Below, one piece after another: positions 1 through 32,000 of a DNA stretch of 32,000 nucleotides; positions within the stretch are counted from its first letter, which is position 1, and each line of letters begins with the position of its first letter. The DNA is from Halomicronema hongdechloris C2206. Lineage in GTDB: Bacteria; Cyanobacteriota; Cyanobacteriia; Phormidesmidales; Phormidesmidaceae. Below the pieces are notes generated by a model. The model was not told where the DNA came from. It saw only the letters and a program-made list of their open reading frames with translations, and searched no databases. The stretch lies in contig NZ_CP021983.2 of assembly GCF_002075285.3 (NCBI RefSeq), positions 1,320,001 through 1,352,000 of the forward strand. Direction: 5' to 3'. Both the position numbers and the translations under genes were made by a program.

Positions 1-924
1 TAGCTCTGGCATGGGGGCAACTTTGCCGATGAGGACTTCGAAGCGCAGCCGTTCTTCGAATTGTTGCAGTTCGTGCAGGGCTTCTTCTTCCATTTCGATG
101 TTGAGGAAGACGCCGGCTTGGTTTTCTGCTCGAATGTAATCGACGATGGGGCCGACGAGGAAATTTTTGGAAAATTGCTGGGTTAACAGGGGCACGATCA
201 CCAGCAGCAGCAAGAACTTGATGGCCAGGGTGGTTTTGACCTTGGAGGTGCGAAATTTTTTGACGACTTGGGTTTCGGCTTTGGGATCGAGGTCTTGGCG
301 AATCCGGTCAACGGTTCTGAGGATGGAGCGGGGTAGGACGCTGGCCCGGTCGGAGAGGGCGTCGGTGCGGTCGCGATCGCGTTCTGACTCTGGCGGCTTT
401 TGGGGCGGCTTTTGGGGCGGCTTTTGGGACGGTGGGGGCGGGGCACCATTGCCGGCTGACAGGCTGCTGGAGGTAGAGCGGTCTGGGGGGAGGGTAATCA
501 CCCGCTGGGAGGGGGGGGGTGATTCTAGCTTGCCGTAGCGGGCCAGGACCTCATCGACGAAGCGCAGCTTGCGGAAGAAGATGGCGGGTTTGTCGATCAC
601 ATCCACGGAGAGGCCATTTGGGCGGGTATCGGAGACCTGAATCTCCATGATTTTGGGATCCGACACTCGCAGCAGGGAGCTACTGGAGTGGAACTCGGCC
701 ATTCGCAGCCGAATTAAGTTCAGGTATTTCTGCCGCTCGCCGTCGAAGTAGGCCTGGGCACTGGCCCCGTAGTTGCCGTAGGCTGATGAAATCGGGTTGC
801 CGCTGAAGTGGTCATTCTCGATGGCCTCGATCATCCGGGCCGCTTCGTAGGCTTGGTCTAAAGCCCGTTCTGGGGTGCGAGAGAGCCACTGCCGCGCCGC
901 GCGAAAAATGCCAAAAATCTGCAT
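1..924 (-). CDS. pxcA: Proton-extrusion protein PxcA / CemA-family membrane protein. N-terminal 308 codons only; the 3' end lies beyond the window start.
   Basis: The minus strand has an ATG at 924 and stays open in frame to position 1. The translation begins MQIFGIFRAARQWLSRTPERALDQAYEAARMIEAIENDHFSGNPIS. A hydrophobic segment (LAIKFLLLLVIVPLLTQQF) follows, as in cyanobacterial PxcA/CemA. It is absent from the ORF track because it has no stop in the window. Confidence 0.7.
   Translation of the reverse strand, partial: MQIFGIFRAARQWLSRTPERALDQAYEAARMIEAIENDHFSGNPISSAYGNYGASAQAYFDGERQKYLNLIRLRMAEFHSSSSLLRVSDPKIMEIQVSDTRPNGLSVDVIDKPAIFFRKLRFVDEVLARYGKLESPPPSQRVITLPPDRSTSSSLSAGNGAPPPPSQKPPQKPPQKPPESERDRDRTDALSDRASVLPRSILRTVDRIRQDLDPKAETQVVKKFRTSKVKTTLAIKFLLLLVIVPLLTQQFSKNFLVGPIVDYIRAENQAGVFLNIEMEEEALHELQQFEERLRFEVLIGKVAPMPEL
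392..427. repeat. 3 x 12-bp perfect tandem repeat (ggcggcttttgg) inside pxcA, encoding QKPP x3 on the minus strand
   Basis: Read directly from the sequence. The units lie at 392-403, 404-415 and 416-427. Confidence 0.9.
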
Positions 925-1257
925 TTGCTGCCAGGGTGGTGATGGGAATACACATGCGATCGCATTGAAAATTTTAGAGCACCGCTCCTACCCCGCTGAT
1001 CGCTCCACGACAGGTTCTTGCCATCAGCCCTGGCAAGACTTGGGTAAATTGAGCGGGTAGGGCAATATAGGGTGAGTTAGTCCTGCTGAGGCGATGCTCT
1101 GATGCCAAGGTCATCTAATGCCAGGAGCAACTTAGGGGGGCGTTTTCACCAAAGCAACTCCCCCTCCCTAGACTTAGGCAAGAATCAATTACAAGATAGA
1201 TAGCAGTCTAACCAATTCATCAACCGGATACTATCTACCGGCTATCAAGAAACGCCT

Positions 1258-2055
1258 ATGGCTGGTCAAATTATCGGCGATCGCTACGAAGTAGAACAGC
1301 AATTGGGACGAAAATCAGGGCGCTGGACCCTGCTAGCCCGGGACTTACAAACGGATACGCCCGTCATTTTGAAGCTACTGTTTATCGACGAAGACCTCCA
1401 GCCCCGGGATCTGCGCTTGTTTAAGCGGGAAGTAGAAGCTCTAAAGCTACTAAATCATCCCGCCACGCCTCAGTTTCTGCACTATTTCGAAATCGAGTTG
1501 CCCCAGGATGGCCAAGCCCTAGTGCTAGTGCAGAGTTACGTCATTGGCACCTCCCTCAAGACCTACCTCGATCAAGGCCGTCAGTTTAGCGAAGCCGACG
1601 CCAAGATCATCGCCCGCGCTATTCTCAAGGTGCTGGTGTCCCTGCATCAGATGGAGCCGCCCATCATTCATCGCGATATTCGCCCCAACAATGTGCTGCT
1701 GATGGAGAGCAGCGATCCCCAGGTCTGTCTCGTGGACTTTGGCTCCGTCAAAGCCCTATCCTCCGGCAACACTGCCCTGACAGTAGTTGGCAGCGACGGC
1801 TATACCCCACCAGAACAGATGGGGGGGCGGGCCTTGACCGTCTCAGATCTCTACAGCCTCGGCGCCACCCTCGTGGAAATTATCACCGGCCAATCGCCAG
1901 CGAAGCTGCCGCGACGAGGGCTGACCATCGAGTTTGAAGCCGCTGCAACCTTTAGCCCTGACTTCAGTGCCTGGTTACAGCGGATGCTAGCCCCAGGCTT
2001 AGAGCAGCGTTGGTCCTCTGCAGAAGCAGCCCTAGCCGCCCTGCCCTCTGATTGA
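1258..2055 (+). CDS. Hanks-type serine/threonine protein kinase, catalytic domain only (265 aa)
   Basis: Kinase subdomain motifs are present: VILKLL (VAIK-like), HRDIRPNNVLL (HRDxKxxN catalytic loop), DFGSVK (DFG) and GYTPPEQ (APE-like). Confidence 0.85.
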   Translation: MAGQIIGDRYEVEQQLGRKSGRWTLLARDLQTDTPVILKLLFIDEDLQPRDLRLFKREVEALKLLNHPATPQFLHYFEIELPQDGQALVLVQSYVIGTSLKTYLDQGRQFSEADAKIIARAILKVLVSLHQMEPPIIHRDIRPNNVLLMESSDPQVCLVDFGSVKALSSGNTALTVVGSDGYTPPEQMGGRALTVSDLYSLGATLVEIITGQSPAKLPRRGLTIEFEAAATFSPDFSAWLQRMLAPGLEQRWSSAEAALAALPSD

Positions 2056-2168
2056 GCGGCTGAATGCAAACGCACAAAACAGGAAACAAGAAAAGCGACG
2101 TGACGCCCTGTTTGCTGACCGTCTGCGAATCTAGGTCGTCCTATCAACCGCCCCACTCGCTGTTGAAG

Positions 2169-2202
2169 CAAGCTAATCCTGAGAACAAGCTAATCCTGAG
2201 AA
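2169..2202. repeat. Perfect tandem duplication of a 17-bp unit (caagctaatcctgagaa x2), immediately outside the tRNA fragment
   Basis: Read directly from the sequence. The units lie at 2169-2185 and 2186-2202. Confidence 0.9.
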
Positions 2203-2213
2203 ATTGACAGAAA

Positions 2214-2259
2214 GCGGGTGACCGGACTCGAACCGGCGACATTCAGCTTGGGAAGCTGA
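2214..2259 (-). pseudogene. Truncated tRNA-Gly(CCC): anticodon arm, variable loop, T arm and 3' acceptor strand only. Putative att-site remnant.
   Basis: The minus strand reads tcagc-ttCCCaa-gctga-atgtc-gccgg-ttcgagt-ccggt-cacccgc, followed by discriminator t. No complementary 5' acceptor strand (gcgggtg) and no D arm occurs in the ~45 nt upstream on that strand (2260-2300). Confidence 0.7.
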
Positions 2260-2493
2260 CTTCAATTATTAGTATACAAGGCTTCCAGAGAACGGTTTAG
2301 AAGTCTATACCAGTTTTATACCAGACGTGACCCAATGCAGAGTGAGCGTCAGCCTTCCACGCTGTGTATCATTCGAGCAAAAATCCCCCATACGCCTCTC
2401 TGAAAGGAACCAAGTTGGCAGCAGATTCAGAGATTGGTATGGAGGATGCGTAGAGGACAGGAAGGTGGATGGCGCAACCAGGTGCATGGTCAT

Positions 2494-2703
2494 TCAGCTT
2501 TGGTTGCGCAGTTCTCGAACAATTTCTTGGGCTAAATTCCGGCTCCACACTTGCTCAAAAGGGCATGAGACCCGACGATCGTCCTCTCCTTGAAACCAAG
2601 TAAGCGCTTCTTCCAATTCAGCTACTGAGTAGGGATCTCGGATTAGCATCTTCGTAAGCAAGCTTTCTACCAATAGCGCTTGAGCGTCATTGAGAACCAA
2701 CAT
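2494..2703 (-). CDS. Hypothetical small protein (69 aa), second gene of a two-gene operon
   Basis: The ATG at 2703 is preceded by GAGGAGG 7 nt upstream. That Shine-Dalgarno sequence lies within the last codons of the upstream gene. No family was recognised. Confidence 0.5.
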   Translation of the reverse strand: MLVLNDAQALLVESLLTKMLIRDPYSVAELEEALTWFQGEDDRRVSCPFEQVWSRNLAQEIVRELRNQS

Positions 2704-2705
2704 GG

Positions 2706-2870
2706 CTATACCTCCTCGGTAGTTTCAGGTGTTTCCGAAGCGGACCTGCGAGAACTATCGTTCTTACTGAGAGTGAGTAATGCTCGGTCAATATCGCGAA
2801 CTTTGATGCCTCTGAGGGCCGTCAGGATGGTTTTGATGAGGACGACCTCATCGGACGTGAGAGTAATCAT
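2706..2870 (-). CDS. Hypothetical small protein (54 aa from the ATG at 2870; the track ORF extends to 2939)
   Basis: The ATG at 2868-2870 is preceded by GGAG 7 nt upstream. The stop lies 2 nt before the start of the next gene. No family was recognised. Confidence 0.45.
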   Translation of the reverse strand: MITLTSDEVVLIKTILTALRGIKVRDIDRALLTLSKNDSSRRSASETPETTEEV

Positions 2871-2971
2871 GCTTGTCTCCACAAATAACAGCTTCAGATC
2901 AGCCGTCATCAGATCTGAAAGCTTTGACAATGACAACAAAATAAGGCAACTGCCCTAAAAAGGCAATATCC

Positions 2972-2981
2972 CTAGATCTAG
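2972..2981. promoter_or_regulatory. Perfect 10-bp palindrome ctagatctag in the divergent intergenic region; candidate operator
   Basis: Read directly from the sequence. It lies between the minus-strand small operon (ends 2870) and the plus-strand RHH gene (starts 3032). Confidence 0.3.
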
Positions 2982-3031
2982 ATTGCTAAAGCAAGGAATA
3001 TAAGAAAGTCGCCTTAGAGGTCACTAAGCGA

Positions 3032-3229
3032 GTGCCTAAGCCAGCTAAGCCACAAATCCGGGTCTATATTCCTGAGGAGACCGATCGCTTGTTAAAGGCG
3101 ATCGCGGGTATCAAGGACTCTTCAGTGAATGCGATCGTGAATGAGGCGATTGAGGCATGGCTCAAGGAGGCGGAACAGCAGGAAATTATCCAGAAGTTCA
3201 ATCTCGATAAGCTGGATGAAATTGGTTAG
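3032..3229 (+). CDS. Ribbon-helix-helix (CopG/Arc-like) DNA-binding protein, 65 aa, GTG start
   Basis: The N-terminal segment IRVYIPEETDRLLKAIAGIKDSSVNAIVNEAIEAWL has the RHH pattern of a beta-strand, helix A and helix B. Confidence 0.55.
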   Translation: MPKPAKPQIRVYIPEETDRLLKAIAGIKDSSVNAIVNEAIEAWLKEAEQQEIIQKFNLDKLDEIG

Positions 3230-3300
3230 GCATGTTTCAAAAGACAAGTTCAAAAGAACCGATTGAACCACCATTACATGTGGCGCACGGTGTTCTTGGT

Positions 3301-4812
3301 CTACATGTAGAAAGAGTACTCAGAACGTACAGTCATTTCTGGTCCCACTTCTTTCAAAACATCTCCGACACGTTGAGAGAAGGCAAGCGTGATAGGAACT
3401 CCATCTGAAAAGGCAGCGTTGTTGACATTCATCTTAGTGAGTGCCAGCAGTTCAGTGGCAAGCTCACGTGGGCCACTATCCCCATGTCGCTCAATAATTG
3501 CCCAAGGCTCGGGAACATGAACACCAGGATACGTCTCAAAGTATGGTGTAAATCCGTGTGTGTAGATAATGGGAAGAGAGTCTTCAATCAGGGCATACGT
3601 GCCTCTAATTGGCGGATACTTTCCCTCGCGAGCTAGACGGATATCACTTTTATTCAGTGTTAACAGATCGATGCTCGCATCTGGGTTGACGGTCTCGATG
3701 CCCTCCATAAAACCATCGAGTTCATTGTATGCAGTATGTTCCTTCCCCCAATACCGAGAAGACTTGTGAATTACAACCCTTCGGGGAGGCAACCGTCTGA
3801 TTCTTTTGTACTCATTCAAGGTGTTGGTGATTAGGTTACACGCTTCTTCCCTTTTCAGATGAGGGGTTCGTCCATATTCGCTGCTATCCCATTCAAACGG
3901 GTCACCCCGCAGAATAATCCCCTGCCCCAGATAGTCAAATGCCTGGGCCACGCCACTCCGCAGGATATTTCTGCCTCTTTCATCCTCGGTATTGTAAAAA
4001 GAGATGCCAATGTAACACGTATCTTCCTCAAGTCCATGACCCTTCCAAGGAACACCACCGCATTTGAAATAAAGTGCAGTAGCGAAGTTCCAGGCTCGCG
4101 TTGCTTTGTCCTGTAGGCTTTTGTCTTTGCCAGTTAAAGTAGGTTCCAGAAATATCTGAATGGGAACCCCCCATTTCATAGACCGTGCTTTCAAAATTCT
4201 TCGTAAATTCAAATAATTGCCGTTGGGCAACTTTGCTGAGGAAGCTTTGTCAAATAAGACTTTGGGAATTGCAACCAGAATGACGCTAGGATGCGGTGAA
4301 GCTGTGGCTATCTGACTAATATGATCGGATATTAGGTCAGCTGCTTTCTCAACGCGTTCGATATGGCTTTCTGTATCGGCGATCGCTTTTGCTTCCCTCT
4401 CTTGAAAAGTAGAGACCCAACGATCACTAGTAACAATTTCTGAAGCGAAGTTCGTGGTACTGTTTATGCCAATAAAATCAGGGGATAGCCCCTTTACTAA
4501 AATATCGCGTTTTGCAAGTTCCTCTTGCTCAATACTTTCTTCAGAGTCATCATCAACTTCCCAGTTTTCTGTTTTAGTTCTATCTGTCTCAATGTAGGTT
4601 TCACACACACTGATCCATTGCTGACAGGCTTCACATGTCGCGCGTGTTCCTACAATACCGACCTTGATCTTGTCTGGGTGAAGCGCTGGATCCGTTCTCC
4701 CAAATGGTCCATGTTCTACAATTCCCGTCTTTTTATCCGGATGCAGAAAGGAATTATTGAACTCCAAATGAGGCTCTGAAATTAGCTCAATGGTAATGTT
4801 CATTATCGTCAC
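3301..4812 (-). CDS. Short prokaryotic Argonaute (MID-PIWI, catalytically inactive), ~500 aa
   Basis: Length and PIWI-type C-terminal sequence fit a short pAgo (RGTYALIEDSLPIIYTHGFTPYFETYPGVHVPEPWAIIERHG...LALTKMNVNNAAFSDGVPITLAFSQRVGDVL). Positions that carry catalytic Asp in active PIWI read YIGISFY and VVIHKSSRY. The track start is a GTG at 4812. An ATG at 4803 (MNITIELI...) is an equally plausible start. Confidence 0.8.
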   Translation of the reverse strand: MTIMNITIELISEPHLEFNNSFLHPDKKTGIVEHGPFGRTDPALHPDKIKVGIVGTRATCEACQQWISVCETYIETDRTKTENWEVDDDSEESIEQEELAKRDILVKGLSPDFIGINSTTNFASEIVTSDRWVSTFQEREAKAIADTESHIERVEKAADLISDHISQIATASPHPSVILVAIPKVLFDKASSAKLPNGNYLNLRRILKARSMKWGVPIQIFLEPTLTGKDKSLQDKATRAWNFATALYFKCGGVPWKGHGLEEDTCYIGISFYNTEDERGRNILRSGVAQAFDYLGQGIILRGDPFEWDSSEYGRTPHLKREEACNLITNTLNEYKRIRRLPPRRVVIHKSSRYWGKEHTAYNELDGFMEGIETVNPDASIDLLTLNKSDIRLAREGKYPPIRGTYALIEDSLPIIYTHGFTPYFETYPGVHVPEPWAIIERHGDSGPRELATELLALTKMNVNNAAFSDGVPITLAFSQRVGDVLKEVGPEMTVRSEYSFYM

Positions 4813-4817
4813 TTTAA

Positions 4818-6128
4818 CTAGATAGAACGAATGCCAAAGGGTGCTAATACACCATCAGGCATTCCTTTAAGACGTAAGATTTCATAGCCGTCGAGTTTCA
4901 TTGAAAACTCAGAGGCTCCATCGGAAAAGATGAAACACCAAAAGAGTATGTTGTTGAGGTAGTGATTGTTATATTCGCGACTCCGATGCCTTGTCGAATA
5001 AGCTCCGACTTTCTTAGATGGCCAAGCTGTTACTCCATCACTTGAGAAATACAGCTCCGGACGAAGAACAATACCCCAGGTTTGACCGTATCGCTGAAAC
5101 CGCGCTGATAAAGCCGAATGCTTAAAAAATTTATCTTTTCCATACTCGTAATATTTAGCCACTGTCCGACACGGAGATCGCTTAGTCCTGATACTCTTCC
5201 AGATTTTTTTAACCGGTTCTTCTTTAGTTAGCCCATCACTGTAGTAAAAGCGTTTATATTTTTGGTGATAGCGTAAGCCTTTATCAATTAGGTACTTTTG
5301 AAGTAAACCGTTGAGAAGTCGTCGTGCAGTATAATCGGCATCAGGATCTTGCTCAAGCCAATCATCAAATGGAAAAGTTTCAACTTCAGAATCAATGATG
5401 TTTGTAAAAGCATTTTTTGACTTTGATGGATCTGTAAGTGTTGTAAGAAGACCATCCTTATAATTGTAGGGTGGAATAAATCCAAATAAGCGCTGGTGAA
5501 ACTGTGCTCTCTTTTCCGGAATAACTGTACTTACAAAAACTGCCTGCGGTAGCGTAATAGCTTCTATAAAATTAGGAAAGAGGATTTCTGAACTTGAGGT
5601 ATCGACACGCTCAGGAGCAGTCTGACAAAGTTCATACAAAGCGTTTAATGCTGTTTCATTGAAGCAGTCAGTATTTTTATCAAAAGCAATGCGGCAAGGC
5701 TCTTCAAATGCATCAGGATTTTCTTTGAGATAGGCTTGAACATCCTTCCAATAAAGTTGGTCGTCTTTTGGATGGTATACCACATAAATCATAGGGACAT
5801 TCAGATTTCCCCAGTAAACTAAGTCTTTCTTATTTACTGGGGATTCAAATGTTTCTTCTTGGTTGCTTCTAATATAATGCTGACCAGACTTTGATTGGAC
5901 CTTTATGATTTTTCCAGTGCCGATAGAACCATTCCCTTCAGTCCTGGGAAGACATAGTTCAATCTCTCCATCGACACCAATGTCATCCTTTTCTTGCTCC
6001 CGCCAAATACAACCCATCTGGTGAACAATCACCGATATGCGGTCAAGGCCGTGCCATTCTGAGATTTTTGATTTTGGAACAATTTTACTGATGGATTCAG
6101 ATGCCACTTTTTGAGAGTTGAAATTCAT
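4818..6128 (-). CDS. DUF4365 (DREN-type PD-(D/E)xK nuclease) fused to an APAZ-like region; effector partner of the short pAgo
   Basis: The N-terminus reads DDIGVDGEIEL...GKIIKVQSKSG, which matches the D...E.E...QxK arrangement typical of DUF4365. The protein is 436 aa. Its stop is 5 nt upstream of the pAgo GTG and 14 nt upstream of the ATG at 4803. Confidence 0.7.
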   Translation of the reverse strand: MNFNSQKVASESISKIVPKSKISEWHGLDRISVIVHQMGCIWREQEKDDIGVDGEIELCLPRTEGNGSIGTGKIIKVQSKSGQHYIRSNQEETFESPVNKKDLVYWGNLNVPMIYVVYHPKDDQLYWKDVQAYLKENPDAFEEPCRIAFDKNTDCFNETALNALYELCQTAPERVDTSSSEILFPNFIEAITLPQAVFVSTVIPEKRAQFHQRLFGFIPPYNYKDGLLTTLTDPSKSKNAFTNIIDSEVETFPFDDWLEQDPDADYTARRLLNGLLQKYLIDKGLRYHQKYKRFYYSDGLTKEEPVKKIWKSIRTKRSPCRTVAKYYEYGKDKFFKHSALSARFQRYGQTWGIVLRPELYFSSDGVTAWPSKKVGAYSTRHRSREYNNHYLNNILFWCFIFSDGASEFSMKLDGYEILRLKGMPDGVLAPFGIRSI

Positions 6129-6291
6129 TGCATACTGTTATAGTACAAATGAATTTAACTGCAATGGTGCGATCCCCGAACAGTGGGAGGTAGAGTTTCT
6201 ACGGAGTTTATCTACAAACGGTATTGCCTTCAATTGGATGCAAAATCTTTGCAATATCAACGTTTCAGGAAGGCACCTATATCAACGATGA

Positions 6292-6558
6292 TCATTGCTG
6301 CTGGGGGGGATATTTCTGATCGAGGTACTCATGGACTTTTGCCTTGTAGTTTTTAGACAAGTCAGGATCGCCCTCGAACAAACCAACTAAGCTGTCTTCT
6401 TGCAACGCTTCCAGGGGCGATATAGAGGTTGGGTTAAGCTGCTCGTAGTAAAGGTCGATGGCCTGGTTCAAGATTTCAGACAGGTCTTGATTGGTGTGCT
6501 GTTGAATATAGGCCAGTTTTTCGGCGCGGTTGTCGTCAAGTTGGGTGGCAATCTCCAT
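6292..6558 (-). CDS. RHH-like antitoxin-type small protein (88 aa), with no adjacent toxin
   Basis: The ATG at 6558 is preceded by GGAGAAAGG. The protein reads MEIATQLDDNRAEKLAYIQQHTNQDLSEILNQAIDLYYEQL. The longer track ORF to 6702 would overlap the PIN gene. Confidence 0.5.
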   Translation of the reverse strand: MEIATQLDDNRAEKLAYIQQHTNQDLSEILNQAIDLYYEQLNPTSISPLEALQEDSLVGLFEGDPDLSKNYKAKVHEYLDQKYPPQQQ

Positions 6559-6604
6559 GGGCCTTTCTCCAAGTTGTTTGTATTTCAAAAGTTGGAAAGA
6601 GTAA

Positions 6605-6991
6605 TCAAGGGTATCCAAGCAGATCGAGCTGCTGGATAAAGCGGAAGTCGCTTTGGTTTTTGCTGAGGAGCGGAATTTGATTGCCGATCGCGGTTGCTGC
6701 AATCAGGGCATCAGCGATCAAAAGACCATGGCTGAGGAAATATTCTTGCAGTAGCTGGGTGGCAATCTCGCTGCTCTGGCTAGTGAGCGTCAGCACCTGA
6801 AATTGAGCCAGGAAGCGGTTGAGGGCTTGCAGTTCGGTTTTGTTGCGGCATCCGACGGTTAACTCCATGACCGTGATGGTAGAAACGGTCAGGGTGGAGG
6901 CTCGACTCTCGTTGGCCAGGCGCTCTACGGCGATCGCATCGTCGTTGGCAACATCAATAAGAATGTCTGTATCGACCAAAATTTGAGCCAT
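6605..6991 (-). CDS. vapC: PIN-domain ribonuclease toxin (VapC-like)
   Basis: Translation from the ATG at 6991 gives MAQILVDTDILIDV... (acidic DTD at the N-terminus), then ...TVMELTVG... and ...IADALIAATAI..., which is the typical PIN layout. This start lies 1 nt after the antitoxin stop. Confidence 0.75.
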   Translation of the reverse strand: MAQILVDTDILIDVANDDAIAVERLANESRASTLTVSTITVMELTVGCRNKTELQALNRFLAQFQVLTLTSQSSEIATQLLQEYFLSHGLLIADALIAATAIGNQIPLLSKNQSDFRFIQQLDLLGYP

Positions 6992-6992
6992 A

Positions 6993-7229
6993 CTAGCTGC
7001 GCCAGTGCTGTTGCCGAATTTGCCGTACCCAGGCGGTACTGTCTGCCATTTCAGGCCGATCGCTCCACATCCCGACAAAGGGTTCGTTTTCGAGGTTCAG
7101 AGGTTGGTGAGTTGTGGGCTCGGGTGAAGAATAGCGCTGCTTCAAGAAGGCAACGAAATCTACCACGAGCTGTTGGGCGGTGGTAGGCAGGGTAGAAATG
7201 TCGTCTCTCAGTTGCTCAAATTCGGGCAT
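6993..7229 (-). CDS. vapB: Antitoxin partner of the PIN toxin (DUF2281-like, 78 aa)
   Basis: A small ORF directly upstream of the PIN gene and abutting it. Its tail, EPFVGMWSDRPEMADSTAWVRQIRQQHW, is of the kind common in cyanobacterial antitoxins. Confidence 0.6.
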   Translation of the reverse strand: MPEFEQLRDDISTLPTTAQQLVVDFVAFLKQRYSSPEPTTHQPLNLENEPFVGMWSDRPEMADSTAWVRQIRQQHWRS

Positions 7230-7285
7230 GGGTCTTCTCCGGGGCTATGTTCTAGGTAAAACAATTTCAACCATCTATTAGCACT

Positions 7286-7316
7286 CTACTCACTACTCCT
7301 CTCTTCGCTACTCACG
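7286..7316. repeat. Half copy of the family B element, forming the last codons and the stop of MTase-1
   Basis: The sequence is ctactcactactcctctcttcgctactcacg. On the minus strand it encodes ...VSSEERSSE followed by the stop. Confidence 0.55.
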
Positions 7317-10300
7317 ATTTCTGACTCCCTCGGCGGATGCGCTACGCGAGGGTCGGCGGGGGGTGGGTCGAGGAGGGTTGGGTAGGGTTGGCCGCTGGCT
7401 ATGGCAGTAGCCATGGCGTCGTAGATTTGAAGGATGGTGTCTTTGGTGCGGTAGTGGCCGTGGGCTTTTTCGTCTTTGCGTTTGACTATGGGGAAGGTTT
7501 CCATGATGTAGTCAACGTCGTCGCGCTGGATGCCGTAGAGGTGGAAGTAGGCGGCGTCGAGTTCGCAGCGGAGTAGAAAGCGGCGGTCTTCGTCCCATTT
7601 GAAGGGTGGGCCTTCGTAGCCGCAATCTTGGGCAAAGGGTTGAAGGTCCCAAGCAGTGTATGTGAGTTCTAAAACATTCCCTGAAATAAAATCCTTCTGT
7701 TGCTGACTGTAAATTTGTGGTGGGACGATAGGTAACTGTTTGACAATATAAAAGTTTAGGTTCCCCCCACTTGCTTTTTGCTTGGCAACATAATCAAGAA
7801 CAAAAGAGTTGAGATTTGCGACTAGAAGACATGTTTCGAGAGGCTTTGTTTGAGAAAAGATCAGAGGCATTGAGTTTCCAACGCCAATCTTTGGAATAAT
7901 CGTGAAGGCGACGCTTCTAGCATCCGCAACAGCACTAATAGCATTGCGAAAACCAACTAACCATTCATGCTTCCAAAAATCAGGAATTTTTTCTTCAACA
8001 ACCTTTGATGGAACCCAATAGCGAGGCATAAAGTTCCATAATGGATTCTTCAAGTCTCCTTTAGTTGGTTTGTTCGTTTTTGCTCGTGTTCCATACATCT
8101 GATTCTCTGGAATTCCTGTGAATGTGGCTCCACGATGATTAAAAATTTGCGCAAATTTGGATTCGTATAAAGGTAAATATGTTGTTCCAGAACTAACGAA
8201 TGAATTGCTCTCAATACTAAATCTTTCCGCTTTTAACTGGCCTTGCGTTCGGAAGTGGCTGGAATCATTTGTCATATGCAGCATTCCAAGAAAAGAAACG
8301 CTCCAAGGATTATCATATGGATTCTCATTTAGTAAAACTGGAATCTTGGAATATATAGATTTAATCCTTTTTGCATCTCCGGCAGAAATAAAGATAGGAA
8401 GATTTTGGGTGTTTGGGTTTATCCGCAGAATATCTTCTCGACTTAGAACATATACTCTTTCTTTTTCCTTTAAATGATCAACCTGCCAAGCCTGAGCAGC
8501 CAAATGAAATTCTTCATCAAAGGACTTTGATATTGTCAGCAGAGAAAATGAAAATGTGCTCTCTGTACCATTAAAAAGGTAGCCTCTATTAGTAAAATCG
8601 AAGAAGCTAACCAATGTACCTTTTTTGATTATTTCTTGAATAAAGACTTTGTTTGAATCGTCGGTGGCTATTCCAGAAGGAACGACACATCCTAAATAGC
8701 TTTTACTTCCAATAATGAGATACATCGTTTCGGTGAAGATGGTATAAGTGTTAATATCTCCACGTCCACATAGGGGGTATCGCCCTGAGTCGCGGACTAT
8801 TAAACTTTCTCCTTCTGCTTGCCGACAAGCAGCTTTGAATAGATGAAATAATTCAGGATCTTCTTGCTCTAAATCAGCAATCTTCCTACGCCGAGTCGCG
8901 GCGTTTCTAGCTTTTGATATATCTGGTCTTCGAGATGCAAACCATTCTTTTTCCTGAATCTTGATGCGTTCCCAGGGTGGATTCCCCAGCACCACATCAA
9001 ATCCCCCATCCCAACCAGGTTCAAGGCTTTCCTCATCCTCCGATTCCCGACTCTCGACTCCCGACTCCCCATTCCTTACCTGAAATACATCCGGAAACGC
9101 CAAGTGCCAATGGAAAAACTGGTACTGATCCCTCAGTCGCTCCACCTCATCCCGCATCCACTTATCCACACTATGGGGATTCCGCTCAATTCGCCGGAAC
9201 ACTTCTTCGGTGATGGGGTAGGGAAAACCAGAAGGGGGTGTAGAGCGAGTAGAGGAGTAGGGAGTAGCGAGTAGTGATTCTTGAGAACCTTCTACTCCTC
9301 CATTCGCTATTCCTCTATTCGCTTCCTCACCAGAAGGAGGGCGCTTGAGCCAGACAAAGGCTGCACACCAGGCATCCGCCCAAAACCGGCTGAATAGGTA
9401 AGGCGTAGACTGCACCATCGCCTCATACTGCTGCCGCTTGCGCTGCACCCCGGCATAGTCATCATCCGAAATGTCATCCACCTGGGCCATGCTCGTCGCC
9501 AGATCGCCCAGGCGCTCCCACGGTTGCAGGTCTGGCGTCAGCAGACTCAATTGCCCCTTACGCTCCTCTTTGTTCTGCTTCTTGTACTTGCTGCAATAGG
9601 CTTTGTCGTCCCCCTCAATAGGCTTAAACGCATCATCGGGAATGCCCTGACGCAGCAATGCCGGAGTTGCCCCCAGCAGACTGTTGCCACACTGAATATG
9701 GTGATCCAAAAACGACAGCGGCTTCCCTGGCTCTAGCGCCTCCATCCACAGGGCCACCTTACACAGCTCCACCGCCATCGGGTTCACATCCACCCCATAA
9801 ATGCAGCGGCCAATGACATCCCGCAGCGCCGTCTGGGTGGCCTCTGGGGCAGGTTCTTCATCGCCCGTGCGCACAAACGCCAACCGCTTTGCCAGCCGAT
9901 GGGCGGCGGCAATTAAGAAATGGCCACTCCCGCAGGCCGGGTCGCAGATTTTGAGGTTGAGCAGAGCGGTTTCGGCATCCAGATCATCCGCTGCGACTGC
10001 TGAAGAGATCGCCTCATCCACGACCGGATCTAATGCCGAATCGAGCAGGCACTGCACCAGACTTTCAGGAGTGTAGTAGCTGCCGGTGGTCTTACGTTCA
10101 TTGCCGCTGGCGGTCTTGAGGGAAAAGGTGCCGGTGCTGATATTCAGTTCGGGGTGTAGCTCCAGCAGAGACTCATAAACACTGCCCAACTCCTCCGATT
10201 GCAGATTTTTGTAGTCCACCGGACGACGACCGTGCTTATCCAGAATGAAAGCCAGGGCACGGATAGCGTCGAGGAGATCGGTATTTGCGATTTGGCAAAA

Positions 10301-11557
10301 CTCGCCCTCACCCCCAGCCCCTCTCCCGTTCTGGGAGAGGGGAGTTTGAGAGTCTTGTCCCCCTTCTCCCAAATTGGGAGAAGGGGTTAGGGGATGAGGG
10401 GAATTCCCCAACAAATCCGCTACGGCATCGCTCGACCAGAGGAAACTGCCCAAAGCCGGTAGCGCCAGTTCAGGGCAGCCGTGCTCACTGCCCAGCTTTT
10501 CCATCACCAGGCGCAGACCGTGAAACAGGTCGCTGTGGCGGGTGCCCCGACGCTTTTCTGCCAGAGTGCGCAAGCGAGCGGTGGAGTAGTAGAGGGTGTA
10601 GCGATCCTTCGCGGCGGGTGTAGCGTTGGGATCGAGCAGCAGTTCCCGGTCTTCGGCGACGAACAGAAACAGCAGGCGGTAGACCAGCCGCAGTAGTTGG
10701 CGGTAGTAGTCTTGGGTTGCCAGCTCCCCAGACTGGAGCTTTTGCCGCAAGGTACGGTTAGCCGAGTGGGTCAAAAAGCCCTGACCCAGGGATGCGATCG
10801 CAGTCTCCACCCCATCTCGCAGGGCCTCCAAAGCTCGCTTGCCCTGATCGTTCGCCGTCTTCGACCAGACCTCAAGCCAGCACTGTTCGGGCTTTTCCGC
10901 TTCTACCCGTGACTGGTGACACAGCAGCCACAGCAACACAAAGTCGGCATAGACCTCCCCGGCCATCATGGCTTCCAGGTCAAACTCCACATAAGCCTGG
11001 CGGGTAAGGCTGGCATTGTCTCGCAGAATCCGCAGCCGTCGCCCATTGGAGACAAACGCCCACAGGTGATCATCCGAACGGTTCAAAAACTCCTGCACCA
11101 GACTGTGGGGACTGCTACGGGCGGCTCCGGCAACCCCAGCGGTGCGCTTGTCCAGATCTACGCGGTAGCCCACCAGATGAATCGGCGTGTTTTGCCAGAG
11201 ATGGGAGATGGGGTAAGCCTTGCCCTCAATTTCGATGGCGCGGGTGGTGGTCAGCCGTCCGTAGCCCAGCTCCTGGAAAAGCGGCAAGAGGATGCGATCG
11301 CGGGTCACTTTGGTGGCTGCGTCAGACTCGGGCAGCCTTTCTAACGCCCCTTGAAAGCTAGCCCAGGCTCCACGCAAACGACTCCAGGAACGGTTGATGG
11401 CTTCGTTGAGCTTTTCCCCTTCCAGCAGGTGATAAGCGGCTGGGGTGAGTCCGTCGAGGTCGTTATCGTTATCCACAATCCGCTGCAGCAGGTCGGTGGG
11501 GAGAATGGCCCCTTCGGCTCGGACGGTGGTGAAGATGTTTTTGGCTCGAACTTTCAT
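7286..11557 (-). CDS. Large N6-adenine DNA methyltransferase, PglX/DrmMI/Eco57I-like gamma class (1423 aa), here called MTase-1
   Basis: Motifs read [20 protein letters not shown] (motif I), [22 protein letters not shown] and [11 protein letters not shown] (motif IV NPPW, nt 8972-8983). It is paralogous to the next gene along almost its whole length. Confidence 0.85.
9045..9070. repeat. Short tandem heptamer repeat (tcccgac tctcgac tcccgac tcccc) inside MTase-1
   Basis: Read directly from the sequence. It encodes part of [11 protein letters not shown] just upstream of motif IV. MTase-2 has no equivalent sequence. Confidence 0.6.
9241..9326. repeat. MITE-like palindromic element, family B (gcgagtag / ctactc type), in frame inside MTase-1
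   Basis: The sequence reads gcgagtagaggagtagggagtagcgagtagtga...ctactcctccattcgctattcctctattcgcttcc. It translates as [30 protein letters not shown], which is absent from MTase-2. Confidence 0.7.
10304..10401. repeat. MITE-like palindromic element, family A (GC-rich, two internal hairpins), in frame inside MTase-1
   Basis: The terminal inverted repeats are gccctcaccc...ggggatgagggg. The internal hairpins are cccctctccc-gttct-gggagagggg and cccttctccc-aaatt-gggagaagggg. The element translates as [34 protein letters not shown], which is absent at the aligned position of MTase-2. Confidence 0.75.
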
Positions 11558-11619
11558 AACAGAGGAGATGGTGCGAGAGCGGCAGACTGGTGGCAGACGA
11601 TCCAGAGTGGCGAAGGGGA

Positions 11620-11654
11620 GCCCTCACCCTAGCCCTCTCCCGAGGGGAGAGAGG
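11620..11654. repeat. Half copy of the family A element at the 3' end of MTase-2
   Basis: The sequence gccctcaccctagccctctcccgaggggagagagg matches the left half of the 12215 copy almost exactly. It contains the MTase-2 stop codon (11629-11631). Confidence 0.7.
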
Positions 11655-14600
11655 ACAAGAGATTCGGCGGTAGGCCAAGATTACTATGGTAGGCAACCCC
11701 TGACTTCATTGCTGCTGCTAGCTGATCATAGATTCGCAGGATGCGGTCCTTGGTCTGGAAGCTGCCGAACTTTTGCCGGTCTTTACGCTTCACAATAGGA
11801 AAACTCTCCAGCATGAAGTCCACATCCTCTCGCTGGATGCTGTAGAGGTGGAAGAACGCTGCATCGAGTTCAGCCTGGAGCCATGAGCGGCGATCGGGAT
11901 TCCAGGGGAAGGGCGCGGCCTCGTAGCCACAGTCTTTCGCGAAACCCTGTAAATCCCAGGCGGTGTAGGTCAGTTCCAGAACCCGAGGTAAAATCCAGTC
12001 TTCTACGGTAAGGGTGGTATCCCAGGGACAGGGCTGCTGATAGGTAGAGGGAGGCAGGGTCGGTAGTTGGCGAACGATGTAGTCAGACAGATGATTGCCG
12101 GGGGTGCTCTGGCGGCAGAAGAAGTCGAAGCAGAAGCTGTTCCAGTTAGCGAGCAGACTGAGCAGGGTGCTGATTTCTGAATGGGAAGAGTTTTTTGGCT
12201 CAGTTGCCTCTGTCGCCCTCACCCTAGCCCTCTCCTGTGGGGAGAGGGAACTGGAGGTGGATTGGCTCCCCTCTCCCAGAGGTAGAGGGGTTGGGGGTGA
12301 GGGAGGGTTGTAGTCGTCCAAAAACACCACCCGAATGCTGCATAATACCGCTGTTTTCGGCAGAACGCAGGCAATCATGGTGCGGGTGTTGGTGGCGCTG
12401 GTGACATCCTTAAACCCCATCAGCCATTGGTAGGGGTAGCCCTTGGGGATTCGCTGAGCTGTGTCCTGGGGAGAGGCCCAATAACGGGACTGGGCCAGGA
12501 AGTAGGGATCGGTGCGCGCTTCATCGGAAATAGCGATGCTGACGCCAGTGCGAAACATGTTTTTGTCGGTAATACCGGCTGAGCCTTCCCGATGGTTGAA
12601 GCTGCTGATCATGCGGGCTTCGTAGCAGCGGATGAGGTCCGTCTGATCGGGGTCAACGGAGGTGGCAGGCTTGAGCAGGCCGATATCGGCTGTCTGACTG
12701 AAAAGTCCCTGGGTGATGCGTAGCTGCCAGCGATCGCCCTGGTGATCTGACTGCCCCAGCACGGGAATGGTCTGGTAGACCTGCCTGGTAATGGCAAATT
12801 CCCGTTGTGATCGGAAGGTGAGACAGGTCTTGGTGCCGGGGTTGAGCAAGTTAATGTCGTCGAGGGTGAGATGGATGTGGCGATCGCTCTGAGCCAAATC
12901 TTCGATGCGGTGGGCGAAGAACACAAAGTCGGCTTGCTCCATGGGTTGCTGACTACCGGAGAGGGTCATCAGGGCAAACCGCATCCGGGAGTCTACGGCG
13001 GGGAAGAAGATTTTGGCCCGGTTCTCAAAGTCGTAGTAGCTGACCAGAGCCTTCGACGCCATCAGATCCTGGAAGAAATATTTGGTGGTATCGGCAGTGG
13101 CCATACTGGAGGGCACAATGCAGCCGAGCCGTCCGTTAGGCTGCAGCAGTAGGCGGTTGATTTCGGCAAAAATAGCAAAGGTATTGATGTCGCCCCGACC
13201 ACAGAGGGGATACTTGCCTGAATGGTGGATGAAGTGGCTTTCCCCATCAGACTGGCGGCAGCGCTCTATGAACTGAAGGTAGAGATAGGGATCTTCCGTC
13301 TTGAGGGCCTGAATCTTCCGCTTTCGTTCCGTCGCATTCACGGCATTGGAAATATCGGGGCGATGGGCAGCAAACCATTCTCGCTCCTGGACTTTGATAC
13401 GCTCCCAGGGAGTATTGCCCAACTCCACATCAAAGCCGCCAGACCATCCAGCTTGTTCGTTTTCAACGGCTTCAGCTTGTTTGGGAACACGAAAAATATG
13501 GGCAAAGGCAACATGCCAATGGAAGAAATGGTACTGAGCTTGGAGGCTTTCTACCTCTCCCCAGAGCCAATCAGCCGCATTGTAGGGATTCTGCTTAATC
13601 TTGCGGAACACTTCTTCCGTCAGCGCATAGTCAAGTTCTGGCGTTTTGCGCCAAACAAAGGCAGCACACCAGCTGTCGGCTCGAAATCGGCTGAAGCGGT
13701 ACTCGATGGAAGCGAGAAGTTCTTGGTATTTCCGTTGCTTGAGCTGTACCTGGGCGATGGATTCATCGGGGATACCATCCAGCTCGGCCATCTGAGCAGC
13801 TAGTTCTTCAAGCTGTTGCCAGGGTTGATGTTCTGGGGCATAGGCGGCCACATCCTCCAGCCATCCCCAGGGGCGTGTGGAAGGATCGACTAGAGTGAGC
13901 TGGGCTTGCTCGCGTTCCCGTTTGTTTTGACGTTTGAGGTCGCGGCAGAGAGCTTTGTCGTCCCCTCGGATGGGCTTAAAGGCATCATCGGGAATGCCAC
14001 TGGCCATCAGAGCAGGGGTGGCCCCAATCAGAGAATTGCCCCATTGAATATGGTGTTCCAGGAAGGGCAGCGGTTTCCCCGGTTCCATAGCCTCCATCCA
14101 CAGGGCCACCTTACACAGCTCTACCGCCATACGGTTCACGTCTACCCCATAGATGCAGCGGCTGATGACCTGGCGCAGGGCGGTGCGGACGGCATCCAGC
14201 CCTGGCTCTTCTTCTCCAGTGCGAAGGGTAGCTAATCGCTTGGCCATGCGCTGGGCCGCAGCGGTTAGGAAGTGGCCGCTACCGCAGGCGGTGTCACAAA
14301 TTTTGAGGTTGAGAATGGCGGCTTCTGGGTCTGGCTGGCGAGCAGCCTTGTCTAGAACTGGATCCAGGGTGGTTTGGAGCAGGGTCTGAACCAGGCTTTC
14401 GGGGGTGTAGTAGCAGCCGGTGGTCTTACGGCTATTGCCCTCGGCGGTCTTAAGCTTGAAAGTTCCGGCATCAATGTTGAGTTGGGGATGCAGCTCCAGC
14501 AAGGATTCGTAGATGCTTCCCAGCTCGCGGGATTGGAGGTTTTTGTAGTCTACGGGGCGTCTGCCGTTGCGATCGCAGATGAACGCCAGCGCCCGAATCG

Positions 14601-15777
14601 TTTCCAGTAAGGCTGAGTTGGCGAGTTGGCAGTCGTCAAGTGCAGGAGTGGCCTCGTTCGACCACAGGAAACTGCCCAAAGCGGGAAGCCCTAATGCGGG
14701 GCACCCCTCATGCCCCAAATGCTGCATGACAACCTGAAGCCCCTGGTAAAGGTCATGGTGACGGGTCCCACGATGGCGATCGGCTAGGGAGCGCAGACGA
14801 TTGACGGAGTAGTAGCGCTGATATCTTTCCTTAGCTTCGGATGAAGCAGCGGGGTCTAGCAAAACATCCCGATCTTCAACCACAAACAGAAATAGCAAAC
14901 GGTAAACCAGCCGCCTGAGCTGGTGGTTATATTCCTGAGCCGACAGTACTCCAGTTTGCAGCAGCCGACGCAACTCCTGATTCGCAGGGTGGGATAGGAA
15001 TCCCTGCCCTAGCGTCGAGATGGCGACTTCTACCCCTTTGCGGAGTTGCTCCAGTGCCCGCGTGCCTTGGGAGTCCGCAACCTGAGACCACTTTTCCAAC
15101 CAGCACCTGCTAGGCGACTCTGATTCTACCCGCGATTGATGACACAGCAGCCAGAGCAGCACGAAATCAGCGTAGACTTCACCGGCCATCATGGCTTCCA
15201 GGTCGAACTCGACGTAGGCTTGCCGGGTCAAGCTGGCGTTGTCACGCAGGATGCGAAGTCTATGGCCATTGGCAAGGAAGGCCCAGAGATGCTGGTTGGA
15301 GCGATTAAGTAGCTCTTGCACCAGGCTATGGGGGCTACTTTTAGCCGCACCAGCAATCCCGGCGGAGCGTTTATCCAGGTCTACTCGGTAGCCTACGAGA
15401 TGAATAGGCGTATGGTGCCAGCCGTGGGAGATGGTATAGCGTTTGCCACCTACTTCGATCTCTGGGGCGGGGGGCAGGCGACCGTAGCCTAGCTCTTGAA
15501 ATAGCGGGAGTAGAAATTTTTCACGGGTCAAGCGGGTAGCGGCATCGTCTAAGGAGAGTTGGGTCAGGGCATGTTGGAAGTTGACCCAGGCACCACGCAG
15601 TCTACTCCAGGAGCGGTTGATGGCTTCGTTGATGCGATCGCCTTCCAGCAGGTGGAATGATTTGGCATCCAGCCCATCCAGGTCTTTATCTCCACTCACA
15701 ATCCGCTGGAGCAGGTCACTGGGGAGAATGGCTCCTTCTGAACGGACAGTGGTGAAGATGTTCCTGGAATGGCGCAT
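11629..15777 (-). CDS. Large N6-adenine DNA methyltransferase paralog (about 1382 aa from the ATG at 15777), here called MTase-2, with non-canonical motifs I and IV
   Basis: Same architecture as MTase-1: [42 protein letters not shown] and ELGNTPWERIK (nt 13405-13416). The track start is a TTG at 15783. The ATG at 15777 gives MRHSRNIFTTV, parallel to [12 protein letters not shown] in MTase-1. Confidence 0.85.
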   Translation of the reverse strand: MRHSRNIFTTVRSEGAILPSDLLQRIVSGDKDLDGLDAKSFHLLEGDRINEAINRSWSRLRGAWVNFQHALTQLSLDDAATRLTREKFLLPLFQELGYGRLPPAPEIEVGGKRYTISHGWHHTPIHLVGYRVDLDKRSAGIAGAAKSSPHSLVQELLNRSNQHLWAFLANGHRLRILRDNASLTRQAYVEFDLEAMMAGEVYADFVLLWLLCHQSRVESESPSRCWLEKWSQVADSQGTRALEQLRKGVEVAISTLGQGFLSHPANQELRRLLQTGVLSAQEYNHQLRRLVYRLLFLFVVEDRDVLLDPAASSEAKERYQRYYSVNRLRSLADRHRGTRHHDLYQGLQVVMQHLGHEGCPALGLPALGSFLWSNEATPALDDCQLANSALLETIRALAFICDRNGRRPVDYKNLQSRELGSIYESLLELHPQLNIDAGTFKLKTAEGNSRKTTGCYYTPESLVQTLLQTTLDPVLDKAARQPDPEAAILNLKICDTACGSGHFLTAAAQRMAKRLATLRTGEEEPGLDAVRTALRQVISRCIYGVDVNRMAVELCKVALWMEAMEPGKPLPFLEHHIQWGNSLIGATPALMASGIPDDAFKPIRGDDKALCRDLKRQNKREREQAQLTLVDPSTRPWGWLEDVAAYAPEHQPWQQLEELAAQMAELDGIPDESIAQVQLKQRKYQELLASIEYRFSRFRADSWCAAFVWRKTPELDYALTEEVFRKIKQNPYNAADWLWGEVESLQAQYHFFHWHVAFAHIFRVPKQAEAVENEQAGWSGGFDVELGNTPWERIKVQEREWFAAHRPDISNAVNATERKRKIQALKTEDPYLYLQFIERCRQSDGESHFIHHSGKYPLCGRGDINTFAIFAEINRLLLQPNGRLGCIVPSSMATADTTKYFFQDLMASKALVSYYDFENRAKIFFPAVDSRMRFALMTLSGSQQPMEQADFVFFAHRIEDLAQSDRHIHLTLDDINLLNPGTKTCLTFRSQREFAITRQVYQTIPVLGQSDHQGDRWQLRITQGLFSQTADIGLLKPATSVDPDQTDLIRCYEARMISSFNHREGSAGITDKNMFRTGVSIAISDEARTDPYFLAQSRYWASPQDTAQRIPKGYPYQWLMGFKDVTSATNTRTMIACVLPKTAVLCSIRVVFLDDYNPPSPPTPLPLGEGSQSTSSSLSPQERARVRATEATEPKNSSHSEISTLLSLLANWNSFCFDFFCRQSTPGNHLSDYIVRQLPTLPPSTYQQPCPWDTTLTVEDWILPRVLELTYTAWDLQGFAKDCGYEAAPFPWNPDRRSWLQAELDAAFFHLYSIQREDVDFMLESFPIVKRKDRQKFGSFQTKDRILRIYDQLAAAMKSGVAYHSNLGLPPNLLSSLPSGEG
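12215..12303. repeat. MITE-like palindromic element, family A, in frame inside MTase-2
   Basis: The sequence reads gccctcaccctagccctctcctgtggggagaggg...cccctctcccagaggtagaggggttgggggtgaggg. It translates as PPSPPTPLPLGEGSQSTSSSLSPQERARVRA, which is absent at the aligned position of MTase-1. Confidence 0.75.
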
Positions 15778-15793
15778 TATCAAACTCTAAACG

Positions 15794-18670
15794 CTAAGTT
15801 TTCGGGACTGGCATGAACATATAGATACCTAAAACATCAGGGGGGAGTTGTGGCTCCACTCGATAGCGAACACCCTTGAGTTTGGCTGCGCTGCGGACTC
15901 GGCGATGAGCCTCAAGTAAATCATTCCCTCGCTGCTGGGCTACAGTTTCAAGGTGGGGACTGAGATGGTCGAATTGATCGATTACTTTCTGTAGAAACGT
16001 TGTGGCCTGGTCGGCACTAATGTTGCCGTCCGGAGTGGCCGTCAGGAGCTTCTCTGCCTGACCAGGCTCAAGCCATTCAGCCTTTTCCGGAGAGCCCGTA
16101 AAGGCTAGTATTTGGCAGTCTTCTGCCAGGAGCGGGTTTTCCTCGTCTCCCTGCTTGGCAATGATGTGGAAACGAAAACGGGTCAGGAGTAGCGTAGTGC
16201 GGCGGCTTACCTGATTAGTCCGAATCACCCCACAACGACGGGCCACACTGTCCACCATGGGATCCAGAGCCGTATCCATAACGTGGGTAGCCAGACCTTC
16301 CACGATGGGATGGGTCCGGTTCAGGTAAAGCTGACCATCCTGAATGGGGAGTTCGAACCGAGCCTGGAAAGATTCCTGCCCGCCAATGGCATCCTTCAGG
16401 GCTTGGGGCGCTTCCGATAGATCAAACGCTAACGCCTTGGTCGGTGTTTCGCTGACAACTGCTTGATGAACTTTAAAGGCAGCTTCGGTAAATGAAGCGA
16501 CATCAACACTAGAACCAATGGCTGAACGAATTGCCTGAAGCTCGCGAACTACATCTTCAACCTTGATGGTTTCCTGGGCAAACATGGTGCGCGATCGCTT
16601 CTCTCGTTCTGAGGCGGCTTCCCACTGGCTAAAGAACTGGTCTTTCTGGGGTTTGAAGAAGTCTTGGTCAAAGAGAGAAAGCTGGTCAGAGACATTAGAG
16701 GACTGTTCTCGCAGCAATAGCCCTTCAAAGATGGCTTCAACCACCTGATCCGTGTCCACGGGAACGGGGACTGAAATCCCCAGGGAGCTGCGGATGGAAC
16801 GGTGTTTACGAATGAGGACATCGAGAACGATGCCATCAATCTGGTTATCGACGCCGTAGTAGGTCAGCACCCGCACTTTGTCCTGGGGTTGTCCATAACG
16901 GTCTACTCGACCTTCTCGCTGCTCATGGCGGGTCGGGTTCCAGGACAGGTCGTAGTGAATGACGGCGTTGAAGTAGGCTTGTAGGTTGATCCCTTCACTG
17001 AGGCAGTCAGTACAGACCAGAACCCGTTGGGGAGACTCGGCCAATTGCTCTACCCGCTCTTCTCGCTCGGCCGGGGGCAGGGTGCCGGTGACAGCGACTA
17101 CCTCGACATTACGCAGGCTGCTCCTGAGTTCTTCCGCCACATATTCAGCCGTGGGAATAAAACGGCAGAAGATAATGGGCTGAAATCCGTTTTTCAGAAA
17201 GTCCTTAACCAGGGTGATGATTTTCTGGAGTTTGGCATCCTTACTGCCTTTGAGGTTTTCTGCCTCACGAGCCATTTGTTTGAGGCGAGTAGAGGAGTAG
17301 CGAGTAGTGAGTAGGGGGGCTTCTTCTACTCCTCTATTCACTACCTCGCTATTCGCTTCCAGTTCGCTGATATCCGCTCCAGGCACAATATCAATGCCTT
17401 CCTTGGCATCGTCATCCATCAAGTCCATCACCGTGCGGCGACCGACTTCGTCAGCTTCTTCGGGGGTTTCGGTATCGAGGGTGTCGGCGCGGTTGCGTAG
17501 GGTAGTTGCCGCCGCCGCAGGGCTGGAAGCCAGTGACCGTAACAGCCCCAGGGCCGACCACCACCGCACTCGTTGCCGATGGCGGCTGTTGGCATCAGGA
17601 GACTGAACGGTTTCGCGAGCGTAATTCAGAATGCGGTCAAATAACTTTTTGTATTCGGGAGATAGGGAGTAGGTTTCGTCTGCCTCCAGCCTTTCGGGGA
17701 AGGGGGTATCGGCATCCAGGTAACTGCGAATATCACCCCGACGGCGCTGGACGAAATGAGCCGCCACCTGGCGACGGATGGGTTCGTTTTCTTTACCGCC
17801 CAGTTCGTCGGGCAAATCGGCAAAGTCAGGATTGAGCAAAGCTAGCAGGGACCGGAAGGCGGCTTCTTTACCGCTGTGGGGAGTGGCTGTCACCAGAATG
17901 AGGTGGCGATCGGGCGCATCGGCTAAGCCTTTGATAAGTTGATGTCGCTGGTGCTTACCGCCTCGACCTTCCCCAGCAAAGGCGCAGGTATGGGCTTCGT
18001 CTACAATCACCAGCTCGGGGCAGGTACGCAGAAATTCATCCCGGCGATGCTCTGATTTAATGAAGTCGGTCGAGACAATGACGTAGGCATAGAGGTCAAA
18101 GAGTGACTGCCCCAGACGGCAGTTGCGCTCCAGGCGGGTAGCGGTACTGGGTAGAACCAACTCGGCATCAATATGGAATTTGCCCTTCAGCTCTGACTGC
18201 CACTGCTCGGCCAAGTGAGGGGGACAAAGTACGGCGAGGCGATCGACTTCGCCGCGATCCATGAGCTCTTTGGCAACCAGGCAGGCTTCGACGGTTTTAC
18301 CGATACCCACGTCATCGGCAATAAGCAGGCGCACGGGCTCTAGCTTAAGCGCCATGAGTAACGGCACGAGCTGATAGGGGCGAGGCTCGACGGCTAATTT
18401 GGCGAAGGATCGGAAAGGGCCAGCACTGGAACGGAAGCCGAGGCGCACAGCATCTCGCAACATGCGGCAAGAGCGATAGTCGCCTAGTTTTTTAGGATCG
18501 GGTAGCTCGAACTGGGCGGGTTCAACAGGCTCTAGGGGGAGAAAGATGCCGGTGACTTCATCTTCGGTGCCGCCGAGGGGGCGCAGGATCAGCATCTCCT
18601 CGGTGGATTCGGGAAGGACGACCCACTCGCGATCTCGAGCTTTGACGAGCGAACCAACGGCAAAAGTCAT
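15794..18670 (-). CDS. SNF2-family (DrmD/RapA-like) SF2 helicase/translocase, 958 aa
   Basis: Motifs read LIADDVGIGKTVEA (motif I), VIVDEAHTC (motif II DEAH), ILVTATPHSGK (motif III) and HYDLSWNPTRHEQREGRVDRYGQ (motifs V and VI). Confidence 0.85.
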   Translation of the reverse strand: MTFAVGSLVKARDREWVVLPESTEEMLILRPLGGTEDEVTGIFLPLEPVEPAQFELPDPKKLGDYRSCRMLRDAVRLGFRSSAGPFRSFAKLAVEPRPYQLVPLLMALKLEPVRLLIADDVGIGKTVEACLVAKELMDRGEVDRLAVLCPPHLAEQWQSELKGKFHIDAELVLPSTATRLERNCRLGQSLFDLYAYVIVSTDFIKSEHRRDEFLRTCPELVIVDEAHTCAFAGEGRGGKHQRHQLIKGLADAPDRHLILVTATPHSGKEAAFRSLLALLNPDFADLPDELGGKENEPIRRQVAAHFVQRRRGDIRSYLDADTPFPERLEADETYSLSPEYKKLFDRILNYARETVQSPDANSRHRQRVRWWSALGLLRSLASSPAAAATTLRNRADTLDTETPEEADEVGRRTVMDLMDDDAKEGIDIVPGADISELEANSEVVNRGVEEAPLLTTRYSSTRLKQMAREAENLKGSKDAKLQKIITLVKDFLKNGFQPIIFCRFIPTAEYVAEELRSSLRNVEVVAVTGTLPPAEREERVEQLAESPQRVLVCTDCLSEGINLQAYFNAVIHYDLSWNPTRHEQREGRVDRYGQPQDKVRVLTYYGVDNQIDGIVLDVLIRKHRSIRSSLGISVPVPVDTDQVVEAIFEGLLLREQSSNVSDQLSLFDQDFFKPQKDQFFSQWEAASEREKRSRTMFAQETIKVEDVVRELQAIRSAIGSSVDVASFTEAAFKVHQAVVSETPTKALAFDLSEAPQALKDAIGGQESFQARFELPIQDGQLYLNRTHPIVEGLATHVMDTALDPMVDSVARRCGVIRTNQVSRRTTLLLTRFRFHIIAKQGDEENPLLAEDCQILAFTGSPEKAEWLEPGQAEKLLTATPDGNISADQATTFLQKVIDQFDHLSPHLETVAQQRGNDLLEAHRRVRSAAKLKGVRYRVEPQLPPDVLGIYMFMPVPKT
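17285..17360. repeat. MITE-like palindromic element, family B, in frame inside the 958-aa SNF2 helicase
   Basis: The sequence reads gcgagtagaggagtagcgagtagtgagtaggggggcttcttctactcctctattcactacctcgctattcgcttcc. It shares long identical blocks with the 9241 copy. Confidence 0.7.
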
Positions 18671-18715
18671 ATTTTATTAATTTCCCAAAAATAACCTGCA
18701 ATAATCAGCCGCTTT

Positions 18716-21427
18716 TTATTGAAAACTCTGCTTAGGGTAGAGTAATACACTAGTCAAAATCTTGGGGTACTGAAAAGGCAAATCTAGCTTATTCAAGTTA
18801 CTATCAAGACGTTTTTTAGCTTCCTCTAATAAGCTGATGACTTTATCTATTTCGATCTCTGGCCTTGATCGATCAGGTGATCTATCAACCTGACCAACAT
18901 TAGCATTCAAGAGCATTAGCAATTCCCAATCTTTCAAAATATCTATTTCCGATTCCGATCCAATAATTTTTACTCCTACTACAACCTGTCGCACATTTGT
19001 TTGTACACCTGTTACTCGGTCTACAATTTGGAAAATAATTACAGGATCCTTTAATTCAGTCAGTTGTGCCACACAGCCATCCAGTTCTAAAGCTTGCTTC
19101 AACGCCTGATTCATTAGACAATGGCCTACACCGAGTAGATTGTTGATTTTCTTTTTGCCCCGGCAAGCACGATCAAAATGTAGATGCTCATAGCGCTTAC
19201 GGATTGCTGGCTCAGTCAGCCAAGATTCTGGAGTGATAAATGATAGACCATCCTCATTTCGAGAAATCCGCCGCTTATTAAGCTGAAGTATTGTCTCAAA
19301 AAAAGGACGTAAATCTGGCAAGTCCACCTGTGGCAACAAAGAAGAAACTTTTTGAAAGTCGAACTTTTCACAACTTCCCATAAGTTCTTTAACTGTTGCT
19401 ACAGCATCTTGCCCTCCAAATGTTGCGGTTTTAGAGTCGAACCATCGGCTTAAGTTCTCTTTGTTTTGGTCAGCTTCGCTAAAGACTTCCCGAAACATTT
19501 TTGGCGACGTCATCCCAAGCACTAACTGAAGTAAGTCTTCAGACTCTTCCATGACCTGGTCAAGAGACTGCATAATATTCTCAATCTTACTATTAAGCTT
19601 ATCCCAAATTCGTGTTTCTACAGTATCAGGATTTCGCAGGTTAATAACCTCAACTTTCTGCGTTTGGCCATAGCGATTAAGACGCCCTACTCGCTGATGC
19701 AATCGCATAGGATTCCAGGGCAAATCAACGTGAATAAGGGAATAGCATGTCTCTTGAAGATCGATTCCCTCACCACCGGCTTCGGTTGAAATCAGGAATC
19801 TAACTTCCCCAGAGTTAAACTTTTCAGCCGCACGCTCTCTTTTCTCAAAATAGGTACGAATTCTTCCAGAATTTTCAATTACATCATCAGCTCGACCATC
19901 ACCATTGATAAAGGTGACGCAATCATTTCCAAAACGAGCGATGAGAGCAGACATAAGTAAGGATTGAGTAGCTTTGTACTCTGTGAAAAATAGAACCTGC
20001 CGATTGGAGAATCTGGTTTCTAAGATCTCAATTATTTTGCCAATTTTTGTTTCAAATTTTACAAGTTCAGCAGCCTCAATAAGCTCTTGCAATCTTGGCT
20101 TCTCATCTTCCATGAGATATACTTTCAGGCTGAGGTCAAATATTTTCTCCTCCAGCAGACTCAGTTCATCACTATCAGCTTTCTCATCATCATCAAATTC
20201 TTTTAACTTTTCAAGGATATATTTTCTGCTTTTAGCGTTTTCTAGTTCCTCTCGATAATTGTTGATTTTATTTAATCGTTTTTTAAGAGCAGATCGAATG
20301 GCAGCAACTGAGCTGGAAGCTAGTTTCTGCATACAGATTAAGATCAACATTACAGCTCTTTGATTTACCTGACTGAGACCTGATGCATAAGCTTTACCTG
20401 TCAAGATAAATTCTGTGAGTTTAACGTAGAAAGCTTCTTCTTCCAAAGAGTAGCTATAGGTCTCTGAAAAAACATCAGGAGGATAAAATAGCTTTTTCCC
20501 TTTCATATCAGTTACAAGCTGTTTGTTATTCCGAATCATTACCAAATGCAAGCGGCGCATCTGATTTTGAAGATCATCTACTGACTCTACTGCTTCTGCT
20601 GGATCAAAGAGATCAGCACGGAGTAGCTTTAGAAGAGCAAAAAACTGATAATGCTTTCCTCTATGGGGAGTGCCAGTAAAGAAAACAGCAGATTTGACTT
20701 TTTGGTGGTCATACACTAGGCGATTCATTAAGCTATAGCCTAAGGTTTGCCCAGTCTGCTCATCGGCATTTAAGTGATGAGCCTCATCTACAACTACCAA
20801 ATCCCAAGGTTCTGCGTTAAACATGCGCTGATGTCGGTTGCCACTGTCTTTGCGCAGAGTTGGCAACGAGGCAATCACCTGTGAATGGGTATTCCAAAAA
20901 TCACTCTTAGATGTATCCGCTTCGGTGGTGTAGCGTGCCATACGGATATCAAACATGTTGCGCAATCGTTCCTGCCACTGTTCGACGAGACTAGCAGGGC
21001 ATAACACTAGGATGCGCCTAACGGCGTCCTTGCTAAGTAAGGCAGATATAATTAGACCAGCTTCAATGGTTTTACCTAAGCCAACATCATCAGCAATTAG
21101 CCATCGAGTGGGCAGTTCTTGTACAACTTTGCGGCAGACCCAAAGTTGGTGTGGTAGCAGGGCTATGCGGGCAAGGGAAAATACTCCCCACATATCGTTA
21201 ATAGAACGAATTGCAAGAGCCTGGGTACGAGCAACAACCTCTAGAGGATCGTGCCATTCTGGAGCGAGAATAGCTTCCTGAAGAGATTTTAGTCTCGTTA
21301 GTTCTGATTTAGGACATTCTTCAATACCGTGTTCGAACCGAATAACAACCGTGGCATCTTCGTCTACTCGTACTTCACCACTACCAAATCTAGGGTGATT
21401 GACGCGATCGCCTCGTTTATACTCCAT
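18716..21427 (-). CDS. SNF2-family SF2 helicase/translocase, 903 aa, low GC
   Basis: Motifs read LIADDVGLGKTIEAG, VVVDEAHHL, FFTGTPHRGK and HVDLPWNPMRLHQRVGRLNRYGQ. A small N-terminal segment, KRGDRVNHPRFGSGEV, precedes the helicase core. Confidence 0.85.
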   Translation of the reverse strand: MEYKRGDRVNHPRFGSGEVRVDEDATVVIRFEHGIEECPKSELTRLKSLQEAILAPEWHDPLEVVARTQALAIRSINDMWGVFSLARIALLPHQLWVCRKVVQELPTRWLIADDVGLGKTIEAGLIISALLSKDAVRRILVLCPASLVEQWQERLRNMFDIRMARYTTEADTSKSDFWNTHSQVIASLPTLRKDSGNRHQRMFNAEPWDLVVVDEAHHLNADEQTGQTLGYSLMNRLVYDHQKVKSAVFFTGTPHRGKHYQFFALLKLLRADLFDPAEAVESVDDLQNQMRRLHLVMIRNNKQLVTDMKGKKLFYPPDVFSETYSYSLEEEAFYVKLTEFILTGKAYASGLSQVNQRAVMLILICMQKLASSSVAAIRSALKKRLNKINNYREELENAKSRKYILEKLKEFDDDEKADSDELSLLEEKIFDLSLKVYLMEDEKPRLQELIEAAELVKFETKIGKIIEILETRFSNRQVLFFTEYKATQSLLMSALIARFGNDCVTFINGDGRADDVIENSGRIRTYFEKRERAAEKFNSGEVRFLISTEAGGEGIDLQETCYSLIHVDLPWNPMRLHQRVGRLNRYGQTQKVEVINLRNPDTVETRIWDKLNSKIENIMQSLDQVMEESEDLLQLVLGMTSPKMFREVFSEADQNKENLSRWFDSKTATFGGQDAVATVKELMGSCEKFDFQKVSSLLPQVDLPDLRPFFETILQLNKRRISRNEDGLSFITPESWLTEPAIRKRYEHLHFDRACRGKKKINNLLGVGHCLMNQALKQALELDGCVAQLTELKDPVIIFQIVDRVTGVQTNVRQVVVGVKIIGSESEIDILKDWELLMLLNANVGQVDRSPDRSRPEIEIDKVISLLEEAKKRLDSNLNKLDLPFQYPKILTSVLLYPKQSFQ

Positions 21428-21522
21428 ATTCTCTAGTTAGCCCTTAGCACTTAACTCATATACGATCTAGGAATCCTTCTACCATCTGGCAAAGTGACAA
21501 AATCACCGCTATCGCTGTTTCT

Positions 21523-24500
21523 CTAATTTCCGTTTGGCTCATCCTCAAAATAATCTTCATCAGAGAGACCTTCATACCAACCCAAATCTTCTCTCACAAG
21601 CAATCCACGTAAATCTAAGCTATGGCGCTTAGCGTATAGCTCAAAAGGAATATCAAAACAATTTTGAAATGTAGGAAAGTCAGACAAATCAAGATTTTTA
21701 AATTCTTTTTGGAGAAATGTATAAATATGCCGGGAGTGTCTATAGTCTGAAGATTGCAACCCTTGGCATCCTAATCGCATCATGATTCGTCTTATCTTGG
21801 CCCTTGGGACAAAACAGTGAGAAAAAATATACTCAGTTGGCTCAATGATCTCAAAGCGGACTAATTCCCGGATAACAAAGTTAGCGCCAATACCCAGTCG
21901 CAGAGGAGGAGCATCTACTCCACCACCAGAAAGGTCAGATGCGAGTCTTGGATTGGTTAGAGTCACTAGTTCAAAACGATGGGGTATTCGCTCTGCCCTG
22001 AGGAAAGAGTCTTGATACTCATCCAGATATTTAGAGATTTGATAGATATTTGGATATTTCTCCATCCAGTAGTACCAGGTTGTATCTTGACGTAAAGATT
22101 CAAGATAATCATTAAGAACGTAAATCCATTGTTCTGAGGCATCCTGTGGATCTGACTCTGAAAATGTGTTCCACCATCCCTGATTTATGCAGAAACGAAT
22201 AAAGTCTCGATGTTGCTCATGTCTTGTTCTACCCATTGTATGGGTTGCACCGATAAAAAAGAGCATCAGCCATGTACTGCGATTGCCGTCTCGTAACCCT
22301 TGTGTTAGCTCGTTAATCCCAATTGGATAAAGACGTTGATTATAATCTCTTATCTCCCTACCTCCCTGCTCTTTCCACCAACGATAGATATCATCTAACA
22401 GATCTCTTGAATCATTTGGGTTTGGCTCTTCTGGTGGGTCTTCTGAATCTTGAGAAGCTTGGTCGTTGTCTAACGATGAAATTTGTTCCCAGGGAATTTC
22501 GCCCTGTATTGCCCGTTCTTCTTGGAGTTGCCTTGCCTTTGTTTGTAATAGGCTCCTGATCGCAGGATCATCCTTCATCCAAGTATTTTCAATTGAACTT
22601 TGTAATTGTCTTGAAAATTCTAAGCTTCTCTCACCACTAGATAGATAAACTCGCACAGCTTGCCTTTGTTCTTCTGTAGTCGCTGATCTTGCCCATTCAA
22701 CTAGTTCCTCGACCGCAATTGTTTCACGACGTGGGCGGCAAACTCGGAAAAACTCAAGCGCTGTATCAGTGTAATCGGAATGCAGAATTCGATTTGAAGG
22801 GGCGAAGGCAACCAAACGCCTTTCTTCCAGATCACCTGTATGAGTTACAAGAAGCAGTGATGCAGCCAGATAGCCAGCTGCTTGGTTCATAAAGCCTAGA
22901 GGTTCCCCATCTAAGACTTGACGAATTGCTTCATATTCTGAGAGGTGTGAGACCTTCCACTGAGTCATTCTAGAAGGATTGACAAGATTACCAATACTAC
23001 AAGCAATTTCTGGATTGACATTGCGATTCCCTAGGGCTTCTACAAGAATATCTGCAAGCTTTAAAGAACTAGGTTGATGGGAGCTCGTTCCCATAAGTTT
23101 CACTACGTCTTGCCAAACCTGGTGATGAACCCATCGACTCGAGCTGTCTTCAAAATTGGGCCAATTTGAAACAATATTGAAAATCTCTTGATCAGACAAA
23201 ATTCCTGTGATTTTATGAGTTATCTGATCAAATCTAACTAACTGACGAGCATTTCCAAATAATCCATTAGGCAGAGAGGCATGGCAGGAAATTAGGTAGC
23301 CACACCCATAATATTCAGTGGAAAATCCAGCCTTCAAAAGCTGTAATATCGTTTCATCACTATTCAGCCTAAGCCAGTCTTTAACTAAGACATCCCAAAG
23401 AAAATTCCAAAAATGATAAGCACTAATTGTTTCATTCAGATGCAGAGCTTGACGTAATGCTAACCAGTTTCCTTCTGAAGAGAAGAAAAGACCACATAGA
23501 ACCTCGCCTAACTGCATACCAATATCGCGAATTAAGTCTTGATTACGCTTGGAATTTCGATCAAGGCTGGTACGACCTGTTGTGATATCAAAATGGCTAT
23601 TGACAACAAATCGTATATTTAGAGACTCCTTCGTAGGATTAGTTACCCATAATTTTGGTGAGTTAAGCAGTGGCGAATTCTCTGAAAGGTCAGAAGGAAT
23701 TACAAAGGCTACATTCCCTGACCGCAAGTTAAAGTTGAGTAGGTTGTGAGATTGCCAGATTAAATCATTACCATTAAATTTAGGTAGTCTAATTTGGCCA
23801 AACTCAACTTCTGAGATTCCTAGTACTGGTTGTGGTGACCAAGTAAGACGAGTATTTTCTTCACCGCCTGCTTCATTGAGCAACGTACAAGATTTTATCC
23901 TTTTAGAGAAGACAAGCAACAACCCGACTGACCTGTAAAAGCTTTCAGTAGCCGAATCAGCAGGATCTAGAATCTCAGAATCAAAAGGCAAATTAATTAT
24001 TGTTCCATCGTTAATATCCGGCGATGGAGAATGTTCCTGCAAAAATCTCCGCAAGTTACTTGTTAGTCCCTCATCTTCATCCTCTTGCCCAGGCCGAGGT
24101 AGAGATCTAGGAAGTAGACCGGCATAGATTATAAACTTAATATCGCCACTGATTACACAAGGTTGCCTTGAGAGTAGATGAACGGTCTTGAAACCTAGGC
24201 CAAATTTCCCTGTTTCATCTTCCCCTTTGCTAGAGTCGCTAAAGGAAAGCATCTTAACTAAATCACGCTTAAAACCAGATAGTTCTGAATCCTCGTCTTG
24301 TACGTCAGGATGGGTAACCATGTTAATAGGGCGACCCCAGTGCATAATTGTCAAGCCTTGATCATGCAAGGACAGGACAAAATGATTCCGTTCTGGCAAA
24401 GATTGACCCAAAAGCCGCTCATATTCAAGCAAGGCATCATCAGCATTTTGAAAAAGCTCAAATGGAATATTGCTAATATCGTAACCATATTGCCCATGCT

Positions 24501-26973
24501 CAATTTTCCTTCTAACTGTTTGCAGAACAGATAGAGATCCATGATCAGTTTCGATCATCTCGATAAGTTGTGTCTTTCTTTCTTCCAACTGATCGCTAAT
24601 TACTCTTTTCCTTTGATTTACTCTTGCATCACGACGTAGGTTAAGCTCTTCTAATTCTGATTCAAGACTCCCTATTTGATCCAGACATTTTCTGATGTCC
24701 TGATCATTTATATTAAGCATTCTCAAAATTACTGGTAAATGCTGAAGAATATAATTCCGCGCACTCTTCACGTACAACTGTTGAGAATTTAGTAAATCAC
24801 GCCATATTTCTTCGATAGACTCAGTTTCAGTTCTATGAATACGCTGGAGGAGAACTCTAGCTGAGTTAATAAGGGTTTCTGCCAGACTTCCGTTGTCCTC
24901 AGGTAAATTAAACTTCAGCAGGACGATTTCTTGAGTAGAATGATCAAGCTGCCCCACAAATATATGTTCGGGTACTTTGTTCTGCTGAAGGGAGACATCA
25001 ATATCTTCTCTCAATAGATTTCTGACTGTTTGCACAGCACCTTCAACGGACTTCACTGCTATCCTAAAATTTCTGTTTCTAAGATTCTCGGACCAAAGTA
25101 CTCTCTCCCGCAACCCATCAAAACTACGGCTTTGTAGATATTTTTTGGCTAAATTTTGGACATCTTGGTTTGTTCCAGCAAATAAGCATAGTAGTCCGCC
25201 AACAGCCTCTGACGGTAAGTGAGATAGCCAAGGCCGAAAATATTGCTCTAGCGCTTGGGAATTAGCTGTGATGCTTTCTGCACTTCCTGTCCGAATGACT
25301 TTAGACACAGAAGATACAGCTTCTAAATCATTATCCTCATTTTCAATCTCTAAATATGTACCTAGAATAGTTCGCTGGGAACTGTGCAAGACGGAAGCGT
25401 TATCAATCCCTGTATATCTTTCACCGTCACAAAGCTGTTCAGGAGACCGCCACTCACCCTGCTGATTCAGTAATTGAATATGAGGTAGCAGAACTTCTCT
25501 AAAGCTCGCCAATGACTGAGAGGAAATTTTTAAGAAATAGTTGTAAACAGTAACCACCTCAGACGACGGGTTTGGGTATTGTGTTGCTAGCCAATCCAAT
25601 ATTTTTTTTAATCGGTTTAAATCATGGATTGTGTGCCGAACTTTAGGTAAAATAAATTCCTCAAACTCTTGAGACGAAATTTTATGCTTTAGTAGCAGTG
25701 CTGGTGTATGACTACATTCTTGTAGAGTCTGAGCTAACTGCCCAAGCAACGAGTCTGGTAAATCTCCTAGATAGTATTCAGGCAAATCGGCTATTGCATT
25801 TCCTAATTGCTTAATAGCATCCGTTCCAGATAAAAACATAGGTTTTATTTGGTTGCTCTCAAGACAAAATCGAATATCTAAATCATCACGTAACATGCCA
25901 GGCGTGATATACTTAGAGCTAGGCTGTTGTCTGAGGATTTCAGTTGCCTCTAAATCTATTGATTGAAGATCAATAATCTGTTGAGGCGATCGCGGCTGGT
26001 CATCTTGACCGACAAGCCACTCAGTTGTTTTGAGAGGTTCAATGATGGTCTTACGAAGGCTCTGATTTCGCTTCTCAAGAATGCTTAGTATCTTTAATAT
26101 TAGGCAAACATGGTCAAAAGGTTTTTGAGTCTTCTGTAGCAAGAATTCTAAAATATCATTGTCGTACCATTCCTCACATACCTGTCTAAGTGCTGGAGAT
26201 TCTTGAAGTTCCTCTTTGAGCATAGAATAGCTTGCATAGGAACAGTTATGCTCACTCTGGAAAACCTGTTGTAATTTAGACCTAAAATCAGCTAAATAAG
26301 ACGGCAAAAGTATTACATTCTTAGGTGCGATTGATTGTTCTGTCTTCAACTTAAGCCAATTAGCTTCTTTAATATGTTTCAAAAATTCTTCATTTAAATC
26401 TGAATCTGGAACCTGCATTAACTGAAGTAACAGCTCACAATATTGATCCGGTCGAGGCTGTTTCAGTATGACTGAGATAGCTGATTTGGGTGTCCATAGA
26501 GGAATCCAATCTGGACGATTCGTACAGGGAATGATCGTGACTAGTGTTCGTAGCTGAGAAGGCAAGGTGAAGTCAGGATTATTTAAATATGTACTATCTG
26601 CGATAGGGACAGATTTACCATCTGCTGACGTATGTAGTGGAAGGCTCTGCCAAAGTTCTTGCGTACCATAAATTGATACTTGCTTAAGAATTTCCCGTCG
26701 TTCCTCATCGCTAAAATCTTGCTCATGAAGAGCTGTTGCGTTTAAATCCTGAATCAAATTTTGGGGAGCAATAAGCTGTATGCCCAAAATTTTCAGTTGA
26801 TTCTGAGAAACGTCTTTGATCAAATCTGGAGAAAGGATGCGCCAAGGATCTAGAATCTGACGTGCTACTTTACCCCAAACAGCACTCGTCTGAGAGGCAA
26901 CATAGAGTGTATCTATGTTGTCATAATGCTCCGGAGAACCATGCAGTAGAAAACGTAGTGCTTGATTAGTCAT
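21523..26973 (-). CDS. Very large protein (1816 aa) with an internal sacsin/HSP90-like GHKL (Bergerat-fold) ATPase module
   Basis: At about residues 830-960 the protein reads IPFELFQNADDALLEY (N-box) and GKFGLGFKTVHLLS (G-box). I did not recognise the rest. Its ATG overlaps the stop of the upstream gene by 4 nt (26970-26973). Confidence 0.7.
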   Translation of the reverse strand: MTNQALRFLLHGSPEHYDNIDTLYVASQTSAVWGKVARQILDPWRILSPDLIKDVSQNQLKILGIQLIAPQNLIQDLNATALHEQDFSDEERREILKQVSIYGTQELWQSLPLHTSADGKSVPIADSTYLNNPDFTLPSQLRTLVTIIPCTNRPDWIPLWTPKSAISVILKQPRPDQYCELLLQLMQVPDSDLNEEFLKHIKEANWLKLKTEQSIAPKNVILLPSYLADFRSKLQQVFQSEHNCSYASYSMLKEELQESPALRQVCEEWYDNDILEFLLQKTQKPFDHVCLILKILSILEKRNQSLRKTIIEPLKTTEWLVGQDDQPRSPQQIIDLQSIDLEATEILRQQPSSKYITPGMLRDDLDIRFCLESNQIKPMFLSGTDAIKQLGNAIADLPEYYLGDLPDSLLGQLAQTLQECSHTPALLLKHKISSQEFEEFILPKVRHTIHDLNRLKKILDWLATQYPNPSSEVVTVYNYFLKISSQSLASFREVLLPHIQLLNQQGEWRSPEQLCDGERYTGIDNASVLHSSQRTILGTYLEIENEDNDLEAVSSVSKVIRTGSAESITANSQALEQYFRPWLSHLPSEAVGGLLCLFAGTNQDVQNLAKKYLQSRSFDGLRERVLWSENLRNRNFRIAVKSVEGAVQTVRNLLREDIDVSLQQNKVPEHIFVGQLDHSTQEIVLLKFNLPEDNGSLAETLINSARVLLQRIHRTETESIEEIWRDLLNSQQLYVKSARNYILQHLPVILRMLNINDQDIRKCLDQIGSLESELEELNLRRDARVNQRKRVISDQLEERKTQLIEMIETDHGSLSVLQTVRRKIEHGQYGYDISNIPFELFQNADDALLEYERLLGQSLPERNHFVLSLHDQGLTIMHWGRPINMVTHPDVQDEDSELSGFKRDLVKMLSFSDSSKGEDETGKFGLGFKTVHLLSRQPCVISGDIKFIIYAGLLPRSLPRPGQEDEDEGLTSNLRRFLQEHSPSPDINDGTIINLPFDSEILDPADSATESFYRSVGLLLVFSKRIKSCTLLNEAGGEENTRLTWSPQPVLGISEVEFGQIRLPKFNGNDLIWQSHNLLNFNLRSGNVAFVIPSDLSENSPLLNSPKLWVTNPTKESLNIRFVVNSHFDITTGRTSLDRNSKRNQDLIRDIGMQLGEVLCGLFFSSEGNWLALRQALHLNETISAYHFWNFLWDVLVKDWLRLNSDETILQLLKAGFSTEYYGCGYLISCHASLPNGLFGNARQLVRFDQITHKITGILSDQEIFNIVSNWPNFEDSSSRWVHHQVWQDVVKLMGTSSHQPSSLKLADILVEALGNRNVNPEIACSIGNLVNPSRMTQWKVSHLSEYEAIRQVLDGEPLGFMNQAAGYLAASLLLVTHTGDLEERRLVAFAPSNRILHSDYTDTALEFFRVCRPRRETIAVEELVEWARSATTEEQRQAVRVYLSSGERSLEFSRQLQSSIENTWMKDDPAIRSLLQTKARQLQEERAIQGEIPWEQISSLDNDQASQDSEDPPEEPNPNDSRDLLDDIYRWWKEQGGREIRDYNQRLYPIGINELTQGLRDGNRSTWLMLFFIGATHTMGRTRHEQHRDFIRFCINQGWWNTFSESDPQDASEQWIYVLNDYLESLRQDTTWYYWMEKYPNIYQISKYLDEYQDSFLRAERIPHRFELVTLTNPRLASDLSGGGVDAPPLRLGIGANFVIRELVRFEIIEPTEYIFSHCFVPRAKIRRIMMRLGCQGLQSSDYRHSRHIYTFLQKEFKNLDLSDFPTFQNCFDIPFELYAKRHSLDLRGLLVREDLGWYEGLSDEDYFEDEPNGN

Positions 26974-28763
26974 GGCAGTAGTCTCCTTAATAGGTTGATG
27001 CGATTTTCAGGAGCCGCCAGGTGGGGACGTGTTTCGAGAATTGAGATGCAAGCTGTGCGATCGCACTCATTCAGAGATTCACACAATTTCTCCGCGATTT
27101 CTCGATCAACTAAAATAATCTCGGTGTTCTCTAAAGCCTCCTGTAATGGTTTTGCAAAGTTATTTTCGTTTTTTGATTTTTTGAAAATAGAACCACTCTG
27201 GGAATTAATTTCTCTAAGACTGTAGAGGGTTTCCTCACCTGTCCGACAGTTTTCTCCAAATATGAAGGACAATGTTTCAGTTTGGCTCCGAAATTCTGAT
27301 AAGTCATGGCCTGGAATGGCACGAATAATCTGATGAACAATTTCAATAATGAGAGATCGCTCTTCAGTGTTATCGAGCAATACAGAAATGACCGCCCCGG
27401 CATTTTGCCCTGATAGTGTTTGAGCTTCATCACTAGGACAGATCTGAGTGGGAATTAACAAAATGTCTAGGTCTTGATTATCGAGGTCTCGATTGAGATT
27501 TTGCAACAGTTCTTGATCAGGACAGTTGATGCAAAACCAATGTGATGGACTTAGCCTAGAAATGACGGATTGTATGAGCGTTCGCTGCTGCTCTAGTTGA
27601 TGAAACTCCAAATTAACGAGAGCGCTTCTTACTTGCTTCTGCAAACTCTCTTGGATGTCGTTGGATACTAACCACTCACTAGAAGTAGGGATAACAATGT
27701 TTAACCAACTCACAAAAAACTGCAGCTCAGCATCATTTTGAACAATGTGGATGATATCCAACGAGTCCAGAACTGTAATAATGTCATCATCTGCCCAGTT
27801 ATCCGGCTTCTCTAAAGGAATCAGATTAGGATCATTCTCAATAATGAGACAGGCAGAATTAGCAATCTGAGTTAATGCTGACCAGACATTCCAAGTTGGG
27901 CAGCGAGGCACAGCCAGTATGCGCTGCTGCGAACCGTCTACTAATTGCCACCGGGTATCGGCTGGTTGTACCCGATACACCCAATATCCTGGCTGATATA
28001 AATACTGATGTAAAACTTGTGTCTGAAAGAGCTTCGACTGTTTCAAAGCTTCACAAAGAACTCCAATATCAGATTGCTCTAGTTCAGAACTTTCACAAAA
28101 TTCGTTTAATGCTGGAAGAATCTGCGGTAATGTCCCTTTCGTTGCCAGAATTGTATTCCAAGCCCTGATCATTTCAGTATCGTTGCTTGGCGTTTGCGAG
28201 CTTCCATTGCCAGCATAGAGTTCATCTAGTCCTTCAATCGATTGCCGTCCAGAATCCAGAAAAAAGTATCCATGCAGCATCAGCGTATAATCCTGCGTTC
28301 CCTCAATGGAGATGCATTCATGCACAGCATGATTTCCACCTCCGTCAGCCAAGGGCAGAAAGACAGCCCATTGAATGATTAAACGGCTCTCTGCATTAGC
28401 AGGTTGGTGAGAGAAAACAACTCCACAATGGGGAATTGCCTTATCTGCTACAGTGATTGACCTACCAGTTAAATCGTTATAACTCGAACGTTTTGGCCAA
28501 TGGTCTGACTCCTTAAGAACAGTCCAAAAATCACCATTCAAGTCAGGCTGATCAGCAAGTAATCCTTGAAACTGTTGTTCTGGTAAAGACGCTTCGACTC
28601 CTCCGTACCTAGCCTGATGATTGGAGAGTTGGATAGAGCCTCGGAACGGGTGTTTTATATTATGCTCTGAAAGATTCCCCTTAGTTCTTGGATAGATAAA
28701 TCGCTGATCTGGAGTCTCTAATTGAATTGACAGTTTTTGGAATCTATCTTGATGCGAAAATAC
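26970..28763 (-). pseudogene. C-terminal fragment of an IS-disrupted sacsin-like GHKL ATPase gene
   Basis: The minus-strand frame is open from 28763 to the stop at 26970. It continues in phase from the N-terminal fragment once the IS and one target-duplication copy are removed. Confidence 0.8.
28756..28763. repeat. Target-site duplication gaaaatac (left copy)
   Basis: An identical 8-mer directly abuts both IS ends. Confidence 0.85.
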
Positions 28764-28796
28764 GGCTCTGCAGGAATGAGTATGCTGGTGTAGTAG

Positions 28797-29252
28797 ATGC
28801 TATACCGTATCGCTATGGTACCTCTCTTGAGTGAACTCTTGGGGTTGTCTGGCATTGATGTGGAGTCATACCAGGAGAGCGAGGATGGCTTGATTCTGGA
28901 GGTAGAAGCGCACAGGGACACAGCAATCTGTCCTCGCTGCGGGACTTTGAGCCACCACCTCCATCAGAATCATGGCTACCTGGTGCGTGACCTACCCATC
29001 AGCCATTACCGGAAGACCTGGTTACGGGTGAATCGCCGCCAGTTTAAGTGTTCGACCTGCGGTAAACCCTTCAGCGAGGAGCTGGAGTTTGTCGGCGCGC
29101 GTCGGGTGTACACGGACCGGTATGCCGAGGTGGTGGTGAGTGAGGTGATTCATAGTAATACGGCTAATGTGGCGCGACAGCACGGGTTGAGCGAAGATAT
29201 CGTCTGGTCCATGGTGGAGTATGTCAGCGAAAAAAAGTCTGTATTGACTTGA
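28797..29252 (+). CDS. ISL3 transposase, N-terminal ORF with zinc-finger/HTH region
   Basis: The protein reads ICPRCGTLSHHLHQNHGYLVRDLPISHYRKTWLRVNRRQFKCSTCGKPF, the zf-ISL3-like CxxC...CxxC pattern. Confidence 0.8.
   Translation: MLYRIAMVPLLSELLGLSGIDVESYQESEDGLILEVEAHRDTAICPRCGTLSHHLHQNHGYLVRDLPISHYRKTWLRVNRRQFKCSTCGKPFSEELEFVGARRVYTDRYAEVVVSEVIHSNTANVARQHGLSEDIVWSMVEYVSEKKSVLT
29231..29237 (+). promoter_or_regulatory. A_AAA_AAG slippery heptamer, in phase with ORF1; candidate -1 frameshift site joining the two transposase ORFs
   Basis: The ORF1 codons are GAA(29229) AAA(29232) AAG(29235). The -1 frame reads on as V C I D L S G L R R L G I D E I without a stop into ORF2. Confidence 0.4.
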
Positions 29253-30031
29253 GTGGATTGCGGCGGTTGGGCATCGACGAAATCGCGCTACGTAAAGGTC
29301 ACAAGGACTTTGCTGTGGTCTTGAGTGACCTCGATACTCACAGGCTGATTGGGATGGCTCCAGCGCGGACTCATGCGGCGATTGAAGCCGTGCTCAACAC
29401 CTGGGGTGCCGAAGTGCTCTCAAACATTGAAGAAGTCAGCATGGATCTCTCCGGCAATTACCGGGGCTTAGTGCATCGCCTGATGCCTCAAGCCGAGATT
29501 GTGGCCGACCGTTTCCATGTCATGAGTCTGGTCAATCAGGAATTGAATCAAGCCCGTAACGCCCTCCGGCGGACACCCGAGGCTTTAGCCGAGGGCGTCA
29601 CTCCTGAGGCGGCTAAAGCAGCGCTCAAATCCAGTAAGTATGCCCTCCTCAAGCCAGAAGCCCATCTCACCAAGACCCAGCAGGACAAGCTCGTTGAGGT
29701 CAAAGCTGTTTCGCCGAAACTCGCCTTGATGCATCAGACCAAAGAAGCCTTTAGGACTCTATTTGAGGCTCAGTCTTGGGCTCAAGCCCTGCCGGGTTTC
29801 CTGGGCTGGATGGGAACCGCGCAATCCCTCTACCCCGAGGCTGTGGCAACGATGAAGCGATGGTTTGGCGAAATCCTCCAGTACTTTGAACACCGCACCA
29901 CAAGCGGTGTCGTCGAAGGCATCAATACTCGCCTAAAGTTGATCAAGCGCTCTGGTTACGGGTTCACCAACTTTGAGCGATTTCGGCTCCGCTGCCTCAT
30001 CTGCTGGCATTTTTCTCCTGCTGCTGCATAA
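29249..30031 (+). CDS. ISL3 transposase, catalytic DDE part (the frame is open upstream to at least 29225)
   Basis: The protein reads LGIDEIALRKGHKDFAVVLSDLD...ADRFHVM...SGVVEGINTRLKLIKRSGYGF, typical of the DDE_Tnp_ISL3 core. The stop lies inside the right inverted repeat. Confidence 0.8.
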   Translation: MSGLRRLGIDEIALRKGHKDFAVVLSDLDTHRLIGMAPARTHAAIEAVLNTWGAEVLSNIEEVSMDLSGNYRGLVHRLMPQAEIVADRFHVMSLVNQELNQARNALRRTPEALAEGVTPEAAKAALKSSKYALLKPEAHLTKTQQDKLVEVKAVSPKLALMHQTKEAFRTLFEAQSWAQALPGFLGWMGTAQSLYPEAVATMKRWFGEILQYFEHRTTSGVVEGINTRLKLIKRSGYGFTNFERFRLRCLICWHFSPAAA

Positions 30032-30047
30032 TTATCCCAGGAGAGCC

Positions 30048-30055
30048 GAAAATAC
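30048..30055. repeat. Target-site duplication gaaaatac (right copy)
   Basis: An identical 8-mer directly abuts both IS ends. Confidence 0.85.
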
Positions 30056-30748
30056 CCAGTAGTAAATGGATTGTAGTGAGTTTAAACAAGGAATTAGGGT
30101 GCTAATTCGTCTATCTAAATCCCTGGGCAGATGTTGCTGAATTGTGTGATAATCATAGGTTTTAGACAGGAGTGCCCGAGGTTGATTTGAGATCCTCAAT
30201 GGTAGCCAGAGAACGAAATAATTTGAATAGTTTTGAGTTATTAAAATATCCTCTAAATAGTTCTCGACAGCGCTCTTATCTCGCGGGGTCATTGGTTGCC
30301 CATCTGCCCAGGGGGTTAAGAATCGATAGCTTTGAGCTTTTTCTGATAATTGGTCTGATTCGGCAATATAAAAGAATGATTCACAAAAATGGAAAACGCT
30401 CTTTTGTCCCAAGCCAAATTTACCAATCTTGGCTGAATTTCCAGCATTAAAATCGATTCCGATCCAACCAATCGCTTTTGCATCAGAATCTCGGAATCCA
30501 CCATTATTGACAAAGAATAAAGATGGTTGTTCTAGGAGAGGATGTTCGACTTCTGTTGAGGGTAATCCTGGAGTTACCCCCATATCTAAGCGAGTTGCAC
30601 CCGCATCATTCGCATTTTGAAGAATCTCTTTGATAATGGGAAATCCTTCTTTATATCGTTCCTTGAGTAGCGTTTGGATTTGATTAGCGATCGCTCCTGG
30701 CGGAACTTCTAATCCTGTTTTGTCAAACTCCTGCATATCGGTAACCAT
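30048..30748 (-). pseudogene. N-terminal fragment of the IS-disrupted sacsin-like GHKL ATPase gene
   Basis: The protein reads IIKEILQNANDAGATRLDMGV (N-box) and AKIGKFGLGQKSVFHF (G-box). The track ORF (30032-30748) reads on into the IS inverted repeat and stops there. Confidence 0.8.
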
Positions 30749-30765
30749 CAGTAGGCTTATAGAGC

Positions 30766-32000
30766 TTAGTTGAGAAATTTGCTAGGTTTTCCAACCCAGC
30801 AAATGAACAGTTCATCCCTTGCCCGCGTAAGGCTTACGTACAGAAGCTGCCTCTCCCTAGCCAGTACATCCTTCTGTAGCTGAGTATCCTTAGTCCTATT
30901 AACGAGATATTTCAGCGGCACCTGGTCATCCGATACATTCACTACAAACACCGCCTTAAACTCCAACCCCTTAGCCCGGTGCATCGTCCCCGCATTCACT
31001 GCCGACTCCCGTGCTCCCCCCTTCCGCAGGTTATGGCACTTGAGCCCAGCTTCCTTCAATGCACTCTCAAGCTGAGTAATCGCCTTGTTAGTACGAGCAA
31101 AAATAGCCACCTCTTCCGGGGCTAACCCCTCCTGGGTAATTGCTTGGATTTGCTTCACCAAGAACTCCTGTTGTTGCTCCTGGGTATTAAATCCCTTCAT
31201 GACGGGCTTGGGTCCACTCAAAAGACTGACCGTTCCCTTACGGCTCTCCTGTCCGCCATCCATGTCATCGCTCTGGTGACCCAGCATGGTATCGGCGAAC
31301 TGTCGAATTTGTTCCGTAGTGCGGTAGTTGATCCGGAGAATATGAGACCGTCCCCGCACATCCACCCCAAGCGCTTTGAGGCTAAACGGGGTGCTGTAAA
31401 TCCGCTGTCCTCCATCGCCTACCAGAGTGAGAGAATCATCCCCGTCTCCCGCCAATGCTGCCAGCAGCATAATCTCCTGGGGGCGCAGGTCCTGAAGTTC
31501 ATCTACGATGACGGCATCGAATGGACTTTCAACCTTCCCCGTGGTGACTAACTCCCTAGCTAAACGGCAAATGGAGGGGTAATCCATGCAACCCTTCTCA
31601 TTCAAGGTTTCATACACCCGCTGAAAAATCTGCCAGACCTGCTTTCGTCCCTTAACCGTTAGCGGAAACCCTCGACCTGTGCGGTTAGCACTGCGGTAGT
31701 CGTCCCAGGTGGTAACACCCTGGTCCTGAATGACCGTTTCCCATTCAGTCTTCAGCAGGTCGGGTTCTAGGGGACAGATACCAGGATGGTAATACTCATC
31801 GATAAGTTTCCAAATCTCGTCGTTATTGATGGGATAGAGATCTGAATTCGCTGTTTTGGCTAAAGCTAGCCCCTGGCTGTGAACCGTCGTTACCGTAATG
31901 CGCGATCGCTCCTCTGAGGTACATAGCAGCTCTAGGTTGTGCTCGATGTTTTCACACAGGGTCGATACATAGCTGGTCAAAAAGACCCGCTTACCCTGCC
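30766..32000 (-). CDS. UvrD/Rep-like SF1 helicase, C-terminal ~410 aa (5' end beyond the window)
   Basis: Motifs read AVIVDELQDL (motif II), LVGDGGQRIY (III), LRINYRTTEQI (IV), GTMHRAKGLEFKAVFV (V) and LLYVSLTRARDEL (VI). The frame stays open from 31980 to position 32000. Confidence 0.8.
   Translation of the reverse strand, partial: QGKRVFLTSYVSTLCENIEHNLELLCTSEERSRITVTTVHSQGLALAKTANSDLYPINNDEIWKLIDEYYHPGICPLEPDLLKTEWETVIQDQGVTTWDDYRSANRTGRGFPLTVKGRKQVWQIFQRVYETLNEKGCMDYPSICRLARELVTTGKVESPFDAVIVDELQDLRPQEIMLLAALAGDGDDSLTLVGDGGQRIYSTPFSLKALGVDVRGRSHILRINYRTTEQIRQFADTMLGHQSDDMDGGQESRKGTVSLLSGPKPVMKGFNTQEQQQEFLVKQIQAITQEGLAPEEVAIFARTNKAITQLESALKEAGLKCHNLRKGGARESAVNAGTMHRAKGLEFKAVFVVNVSDDQVPLKYLVNRTKDTQLQKDVLARERQLLYVSLTRARDELFICWVGKPSKFLN

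Follow-up and report, generated by a model that had tools for sequence, protein, structure and literature searches.

The seven-gene array in the window (the whole 32,000-nucleotide stretch of DNA analysed here) most likely consists of two defence modules, a GHKL-GHKL-SNF2 cassette being nested inside an ARMADA type I-like, DISARM-related operon. A preliminary description of the same DNA had offered two options, a novel system linked to methylation or two systems that had become fused. Given the composite nature of the array, this interpretation is correct only in part: the evidence points to the second option, in the form of one system nested within the other.

Organization and composition of the array

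The array comprises the following features:

7286-11557, minus strand: MT1, an N6-adenine methyltransferase of 1423 aa with Eco57I/N6_Mtase domains and the canonical NPPW motif
11629-15783, minus strand: MT2, a PglX/DrmMI-like, ArmB-like N6-adenine methyltransferase of 1384 aa (Pfam Eco57I and N6_Mtase)
15794-18670, minus strand: SNF2b, a BrxHII/RapA-like SNF2 helicase of 958 aa, an ArmA-like ARMADA component
18716-21427, minus strand: SNF2a, a RapA-like SNF2 helicase of 903 aa, the conserved GHKL partner
21523-26973, minus strand: GHKL2, the second sacsin-like GHKL protein (1816 aa)
26970-28763, minus strand: 3' fragment of GHKL1, which together with the 5' fragment encodes an 828-aa protein
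28764-30047, plus strand: ISL3-family insertion sequence (1284 bp) disrupting GHKL1
30056-30748, minus strand: 5' fragment of GHKL1, with the sacsin-like GHKL ATPase domain
30766-32000, minus strand: 3' part (411 codons) of the gene for a UvrD/GajB-like SF1 helicase (Pfam UvrD_C and UvrD-helicase), running off the window
18671-30765, minus strand: putative inserted or swapped cassette of GHKL1 (with the insertion sequence), GHKL2 and SNF2a, occupying the intergenic slot between UvrD and SNF2b

The ORF coordinates agree with the preliminary description in that the large ORFs all lie on the minus strand, with spacers of 17 nt, a 4-nt overlap (26970-26973), 95, 45, 10, and 71 nt. Its domain calls were likewise reproduced: GHKL1 scores above the sacsin cut-offs, both proteins of ~900 aa contain SNF2 domains, and the Eco57I/N6_Mtase and UvrD assignments hold. 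As ORFs, GHKL1 is seen in two pieces (26970-28541 and 30032-30748), and the UvrD-like frame stays open to base 32000. All plus-strand ORFs of at least 100 aa in the array are located inside large minus-strand genes and are antisense artefacts of G+C-rich DNA. No terminator-like sites were found between the minus-strand genes of the array.

The array is compositionally mosaic, the GC content being 52% in the UvrD part, 41% (41.1%) in GHKL1, GHKL2, and SNF2a, and 52-56% in SNF2b, MT2, and MT1. Within MT1, a 1.2-kb patch (~7700-8900) has 38.6% GC, versus 57.3% elsewhere; this low-GC segment is target-recognition-like. The mosaic composition of the array had been missed in the preliminary description.

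The ARMADA-type backbone

UvrD, SNF2b, MT1, and MT2 are, on the strength of sequence comparison, orthologues of the YprA-(UvrD)-SNF2-methyltransferase operons of ARMADA type I (PMC12458937), which does not support the earlier claim that the array matches no named defence system. SNF2b is 56-76% identical to SNF2 genes that have YprA upstream and a PglX-like methyltransferase downstream; among 80 metagenomic loci with SNF2b relatives, YprA lies upstream in 76 and the methyltransferase downstream in nearly all. The array shares with ARMADA the BrxHII/RapA-like SNF2 gene directly before a PglX-like N6-adenine methyltransferase gene, and in the orthologous loci a YprA-family helicase (MZB/DUF1998, C-terminal Vsr/DUF559 nuclease) lies ahead of this pair. 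The DEAD, Helicase_C, MZB, and DUF559/Vsr domains of these YprA proteins fit the definition of ARMADA given in a 2025 preprint, where protection by the system is reported as direct and non-abortive (PMC12458937). The window ends within UvrD, before any YprA; the gene for a YprA-family helicase bearing a Vsr-type nuclease at its C-terminus is expected directly upstream of UvrD, beyond base 32000.

The UvrD-like gene (113 bits to PADLOC GajB) is 47-60% identical to the UvrD genes found between YprA and SNF2 in five loci (L099, L147, L150, L167, and L168). Published ARMADA likewise includes a GajB-like UvrD helicase, but there it is restricted to type II and is last in the gene order (PMC12458937), whereas in the window and its cyanobacterial relatives it lies between YprA and SNF2; the YprA-UvrD-SNF2-methyltransferase arrangement is therefore an ARMADA sub-variant. 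Two further differences from ARMADA are the tandem duplication of the methyltransferase, with the NPPW motif altered in one copy, and the presence of the putative foreign three-gene cassette inside the operon. The altered copy is MT2, in which catalytic motif IV reads GNTPW instead of the GNPPW of all 34 relatives compared, motif I being DTACGSG; MT2 is 69% identical to the methyltransferase of L168. MT1 is a tandem paralogue of MT2 (51% identity overall, with the N-terminal 900 aa far closer), and another tandem methyltransferase pair occurs in L098.

The pairing of an SNF2 helicase with a large Eco57I-type adenine methyltransferase is also a feature of class 1 DISARM, and PADLOC models of DrmD and DrmMI are the best or near-best matches: SNF2a matches the DrmD model PDLC02634 end to end with 1351 bits, and DrmMI is the best match for both MT1 (231 bits) and MT2 (179 bits). 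A class 1 DISARM variant with duplicated DrmD and DrmMI is nonetheless highly improbable. The DrmMI matches are limited to the catalytic core; the NCBIfam DISARM_DrmD scores (336 and 296 bits, the latter for SNF2a) are far from the cut-off of 610; and DrmA, DrmB, and the PLD nuclease DrmC are absent from the window. Moreover, the upstream partner helicase in the relatives is not a DrmA/DrmB pair but the single fused YprA with a Vsr/DUF559 nuclease, an ARMADA signature (PMC12458937). Nor is there support for taking the helicase and methyltransferase duplications as a feature of one system: the two SNF2 proteins are only 27% identical and belong to different modules.

The GHKL1-GHKL2-SNF2a cassette

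GHKL1-GHKL2-SNF2a is a putative foreign, horizontally acquired cassette that fills exactly the slot between UvrD and SNF2b. A comparison is provided by locus L087, the DNA of which is 94% identical to the window at UvrD and 91% at SNF2b; between the UvrD stop codon and the SNF2b ATG, the two are not homologous. In L087, the slot is occupied by genes for a ParA-like ATPase (AAA_31) and RiboL-PSP-HEPN instead of the cassette, and it contains no cargo in L099, L147, and L150.

GHKL1 matches Pfam SACS (62 bits) and the NCBIfam sacsin ATP-binding domain (71 bits) above the respective cut-offs, and residues 5-828 of the restored protein are homologous to the products of 818-860-aa genes located upstream of GHKL2 in other loci. 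The GHKL2 scores (SACS, 24 bits; NCBIfam sacsin, 38.5 bits) are under the curated cut-offs; GHKL2 was assigned as sacsin-like because family profile A1, which takes in fused two-GHKL proteins, matches the PDB sacsin structure 5v44 (E 3e-17) and because the N-box (E839/N843/D846) and G2-box (G922-K929) motifs are invariant. The protein consists of a helical N-terminal part of ~830 aa, for which the AF2 model (pLDDT 54) is too low for use, a GHKL domain (aa ~831-1160), and, in the place taken by DarT or NOV_C in relatives, a C-terminal domain that is again helical (aa ~1478-1816). The C-terminal part (AF2 model, pLDDT 80) gave no match in Foldseek, Pfam, or PDB. The helicase motifs of SNF2a, read directly off the sequence, are intact; its nearest solved relative is RapA, and identity across the loci inspected is ~50-75%.

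The preliminary description reported no readable nuclease, and domain searches indeed detected no nuclease or toxin domain in the window's copy of the cassette. Its proposal that an effector is hidden in the GHKL proteins holds for the relatives (DarT or NOV_C/DUF3883 at the GHKL2 C-terminus); the window's copy has an unassignable helical domain there, to which no effector activity could be ascribed.

Distribution and gene context of the GHKL-SNF2a family

SNF2a comes directly after a sacsin-like GHKL protein, fused or split, in the same direction in 54 of 84 loci, with a median tblastn gap of ~90 nt. These loci span Cyanobacteria, Gammaproteobacteria, Desulfobacterota, Planctomycetota, Chloroflexota, Acidobacteriota, Bacillota, and Actinomycetota; outside cyanobacteria, they usually contain two genes, the first for a ~2500-aa protein that has both GHKL domains and the second for SNF2. 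The expected linkage of GHKL genes is thus borne out for the helicase, but not for the other two families: among 82 GHKL-anchored loci, a methyltransferase is present in 10 and UvrD in 3, and these are not conserved partners of the GHKL genes.

In a sister clade, DarT (PF14487, 87 bits) is fused to the GHKL2 C-terminus in 18 loci and a neighbouring Macro-domain gene is present in 19 loci. This pairing recalls DarTG, but here DarT is the terminal part of a GHKL protein of ~1950 aa, which has another GHKL protein as its partner, and the window's own clade has neither DarT nor Macro. Eight loci without SNF2a and Macro have a common C-terminal motif, and two of four tested against Pfam pass the NOV_C/DUF3883 cut-off. 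With DarT (plus Macro) or NOV_C/DUF3883 at the GHKL2 C-terminus of sister clades, the family resembles a conflict system in which effectors can be exchanged, as suggested by gene context and domain logic.

The alternative that all seven genes form a single ARMADA or DISARM derivative, with the GHKL pair and the second SNF2 as obligatory accessories, corresponds to the first option of the preliminary description and is quite unlikely. In its favour, all genes point the same way, the spacers measure 10-95 nt without intervening terminator-like sites, and YprA, SNF2b, a methyltransferase, or UvrD was found within 10 kb in 11/54 SNF2a-type and 12/19 DarT/Macro-type loci. Several such arrays are closely packed on one strand (L045, L052, L038, L076, and L018), including MT-x-GHKL-SNF2a-YprA with overlapping stops and starts in L045, and a class 2 DISARM system adjoins the GHKL module on T. 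variabilis plasmid C. On the other hand, no ARMADA- or DISARM-like gene lies within 10 kb in 43 of the 54 GHKL-SNF2a loci, GHKL genes are missing from all 79 other ARMADA loci, and the near-identical backbone of L087 carries other cargo in their place. The two parts also differ by 12-15 points in GC content, and the module is not always placed or oriented in the same way with respect to ARMADA genes (upstream and divergent in L001, convergent in L169). GHKL modules lie near YprA-type systems in 23/73 loci, which is more than simple independence would suggest, and the two modules may therefore cooperate.

A further possibility, also unlikely, is that GHKL-GHKL-SNF2a has no immune function but a chaperone or DNA-remodelling role in a mobile element, e.g., in plasmid or ICE maintenance. 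Eukaryotic sacsin is a chaperone (PMC3710099), the window's copy has no detectable nuclease or toxin domain, and copies of the module are found on conjugative plasmids; the neighbour census revealed no dominant defence family, and ICE and plasmid genes are among the neighbours. Such a role fits poorly with sister clades in which the platform is fused to NOV_C/DUF3883 or to DarT, the latter accompanied by a Macro antidote, or with the PD-(D/E)xK tail that ends some fused forms and is common to the PADLOC candidate PDC-S68. The patchy distribution and foreign composition, the slot shared with a HEPN toxin cassette, and the repeated occurrence of the module in or beside defence loci (ARMADA, DISARM, SPARDA, BrxE, and DruA neighbours) also argue for a defence function.

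Relation of the GHKL module to known systems

The GHKL-GHKL-SNF2 combination was not found in the curated models or the literature searched, in line with the preliminary description. Tiamat is reportedly a single-gene system, TmtA. It shares with the module an N-terminal sacsin-type GHKL ATPase domain, and the TmtA C-terminal model weakly matches the C-terminal region of the NOV_C-type clade. These matches, however, amount to 20-90 bits against PADLOC profiles of 1300-1800 positions and cover end domains only (48 bits for GHKL1, N-terminal domain only), and the family differs in having two GHKL domains on a platform of ~2500 aa, which is often encoded by two separate genes, with a dedicated SNF2. 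Its assignment to TmtA was rejected, the kinship with Tiamat being at the domain level only.

GHKL ATPases of the MORC/paraMORC type are said to occur in R-M-like operons with SF2 helicases. Both these and the Hma (helicase-methylase-ATPase) system of PADLOC resemble the module in combining a GHKL ATPase and a superfamily-2 helicase in a conflict locus, and by sequence MORC2 ranks second among the structural relatives. The GHKL subtype is, however, sacsin-type rather than MORC or HATPase_c_3, and neither a methylase nor an endonuclease is a constant partner of the module; with the PADLOC models, HmaA gave only a partial match to the helicase core and HmaC was not found.

Among eukaryotic proteins, the repeat region of sacsin (PDB 5v44-5v47, E 3e-17) is the nearest to the GHKL domains, and the giant-protein architecture with repeated GHKL is also shared; in a search of 5.8 billion proteins with the GHKL family, animal sacsins were the next-best matches. 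NOV_C is common to NO VEIN and one bacterial GHKL clade. Unlike sacsin and NO VEIN, the bacterial proteins lack Ubl, DnaJ, and PF05168 HEPN domains, and their genes are operon-linked to SNF2 or DarT/Macro in defence islands and mobile elements.

Proposed mechanism and disruption of GHKL1

By analogy with ARMADA and DISARM, the methyltransferase of the backbone (module A) would mark host DNA, and the helicases and YprA nuclease would act on unmarked incoming DNA. In the GHKL cassette (module B), the GHKL part would serve as a conserved ATP-driven platform, with the effector located C-terminally in GHKL2 or encoded by the gene that follows. Three putative effector variants were observed: DarT accompanied by a gene for a Macro (DarG-like) antidote, a REase-like domain of the NOV_C/DUF3883 type, and, in the clade to which the window belongs, the novel helical domain plus the SNF2 translocase. 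The GHKL proteins may bind and hydrolyse ATP like MORC and Hsp90-type clamps, sense an infection cue, and then license the effector, which here could be the SNF2 motor, with the DNA of the invader or its transcription as the target, and not a recognisable nuclease.

The insertion sequence belongs to the ISL3 family (Pfam DDE_Tnp_ISL3, 213 bits, along with HTH_Tnp_ISL3 and Zn_ribbon_ISL3). Its ends are inverted (GGCTCT...), and the 8-bp target duplication on its two sides, GAAAATAC, is intact (28756-28763 and 30048-30055). Excision of the element with one copy of the duplication yields a single uninterrupted GHKL1 frame of 828 aa. Module B is probably disabled by the insertion, which may also affect read-through into SNF2b-MT2-MT1. 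The GC content of the element (54.7%) is similar to that of the host backbone.

Gene Content and Composition of the Array

The coordinates and spacers of the seven-gene array given in the preliminary description were all reproduced by the ORF scan, and its domain calls (two Eco57I/N6 methyltransferases, two SNF2 helicases, two sacsin-type GHKL ATPases, and a UvrD helicase) agree with the Pfam, PADLOC, and NCBIfam matches.

Features of the array (protein lengths from the ORF scan)
7286-11557, minus strand: MT1, Eco57I/N6 methyltransferase, 1423 aa
11629-15783, minus strand: MT2, Eco57I/N6 methyltransferase, 1384 aa
15794-18670, minus strand: SNF2b, SNF2 helicase, 958 aa
18716-21427, minus strand: SNF2a, SNF2 helicase, 903 aa
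21523-26973, minus strand: GHKL2, sacsin-type GHKL ATPase, 1816 aa
26970-28541 and 30032-30748, minus strand: GHKL1, sacsin-type GHKL ATPase, split
28764-30047: ISL3-family element interrupting GHKL1, with an 8-bp target duplication
from 30766, frame open to base 32000, minus strand: UvrD-like helicase gene

GHKL1 overlaps GHKL2 by 4 nt, GHKL2 is separated from SNF2a by 95 nt, and MT2 starts 10 nt past SNF2b; the scan of the array for promoters and terminators gave signals at chance level. GHKL2 is 100% identical to XM38_012960, and an 828-aa frame of GHKL1 is regained once the ISL3 element is taken out in silico. Since the target duplication is intact, the insertion appears to be recent, and because it interrupts GHKL1, the GHKL1-GHKL2-SNF2a cassette of this strain is probably inactive.

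The array is a mosaic with respect to GC content, which is 52.1% in the available part of UvrD, 41-42% in GHKL1, GHKL2, and SNF2a, 54.7% in the insertion element, 55-56% in SNF2b and MT2, and 57% in MT1 outside a 1.2-kb patch (7700-8900) of 38.6%. The two SNF2 helicases share only 27% identity. The two methyltransferases are 51% identical, with much closer similarity in the first ~900 residues.

Probable ARMADA-Type Operon

Scanning of metagenomes for SNF2b relatives yielded 80 loci, at 56-93% identity. A YprA-family helicase is encoded directly upstream of the SNF2b relative in 76 of them, and an MT1/MT2-like methyltransferase follows the SNF2 gene in nearly all loci with downstream sequence. 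The YprA proteins contain DEAD, Helicase_C, MZB (DUF1998), and DUF559/Vsr domains. This composition and order, YprA-SNF2-MTase, define type I of the ARMADA defense system (PMC12458937), and for this reason we consider the corresponding genes of the window to be ARMADA type I-like. In the same study, a type II ARMADA proved protective in E. coli when tested, acting directly and without abortive infection (PMC12458937). Like the BrxHII/RapA-like SNF2 protein of ARMADA type I, SNF2b matches the PADLOC models of BrxHI/BrxHII (220 and 174 bits), and it shares 56-76% identity with the SNF2 proteins encoded between YprA and MTase. The position of the PglX-like methyltransferase, immediately downstream of SNF2b, is occupied by MT2 (Eco57I/N6_Mtase), which falls short of the NCBIfam cut-offs for BREX PglX.

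The UvrD gene is a feature of a subset of relatives. Its orthologs lie between YprA and SNF2 in three loci of the scan (L099, L147, and L150; 47-51% identity to the UvrD of the window) and in two loci found via a cyanobacterial YprA (L167 and L168), where identity rises to 58-60% for UvrD and 76% for SNF2b. MT2 is 69% identical to the L168 methyltransferase over nearly the full length and 74% identical to that of L167 over about 350 aa, the latter contig ending within the methyltransferase N-terminus. A tandem methyltransferase pair like that of the window is present in L098. Since relatives share their arrangement, UvrD, SNF2b, MT2, and MT1 most plausibly form one operon-type unit. Thus, four genes of the array would be ARMADA components, and the proposal that the array matches no named defense system is not supported for them. 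No YprA-family ORF (DEAD, Helicase_C, MZB/DUF1998, and Vsr) was found in the window (1-32000). YprA with a detectable DUF559 domain is encoded upstream of the orthologous UvrD/SNF2 genes in L099, L147, L150, L167, L168, and L001, and its counterpart would be predicted to lie right past base 32000, upstream of UvrD.

By analogy with the ARMADA and DISARM literature, a methyltransferase of this operon would modify host DNA, and the helicases together with the Vsr nuclease of YprA would attack unmethylated invader DNA. The two methyltransferases may differ in activity. Both signature motifs of MT2 carry a proline-to-threonine replacement (DTACGSG for DPACGSG and GNTPW for GNPPW, aa 496-503 and 789-794), and GNPPW is kept in MT1 and in 34 of 34 related methyltransferases. 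MT2 may be a catalytically impaired paralog, since its motif IV reads NTPW in place of the NPPW of all these relatives, and MT1 may be the active enzyme, or an enzyme with a second specificity. The low-GC patch of MT1 coincides with the greatest divergence between MT1 and MT2 (aa ~890-1290) and looks like a swapped target-recognition segment.

Other assignments of these genes were rejected. In ARMADA type II the order is SNF2-MTase-YprA-UvrD, but in the window, as in L150, L167, and L168, UvrD precedes SNF2b or its counterpart; as to the RelE-like N-terminus typical of type II UvrD, residues 1-230 of the L150 protein lack any Pfam domain, and the window includes the 3' part of its UvrD gene only. 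The class 1 DISARM core (DrmA, DrmB/DUF1998, and DrmC/PLD) has no corresponding ORFs in the window, and the relatives have a fused YprA-Vsr protein; scores against the DrmD equivalog NF038317 of NCBIfam are 336 bits for SNF2b and 296 bits for SNF2a, with the cut-off being 610. For BREX, PglX models score at most 54 bits against cut-offs of 400-900, and the window has no PglZ, BrxC, or BrxL ORF. SNF2b is matched end to end by the PADLOC model of DpdE (894 bits), but its relatives are located between YprA and MTase and not within a dpd cluster. Matches to Hma, BREX, Dpd, and Zorya are either partial and confined to the core or below the cut-offs.

In L098, the tandem-methyltransferase ARMADA locus is followed by a gene (20317-22116) whose 599-aa product combines a HATPase_c_3 domain of the MORC type with a weak similarity, below threshold, to the nuclease domain SduA_C of Shedu; this is one more GHKL ATPase joined to an ARMADA-type operon.

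GHKL1-GHKL2-SNF2a as Cargo

The contig L087 is closely similar to the window on both sides of the GHKL genes, with DNA identities of 94% for UvrD and 91-94% for SNF2b and codons 1-630 of MT2. The homology stops exactly at the UvrD stop codon and restarts at the SNF2b start codon. The slot between them comprises 1.7 kb in L087 (1333-3075), coding for a ParA-like AAA_31 ATPase (344 aa) and a RiboL-PSP HEPN protein (214 aa), and 12.1 kb in the window, containing GHKL1 with its insertion element, GHKL2, and SNF2a. In L099, L147, and L150, UvrD abuts SNF2 with no cargo. The slot comparison and the difference in GC content demonstrate that GHKL1-GHKL2-SNF2a is a foreign cargo outside the methylation-system core. 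Of the two options initially proposed for the array, a fusion of two systems is therefore favored by the mosaic GC content, the orthologous operons, and the L087 comparison, and the same evidence speaks against a single new seven-gene system; what seemed to be the latter is most plausibly a named system, ARMADA, with a cargo cassette. It follows that operon-like spacing alone is a poor guide to the limits of a system.

Other intergenic positions of ARMADA-type operons are occupied as well: a GmrSD_N protein is encoded between YprA and UvrD in L167 (13684-16248), and the junction of SNF2 and MTase holds a gene for a transglutaminase-core protein in both L167 (21184-22590) and L168 (12957-14363). 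The intergenic slots of these operons thus receive diverse other defense genes, namely GHKL-SNF2, ParA with HEPN, GmrSD, and transglutaminase-like genes. A CBASS operon is located immediately upstream of the ARMADA-like operon in L167.

The GHKL-SNF2a Family

A genome scan with the GHKL2 alignment detected 359 relatives among 185,579 species representatives. The scan returned 80 loci, and together with six loci from exact-protein look-ups, two of which were dropped as duplicates, they constitute a set of 84 non-redundant loci. A GHKL gene is followed by an SNF2a-type helicase on the same strand in 54 of the 84 loci, with a median gap of ~90 nt, which bears out the anticipated linkage of the GHKL genes to a helicase in other genomes; the window has the same layout, a two-GHKL platform followed on the same strand by the ~900-aa SNF2a. 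In non-cyanobacterial loci, for instance in Marinobacterium lutimaris, one fused gene usually encodes both GHKL parts as a single protein of ~2500 aa. Conservation is far stronger in SNF2a (~50-75% identity) than among the GHKL proteins (26-55%). The module was found in Cyanobacteria, Gammaproteobacteria, Desulfobacterota, Planctomycetota, Chloroflexota, Acidobacteriota, Bacillota, and Actinomycetota, including plasmid copies in Trichormus, Synechocystis, and Deinococcus, and a search of 50,697 phage genomes detected no homolog. Among 144 neighboring ORFs screened with Pfam, each family occurred in at most four, and no other gene emerges as a fixed partner. An intact GHKL1-GHKL2-SNF2a module (AVA_RS29100-29090) is carried by plasmid C of Trichormus variabilis ATCC 29413 (L169, NC_007412.1 265095-294551); upstream of this module, in the same direction, lie two large genes, one for a protein of 1012 aa and one for a 'helicase-related' protein of 1223 aa, both of which are also present in the Nostoc locus L002, and the module converges with a class 2 DISARM locus (DrmA, DUF1998, DrmC, and a C5 MTase).

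With 62 bits against Pfam SACS (cut-off 32.8) and 71 bits against NCBIfam NF047352 (cut-off 50), GHKL1 passes both curated thresholds. The scores of GHKL2 against the Pfam SACS and NCBIfam sacsin models (24 and 38.5 bits) are below these cut-offs, and its assignment to the sacsin-type GHKL ATPases is based on the family profile, which matches the repeat region of PDB sacsin 5v44 with an E-value of 3e-17, followed by MORC2, and on the invariant N-box and G2 box of the ATP-binding site. Beyond the bacterial GHKL family, the nearest matches in a large protein database are animal sacsins. PADLOC reports the GHKL proteins of the window as weak matches to TmtA of the Tiamat system, restricted to the ATPase domains, and Tiamat was rejected: the TmtA profiles are matched at positions 27-106 of 1370 by GHKL1 (48 bits) and at positions 122-367 of 1486 by GHKL2 (41.5 bits). 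Hence TmtA, a single protein of ~1300-1800 aa, has the ATPase domain alone in common with them. SNF2a is matched end to end by the PADLOC 'DrmD' sub-model PDLC02634, a model with no curated cut-off; it is probably filed under this name because its copies adjoin DISARM loci.

SNF2a starts with 'GDRVNHPRFGSGEV' (given at window 18716-18960), a motif known from the RNA-polymerase-binding Tudor domains of PcrA/UvrD, and SNF2b seems to open with a small beta-rich domain (N-terminus at window 18570-18670). Judged by sequence alone, the SNF2a and SNF2b N-termini hint at contact with RNA polymerase, as in RapA.

The GHKL-SNF2 module has no name of its own in PADLOC, and the literature searched on sacsin or GHKL proteins with SNF2, defense, or DarT contained no description of it; a search on Tiamat/TmtA returned nothing relevant. 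Judged by this literature, what is new is the GHKL(-GHKL)-SNF2 module, together with those relatives in which the putative effector is exchanged.

Putative Effector Slot of GHKL2

Approximately 19 loci, all from Nostocales or Oscillatoriales, lack SNF2a, and the alignment of their GHKL2 proteins with that of the window breaks off at residue ~1477. Eighteen of these proteins end in a DarT ADP-ribosyltransferase domain (PF14487, 87 bits; also DarT in PADLOC), and a Macro-domain gene (~224 aa) directly follows the fusion, reproducing the DarT/DarG pairing (L015, at 10004-15883, and others, e.g., L013, L018, L020, L030, L054, and L083). The GHKL2 of the window was rejected as a member of this type, having no DarT match in the C-terminus and SNF2a as the next gene; DarT/Macro is confined to the 18-19 sister loci. 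Eight further loci (L012, L014, L017, L022, L025, L028, L029, and L057) have neither SNF2a nor a Macro gene and share another GHKL2 C-terminal motif. When four of them were compared with Pfam, NOV_C/DUF3883 was detected above the cut-off in two (34 and 47 bits) and below it in the other two (17-18 bits). DUF3883 has been described as a novel REase domain (PMC3710099). The C-terminal region of this eight-locus clade is also weakly similar to the C-terminus of a TmtA model, and some of the fused GHKL proteins have an additional PD-(D/E)xK tail in common with the PADLOC candidate PDC-S68. Since sister clades hold different domains there, the part of GHKL2 after residue ~1477 is a putative effector slot.

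In the clade of the window, the slot (aa ~1478-1816, window 21523-22530) contains a conserved helical domain with a confident AF2 model, always accompanied by SNF2a. The pLDDT is 80 for the C-terminal 617 aa, and 54 for the N-terminal 830 aa, where the model is unusable. For the C-terminal 617 aa there was no Foldseek match below an E-value of 0.5, no Pfam domain in 14 homologs, and no sequence match in PDB. The initial suggestion that an effector is hidden in the GHKL proteins is thus supported by the C-termini of relatives (DarT and NOV_C/DUF3883), whereas the copy in the window has a domain with no detectable relative. The segment G-R-T-x-x-E-Q-H-R-x-F (aa 1581-1591), conserved at 82-84% and located at a loop-helix junction of the AF2 model, includes an Rx5H motif (R1582...H1588) resembling the HEPN RNase signature. 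Pfam, Foldseek, and PDB searches give no support to a HEPN assignment, and the motif serves as a lead only.

Proposed Function and Association with Methylation Systems

We infer a defense role and a mechanism for GHKL1-GHKL2-SNF2a from its domains and genomic context. The GHKL proteins would act as an ATP-dependent clamp or switch that senses infection and controls the effector, which in the window would be the SNF2 translocase together with the helical domain. With such an effector, the module would more likely disturb DNA or transcription complexes than act by cleavage. GHKL-SNF2 is a compact candidate system with no obvious nuclease and is open to testing. If confirmed, it would provide a bacterial, genetically tractable setting for a sacsin-type ATPase, whose biochemical role in the human ataxia protein is, to our knowledge, still unclear, and would add an SNF2 motor partnered with a GHKL clamp instead of a methylase.

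The GHKL module is absent from all 79 other ARMADA loci, and so it is dispensable to ARMADA. From the side of the GHKL loci, ARMADA- or DISARM-type genes are no more than 10 kb away in 11 of 54 loci of the SNF2a type and in 12 of 19 of the DarT type, and tight co-directional arrays of GHKL genes with such genes were observed in five loci (L045, L052, L038, L076, and L018). This proximity seems greater than chance would give. It fits a shared preference for the same islands or slots, and it could also reflect functional cooperation. Full integration of all genes of the array into one system would agree with the tight arrays, but given the 79 ARMADA loci with no GHKL module we regard it as unlikely, and an independent cargo cassette remains the preferred reading. 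A broader proposal is possible, if somewhat doubtful: sacsin-like two-GHKL proteins may be the sensor/regulator platform of an unrecognized, phylum-spanning bacterial immune family that accepts interchangeable effectors at one site (SNF2 motor with helical domain, DarT with Macro, NOV_C/DUF3883, or PD-(D/E)xK), that prefers and cooperates with YprA-type methylation systems (ARMADA and DISARM), and that is the prokaryotic source of the eukaryotic sacsin/NO VEIN architecture.

Other Genes of the Window

Downstream of MT1, the minus strand at 3301-6128 encodes a short prokaryotic Argonaute (503 aa; PADLOC pAgo_I, 500 bits) and, ahead of it, a DUF4365/REase-APAZ partner (436 aa; PADLOC Aga_REase-PNTD1-PNTD2, 268 bits). 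The pair, with a GC content of 43%, corresponds to a SPARDA-type short-pAgo system, and its presence characterizes the window as a defense island. Between the SPARDA genes and MT1 (6292-7078, minus strand), an ORF for a PIN-domain toxin (157 aa) overlaps an upstream ORF of 136 aa, the two probably constituting a VapBC-like toxin-antitoxin pair.

Follow-up and report, generated by a model that had tools for sequence, protein, structure and literature searches.

The window analysed here is a stretch of 32,000 nucleotides from Halomicronema hongdechloris C2206 (NZ_CP021983.2, positions 1,320,001 to 1,352,000), and it holds two tandem methyltransferase genes, which we call MTase-1 and MTase-2, together with two SNF2 helicases. 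The features that bear on the analysis, in window positions, are these:

7286..11557, minus strand: MTase-1, PglX/DrmMI/ArmB-like gamma-class N6-adenine DNA methyltransferase (predicted), mosaic gene; ORF of 1423 aa
8954..11557, minus strand: GC-rich N-terminal backbone of MTase-1, N-terminal domain and motifs I-IV; codons 1-868, GC 0.58, GC3 ~0.65
9917..9943, minus strand: motif I (SAM binding), DPACGSGHF, from the translation; aligns to the PglX 8c45 motif
8972..8983, minus strand: motif IV NPPW (catalytic), 5' recombination anchor; identity to relatives is near-perfect to here and then collapses
7625..8953, minus strand: low-GC cassette, spanning codons 869-1311 between the GC3 change-points; GC 0.39, GC3 0.31
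8489..8953, minus strand: cassette part 1, helical insertion and catalytic motifs V-VIII; aa 869-1023, from the AF2 strand/helix order
7853..8488, minus strand: cassette part 2, putative target-recognition domain, most variable stretch; aa ~1024-1235, limits approximate
7673..7852, minus strand: cassette part 3, helical linker with a type-specific block; aa 1236-1295, helices in the AF2 model
7289..7672, minus strand: GC-rich, conserved C-terminal helical domain, 3' recombination anchor; GC 0.58, GC3 0.68
11629..15783, minus strand: MTase-2, tandem paralogue with 51% identity to MTase-1 and no GC step
14269..14295, minus strand: MTase-2 motif I variant DTACGSGHF, read from the translation
13405..13416, minus strand: MTase-2 motif IV variant NTPW, present in every orthologue
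15794..18670, minus strand: GC-rich SNF2-type helicase (ArmA/DrmD/DpdE-like; Pfam SNF2-rel_dom and Helicase_C), directly upstream of both methyltransferases
30766..31980, minus strand: UvrD-family helicase ORF of 404 aa (Pfam UvrD_C and UvrD-helicase), at the place taken by ArmD-like genes in related loci

MTase-1 scores well above the Pfam cut-offs for Eco57I (PF07669; 66.2 bits, cut-off 25.3) and N6_Mtase (PF02384; 35.5 bits, cut-off 20.4), matches the PADLOC DrmMI model PDLC02643 (E = 7.7e-69), keeps all family-invariant residues and carries DPACGSGHF (aa 539-547) ahead of NPPW (aa 859-862), the required order of xDPxxGxGxF followed by NPPW/Y/F. By profile, motif order and predicted fold it is a gamma-class N6-adenine DNA methyltransferase, with m6A activity predicted. 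The helicase at 15794-18670 matches the PADLOC models for DpdE (E = 2.3e-269) and DrmD (E = 1.1e-88), and the juxtaposition of an SNF2 (BrxHII/RapA-like) helicase with a PglX-like methyltransferase is one of the features expected of ARMADA/DISARM class 1. Synteny of the SNF2 helicase recurs in the related loci L002, L003, L005, L006 and L090, and in L005 and L090 it is preceded by a UvrD gene; in our window a low-GC block of ~12 kb lies between the UvrD-family ORF and the methyltransferases. Among the ORFs of at least 150 aa in the 32-kb window, none encodes a YprA-family helicase with DUF1998/MZB (ArmC, or DrmA plus DrmB). A YprA-DUF1998 helicase does adjoin related methyltransferases in L005, L088 and L090, and the methyltransferase of L099 has as its neighbour a 1790-aa DEAD/DEAH-box helicase that, judged by helicase type only, is the likely YprA counterpart. 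At the MTase-1 locus the gene may be located past position 32000 or be absent altogether, and since the window holds no YprA/DUF1998 helicase the ARMADA/DISARM assignment leans on the relatives; on this comparison the locus resembles ARMADA/DISARM class 1, with a predicted role in defence. Elsewhere in the window, a search for terminal inverted repeats of an ISL3 element found none that convinced, and no frame in the translation of 28400-28800 joins the two Sacsin-related ORFs.

The composition of MTase-1 changes twice along the gene. In 200-nt windows its GC content is 0.50-0.63 over 8900-11600, 0.345-0.44 over 7600-8999 and 0.53-0.59 over 7200-7699, that is, a clear low-GC segment with GC-rich sequence on both sides, as a first-pass annotation of the same DNA had proposed from local G+C counts (39/60 in 10501-10560 and 18/60 in 8161-8220, both reproduced) and from NPPW codons correctly placed at 8972-8983. 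The drop is strongest at third codon positions (GC3 0.31 inside the cassette versus about 0.65-0.69 outside), and GC1 is lowered too. A two-breakpoint model of the gene gained 79.4 lnL units, compared with a maximum of 10.3 in 100 permutations. The 5' local change-point lies behind codon 868 (window 8953), with codons 840-874 inside the 2-lnL support, and the 3' one lies behind codon 1311 (window 7624), with support for codons 1297-1320. Judged by where nucleotide homology to close relatives is lost, the breakpoints are 8938-8970 and about 7669-7675 (cassette limits of 7670-8938 when the metagenomic relative P0122 is used), and the edges of ~8970 and ~7660 suggested earlier are essentially matched by both measures. 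The return to GC-rich sequence had been assigned to the conserved ELTYTAWDL block, which we place at 7640-7669, where it opens the C-terminal domain. A short separate GC3 dip at codons ~741-780 (~9218-9337) is an in-frame dispersed-repeat insertion and lies outside the cassette.

Because a PDB sequence search with MTase-1 gave no significant relative (best E = 0.078, to PglX 8c45 at motif I), we compared folds instead. An AF2 model of aa 780-1423, which spans both junctions, has a pLDDT of 90.2 and a pTM of 0.87, and Foldseek matches it to CamA, M.BseCI, M.TaqI and BrxX/PglX (E = 3e-12 to 1e-9), all of them adenine methyltransferases with a C-terminal recognition domain; global TM-scores to these multi-domain templates are modest (0.4-0.47), and the limits given for the recognition domain are those of the predicted structure. 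The model runs from the second half of a Rossmann-type catalytic domain into the recognition domain. Beginning right after motif IV, the cassette therefore also carries catalytic motifs V-VIII, named here by analogy with gamma-class enzymes, and a helical linker. Its first part is 52% identical to MTase-2 and its second part 18-30% in sliding windows; the latter is the putative target-recognition domain, since it is placed after motif VIII as in M.TaqI/CamA-type folds. The earlier reading of the low-GC segment as the specificity region thus stands in so far as a recognition domain lies within it, and was too narrow in that the AF2 model and the Foldseek matches put motifs V-VIII and the linker there as well. 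From the position of the domain in the model, exchange of the cassette would be expected to change the DNA motif that is recognised.

The close relatives of MTase-1 are four metagenomic genes, P0122, P0123, P0126 and P0127, to which it is 94-99% identical at the protein level in both flanks (96-99% in the C-terminal domain) versus 25-41% in the cassette and 25-32% in cassette part 2, despite near-identical backbones. The N-terminal backbone has ~92% nucleotide identity to these genes (dN 0.04-0.06, dS 0.36-0.60), and over the flanks dS is 0.29-0.60 with an omega of 0.03-0.18, whereas cassette dN reaches 0.72-0.79 and dS is saturated. Nucleotide homology to all relatives stops at gene nt 2588-2618 and restarts at nt 3883-3889. 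The ELTYTAWDL block of MTase-1 contains AT-ending synonymous codons private to this gene, which places the 3' crossover inside the block. Five cassette types with a mutual identity of 30-36% are carried on six near-identical backbones, and these genes show the near-identical flanks around a non-homologous internal module that typify allelic module exchange.

Relatedness of cassette and flanks is incongruent. In a triplet test of MTase-1, P0122 and P0124, the informative sites divide 630:92 in the flanks and 153:352 in the cassette (p = 2.6e-96), and a Planktothrix plasmid enzyme is 39-45% identical to MTase-1 in the backbone and 51-66% in the cassette. The cassette type of MTase-1 occurs on backbones 40% and 80% identical to its own, with its own allele matched at 62% at most, and part 3 is 60-66% identical to the same-type P0124, P0125, P0001 and Planktothrix plasmid sequences and 34-38% identical to other types. 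Searched separately, as the first-pass annotation had suggested, segment and flanks have different best-match taxa: Gomphosphaeria, Microcoleus and Planktothrix plasmids for the cassette, Elainellaceae, Leptolyngbya and Pseudanabaenaceae for the flanks. P0122 and P0123 share one cassette with 4 mismatches in ~1450 nt (dS 0.007) and have flanks with a dS of 0.27-0.30; the shared tract extends from ~45 nt upstream of NPPW to ~100 nt into the ELTYTAWDL block. A cassette has thus been transferred recently between relatives. The core of the original proposal, that recombination in conserved blocks replaced the recognition module, is supported by the divergence between flanks and cassette, by the triplet test, by the cassette common to P0122 and P0123 and by the different best-match taxa.

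MTase-2 behaves differently. Its GC3 is 0.61 in the N flank, 0.69 in the cassette and 0.66 in the C flank, and the GC-rich counterpart region noted earlier (GC 0.50-0.60 in 200-nt windows) does align with the low-GC segment of MTase-1 over the 19-residue stretches that had been quoted as evidence of protein-level homology. Compared with its orthologues, MTase-2 is collinear across the whole gene at ~92% nucleotide identity with a cassette dN of 0.03-0.07, and in this lineage cassette identity tracks flank identity in 7 cyanobacterial loci. Its motif IV is NTPW, versus NPPW in 208/209 other family members. Judged from these sequences, MTase-2 is an old, separately conserved cyanobacterial lineage outside cassette exchange, and the NTPW paralogue serves as an internal control, with the same fold, neither swapping nor GC offset. 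The difference between the two paralogues had been taken as a product of the swap; it is better ascribed to the separate age of MTase-2, with its altered motifs I and IV. As a source of the MTase-1 cassette by gene conversion MTase-2 was ruled out, its own cassette being 36% identical and GC-rich.

A protein search with the MTase-1 cassette for a recent donor gave at most 58% identity. In metagenomes, exact peptide words of the cassette had no match and an alignment scan returned 8 loci at up to 58% over the full cassette, plus one 91-residue fragment at 69%; viral contigs gave no match; and a plasmid DNA search with the cassette found solely, in Planktothrix plasmids, 460 nt with 70% identity, the N-terminal flank giving short motif-level matches in many taxa that are uninformative on origin. 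The closest cassette is that of P0124, with 62% protein identity. Because no near-identical cassette was found on another backbone, either the swap in MTase-1 is old or its donor is unsampled, and a direction of transfer cannot be assigned.

Low GC is common to these cassettes. In 39/41 loci across phyla the cassette has a lower GC3 than the backbone (by 0.16 on average, Wilcoxon p = 5e-8), and the GC3 values of cassette and host are correlated (r = 0.80). In E. coli, where 526 genomes carry armB, homology between armB alleles breaks off 28-390 codons past NPPW, and GC3 of their variable part is 0.25-0.43 (0.25 in CS5L) versus 0.63-0.69 in the backbone. The backbones resemble ordinary host genes: 0.65-0.68 in MTase-1 versus 0.61-0.66 in kinase, PIN and IS genes, and in E. 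coli 0.63-0.69 in armB versus 0.60-0.64 in housekeeping genes. Enterobacterial hsd genes, too, reportedly have low silent-site GC. Since cassettes are AT-rich in nearly every host, the GC step characterises modules of this class and is not the signature of one donor genome, and the donor of different composition that had been invoked for MTase-1 is conjectural, no close donor (best 62%) having appeared in the collections searched.

We put a probability of roughly 85% on the reading that MTase-1 is the specificity-carrying methyltransferase of an ARMADA/DISARM-class-1-like module and that its 1.3-kb cassette has been exchanged by recombination at the flanking blocks. The module would comprise the SNF2 helicase followed by the two tandem PglX-like methyltransferases, with the UvrD helicase further upstream, and the exchangeable unit of ~1.3 kb would run from just after NPPW to the start of the ELTYTAWDL block. 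Homologous recombination in both conserved blocks would replace the whole cassette by a non-homologous allele from a gene of the same family, and since the cassette encodes motifs V-VIII, the recognition domain and the linker, a swap would deliver a pre-matched unit of catalytic lobe plus reader. The methylated DNA motif is expected to change as a result, and, because the same protein directs defence in this enzyme class, the motif that marks foreign DNA should change with it. AT-rich cassettes would form a pool shared between lineages while the backbone keeps host composition, MTase-2 would stay out of the exchange, and phage pressure presumably selects for it.

Alternatively, the cassettes might be ancient alleles kept as an old balanced polymorphism under frequency-dependent selection, with the backbone repeatedly overwritten by recombination or gene conversion between lineages. 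The GC step would then come from conversion biased towards GC in the backbone, to which recombination is confined, and from mutation biased towards AT in the cassette, which does not recombine. The deep divergence of cassette types (30-36% identity) and the lack of a recent donor for the MTase-1 cassette fit such a history, as do a family-wide AT offset that scales with host GC3 (r = 0.80), as an in-place process would have it, and a non-swapping paralogue free of the offset. We nevertheless regard it as unlikely: the backbone has the GC3 of ordinary host genes and no excess over them, in the window or in E. coli, the outlier is the cassette (GC3 as low as 0.25 in E. coli CS5L), and the young cassette of P0122 and P0123 (dS 0.007) on old flanks is most simply cassette movement. 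This history would still need recombination at the same two blocks, and so differs from cassette exchange in its course and not in its mechanism. Programmed intragenomic switching, by site-specific inversion or gene conversion with silent copies, has a precedent in inversions that target class 1 DISARM DrmMI homologues (PMC9881135), yet the 32-kb window contains no second cassette or junction copy, inverted or direct (its repeats are solely the MTase-2 homology, direct and 70-81% identical, and short dispersed repeats), no invertase or integrase ORF adjoins MTase-1, and the relatives differ as fixed alleles, which makes switching very improbable here.

To two further accounts we give next to no weight. 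In-place divergence under diversifying selection, with low GC from amino-acid make-up or relaxed codon selection, would accord with the fall in GC1 and with the fast evolution of recognition domains; it is contradicted by a drop that is strongest at third positions (0.31 versus 0.66), by a flank dS of only 0.3-0.4 around a cassette with no detectable nucleotide homology, by the greater similarity of this cassette to those that distant backbones carry than to those of near-identical backbones, and by the same-fold paralogue, which has no GC drop. An assembler could have joined two methyltransferase genes at conserved motifs, and the junctions do lie in conserved sequence, where mis-joins can arise; set against this, the ORF is intact, aa 780 to the C terminus, both junctions included, models as one protein (pLDDT 90), the source contig measures 5.58 Mb, and the backbone-cassette-backbone layout is seen again in no fewer than 10 independent assemblies, among them complete E. 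coli genomes and the Planktothrix plasmid.

Cassette exchange may also be part of a broader pattern, which we offer tentatively and at distinctly lower confidence: pre-assembled AT-rich cassettes of motifs V-VIII plus recognition domain might form a cross-phylum mobile pool from cyanobacteria to E. coli, with a sharp GC3 dip after motif IV as its general marker, and be linked with a constant/variable division of labour between two enzymes in cyanobacteria. If the former is true, the pool would supply specificity to ARMADA/DISARM-type methyltransferases. If the latter holds, then in filamentous cyanobacteria the MTase-2 type, with its altered SAM-binding and catalytic motifs, would be the constant copy with a vertically inherited recognition module, perhaps a fixed-specificity or non-catalytic partner, and the canonical paralogue, freely swapped, would be the arms-race component. 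In ARMADA/DISARM-type systems, which are recent additions to the literature, the choice of DNA motif can be approached through this natural series: five types of cassette, borne by near-identical backbones and with junctions mapped to NPPW and ELTYTAWDL, offer a ready design for relating the type of cassette to the motif that is methylated. The AT bias seen throughout the family is a simple mark by which specificity modules can be located in raw sequence, and the constant NTPW paralogue is a built-in control for the effect of swapping and raises the question of another role for the motif-altered copy.

In the MmeI family, documented changes of specificity are for the most part due to point changes in the recognition domain. 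Type IIG genes are on record as having allelic diversity in this domain (PMC2853133), and recognition-domain reassortment is documented for AloI-type enzymes in work cited there. As with the Type IIG alleles, a single large polypeptide contains the methyltransferase, close relatives have the flanks in common but differ in a C-terminal recognition region that is not homologous between them, and the difference is read as a change of specificity through replacement of that region; unlike in those alleles, the swap unit of MTase-1 starts after motif IV and includes motifs V-VIII, and its surroundings are a helicase-rich, ARMADA/DISARM-like locus with a constant paralogue alongside. No Pfam nuclease family matched MTase-1 (Pfam MmeI_Mtase scores 27.4 bits, cut-off 27), and PADLOC Type IIG models cover its methyltransferase part only. 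Shuffling or 'domain movement' in Type I HsdS (PMC3077401, PMC3983042, PMC3575425) resembles the exchange seen here in that conserved blocks flank variable modules and act as recombination sites, one scaffold takes many module types, and methylomes diversify as a result, an outcome predicted for MTase-1. HsdS, however, is a subunit of its own and has two recognition domains, whereas in MTase-1 a single module is joined to the catalytic domain and takes part of the catalytic fold with it when it moves.

Among phage defence systems, BREX PglX/BrxX (8c45, 9ewz) matches the C-terminal half of MTase-1 in structure, and PglX is the methyltransferase and specificity factor of BREX (10.1101/2024.04.12.589231), but sequence similarity outside motif I is not significant (E = 0.078) and other BREX genes are absent. 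In comparison with class 1 DISARM DrmMI (PMC9881135; PMC9142583), the best PADLOC models for the locus are DrmMI and DrmD and the methyltransferase is the varied component there too; the MTase-1 window differs in having no inverted silent copies or recombinase and no DrmA, DrmB or DrmC, and its variation is allelic between genomes. The ARMADA papers (10.1101/2025.09.15.676423; PMC13463889), whose E. coli ARMADA II is the one system with methyltransferase-dependent anti-phage activity shown, give no account of cassette structure, breakpoints or composition; they report that mutation of the ArmB NPPW abolishes defence (bioRxiv 10.1101/2025.09.15.676423) and that the gene which varies in the E. 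coli island is armB (PMC13463889). MTase-1 is only 23% identical to EDL933 ArmB, and its window has two methyltransferases, two SNF2 helicases and no YprA in 32 kb. The two systems share an SNF2 helicase followed by a PglX-like methyltransferase, a UvrD-family gene, NPPW and, as found here, an AT-rich non-homologous segment after NPPW in the E. coli alleles. Cassette exchange is a known way for bacteria to alter their self-marking motif, and MTase-1 is a clear new example of it, with a probable change of specificity.

MTase-1, a PglX/DrmMI/ArmB-like N6-adenine methyltransferase, and its tandem paralogue MTase-2 (51% identity overall) both score above threshold against Pfam Eco57I and N6_Mtase, and DrmMI is the best PADLOC model for each.

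Methyltransferase genes and variant motifs
7286-11557, minus strand, MTase-1, 1423 aa
11629-15783, minus strand, MTase-2, 1384 aa, directly upstream of MTase-1
14269-14295, minus strand, MTase-2 motif I variant DTACGSGHF (vs DPACGSGHF)
13405-13416, minus strand, MTase-2 motif IV variant NTPW (vs NPPW)

The first-pass annotation had described MTase-1 as a mosaic whose ~1.3 kb low-GC segment (the cassette), from just after the motif IV NPPW to the ELTYTAWDL block, is a recombined specificity module; its base counts and codon positions in MTase-1 are exact, and GC windows, GC3 and change-points all confirm the composition step. In 200-nt windows GC is 0.50-0.63 over 8900-11600, 0.345-0.44 over 7600-8999 and 0.53-0.59 over 7200-7699, and the step lies at synonymous sites, with GC3 in 40-codon windows at ~0.65-0.70 up to codon ~840, at 0.20-0.40 between codons ~860 and ~1300 and at 0.65-0.80 thereafter. 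A two-breakpoint model of GC3 gained 79.4 lnL units versus a maximum of 10.3 in 100 permutations. Local change-points were placed at the end of codon 868 (window position 8953, supported range codons 840-874) on the 5' side and at the end of codon 1311 (window position 7624, supported range codons 1297-1320) on the 3' side. Backbone GC3 matches that of the window's ordinary genes (0.64 for the kinase, 0.61 for PIN, 0.62-0.66 for IS), and the outlier in composition is the cassette, not the MTase-1 backbone. Separately from the cassette, GC3 also dips briefly at codons 741-780, where a small dispersed repeat has been inserted in frame.

A protein search with whole MTase-1 as query uncovered a large family with members in many phyla. 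Four metagenomic relatives (P0122, P0123, P0126 and P0127) served as the key comparison set. MTase-1 is 94-99% identical to these over residues 1-735, 83-99% over 781-862 and 96-99% over 1296-1400, but only 25-41% over 869-1295, and a further relative, P0133, has just the first ~360 and last ~130 residues in common with it. DNA homology (~92%) to the four relatives ends at gene nt 2588-2618 and is back at nt 3883-3889; in the junction alignments identity reaches the NPPW(E) codons and reappears at ELTYTAWD. Flanks differ from those of the relatives by dS 0.29-0.60 and dN 0.01-0.06, versus dN 0.72-0.79 and saturated dS in the cassette. The closest cassette is that of P0124, though its backbone is only ~80% identical to MTase-1, and among informative sites in the triplet of MTase-1, P0122 and P0124 the flanks favour P0122 by 630:92 and the cassette P0124 by 352:153 (Fisher p = 2.6e-96 for the contrast). 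A Planktothrix agardhii plasmid methyltransferase is 39-45% identical in the backbone and 51-66% in the cassette, the opposite of what vertical descent predicts. Five cassette types with 30-36% mutual identity occur on six near-identical backbones. The composition step is thus real, and the relatedness of cassette and flanks is incongruent rather than congruent.

Cassette movement is seen directly in P0122 and P0123, which carry the same cassette: dS between them is 0.27-0.30 in the flanks and 0.007 in the cassette, with just four mismatches across nt 2414-3863 (P0122 numbering). As NPPW lies at nt 2458 and the ELTYTAWDL-block start (ELTYTAW) at nt 3766, the shared tract ends within conserved blocks on both sides; such edges are the trace expected from homologous recombination anchored in these blocks. 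In MTase-1, private AT-ending synonymous codons persist through the 10-residue start of the ELTYTAWDL block, consistent with where GC3 changes (codon ~1311).

An AlphaFold model of MTase-1 residues 780-1423, built from a 78-sequence alignment (mean pLDDT 90), matched CamA, M.BseCI, BrxX/PglX and M.TaqI in Foldseek (E 3e-12 to 1e-9), all of them adenine methyltransferases with a recognition domain C-terminal to the catalytic domain. In this class motifs V-VIII come between motif IV and the recognition domain, and both the helix/strand order of the model and sequence blocks including FSFSLLT fit this order, dividing the cassette into three parts.

Parts of the MTase-1 cassette (predicted structure)
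about aa 869-1023, last third of the catalytic fold
about aa 1024-1235, putative recognition domain, the least conserved part
aa 1236-1295, helical linker

The proposal that a specificity module was replaced therefore appears to stand in substance but not in extent, as the predicted moving unit is larger and comprises a third of the catalytic fold, the recognition domain and the linker.

The first-pass annotation had further attributed the low GC to a donor of different composition. Such a donor is possible, given that low-GC Oscillatoriales and Chroococcales contain the nearest relatives of the MTase-1 cassette, but the idea is not demonstrated. Searches recovered no donor, the closest cassette (P0124) being 62% identical. 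The AT bias extends across the family. In all six close relatives GC3 is 0.31-0.33 in their differing cassettes versus 0.50-0.71 in the backbones, and cassette GC3 is below backbone GC3 in 39 of 41 loci from many phyla (mean difference 0.16; Wilcoxon p = 5e-8), the difference in MTase-1 (0.35) being the largest. Cassettes of its type are AT-rich on all backbones examined, their GC3 starting at 0.16-0.19 in cyanobacteria of low GC and reaching 0.62 where the host is GC-rich. An intrinsically AT-rich pool of modules fits these data better than a donor of different composition.

MTase-2 behaves differently. Its identity to MTase-1 is ~70% over the first 860 residues, 18-30% over residues ~990-1230 and 62-66% at the C-terminus, and its GC3 has no step (0.61 before motif IV, 0.69 in the cassette-equivalent segment, 0.66 after). 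Both Pro-to-Thr changes (DTACGSG, NTPW) are kept in every orthologue found, all cyanobacterial; NPPW is present in 208 of 209 other family members with readable motif IV, and NTPW only in loci L001-L003, L007 (Leptolyngbya), L008 (Egbenema), L014 (Pseudanabaenaceae) and L073; where the neighbourhood can be seen, an NPPW copy always follows immediately downstream. Cassettes of the NTPW copies are collinear with their orthologues, with identity (0.65-0.94) tracking the flanks and no GC offset, whereas those of the NPPW copies in the same loci have identity 0.30-0.43 and GC3 0.29-0.33. With cassette dN of 0.03-0.07 and omega ~0.1, MTase-2 is under purifying selection. The conserved variant motifs and the flank-tracking cassette without GC offset indicate that MTase-2 is an old constrained lineage rather than a recent duplicate that diverged through the MTase-1 swap.

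Genes around the methyltransferases
15794-18670, SNF2 helicase upstream of the methyltransferases, DpdE/DrmD-type matches
18716-28541 and 30032-30748, low-GC block (~12 kb, GC3 0.33-0.38) flanked by the UvrD-like ORF and the GC-rich SNF2 helicase, with a second SNF2 helicase (903 aa; full-length DrmD model match, E = 0), a Sacsin/HATPase-like protein (1816 aa; weak TmtA matches), a 523-aa ORF without family match and a 238-aa Sacsin-domain fragment
28797-30031, ISL3-family transposase in two overlapping ORFs (zinc-ribbon/HTH part and DDE part)
6605-7078, PIN-domain toxin gene immediately downstream of MTase-1
within 3301-6128, 503-aa short prokaryotic Argonaute (PADLOC pAgo E 1.6e-150) adjoined by a 436-aa DUF4365/restriction-endonuclease-APAZ protein

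Beyond the SNF2 helicase the upstream order is the low-GC block, then the ISL3 transposase ORFs and a UvrD-family ORF. The low-GC block gives the impression of another system inserted within the first one; two tandem SNF2 helicases also occur in locus L003. The ISL3 element, whose GC3 is host-like (0.62-0.66), is flanked by the Sacsin fragment and the 523-aa ORF and may have interrupted a single gene; a search for its terminal inverted repeats found none. Loci of related methyltransferases combine an SNF2 helicase, a methyltransferase, a UvrD helicase and a ~1800-aa DEAD/Helicase_C/DUF1998 protein, and the Planktothrix plasmid locus, which lacks a UvrD gene, has a helicase-related protein, a 1790-aa DEAD/DEAH-box helicase and a methyltransferase. 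The SNF2/methyltransferase/UvrD/DUF1998 layout was recently named ARMADA and is related to class 1 DISARM (bioRxiv 10.1101/2025.09.15.676423; PMC13463889). Because the 32-kb window holds no YprA/DUF1998 gene, we call the locus ARMADA/DISARM-like without classing it as a member, a likeness suggested by the gene content of its relatives.

The pair at 3301-6128 is a SPARDA-like short-pAgo defence pair with GC3 (0.34-0.42) far under that of neighbouring native-like genes. A PIN gene occupies the equivalent position in L001-L004, L006 and L090, with a DUF2281-type partner in L001, L002 and L004, indicating that a toxin-antitoxin pair travels with the methyltransferase genes. Two families of dispersed repeats of about 30-45 nt (10299-10340, 11620-11661, 12215-12256 and 12268-12309; 7275-7313, 9245-9326 and 17285-17360), one with a CCCTCTCCC...GGGAGAGGG palindrome, lie in frame within MTase-1, MTase-2 and the helicase gene, adding low-complexity peptide loops and leaving the ORFs unbroken. 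P0123, P0126 and P0125 have different in-frame inserts at different positions. Some relatives have large backbone insertions, likewise in frame: P0123 (L006 10001-14965) has ~200 aa of low complexity separating its N-terminal region from motif I, and P0125 (L090 10001-14767) has a DUF559/Vsr-like endonuclease domain at that site.

In Type I HsdS and Type IIG genes, exchange of recognition domains between alleles is well established (PMC2853133, PMC3077401, PMC3983042). DrmMI homologues can also vary by programmed inversion (PMC9881135), but unlike these the MTase-1 locus has no inverted silent copies of the cassette within the 32-kb window, and MTase-1 belongs among the allelic-exchange cases. 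E. coli ARMADA II armB has the same architecture, an AT-rich non-homologous segment within a near-identical backbone. EDL933 ArmB (1644 aa; L102 30527-35461) is 23% identical to MTase-1, and of 5426 complete E. coli genomes 526 have an armB match, which covers <80% of the gene in 44 of them. In three other alleles (L103-L105) homology to EDL933 is lost at nt 2996, 3317 or 4088 and recovered at nt ~4340-4377, so that, with NPPW at nt 2911, the segment starts 28-390 codons past NPPW. The surrounding backbone is 94-98% identical, and GC3 of the variable part (0.25 in strain CS5L to 0.43 in EDL933) compares with 0.63-0.69 in the backbone and 0.60-0.64 in nearby housekeeping genes; on this point the published E. 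coli study goes no further than calling armB the island's variable gene (PMC13463889). MTase-1 is thus a well-documented further case of recognition-module allelic exchange, in an ARMADA/DISARM-like methyltransferase, in which the exact cassette junctions, the family-wide AT bias of the exchange module and the constant, motif-altered partner paralogue of the MTase-2 type in cyanobacteria are possibly new.

Follow-up and report, generated by a model that had tools for sequence, protein, structure and literature searches.

What kind of system is formed by two overlapping genes for sacsin-type GHKL ATPases that lie next to a SNF2 helicase gene in Halomicronema hongdechloris C2206? We analyzed the whole stretch of DNA that holds these genes, 32,000 nucleotides in length (the window), together with 83 distinct related genome loci, for which 10 kb on each side was taken and ORFs were called mechanically. 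The two ATPase genes and the SNF2 helicase gene together make up a single conserved cassette that is horizontally mobile and occurs in many bacterial phyla, and we found no description of it in the literature. The cassette has three genes in the window and two in most other phyla, where the first two are fused. The features discussed below are as follows.

7286-15783: PglX/Eco57I-like methylases
15794-18670: BrxHII/ArmA-like SNF2 gene adjacent to the cassette
18716..21427, minus strand: RapA/DrmD-like SNF2 helicase, 903 aa (Pfam SNF2-rel_dom, ResIII, Helicase_C)
21454..21522, minus strand: 23 in-frame codons past the TAG stop of the large gene (RNSDSGDFVTLPDGRRIPRSYMS; likeness to homologue tails)
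21523-26973, minus strand: large gene, 1816 aa (ORF)
21526..22533, minus strand: lgC, orphan C-terminal domain of the large gene, aa 1481-1816 (AlphaFold2, conservation)
22534..23493, minus strand: Mid region of the large gene, aa 1161-1480 (BLAST, TmtA alignment)
23494..24483, minus strand: second sacsin-type GHKL module, about aa 831-1160 (SACS family matches, motifs, hhalign)
24175-24210, minus strand: large-protein G-box GKFGLGFKTVHL, aa 922-933 (motif)
24430-24459, minus strand: large-protein N-box ELFQNADDAL, aa 839-848 (motif)
24484..26973, minus strand: lgN, N-terminal region of the large gene, aa 1-830 (AlphaFold2 model, no known fold)
26970..28763, minus strand: small gene, 3' part, aa 232-828 (reconstruction to 828 aa)
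28764..30047, plus strand: ISL3-family insertion sequence, 1,284 bp, inside the small gene (Pfam domains, repeats, target duplication)
30056..30748, minus strand: small GHKL gene, 5' part, aa 1-231 (Pfam SACS, NCBIfam NF047352, family profile, reconstruction)
30389-30424, minus strand: small-protein G-box GKFGLGQKSVFH, aa 109-120 (motif)
30599-30628, minus strand: small-protein N-box EILQNANDAG, aa 41-50 (motif)
30766..31980, minus strand: UvrD/GajB-like SF1 helicase ORF (Pfam UvrD_C, UvrD-helicase; PADLOC GajB)

Coupling and composition of the cassette genes

The start of the large gene lies within the end of the small gene, with the 4-nt overlap (26970-26973, ATGA) reported in the first-pass annotation. 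Among the 83 related loci, the large partner follows the small gene wherever the contig continues, and in bacteria other than cyanobacteria a single fused protein of ~2,500 aa usually replaces the two. Colinear fusions were found in P0012-P0021 and in 31 lgC-type loci. The 4-nt overlap, the colinear fusions, and the constant adjacency indicate that the small and large proteins act together.

The three-gene block has a GC content of 0.41-0.43 versus 0.52-0.56 in the flanks (small gene, 0.405 and 0.426 for its two parts; large gene, 0.405; SNF2 gene, 0.415; compared with 0.547 for the insertion sequence, 0.554 for the next SNF2 gene, and 0.562 for the methylase). The local G+C counts from which a shared low-GC block had been proposed (26/60 and 22/60) were exact, and the block extends over all three genes.

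The small gene is interrupted by an insertion sequence

The small gene is present in the window as two ORF pieces (30032-30748 and 26970-28541, minus strand). The sequence inserted into it has the ISL3 transposase domains Zn_ribbon_ISL3, HTH_Tnp_ISL3, and DDE_Tnp_ISL3 (5.5e-63) by Pfam, imperfect terminal inverted repeats that begin GGCTCT, and an 8-bp target-site duplication, GAAAATAC, at 28756-28763 and 30048-30055. At an A7 run (29230-29236), the transposase itself is broken into two ORFs, of 151 and 260 aa. Deleting 28764-30055, which removes the element and one copy of GAAAATAC, restored a single ORF of 828 aa, the length reconstructed in the first-pass annotation. The reconstructed protein is 85% identical to intact P0022 (819 aa), and the closest relative, L167, has an empty, uninterrupted site. 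Since the small gene is interrupted, the C2206 copy of the cassette is probably inactive.

Two anciently diverged GHKL modules

Profile searches identified a sacsin/Hsp90-type GHKL fold in both proteins, as the Bergerat-type N-box and G-box had led the first-pass annotation to propose, and at the same positions, the N terminus of the small protein and near aa 830 of the large one. In the small protein, Pfam SACS matched aa 21-131 (E=1e-16, 62 bits; cutoff, 32.8), and the NCBIfam sacsin ATP-binding domain NF047352 matched with 71 bits (cutoff, 50). The small-protein family profile matched the solved sacsin SR1 domain (5v44) over the whole domain with an E value of 4e-17. Pfam SACS matched aa 831-949 of the large protein alone with 24-26 bits, below the cutoff, and 28/28 large-protein family members tested matched SACS (best, 1e-11). 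Against PDB, the large-protein family profile matched sacsin at 1e-4 and Grp94 at 0.007, as well as HtpG.

The ATP-binding motif sets are conserved in both families, with the N-box and G-box of the large protein 98-100% conserved in 63 sequences. The two modules are an anciently diverged pair, and hhalign aligned the large-protein module with the small family over 104 columns at a probability of 94.7%. At motif II, the NNG of the small protein is replaced by HWGRP in the large protein, and this difference makes the ATPase competence of the large protein uncertain.

The 3' part of the small gene encodes a conserved WAVFLP / LHGYFF.D.GR segment, followed by a helical C-terminal region, and Pfam, PADLOC, and NCBIfam searches with this part (aa 232-828) gave no match. 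In the AlphaFold2 model (pLDDT, 86; pTM, 0.59), lgN is built from repeats of a helix-plus-beta-hairpin module that bears the motif W-L-x4-G-x4-P-x2-V/I, and it also has a small beta subdomain at aa 637-687 and long helices at aa 694-825. A Foldseek search of lgN against PDB returned nothing at E≤0.001, only HEAT/ARM-like noise, and its profile matched no PDB sequence. This region is the least conserved part of the system, with 21-25% identity to the fused forms.

A variable C-terminal slot in the large protein

The Mid region is common to all three variants of the large protein, with 33-38% identity by BLAST to those ending in DarT and NOV_C, and the C-terminal half of TmtA, the Tiamat protein, shows distant similarity to it; Mid plus NOV_C of L011 aligns to positions 1096-1518 of the TmtA model PDLC03964. 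The slot that follows Mid holds the orphan domain lgC (the window and 39 of the 83 distinct loci), a DarT ADP-ribosyltransferase (20 loci), or a NOV_C/DUF3883 nuclease domain (9 loci). A Macro gene follows every DarT variant.

We found lgC in 963 representative proteins, and it is C terminal in the best 150 of these 963. It is all alpha (AlphaFold2 pLDDT, 81), with the invariant residues R85, W88, G101, W136, L213, G216, R222, E223, R226, F289, D294, and P296 in domain numbering and, where a loop meets a helix, a GR-x5-H motif that is mostly conserved (R102 in 35/39 sequences and H108 in 33/39). A structure search against PDB and a viral fold library returned nothing at E≤0.001, the closest neighbor, a weak one, being DNA-glycosylase-like Qng1/DUF2419 (TM, 0.39). 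Searches against Pfam and PDB sequences gave no convincing match (best, 0.004 and 0.018, from scattered single matches), and profile and fold searches found no recognizable nuclease or other toxic enzyme in the lgC variant. The first-pass annotation had suggested searching the unassigned regions for folds that included DUF3883: lgN and lgC came out without a known fold, and NOV_C/DUF3883 turned up in the corresponding slot of a sister variant.

lgC and its SNF2 helicase are exclusive partners

The 903-aa SNF2 protein has a UvrD/PcrA-type Tudor-like domain at ~aa 5-45 and a helicase core at aa 88-631. Its C-terminal region (aa 632-903) is conserved and specific to the family, and searches detected no relatives of it. 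The profile of the Tudor-like domain matches the UvrD CTD (7egt) at 3.8e-4. The PADLOC DrmD model PDLC02634 matches the SNF2 protein over its full length (1351 bits), and NCBIfam DISARM_DrmD matches it with 296 bits, below its cutoff of 610. The PADLOC model probably took in the cassette SNF2 family because its genes can lie beside DISARM, as they do on plasmid C of Trichormus variabilis.

An orthologue of this SNF2 gene lies directly downstream in 38/39 lgC loci versus 0/29 other loci (Fisher, 2e-18), and in the reverse direction lgC lies upstream of SNF2 in 25/25 metagenome loci versus 2/51 (Fisher, 4e-18); these counts treat related loci as independent, and the P values are overstated. The two exceptions carry codiverged lgC and SNF2. 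These results show that lgC and its dedicated SNF2 protein are mutually exclusive partners, and the reciprocal co-occurrence strongly supports the earlier view of the SNF2 gene as part of one acquired cassette with the ATPase genes. Fused forms, swappable C-terminal effectors (DarT plus Macro, and NOV_C), and the exclusive lgC-SNF2 partnership, all beyond the view of the first-pass annotation, make the case for the cassette.

Distribution and genomic context

A collection of one genome per species (185,579 species) yielded 179 relatives, spread patchily over Cyanobacteria, Proteobacteria, Chloroflexi, Desulfobacterota, Planctomycetes, Poribacteria, and Bacillota. One intact copy, genes AVA_RS29100-29090, is on a conjugative plasmid beside DISARM (plasmid C of T. 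variabilis ATCC 29413, with drmABC and a cytosine methylase adjacent). Neighbors across the loci include type I R-M, BrxH/DrmD-like, DrmA, WYL, ParDE, PIN, transposase, DISARM/ARMADA, and toxin-antitoxin genes, an accessory rather than a chaperone-type setting, and some neighbors are ordinary metabolic genes. The GHKL fold, the adjacency of the two genes, and this accessory setting, the three points on which the first-pass annotation could have been refuted, all bear out its interpretation. Eroded or IS-disrupted copies are present in the window and in L045. The cassette lies within or beside SNF2-plus-methylase (ARMADA/DISARM-like) arrays in ~10% of loci, the window included, and is therefore only probably independent of such systems.

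Comparison with known systems

Tiamat (TmtA) was reportedly described by Millman et al. in 2022 as a single-gene anti-phage system, and it is represented in PADLOC by models PDLC03964-03972. Its C-terminal effector is a PD-(D/E)xK / DUF3883 nuclease (bioRxiv 10.1101/2024.10.26.620412). The cassette shares with it an N-terminal sacsin-type GHKL ATPase and a C-terminal DNA-directed effector; the TmtA models are the only PADLOC families that the small and large proteins match, and Mid plus NOV_C of the sister variant aligns to the C-terminal third of TmtA. However, these matches are weak and cover the models only locally (22-48 bits; model length, 1,063-1,655 positions), and the cassette, whether split over two genes or fused into one 2,500-aa protein, has two distinct GHKL modules and a repeat region of 800 aa. 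Unlike Tiamat, the window variant has lgC in place of the nuclease and needs a dedicated SNF2 gene.

In the GHKL-Shedu protein VcSduA, a GHKL ATPase gates a nuclease in phage defense, and ATPase and nuclease mutants both lose defense (PMC12137116). VcSduA and paraMORC3 resemble the cassette in the fusion of a GHKL ATPase to a C-terminal nuclease and in the logic of a GHKL clamp that gates an effector (PMC12137116; PMC2292703), but their GHKL clade is HATPase_c/MORC-like rather than sacsin, their single module works as a homodimer, their nuclease is of the DUF4263 family, and they lack a helicase partner.

The first-pass annotation had likened the genes to MORC-type modules linked to R-M systems. 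In R-M-like systems, a linkage of GHKL proteins to SFII helicases has been described (Iyer, Abhiman, and Aravind 2008, PMC2292703), and prokaryotic MORC/paraMORC genes likewise place a GHKL ATPase beside an SFII helicase, SWI2/SNF2 types included, and are laterally mobile and clustered with methylases and nucleases (PMC2292703). The GHKL/SFII pairing in the analogy therefore stands, as does the difference in clade, the family profile matching MORC2 at only 0.003 versus 4e-17 for sacsin; PMC2292703 does not count sacsin-type proteins as MORC or paraMORC1-5. The link to methylases and R-M is facultative in the cassette (~10% of loci), and each system has two GHKL modules.

DrmD, ArmA, and BrxHII (of DISARM class 1, ARMADA, and BREX) have the same helicase core as the 903-aa SNF2 protein (PMC9142583; 10.1101/2025.09.15.676423) and share its RapA-like build with an N-terminal Tudor-like domain. 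They differ from it in that the cassette protein falls below the DISARM_DrmD cutoff and its partner in every informative locus is the lgC-bearing GHKL protein, not a methylase; no DrmA, DrmB, DrmC, or YprA helicase is found in the window. Eukaryotic sacsin (the ARSACS protein) has repeated sacsin-type Hsp90-like modules and a distinct effector-like C-terminal domain, HEPN (PMC3710099), and among solved structures its SR1 domain is the best homologue for the small protein. Unlike the cassette, it has three repeats with DnaJ and UBL domains, is described as a chaperone, and is without a helicase partner; no homology between lgC and HEPN was detected. The DarT variant resembles DarTG in having a DarT domain followed by a Macro-domain gene, but its DarT is the C-terminal domain of a 1,840- to 1,970-aa GHKL protein, not a free toxin, and neither DarT nor Macro occurs in the window.

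Proposed function and alternative explanations

We consider it rather likely that the cassette is a Tiamat-like, GHKL-gated conflict system directed at nucleic acids, acting against phages or plasmids, in which the effector ends can be swapped and the RapA-like motor is a dedicated one. The defense role is one that we infer from context and domain logic, as we do the "sensor/effector" label given earlier to the GHKL pair. The core would be formed by the GHKL module at the N terminus of the small protein and the one embedded at ~aa 830-1160 of the large protein, behind the 800-residue fast-evolving repeat region. By analogy with all studied GHKL ATPases (Hsp90, MutL, MORC, and topoisomerase II), ATP binding would close the two modules on each other, between chains, as a heterodimer, or within one chain, and an invader-derived cue sensed by the variable repeat regions might trigger or stabilize this closure. 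The conformational change would then license the occupant of the C-terminal slot: in sister systems, the DarT DNA ADP-ribosyltransferase, which the coencoded Macro hydrolase would hold in check, or the restriction-endonuclease-fold NOV_C/DUF3883 nuclease; in the window, lgC, which would work only with its dedicated, highly conserved RapA-like SNF2 translocase. As an adaptor or activator, lgC may dock the SNF2 motor onto target DNA, or onto complexes of transcription or replication, and activate it there, but this effector step is guesswork because neither lgC nor the SNF2 C-terminal region has detectable relatives. Mean column identity is 59% for SNF2 versus 30% for lgN, 38% for GHKL-Mid, and 23-41% for lgC, which fits a fast-evolving sensor and a conserved motor.

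It seems unlikely to us that lgC acts as a toxic enzyme in its own right (for example, a DNA-base-directed enzyme or a divergent HEPN-like RNase that relies on the R-x5-H motif), with SNF2 as its regulator or antidote in abortive infection and not a motor on invader DNA. In favor of this view, lgC occupies the exact slot of the toxins DarT and NOV_C, the obligatory downstream gene of the DarT variant is an antidote (Macro), and polar residues (R85, R222, E223, R226, and D294) are invariant beside the mostly conserved GR-x5-H; the HEPN domain that ends eukaryotic sacsin (PMC3710099) and the weak likeness to a DNA-glycosylase-like protein also point this way. However, profile and fold searches support neither HEPN nor glycosylase nor other enzyme families, R102 and H108 are not invariant, and a conserved 900-aa SNF2 motor with a Tudor domain of the RNAP/UvrB-binding type is unlikely to be a mere antidote. 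A housekeeping role as chaperones (Hsp90/sacsin-like quality control) or as MutL-like repair factors with a helicase, outside genetic conflict, appears very improbable. Sacsin and Hsp90 are chaperones, MutL works with UvrD (PMC3710099; PMC2292703), and metabolic genes adjoin some copies, but the relatives are few and scattered across phyla, with atypical GC, copies on plasmids, a C-terminal slot that swaps between DarT plus Macro and a nuclease domain, eroded or disrupted copies, and no conserved housekeeping synteny.

The window itself raises another reading, that the GHKL pair and SNF2 are not autonomous but are accessory subunits of a larger methylation-based system of the ARMADA/DISARM class, working with the BrxHII/ArmA-like SNF2, the PglX/Eco57I-like methylases, and the UvrD/GajB-like helicase (ARMADA components as defined in 10.1101/2025.09.15.676423 and PMC13463889). 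All seven window genes run in one direction and are 10-95 nt apart, and a scan of 18000-32000 found no terminator-like site at any gene end. In L008 and L077 the pair is flanked by SNF2 plus methylase on one side and by a helicase, UvrD or YprA-like, on the other; in L005, L012, L032, and L070 it adjoins SNF2, methylase, or DrmAB-like genes; and T. variabilis plasmid C places it beside drmABC and the cytosine methylase. We nevertheless hold this reading to be quite unlikely. Such a methylase is present in only 8/83 genome loci (fetched flanks), only 2 of them of the lgC type, and the GC content of the trio, ~0.13 below that of the adjacent SNF2 and methylase genes, indicates a separate origin. 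The window lacks the defining YprA-like helicase, and the ARMADA paper nowhere mentions a GHKL or sacsin component. The neighboring systems also vary by locus (DISARM class 2, ARMADA-like, or type I R-M), as expected for defense-island clustering rather than one machine.

Sequences bordering the cassette

The UvrD/GajB-like ORF lies 17 nt upstream of the small gene and is without the N-terminal part of the helicase, its Pfam match starting at profile position 63. A copy with 60% identity adjoins the trio in L001, and one is adjacent in L167, but such a helicase occurs in only a few other loci and may be a facultative neighbor outside the core. At the other end of the ATPase pair, the large gene stops at a TAG, and the codons beyond it (RNSDSGDFVTLPDGRRIPRSYMS) resemble the genuine C-terminal tail that the homologues P0141 and P0142 carry. 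They are either left over from a longer ORF or an extension made by read-through, and the TAG with its tail is also present in L167.

A low-GC gene trio with two sacsin-type GHKL modules

The minus strand of the window carries a co-directional row of genes. It includes a small (828-aa) sacsin-type GHKL ATPase gene, a large (1816-aa) partner gene, and an SNF2 helicase gene (SNF2_903), together referred to here as the trio.

Genes of the row and its neighbors (window positions, strand, description)
30766-31980, minus: UvrD/GajB-like ORF
26970-30748, minus: small sacsin-type gene, interrupted by an insertion sequence
21523-26973, minus: large gene, 1816 aa
18716-21427, minus: SNF2 helicase, 903 aa (SNF2_903)
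15794-18670, minus: second SNF2 helicase, 958 aa, BrxHII/ArmA/DpdE-like (PADLOC DpdE PDLC02853, 894 bits)
11629-15783 and 7286-11557, minus: two Eco57I/PglX/DrmMI-like methylase-type proteins, 1,384 aa and 1,423 aa
6605-7078, minus: PIN-domain ORF (2.5e-14), between the methylase and the pAgo pair
3301-6128, minus: short pAgo (503 aa) and upstream nuclease-APAZ partner (436 aa) (PADLOC pAgo_I, 1.6e-150; Aga_REase-PNTD)
1258-2055, plus: Ser/Thr protein kinase domain ORF, near the window start (5e-32)

The first-pass annotation had proposed the GHKL pair and the SNF2 gene as a low-GC acquired cassette, and its observations held up. The N-box and G-box motifs that it quoted were all found in place in both proteins, the small and large genes do overlap by 4 nt (ATGA), and its GC counts are exact, with the trio forming a low-GC block (0.405 to 0.426) between flanks of 0.52 to 0.56. 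The large protein is 100% identical to XM38_012960. A scan for promoters and terminators gave counts at or below chance and no site marking the cassette boundaries.

A 1,284-bp ISL3 element (28764-30047) interrupts the small gene. It has inverted repeats that start GGCTCT, an 8-bp target duplication (GAAAATAC), and a transposase matching DDE_Tnp_ISL3 (5.5e-63) plus zinc-ribbon and HTH domains in Pfam. Removing the element and one copy of the duplication in silico gave a single 828-aa ORF. The closest relative, locus L167 (84 to 86% identity), shares this gene order and has an unbroken small gene and an intact, empty target site. Because of this insertion the window copy is probably inactive. 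The event is probably recent, since the large gene and the SNF2 gene have both remained intact. The transposase (28797-30031, plus) is itself broken in frame, with 151-aa and 260-aa ORFs meeting at an A7 run (29230-29236). ISL3 transposases are usually encoded by a single ORF, and the split may reflect a frameshift mutation or programmed frameshifting.

The small protein scored above cutoff against both Pfam PF25794 (SACS; 62 bits, cutoff 32.8) and NCBIfam NF047352 (71.3, cutoff 50). The profile of its family matched the solved Hsp90-like domain of sacsin SR1 (5v44_A) with an E value of 4e-17 over chain residues 17 to 250 of 253, and E41, Q44, N45, A46, D48, G83, and G109-K110-F111-G112-L113-G114 were invariant in 37 sequences. 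These matches assign the small protein as a sacsin-type GHKL (Bergerat-fold) module, with an N-box (E..N..D) and a Gly-rich G-box of predicted Mg-ATP binding.

The large protein of the window scored only 24 to 26 bits against Pfam SACS (cutoff 32.8) and 38.5 against the NCBIfam model (cutoff 50). All 28 of the relatives tested matched SACS (best, 1e-11), and the family profile matched sacsin at 1e-4 and Grp94/HtpG at 0.007 to 0.08. The N-box FELFQNADDA and the G-box TGKFGLGFK were 98 to 100% conserved (n = 63 sequences), and motif II is atypical, reading HWGRP where the small protein has NNG. Judged from these profiles and motifs, the GHKL assignment is valid for the small protein and, through its family, probably for the large one as well. 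The large and small GHKL families aligned by hhalign with a probability of 94.7% over 104 columns, and the two modules are ancient, only distantly related paralogues, not the products of a recent duplication.

The large protein begins with lgN (aa 1 to 830), a repeat region of low conservation, which is followed by the GHKL module, a common middle region (Mid), and a variable C terminus, which in the window is a domain that we call lgC (aa 1481 to 1816). The structure models were built on shallow alignments (15 and 35 rows), and fold searches used the whole chain. In the lgN model (pLDDT 86), helix-plus-hairpin modules (four or more) are combined with long helices and one small beta subdomain. 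Its Foldseek matches were all generic helical-repeat proteins (TM of about 0.1), and a PDB sequence search gave no match. The large gene stops at a TAG that is followed by 23 in-frame codons (RNSDSGDFVTLPDGRRIPRSYMS; TAG and tail at window 21454-21525, minus). These codons resemble the true C-terminal tail of two related proteins, P0141 and P0142 (..ITL.DGRVIP..Y), and both TAG and tail are kept in L167 (8769-8842). The arrangement may reflect either a nonsense mutation common to the two or read-through of the stop codon.

SNF2_903 matched SNF2-rel_dom (1.1e-18), ResIII, and Helicase_C (3.3e-15) in Pfam, and its DDVGLGKT and DEAHH motifs were invariant in 37 orthologues. It is thus a SNF2/RapA-like helicase with an SNF2-related N-lobe and a Helicase_C C-lobe, and its motifs are intact. 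Mean column identity was 59% for the SNF2 family versus 23 to 38% for the GHKL proteins. The first ~40 residues of SNF2_903 matched the C-terminal Tudor domain of UvrD/PcrA (7egt, E = 3.8e-4; also 7egs, 9dqs, 6yi2, and 9dci), which is a docking module for RNA polymerase and UvrB. The C-terminal region (aa 625 to 903, ~280 residues) had no Pfam or PDB match and is family specific.

The trio is a conserved, mobile, accessory cassette

A collection with a single genome per species (185,579 species) yielded 179 relatives of the small protein. The distribution is patchy, across Cyanobacteria, Gamma- and Betaproteobacteria, Desulfobacterota, Chloroflexi, Planctomycetes, Poribacteria, and Bacillota. 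The family is present on five plasmids and in 0 of 50,697 phage records. An intact trio (AVA_RS29100, 29095, and 29090) lies on conjugative plasmid C of Trichormus (Anabaena) variabilis ATCC 29413, where it adjoins a cytosine methylase and DISARM drmA/DUF1998/drmC. RefSeq labels these three genes only "hypothetical protein" and "DEAD/DEAH box helicase," and the GHKL proteins examined are "hypothetical" or carry at best the sacsin ATP-binding domain alone. Other neighbors of the family include type I restriction-modification systems, BrxH/DrmD-like and DrmA-like helicases, WYL, ParDE, PIN, NERD, DruA, BrxE, transposases, and some ordinary metabolic genes. About 10% of the loci, the window among them, lie in or beside SNF2-plus-methylase arrays of the ARMADA/DISARM kind.

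We compared three sets of loci: exact-protein look-up gave 6 contexts, the small-protein profile 80 species-representative genome loci, and the SNF2 profile 80 metagenome loci. Each was analyzed by mechanical ORF calling, BLAST, and an lgC HMM, with flanks of 10 kb. A homologue of the large gene directly followed the small gene wherever the contig continued, and outside the cyanobacteria the two were usually one colinear polypeptide of ~2,500 aa. In Amphritea opalescens (L042), Marinobacterium lutimaris (L044), and Caballeronia megalochromosomata (L068), for instance, the cassette is a compact pair of genes, the first being the fusion. Such a "Rosetta stone" fusion is strong evidence that the small and large proteins act as one unit. 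These results show that the three genes are a conserved, mobile, accessory cassette with a core of two coupled or fused sacsin-type GHKL modules.

The C-terminal slot and the exclusive partnership of lgC with SNF2_903

The C terminus of the large protein differed among loci, and what lay downstream differed with it.

C-terminal variants of the large protein among 83 distinct loci
lgC, 39 loci: orthologous SNF2 downstream in 38
DarT, 20 loci: overlapping Macro-domain gene downstream in all
NOV_C/DUF3883, 9 loci: no SNF2 orthologue downstream
Not assigned, 15 loci: mostly truncated by contig ends

An SNF2 orthologue (45 to 74% identical) lay immediately downstream in 38 of 39 lgC loci versus 0 of 29 DarT or NOV_C loci, and the one exception (L045) is an eroded locus. 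In the reverse direction, 25 metagenome loci had an orthologous SNF2 with 300 nt or more of sequence before it, and in all 25 lgC lay just upstream, versus 2 of 51 loci with other SNF2 families. Fisher's test gave a P value of ~1e-18 in both directions, which is inflated by the phylogenetic non-independence of the loci. These results show that lgC and the SNF2_903 family are exclusive partners. They also show that the C-terminal slot takes interchangeable modules, among them DarT, a known DNA-modifying toxin, and NOV_C, a predicted restriction-endonuclease-fold nuclease domain, and that a third module, lgC, works with a dedicated SNF2 motor.

In the two metagenome loci where lgC accompanied another SNF2 family (L129 and L145), the lgC of the fused double-GHKL protein is divergent (HMM E values of 2e-8 and 3e-10), and the SNF2 that follows is only 29% identical to that of the window. 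They represent a deeper branch, in which lgC and SNF2 appear to have diverged together. Other fused proteins depart from the three named ends: some (P0012, 2,801 aa; L004 10001-18406) have ~300 extra residues after lgC, and others (L034 2404-9201, 2,265 aa) have no lgC, DarT, or NOV_C, so further effector variants may exist. In one NOV_C-type locus (L013), a truncated Macro-domain ORF lies downstream (17686-18189) and may be left over from an exchange of the DarT-plus-Macro and NOV_C variants.

An exhaustive profile search with lgC returned 963 representative proteins, 708 of them at an E value of ≤1e-30, and at least 708 protein clusters at 50% identity carry the domain. Among the 150 best matches listed of these 963, it lay at the C-terminal end of ~1,800- or ~2,500-aa proteins or of fragments. 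This search was far more informative than a homologue search with lgC alone, which gave only 7 fragments. The lgC model is all-alpha and confident (pLDDT 81). Residues R85, R222, E223, R226, and D294 and several Trp and Gly residues are invariant, which suggests a putative binding or catalytic site.

The searches did not support lgC as a known enzyme. Pfam searches with the window sequence and with 39 family members (E ≤ 10) gave scattered noise only. Matches to Pfam and PDB sequences were scattered (E ≥ 0.004), and neither a meaningful PDB sequence profile match nor an NOV_C match to the window domain was found. Foldseek against the PDB and viral predicted structures gave nothing at an E value of ≤0.001. 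A likeness to Qng1/DUF2419 reached a TM-score of 0.39 at best, too weak to use. Two motif-level readings were also speculative: an R-x5-H motif recalls HEPN and its R102 and H108 are not invariant, and LGIGxxFVxRELxR recalls a helix-hairpin-helix and the model has no first helix of such a fold.

Relation to known defense systems

Several described systems share parts with the trio. Tiamat (TmtA) has a related domain logic, but it is a single gene with a C-terminal PD-(D/E)xK (DUF3883/NOV_C) nuclease, whereas the window has three genes and lgC at the C terminus; the Tiamat-type end was seen only in the 9 NOV_C sister loci. The window proteins gave only local matches of 22 to 48 bits (the GHKL motifs and one flanking stretch) to TmtA models of 1,063 to 1,655 positions, and so did the fused and sister forms. 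The name Tiamat is absent from the text of the Millman preprint. MORC and paraMORC systems, in which GHKL proteins are linked to SFII helicases (PMC2292703), resemble the trio in their helicase neighborhood, and here the SNF2 is dedicated, as both partnership tests found (38 of 39 and 25 of 25 loci). The small-protein profile matched MORC2 only at 0.003 over ~75 residues versus 4e-17 for sacsin, and by this measure it would not be a MORC-type GHKL+S5 module, which is marked by a family-specific S5 motif.

DISARM and ARMADA are suggested by the neighborhood. The core of class 1 DISARM is drmA (helicase), drmB (DUF1998), and drmC (PLD) with drmD and drmMI, and the window has no DrmA-, DrmB-, or DrmC-like ORF. 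SNF2_903 matched the PADLOC DrmD model PDLC02634 over its full length (1351 bits) and fell below the NCBIfam DrmD equivalog cutoff; in every informative locus the partner of this family is the lgC-bearing GHKL protein, not DISARM. PDLC02634 probably arose from loci like T. variabilis plasmid C, with DISARM next door. SNF2_903-type genes may be miscalled as DISARM components, and the model is likely a misannotation of the SNF2_903 family as DrmD. ARMADA is defined by a YprA-family DExH helicase with DUF1998, a BrxHII-like SNF2, and a PglX-like methylase (10.1101/2025.09.15.676423), and the paper describing it includes no GHKL component. Of these, the window contains an SNF2 (15794-18670) and PglX/Eco57I-like methylases; it also has a UvrD-like ORF, and a YprA-like helicase is absent. 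These ARMADA-like parts are neighbors of the trio, not the trio itself.

By the defining features tested for each, the trio falls outside Tiamat, DISARM, ARMADA, and MORC. We found no description of it in PADLOC-DB 2.0, NCBIfam, RefSeq annotation, or the searchable literature, and that literature held no account of a sacsin-type GHKL protein with SNF2 or DarT.

Proposed mode of action

GHKL-gated nuclease defense has been demonstrated for VcSduA (PMC12137116), and by analogy the cassette would work like this class of systems; what sets it apart is the presence of two GHKL modules and of a huge repeat region, together with an orphan domain in the effector slot and an obligatory SNF2 partner. 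We infer that the cassette is an anti-phage or anti-plasmid system. The fast-evolving repeat regions would control ATP-driven closure of the two GHKL modules, this closure would gate the effector, and in the window variant the SNF2 translocase would be recruited or activated by lgC.

Taken as a whole, the fuller proposal is tentative and rather doubtful. It holds that the cassette is a widespread, undescribed, methylase-independent immunity in which an invader cue would close two anciently diverged GHKL modules and the orphan lgC would switch on a dedicated RapA-like SNF2 motor as the effector itself. Phage transcription or replication would then be stopped by translocation, not by cutting or poisoning; the same chassis would also take DarT plus Macro or a DUF3883 nuclease, and the architecture of human sacsin, with several repeats and a terminal effector, would have its prokaryotic prototype here.

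The cassette would add a large unannotated family to the catalogue of bacterial conflict systems, and effector swapping on one double-GHKL chassis is a natural experiment that helps to assign sensor and effector roles. The mechanism of sacsin, which is mutated in ARSACS, is poorly understood, and a bacterial relative would also offer a tractable counterpart of its repeated Hsp90-like modules. The idea is directly testable, since the model cyanobacterium T. variabilis ATCC 29413 has an intact copy on a conjugative plasmid.

Other features of the island

The short pAgo and its nuclease-APAZ partner are a second, separate defense system of the same island, and this pair is also low in GC (0.40 to 0.45). 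The SNF2 and methylase array at 7286-18670 (minus) resembles ARMADA or DISARM class 1, with no YprA/DrmA helicase in the window. Within the gene for the 1,423-aa methylase, a 1.2-kb block (7586-8786) has a GC content of 0.36 to 0.43 and the rest of the gene 0.55 to 0.61, which suggests a recombined or swapped domain, for example, a target-recognition part. At the other end of the row, the match of the UvrD/GajB-like ORF begins at position 63 of the UvrD helicase domain profile, so the N-terminal, ATP-binding portion is either absent or encoded in a different frame past the window end. A full-length copy of this ORF, 60% identical, adjoins the trio in one related locus (L001), and a fragment is present in L167.
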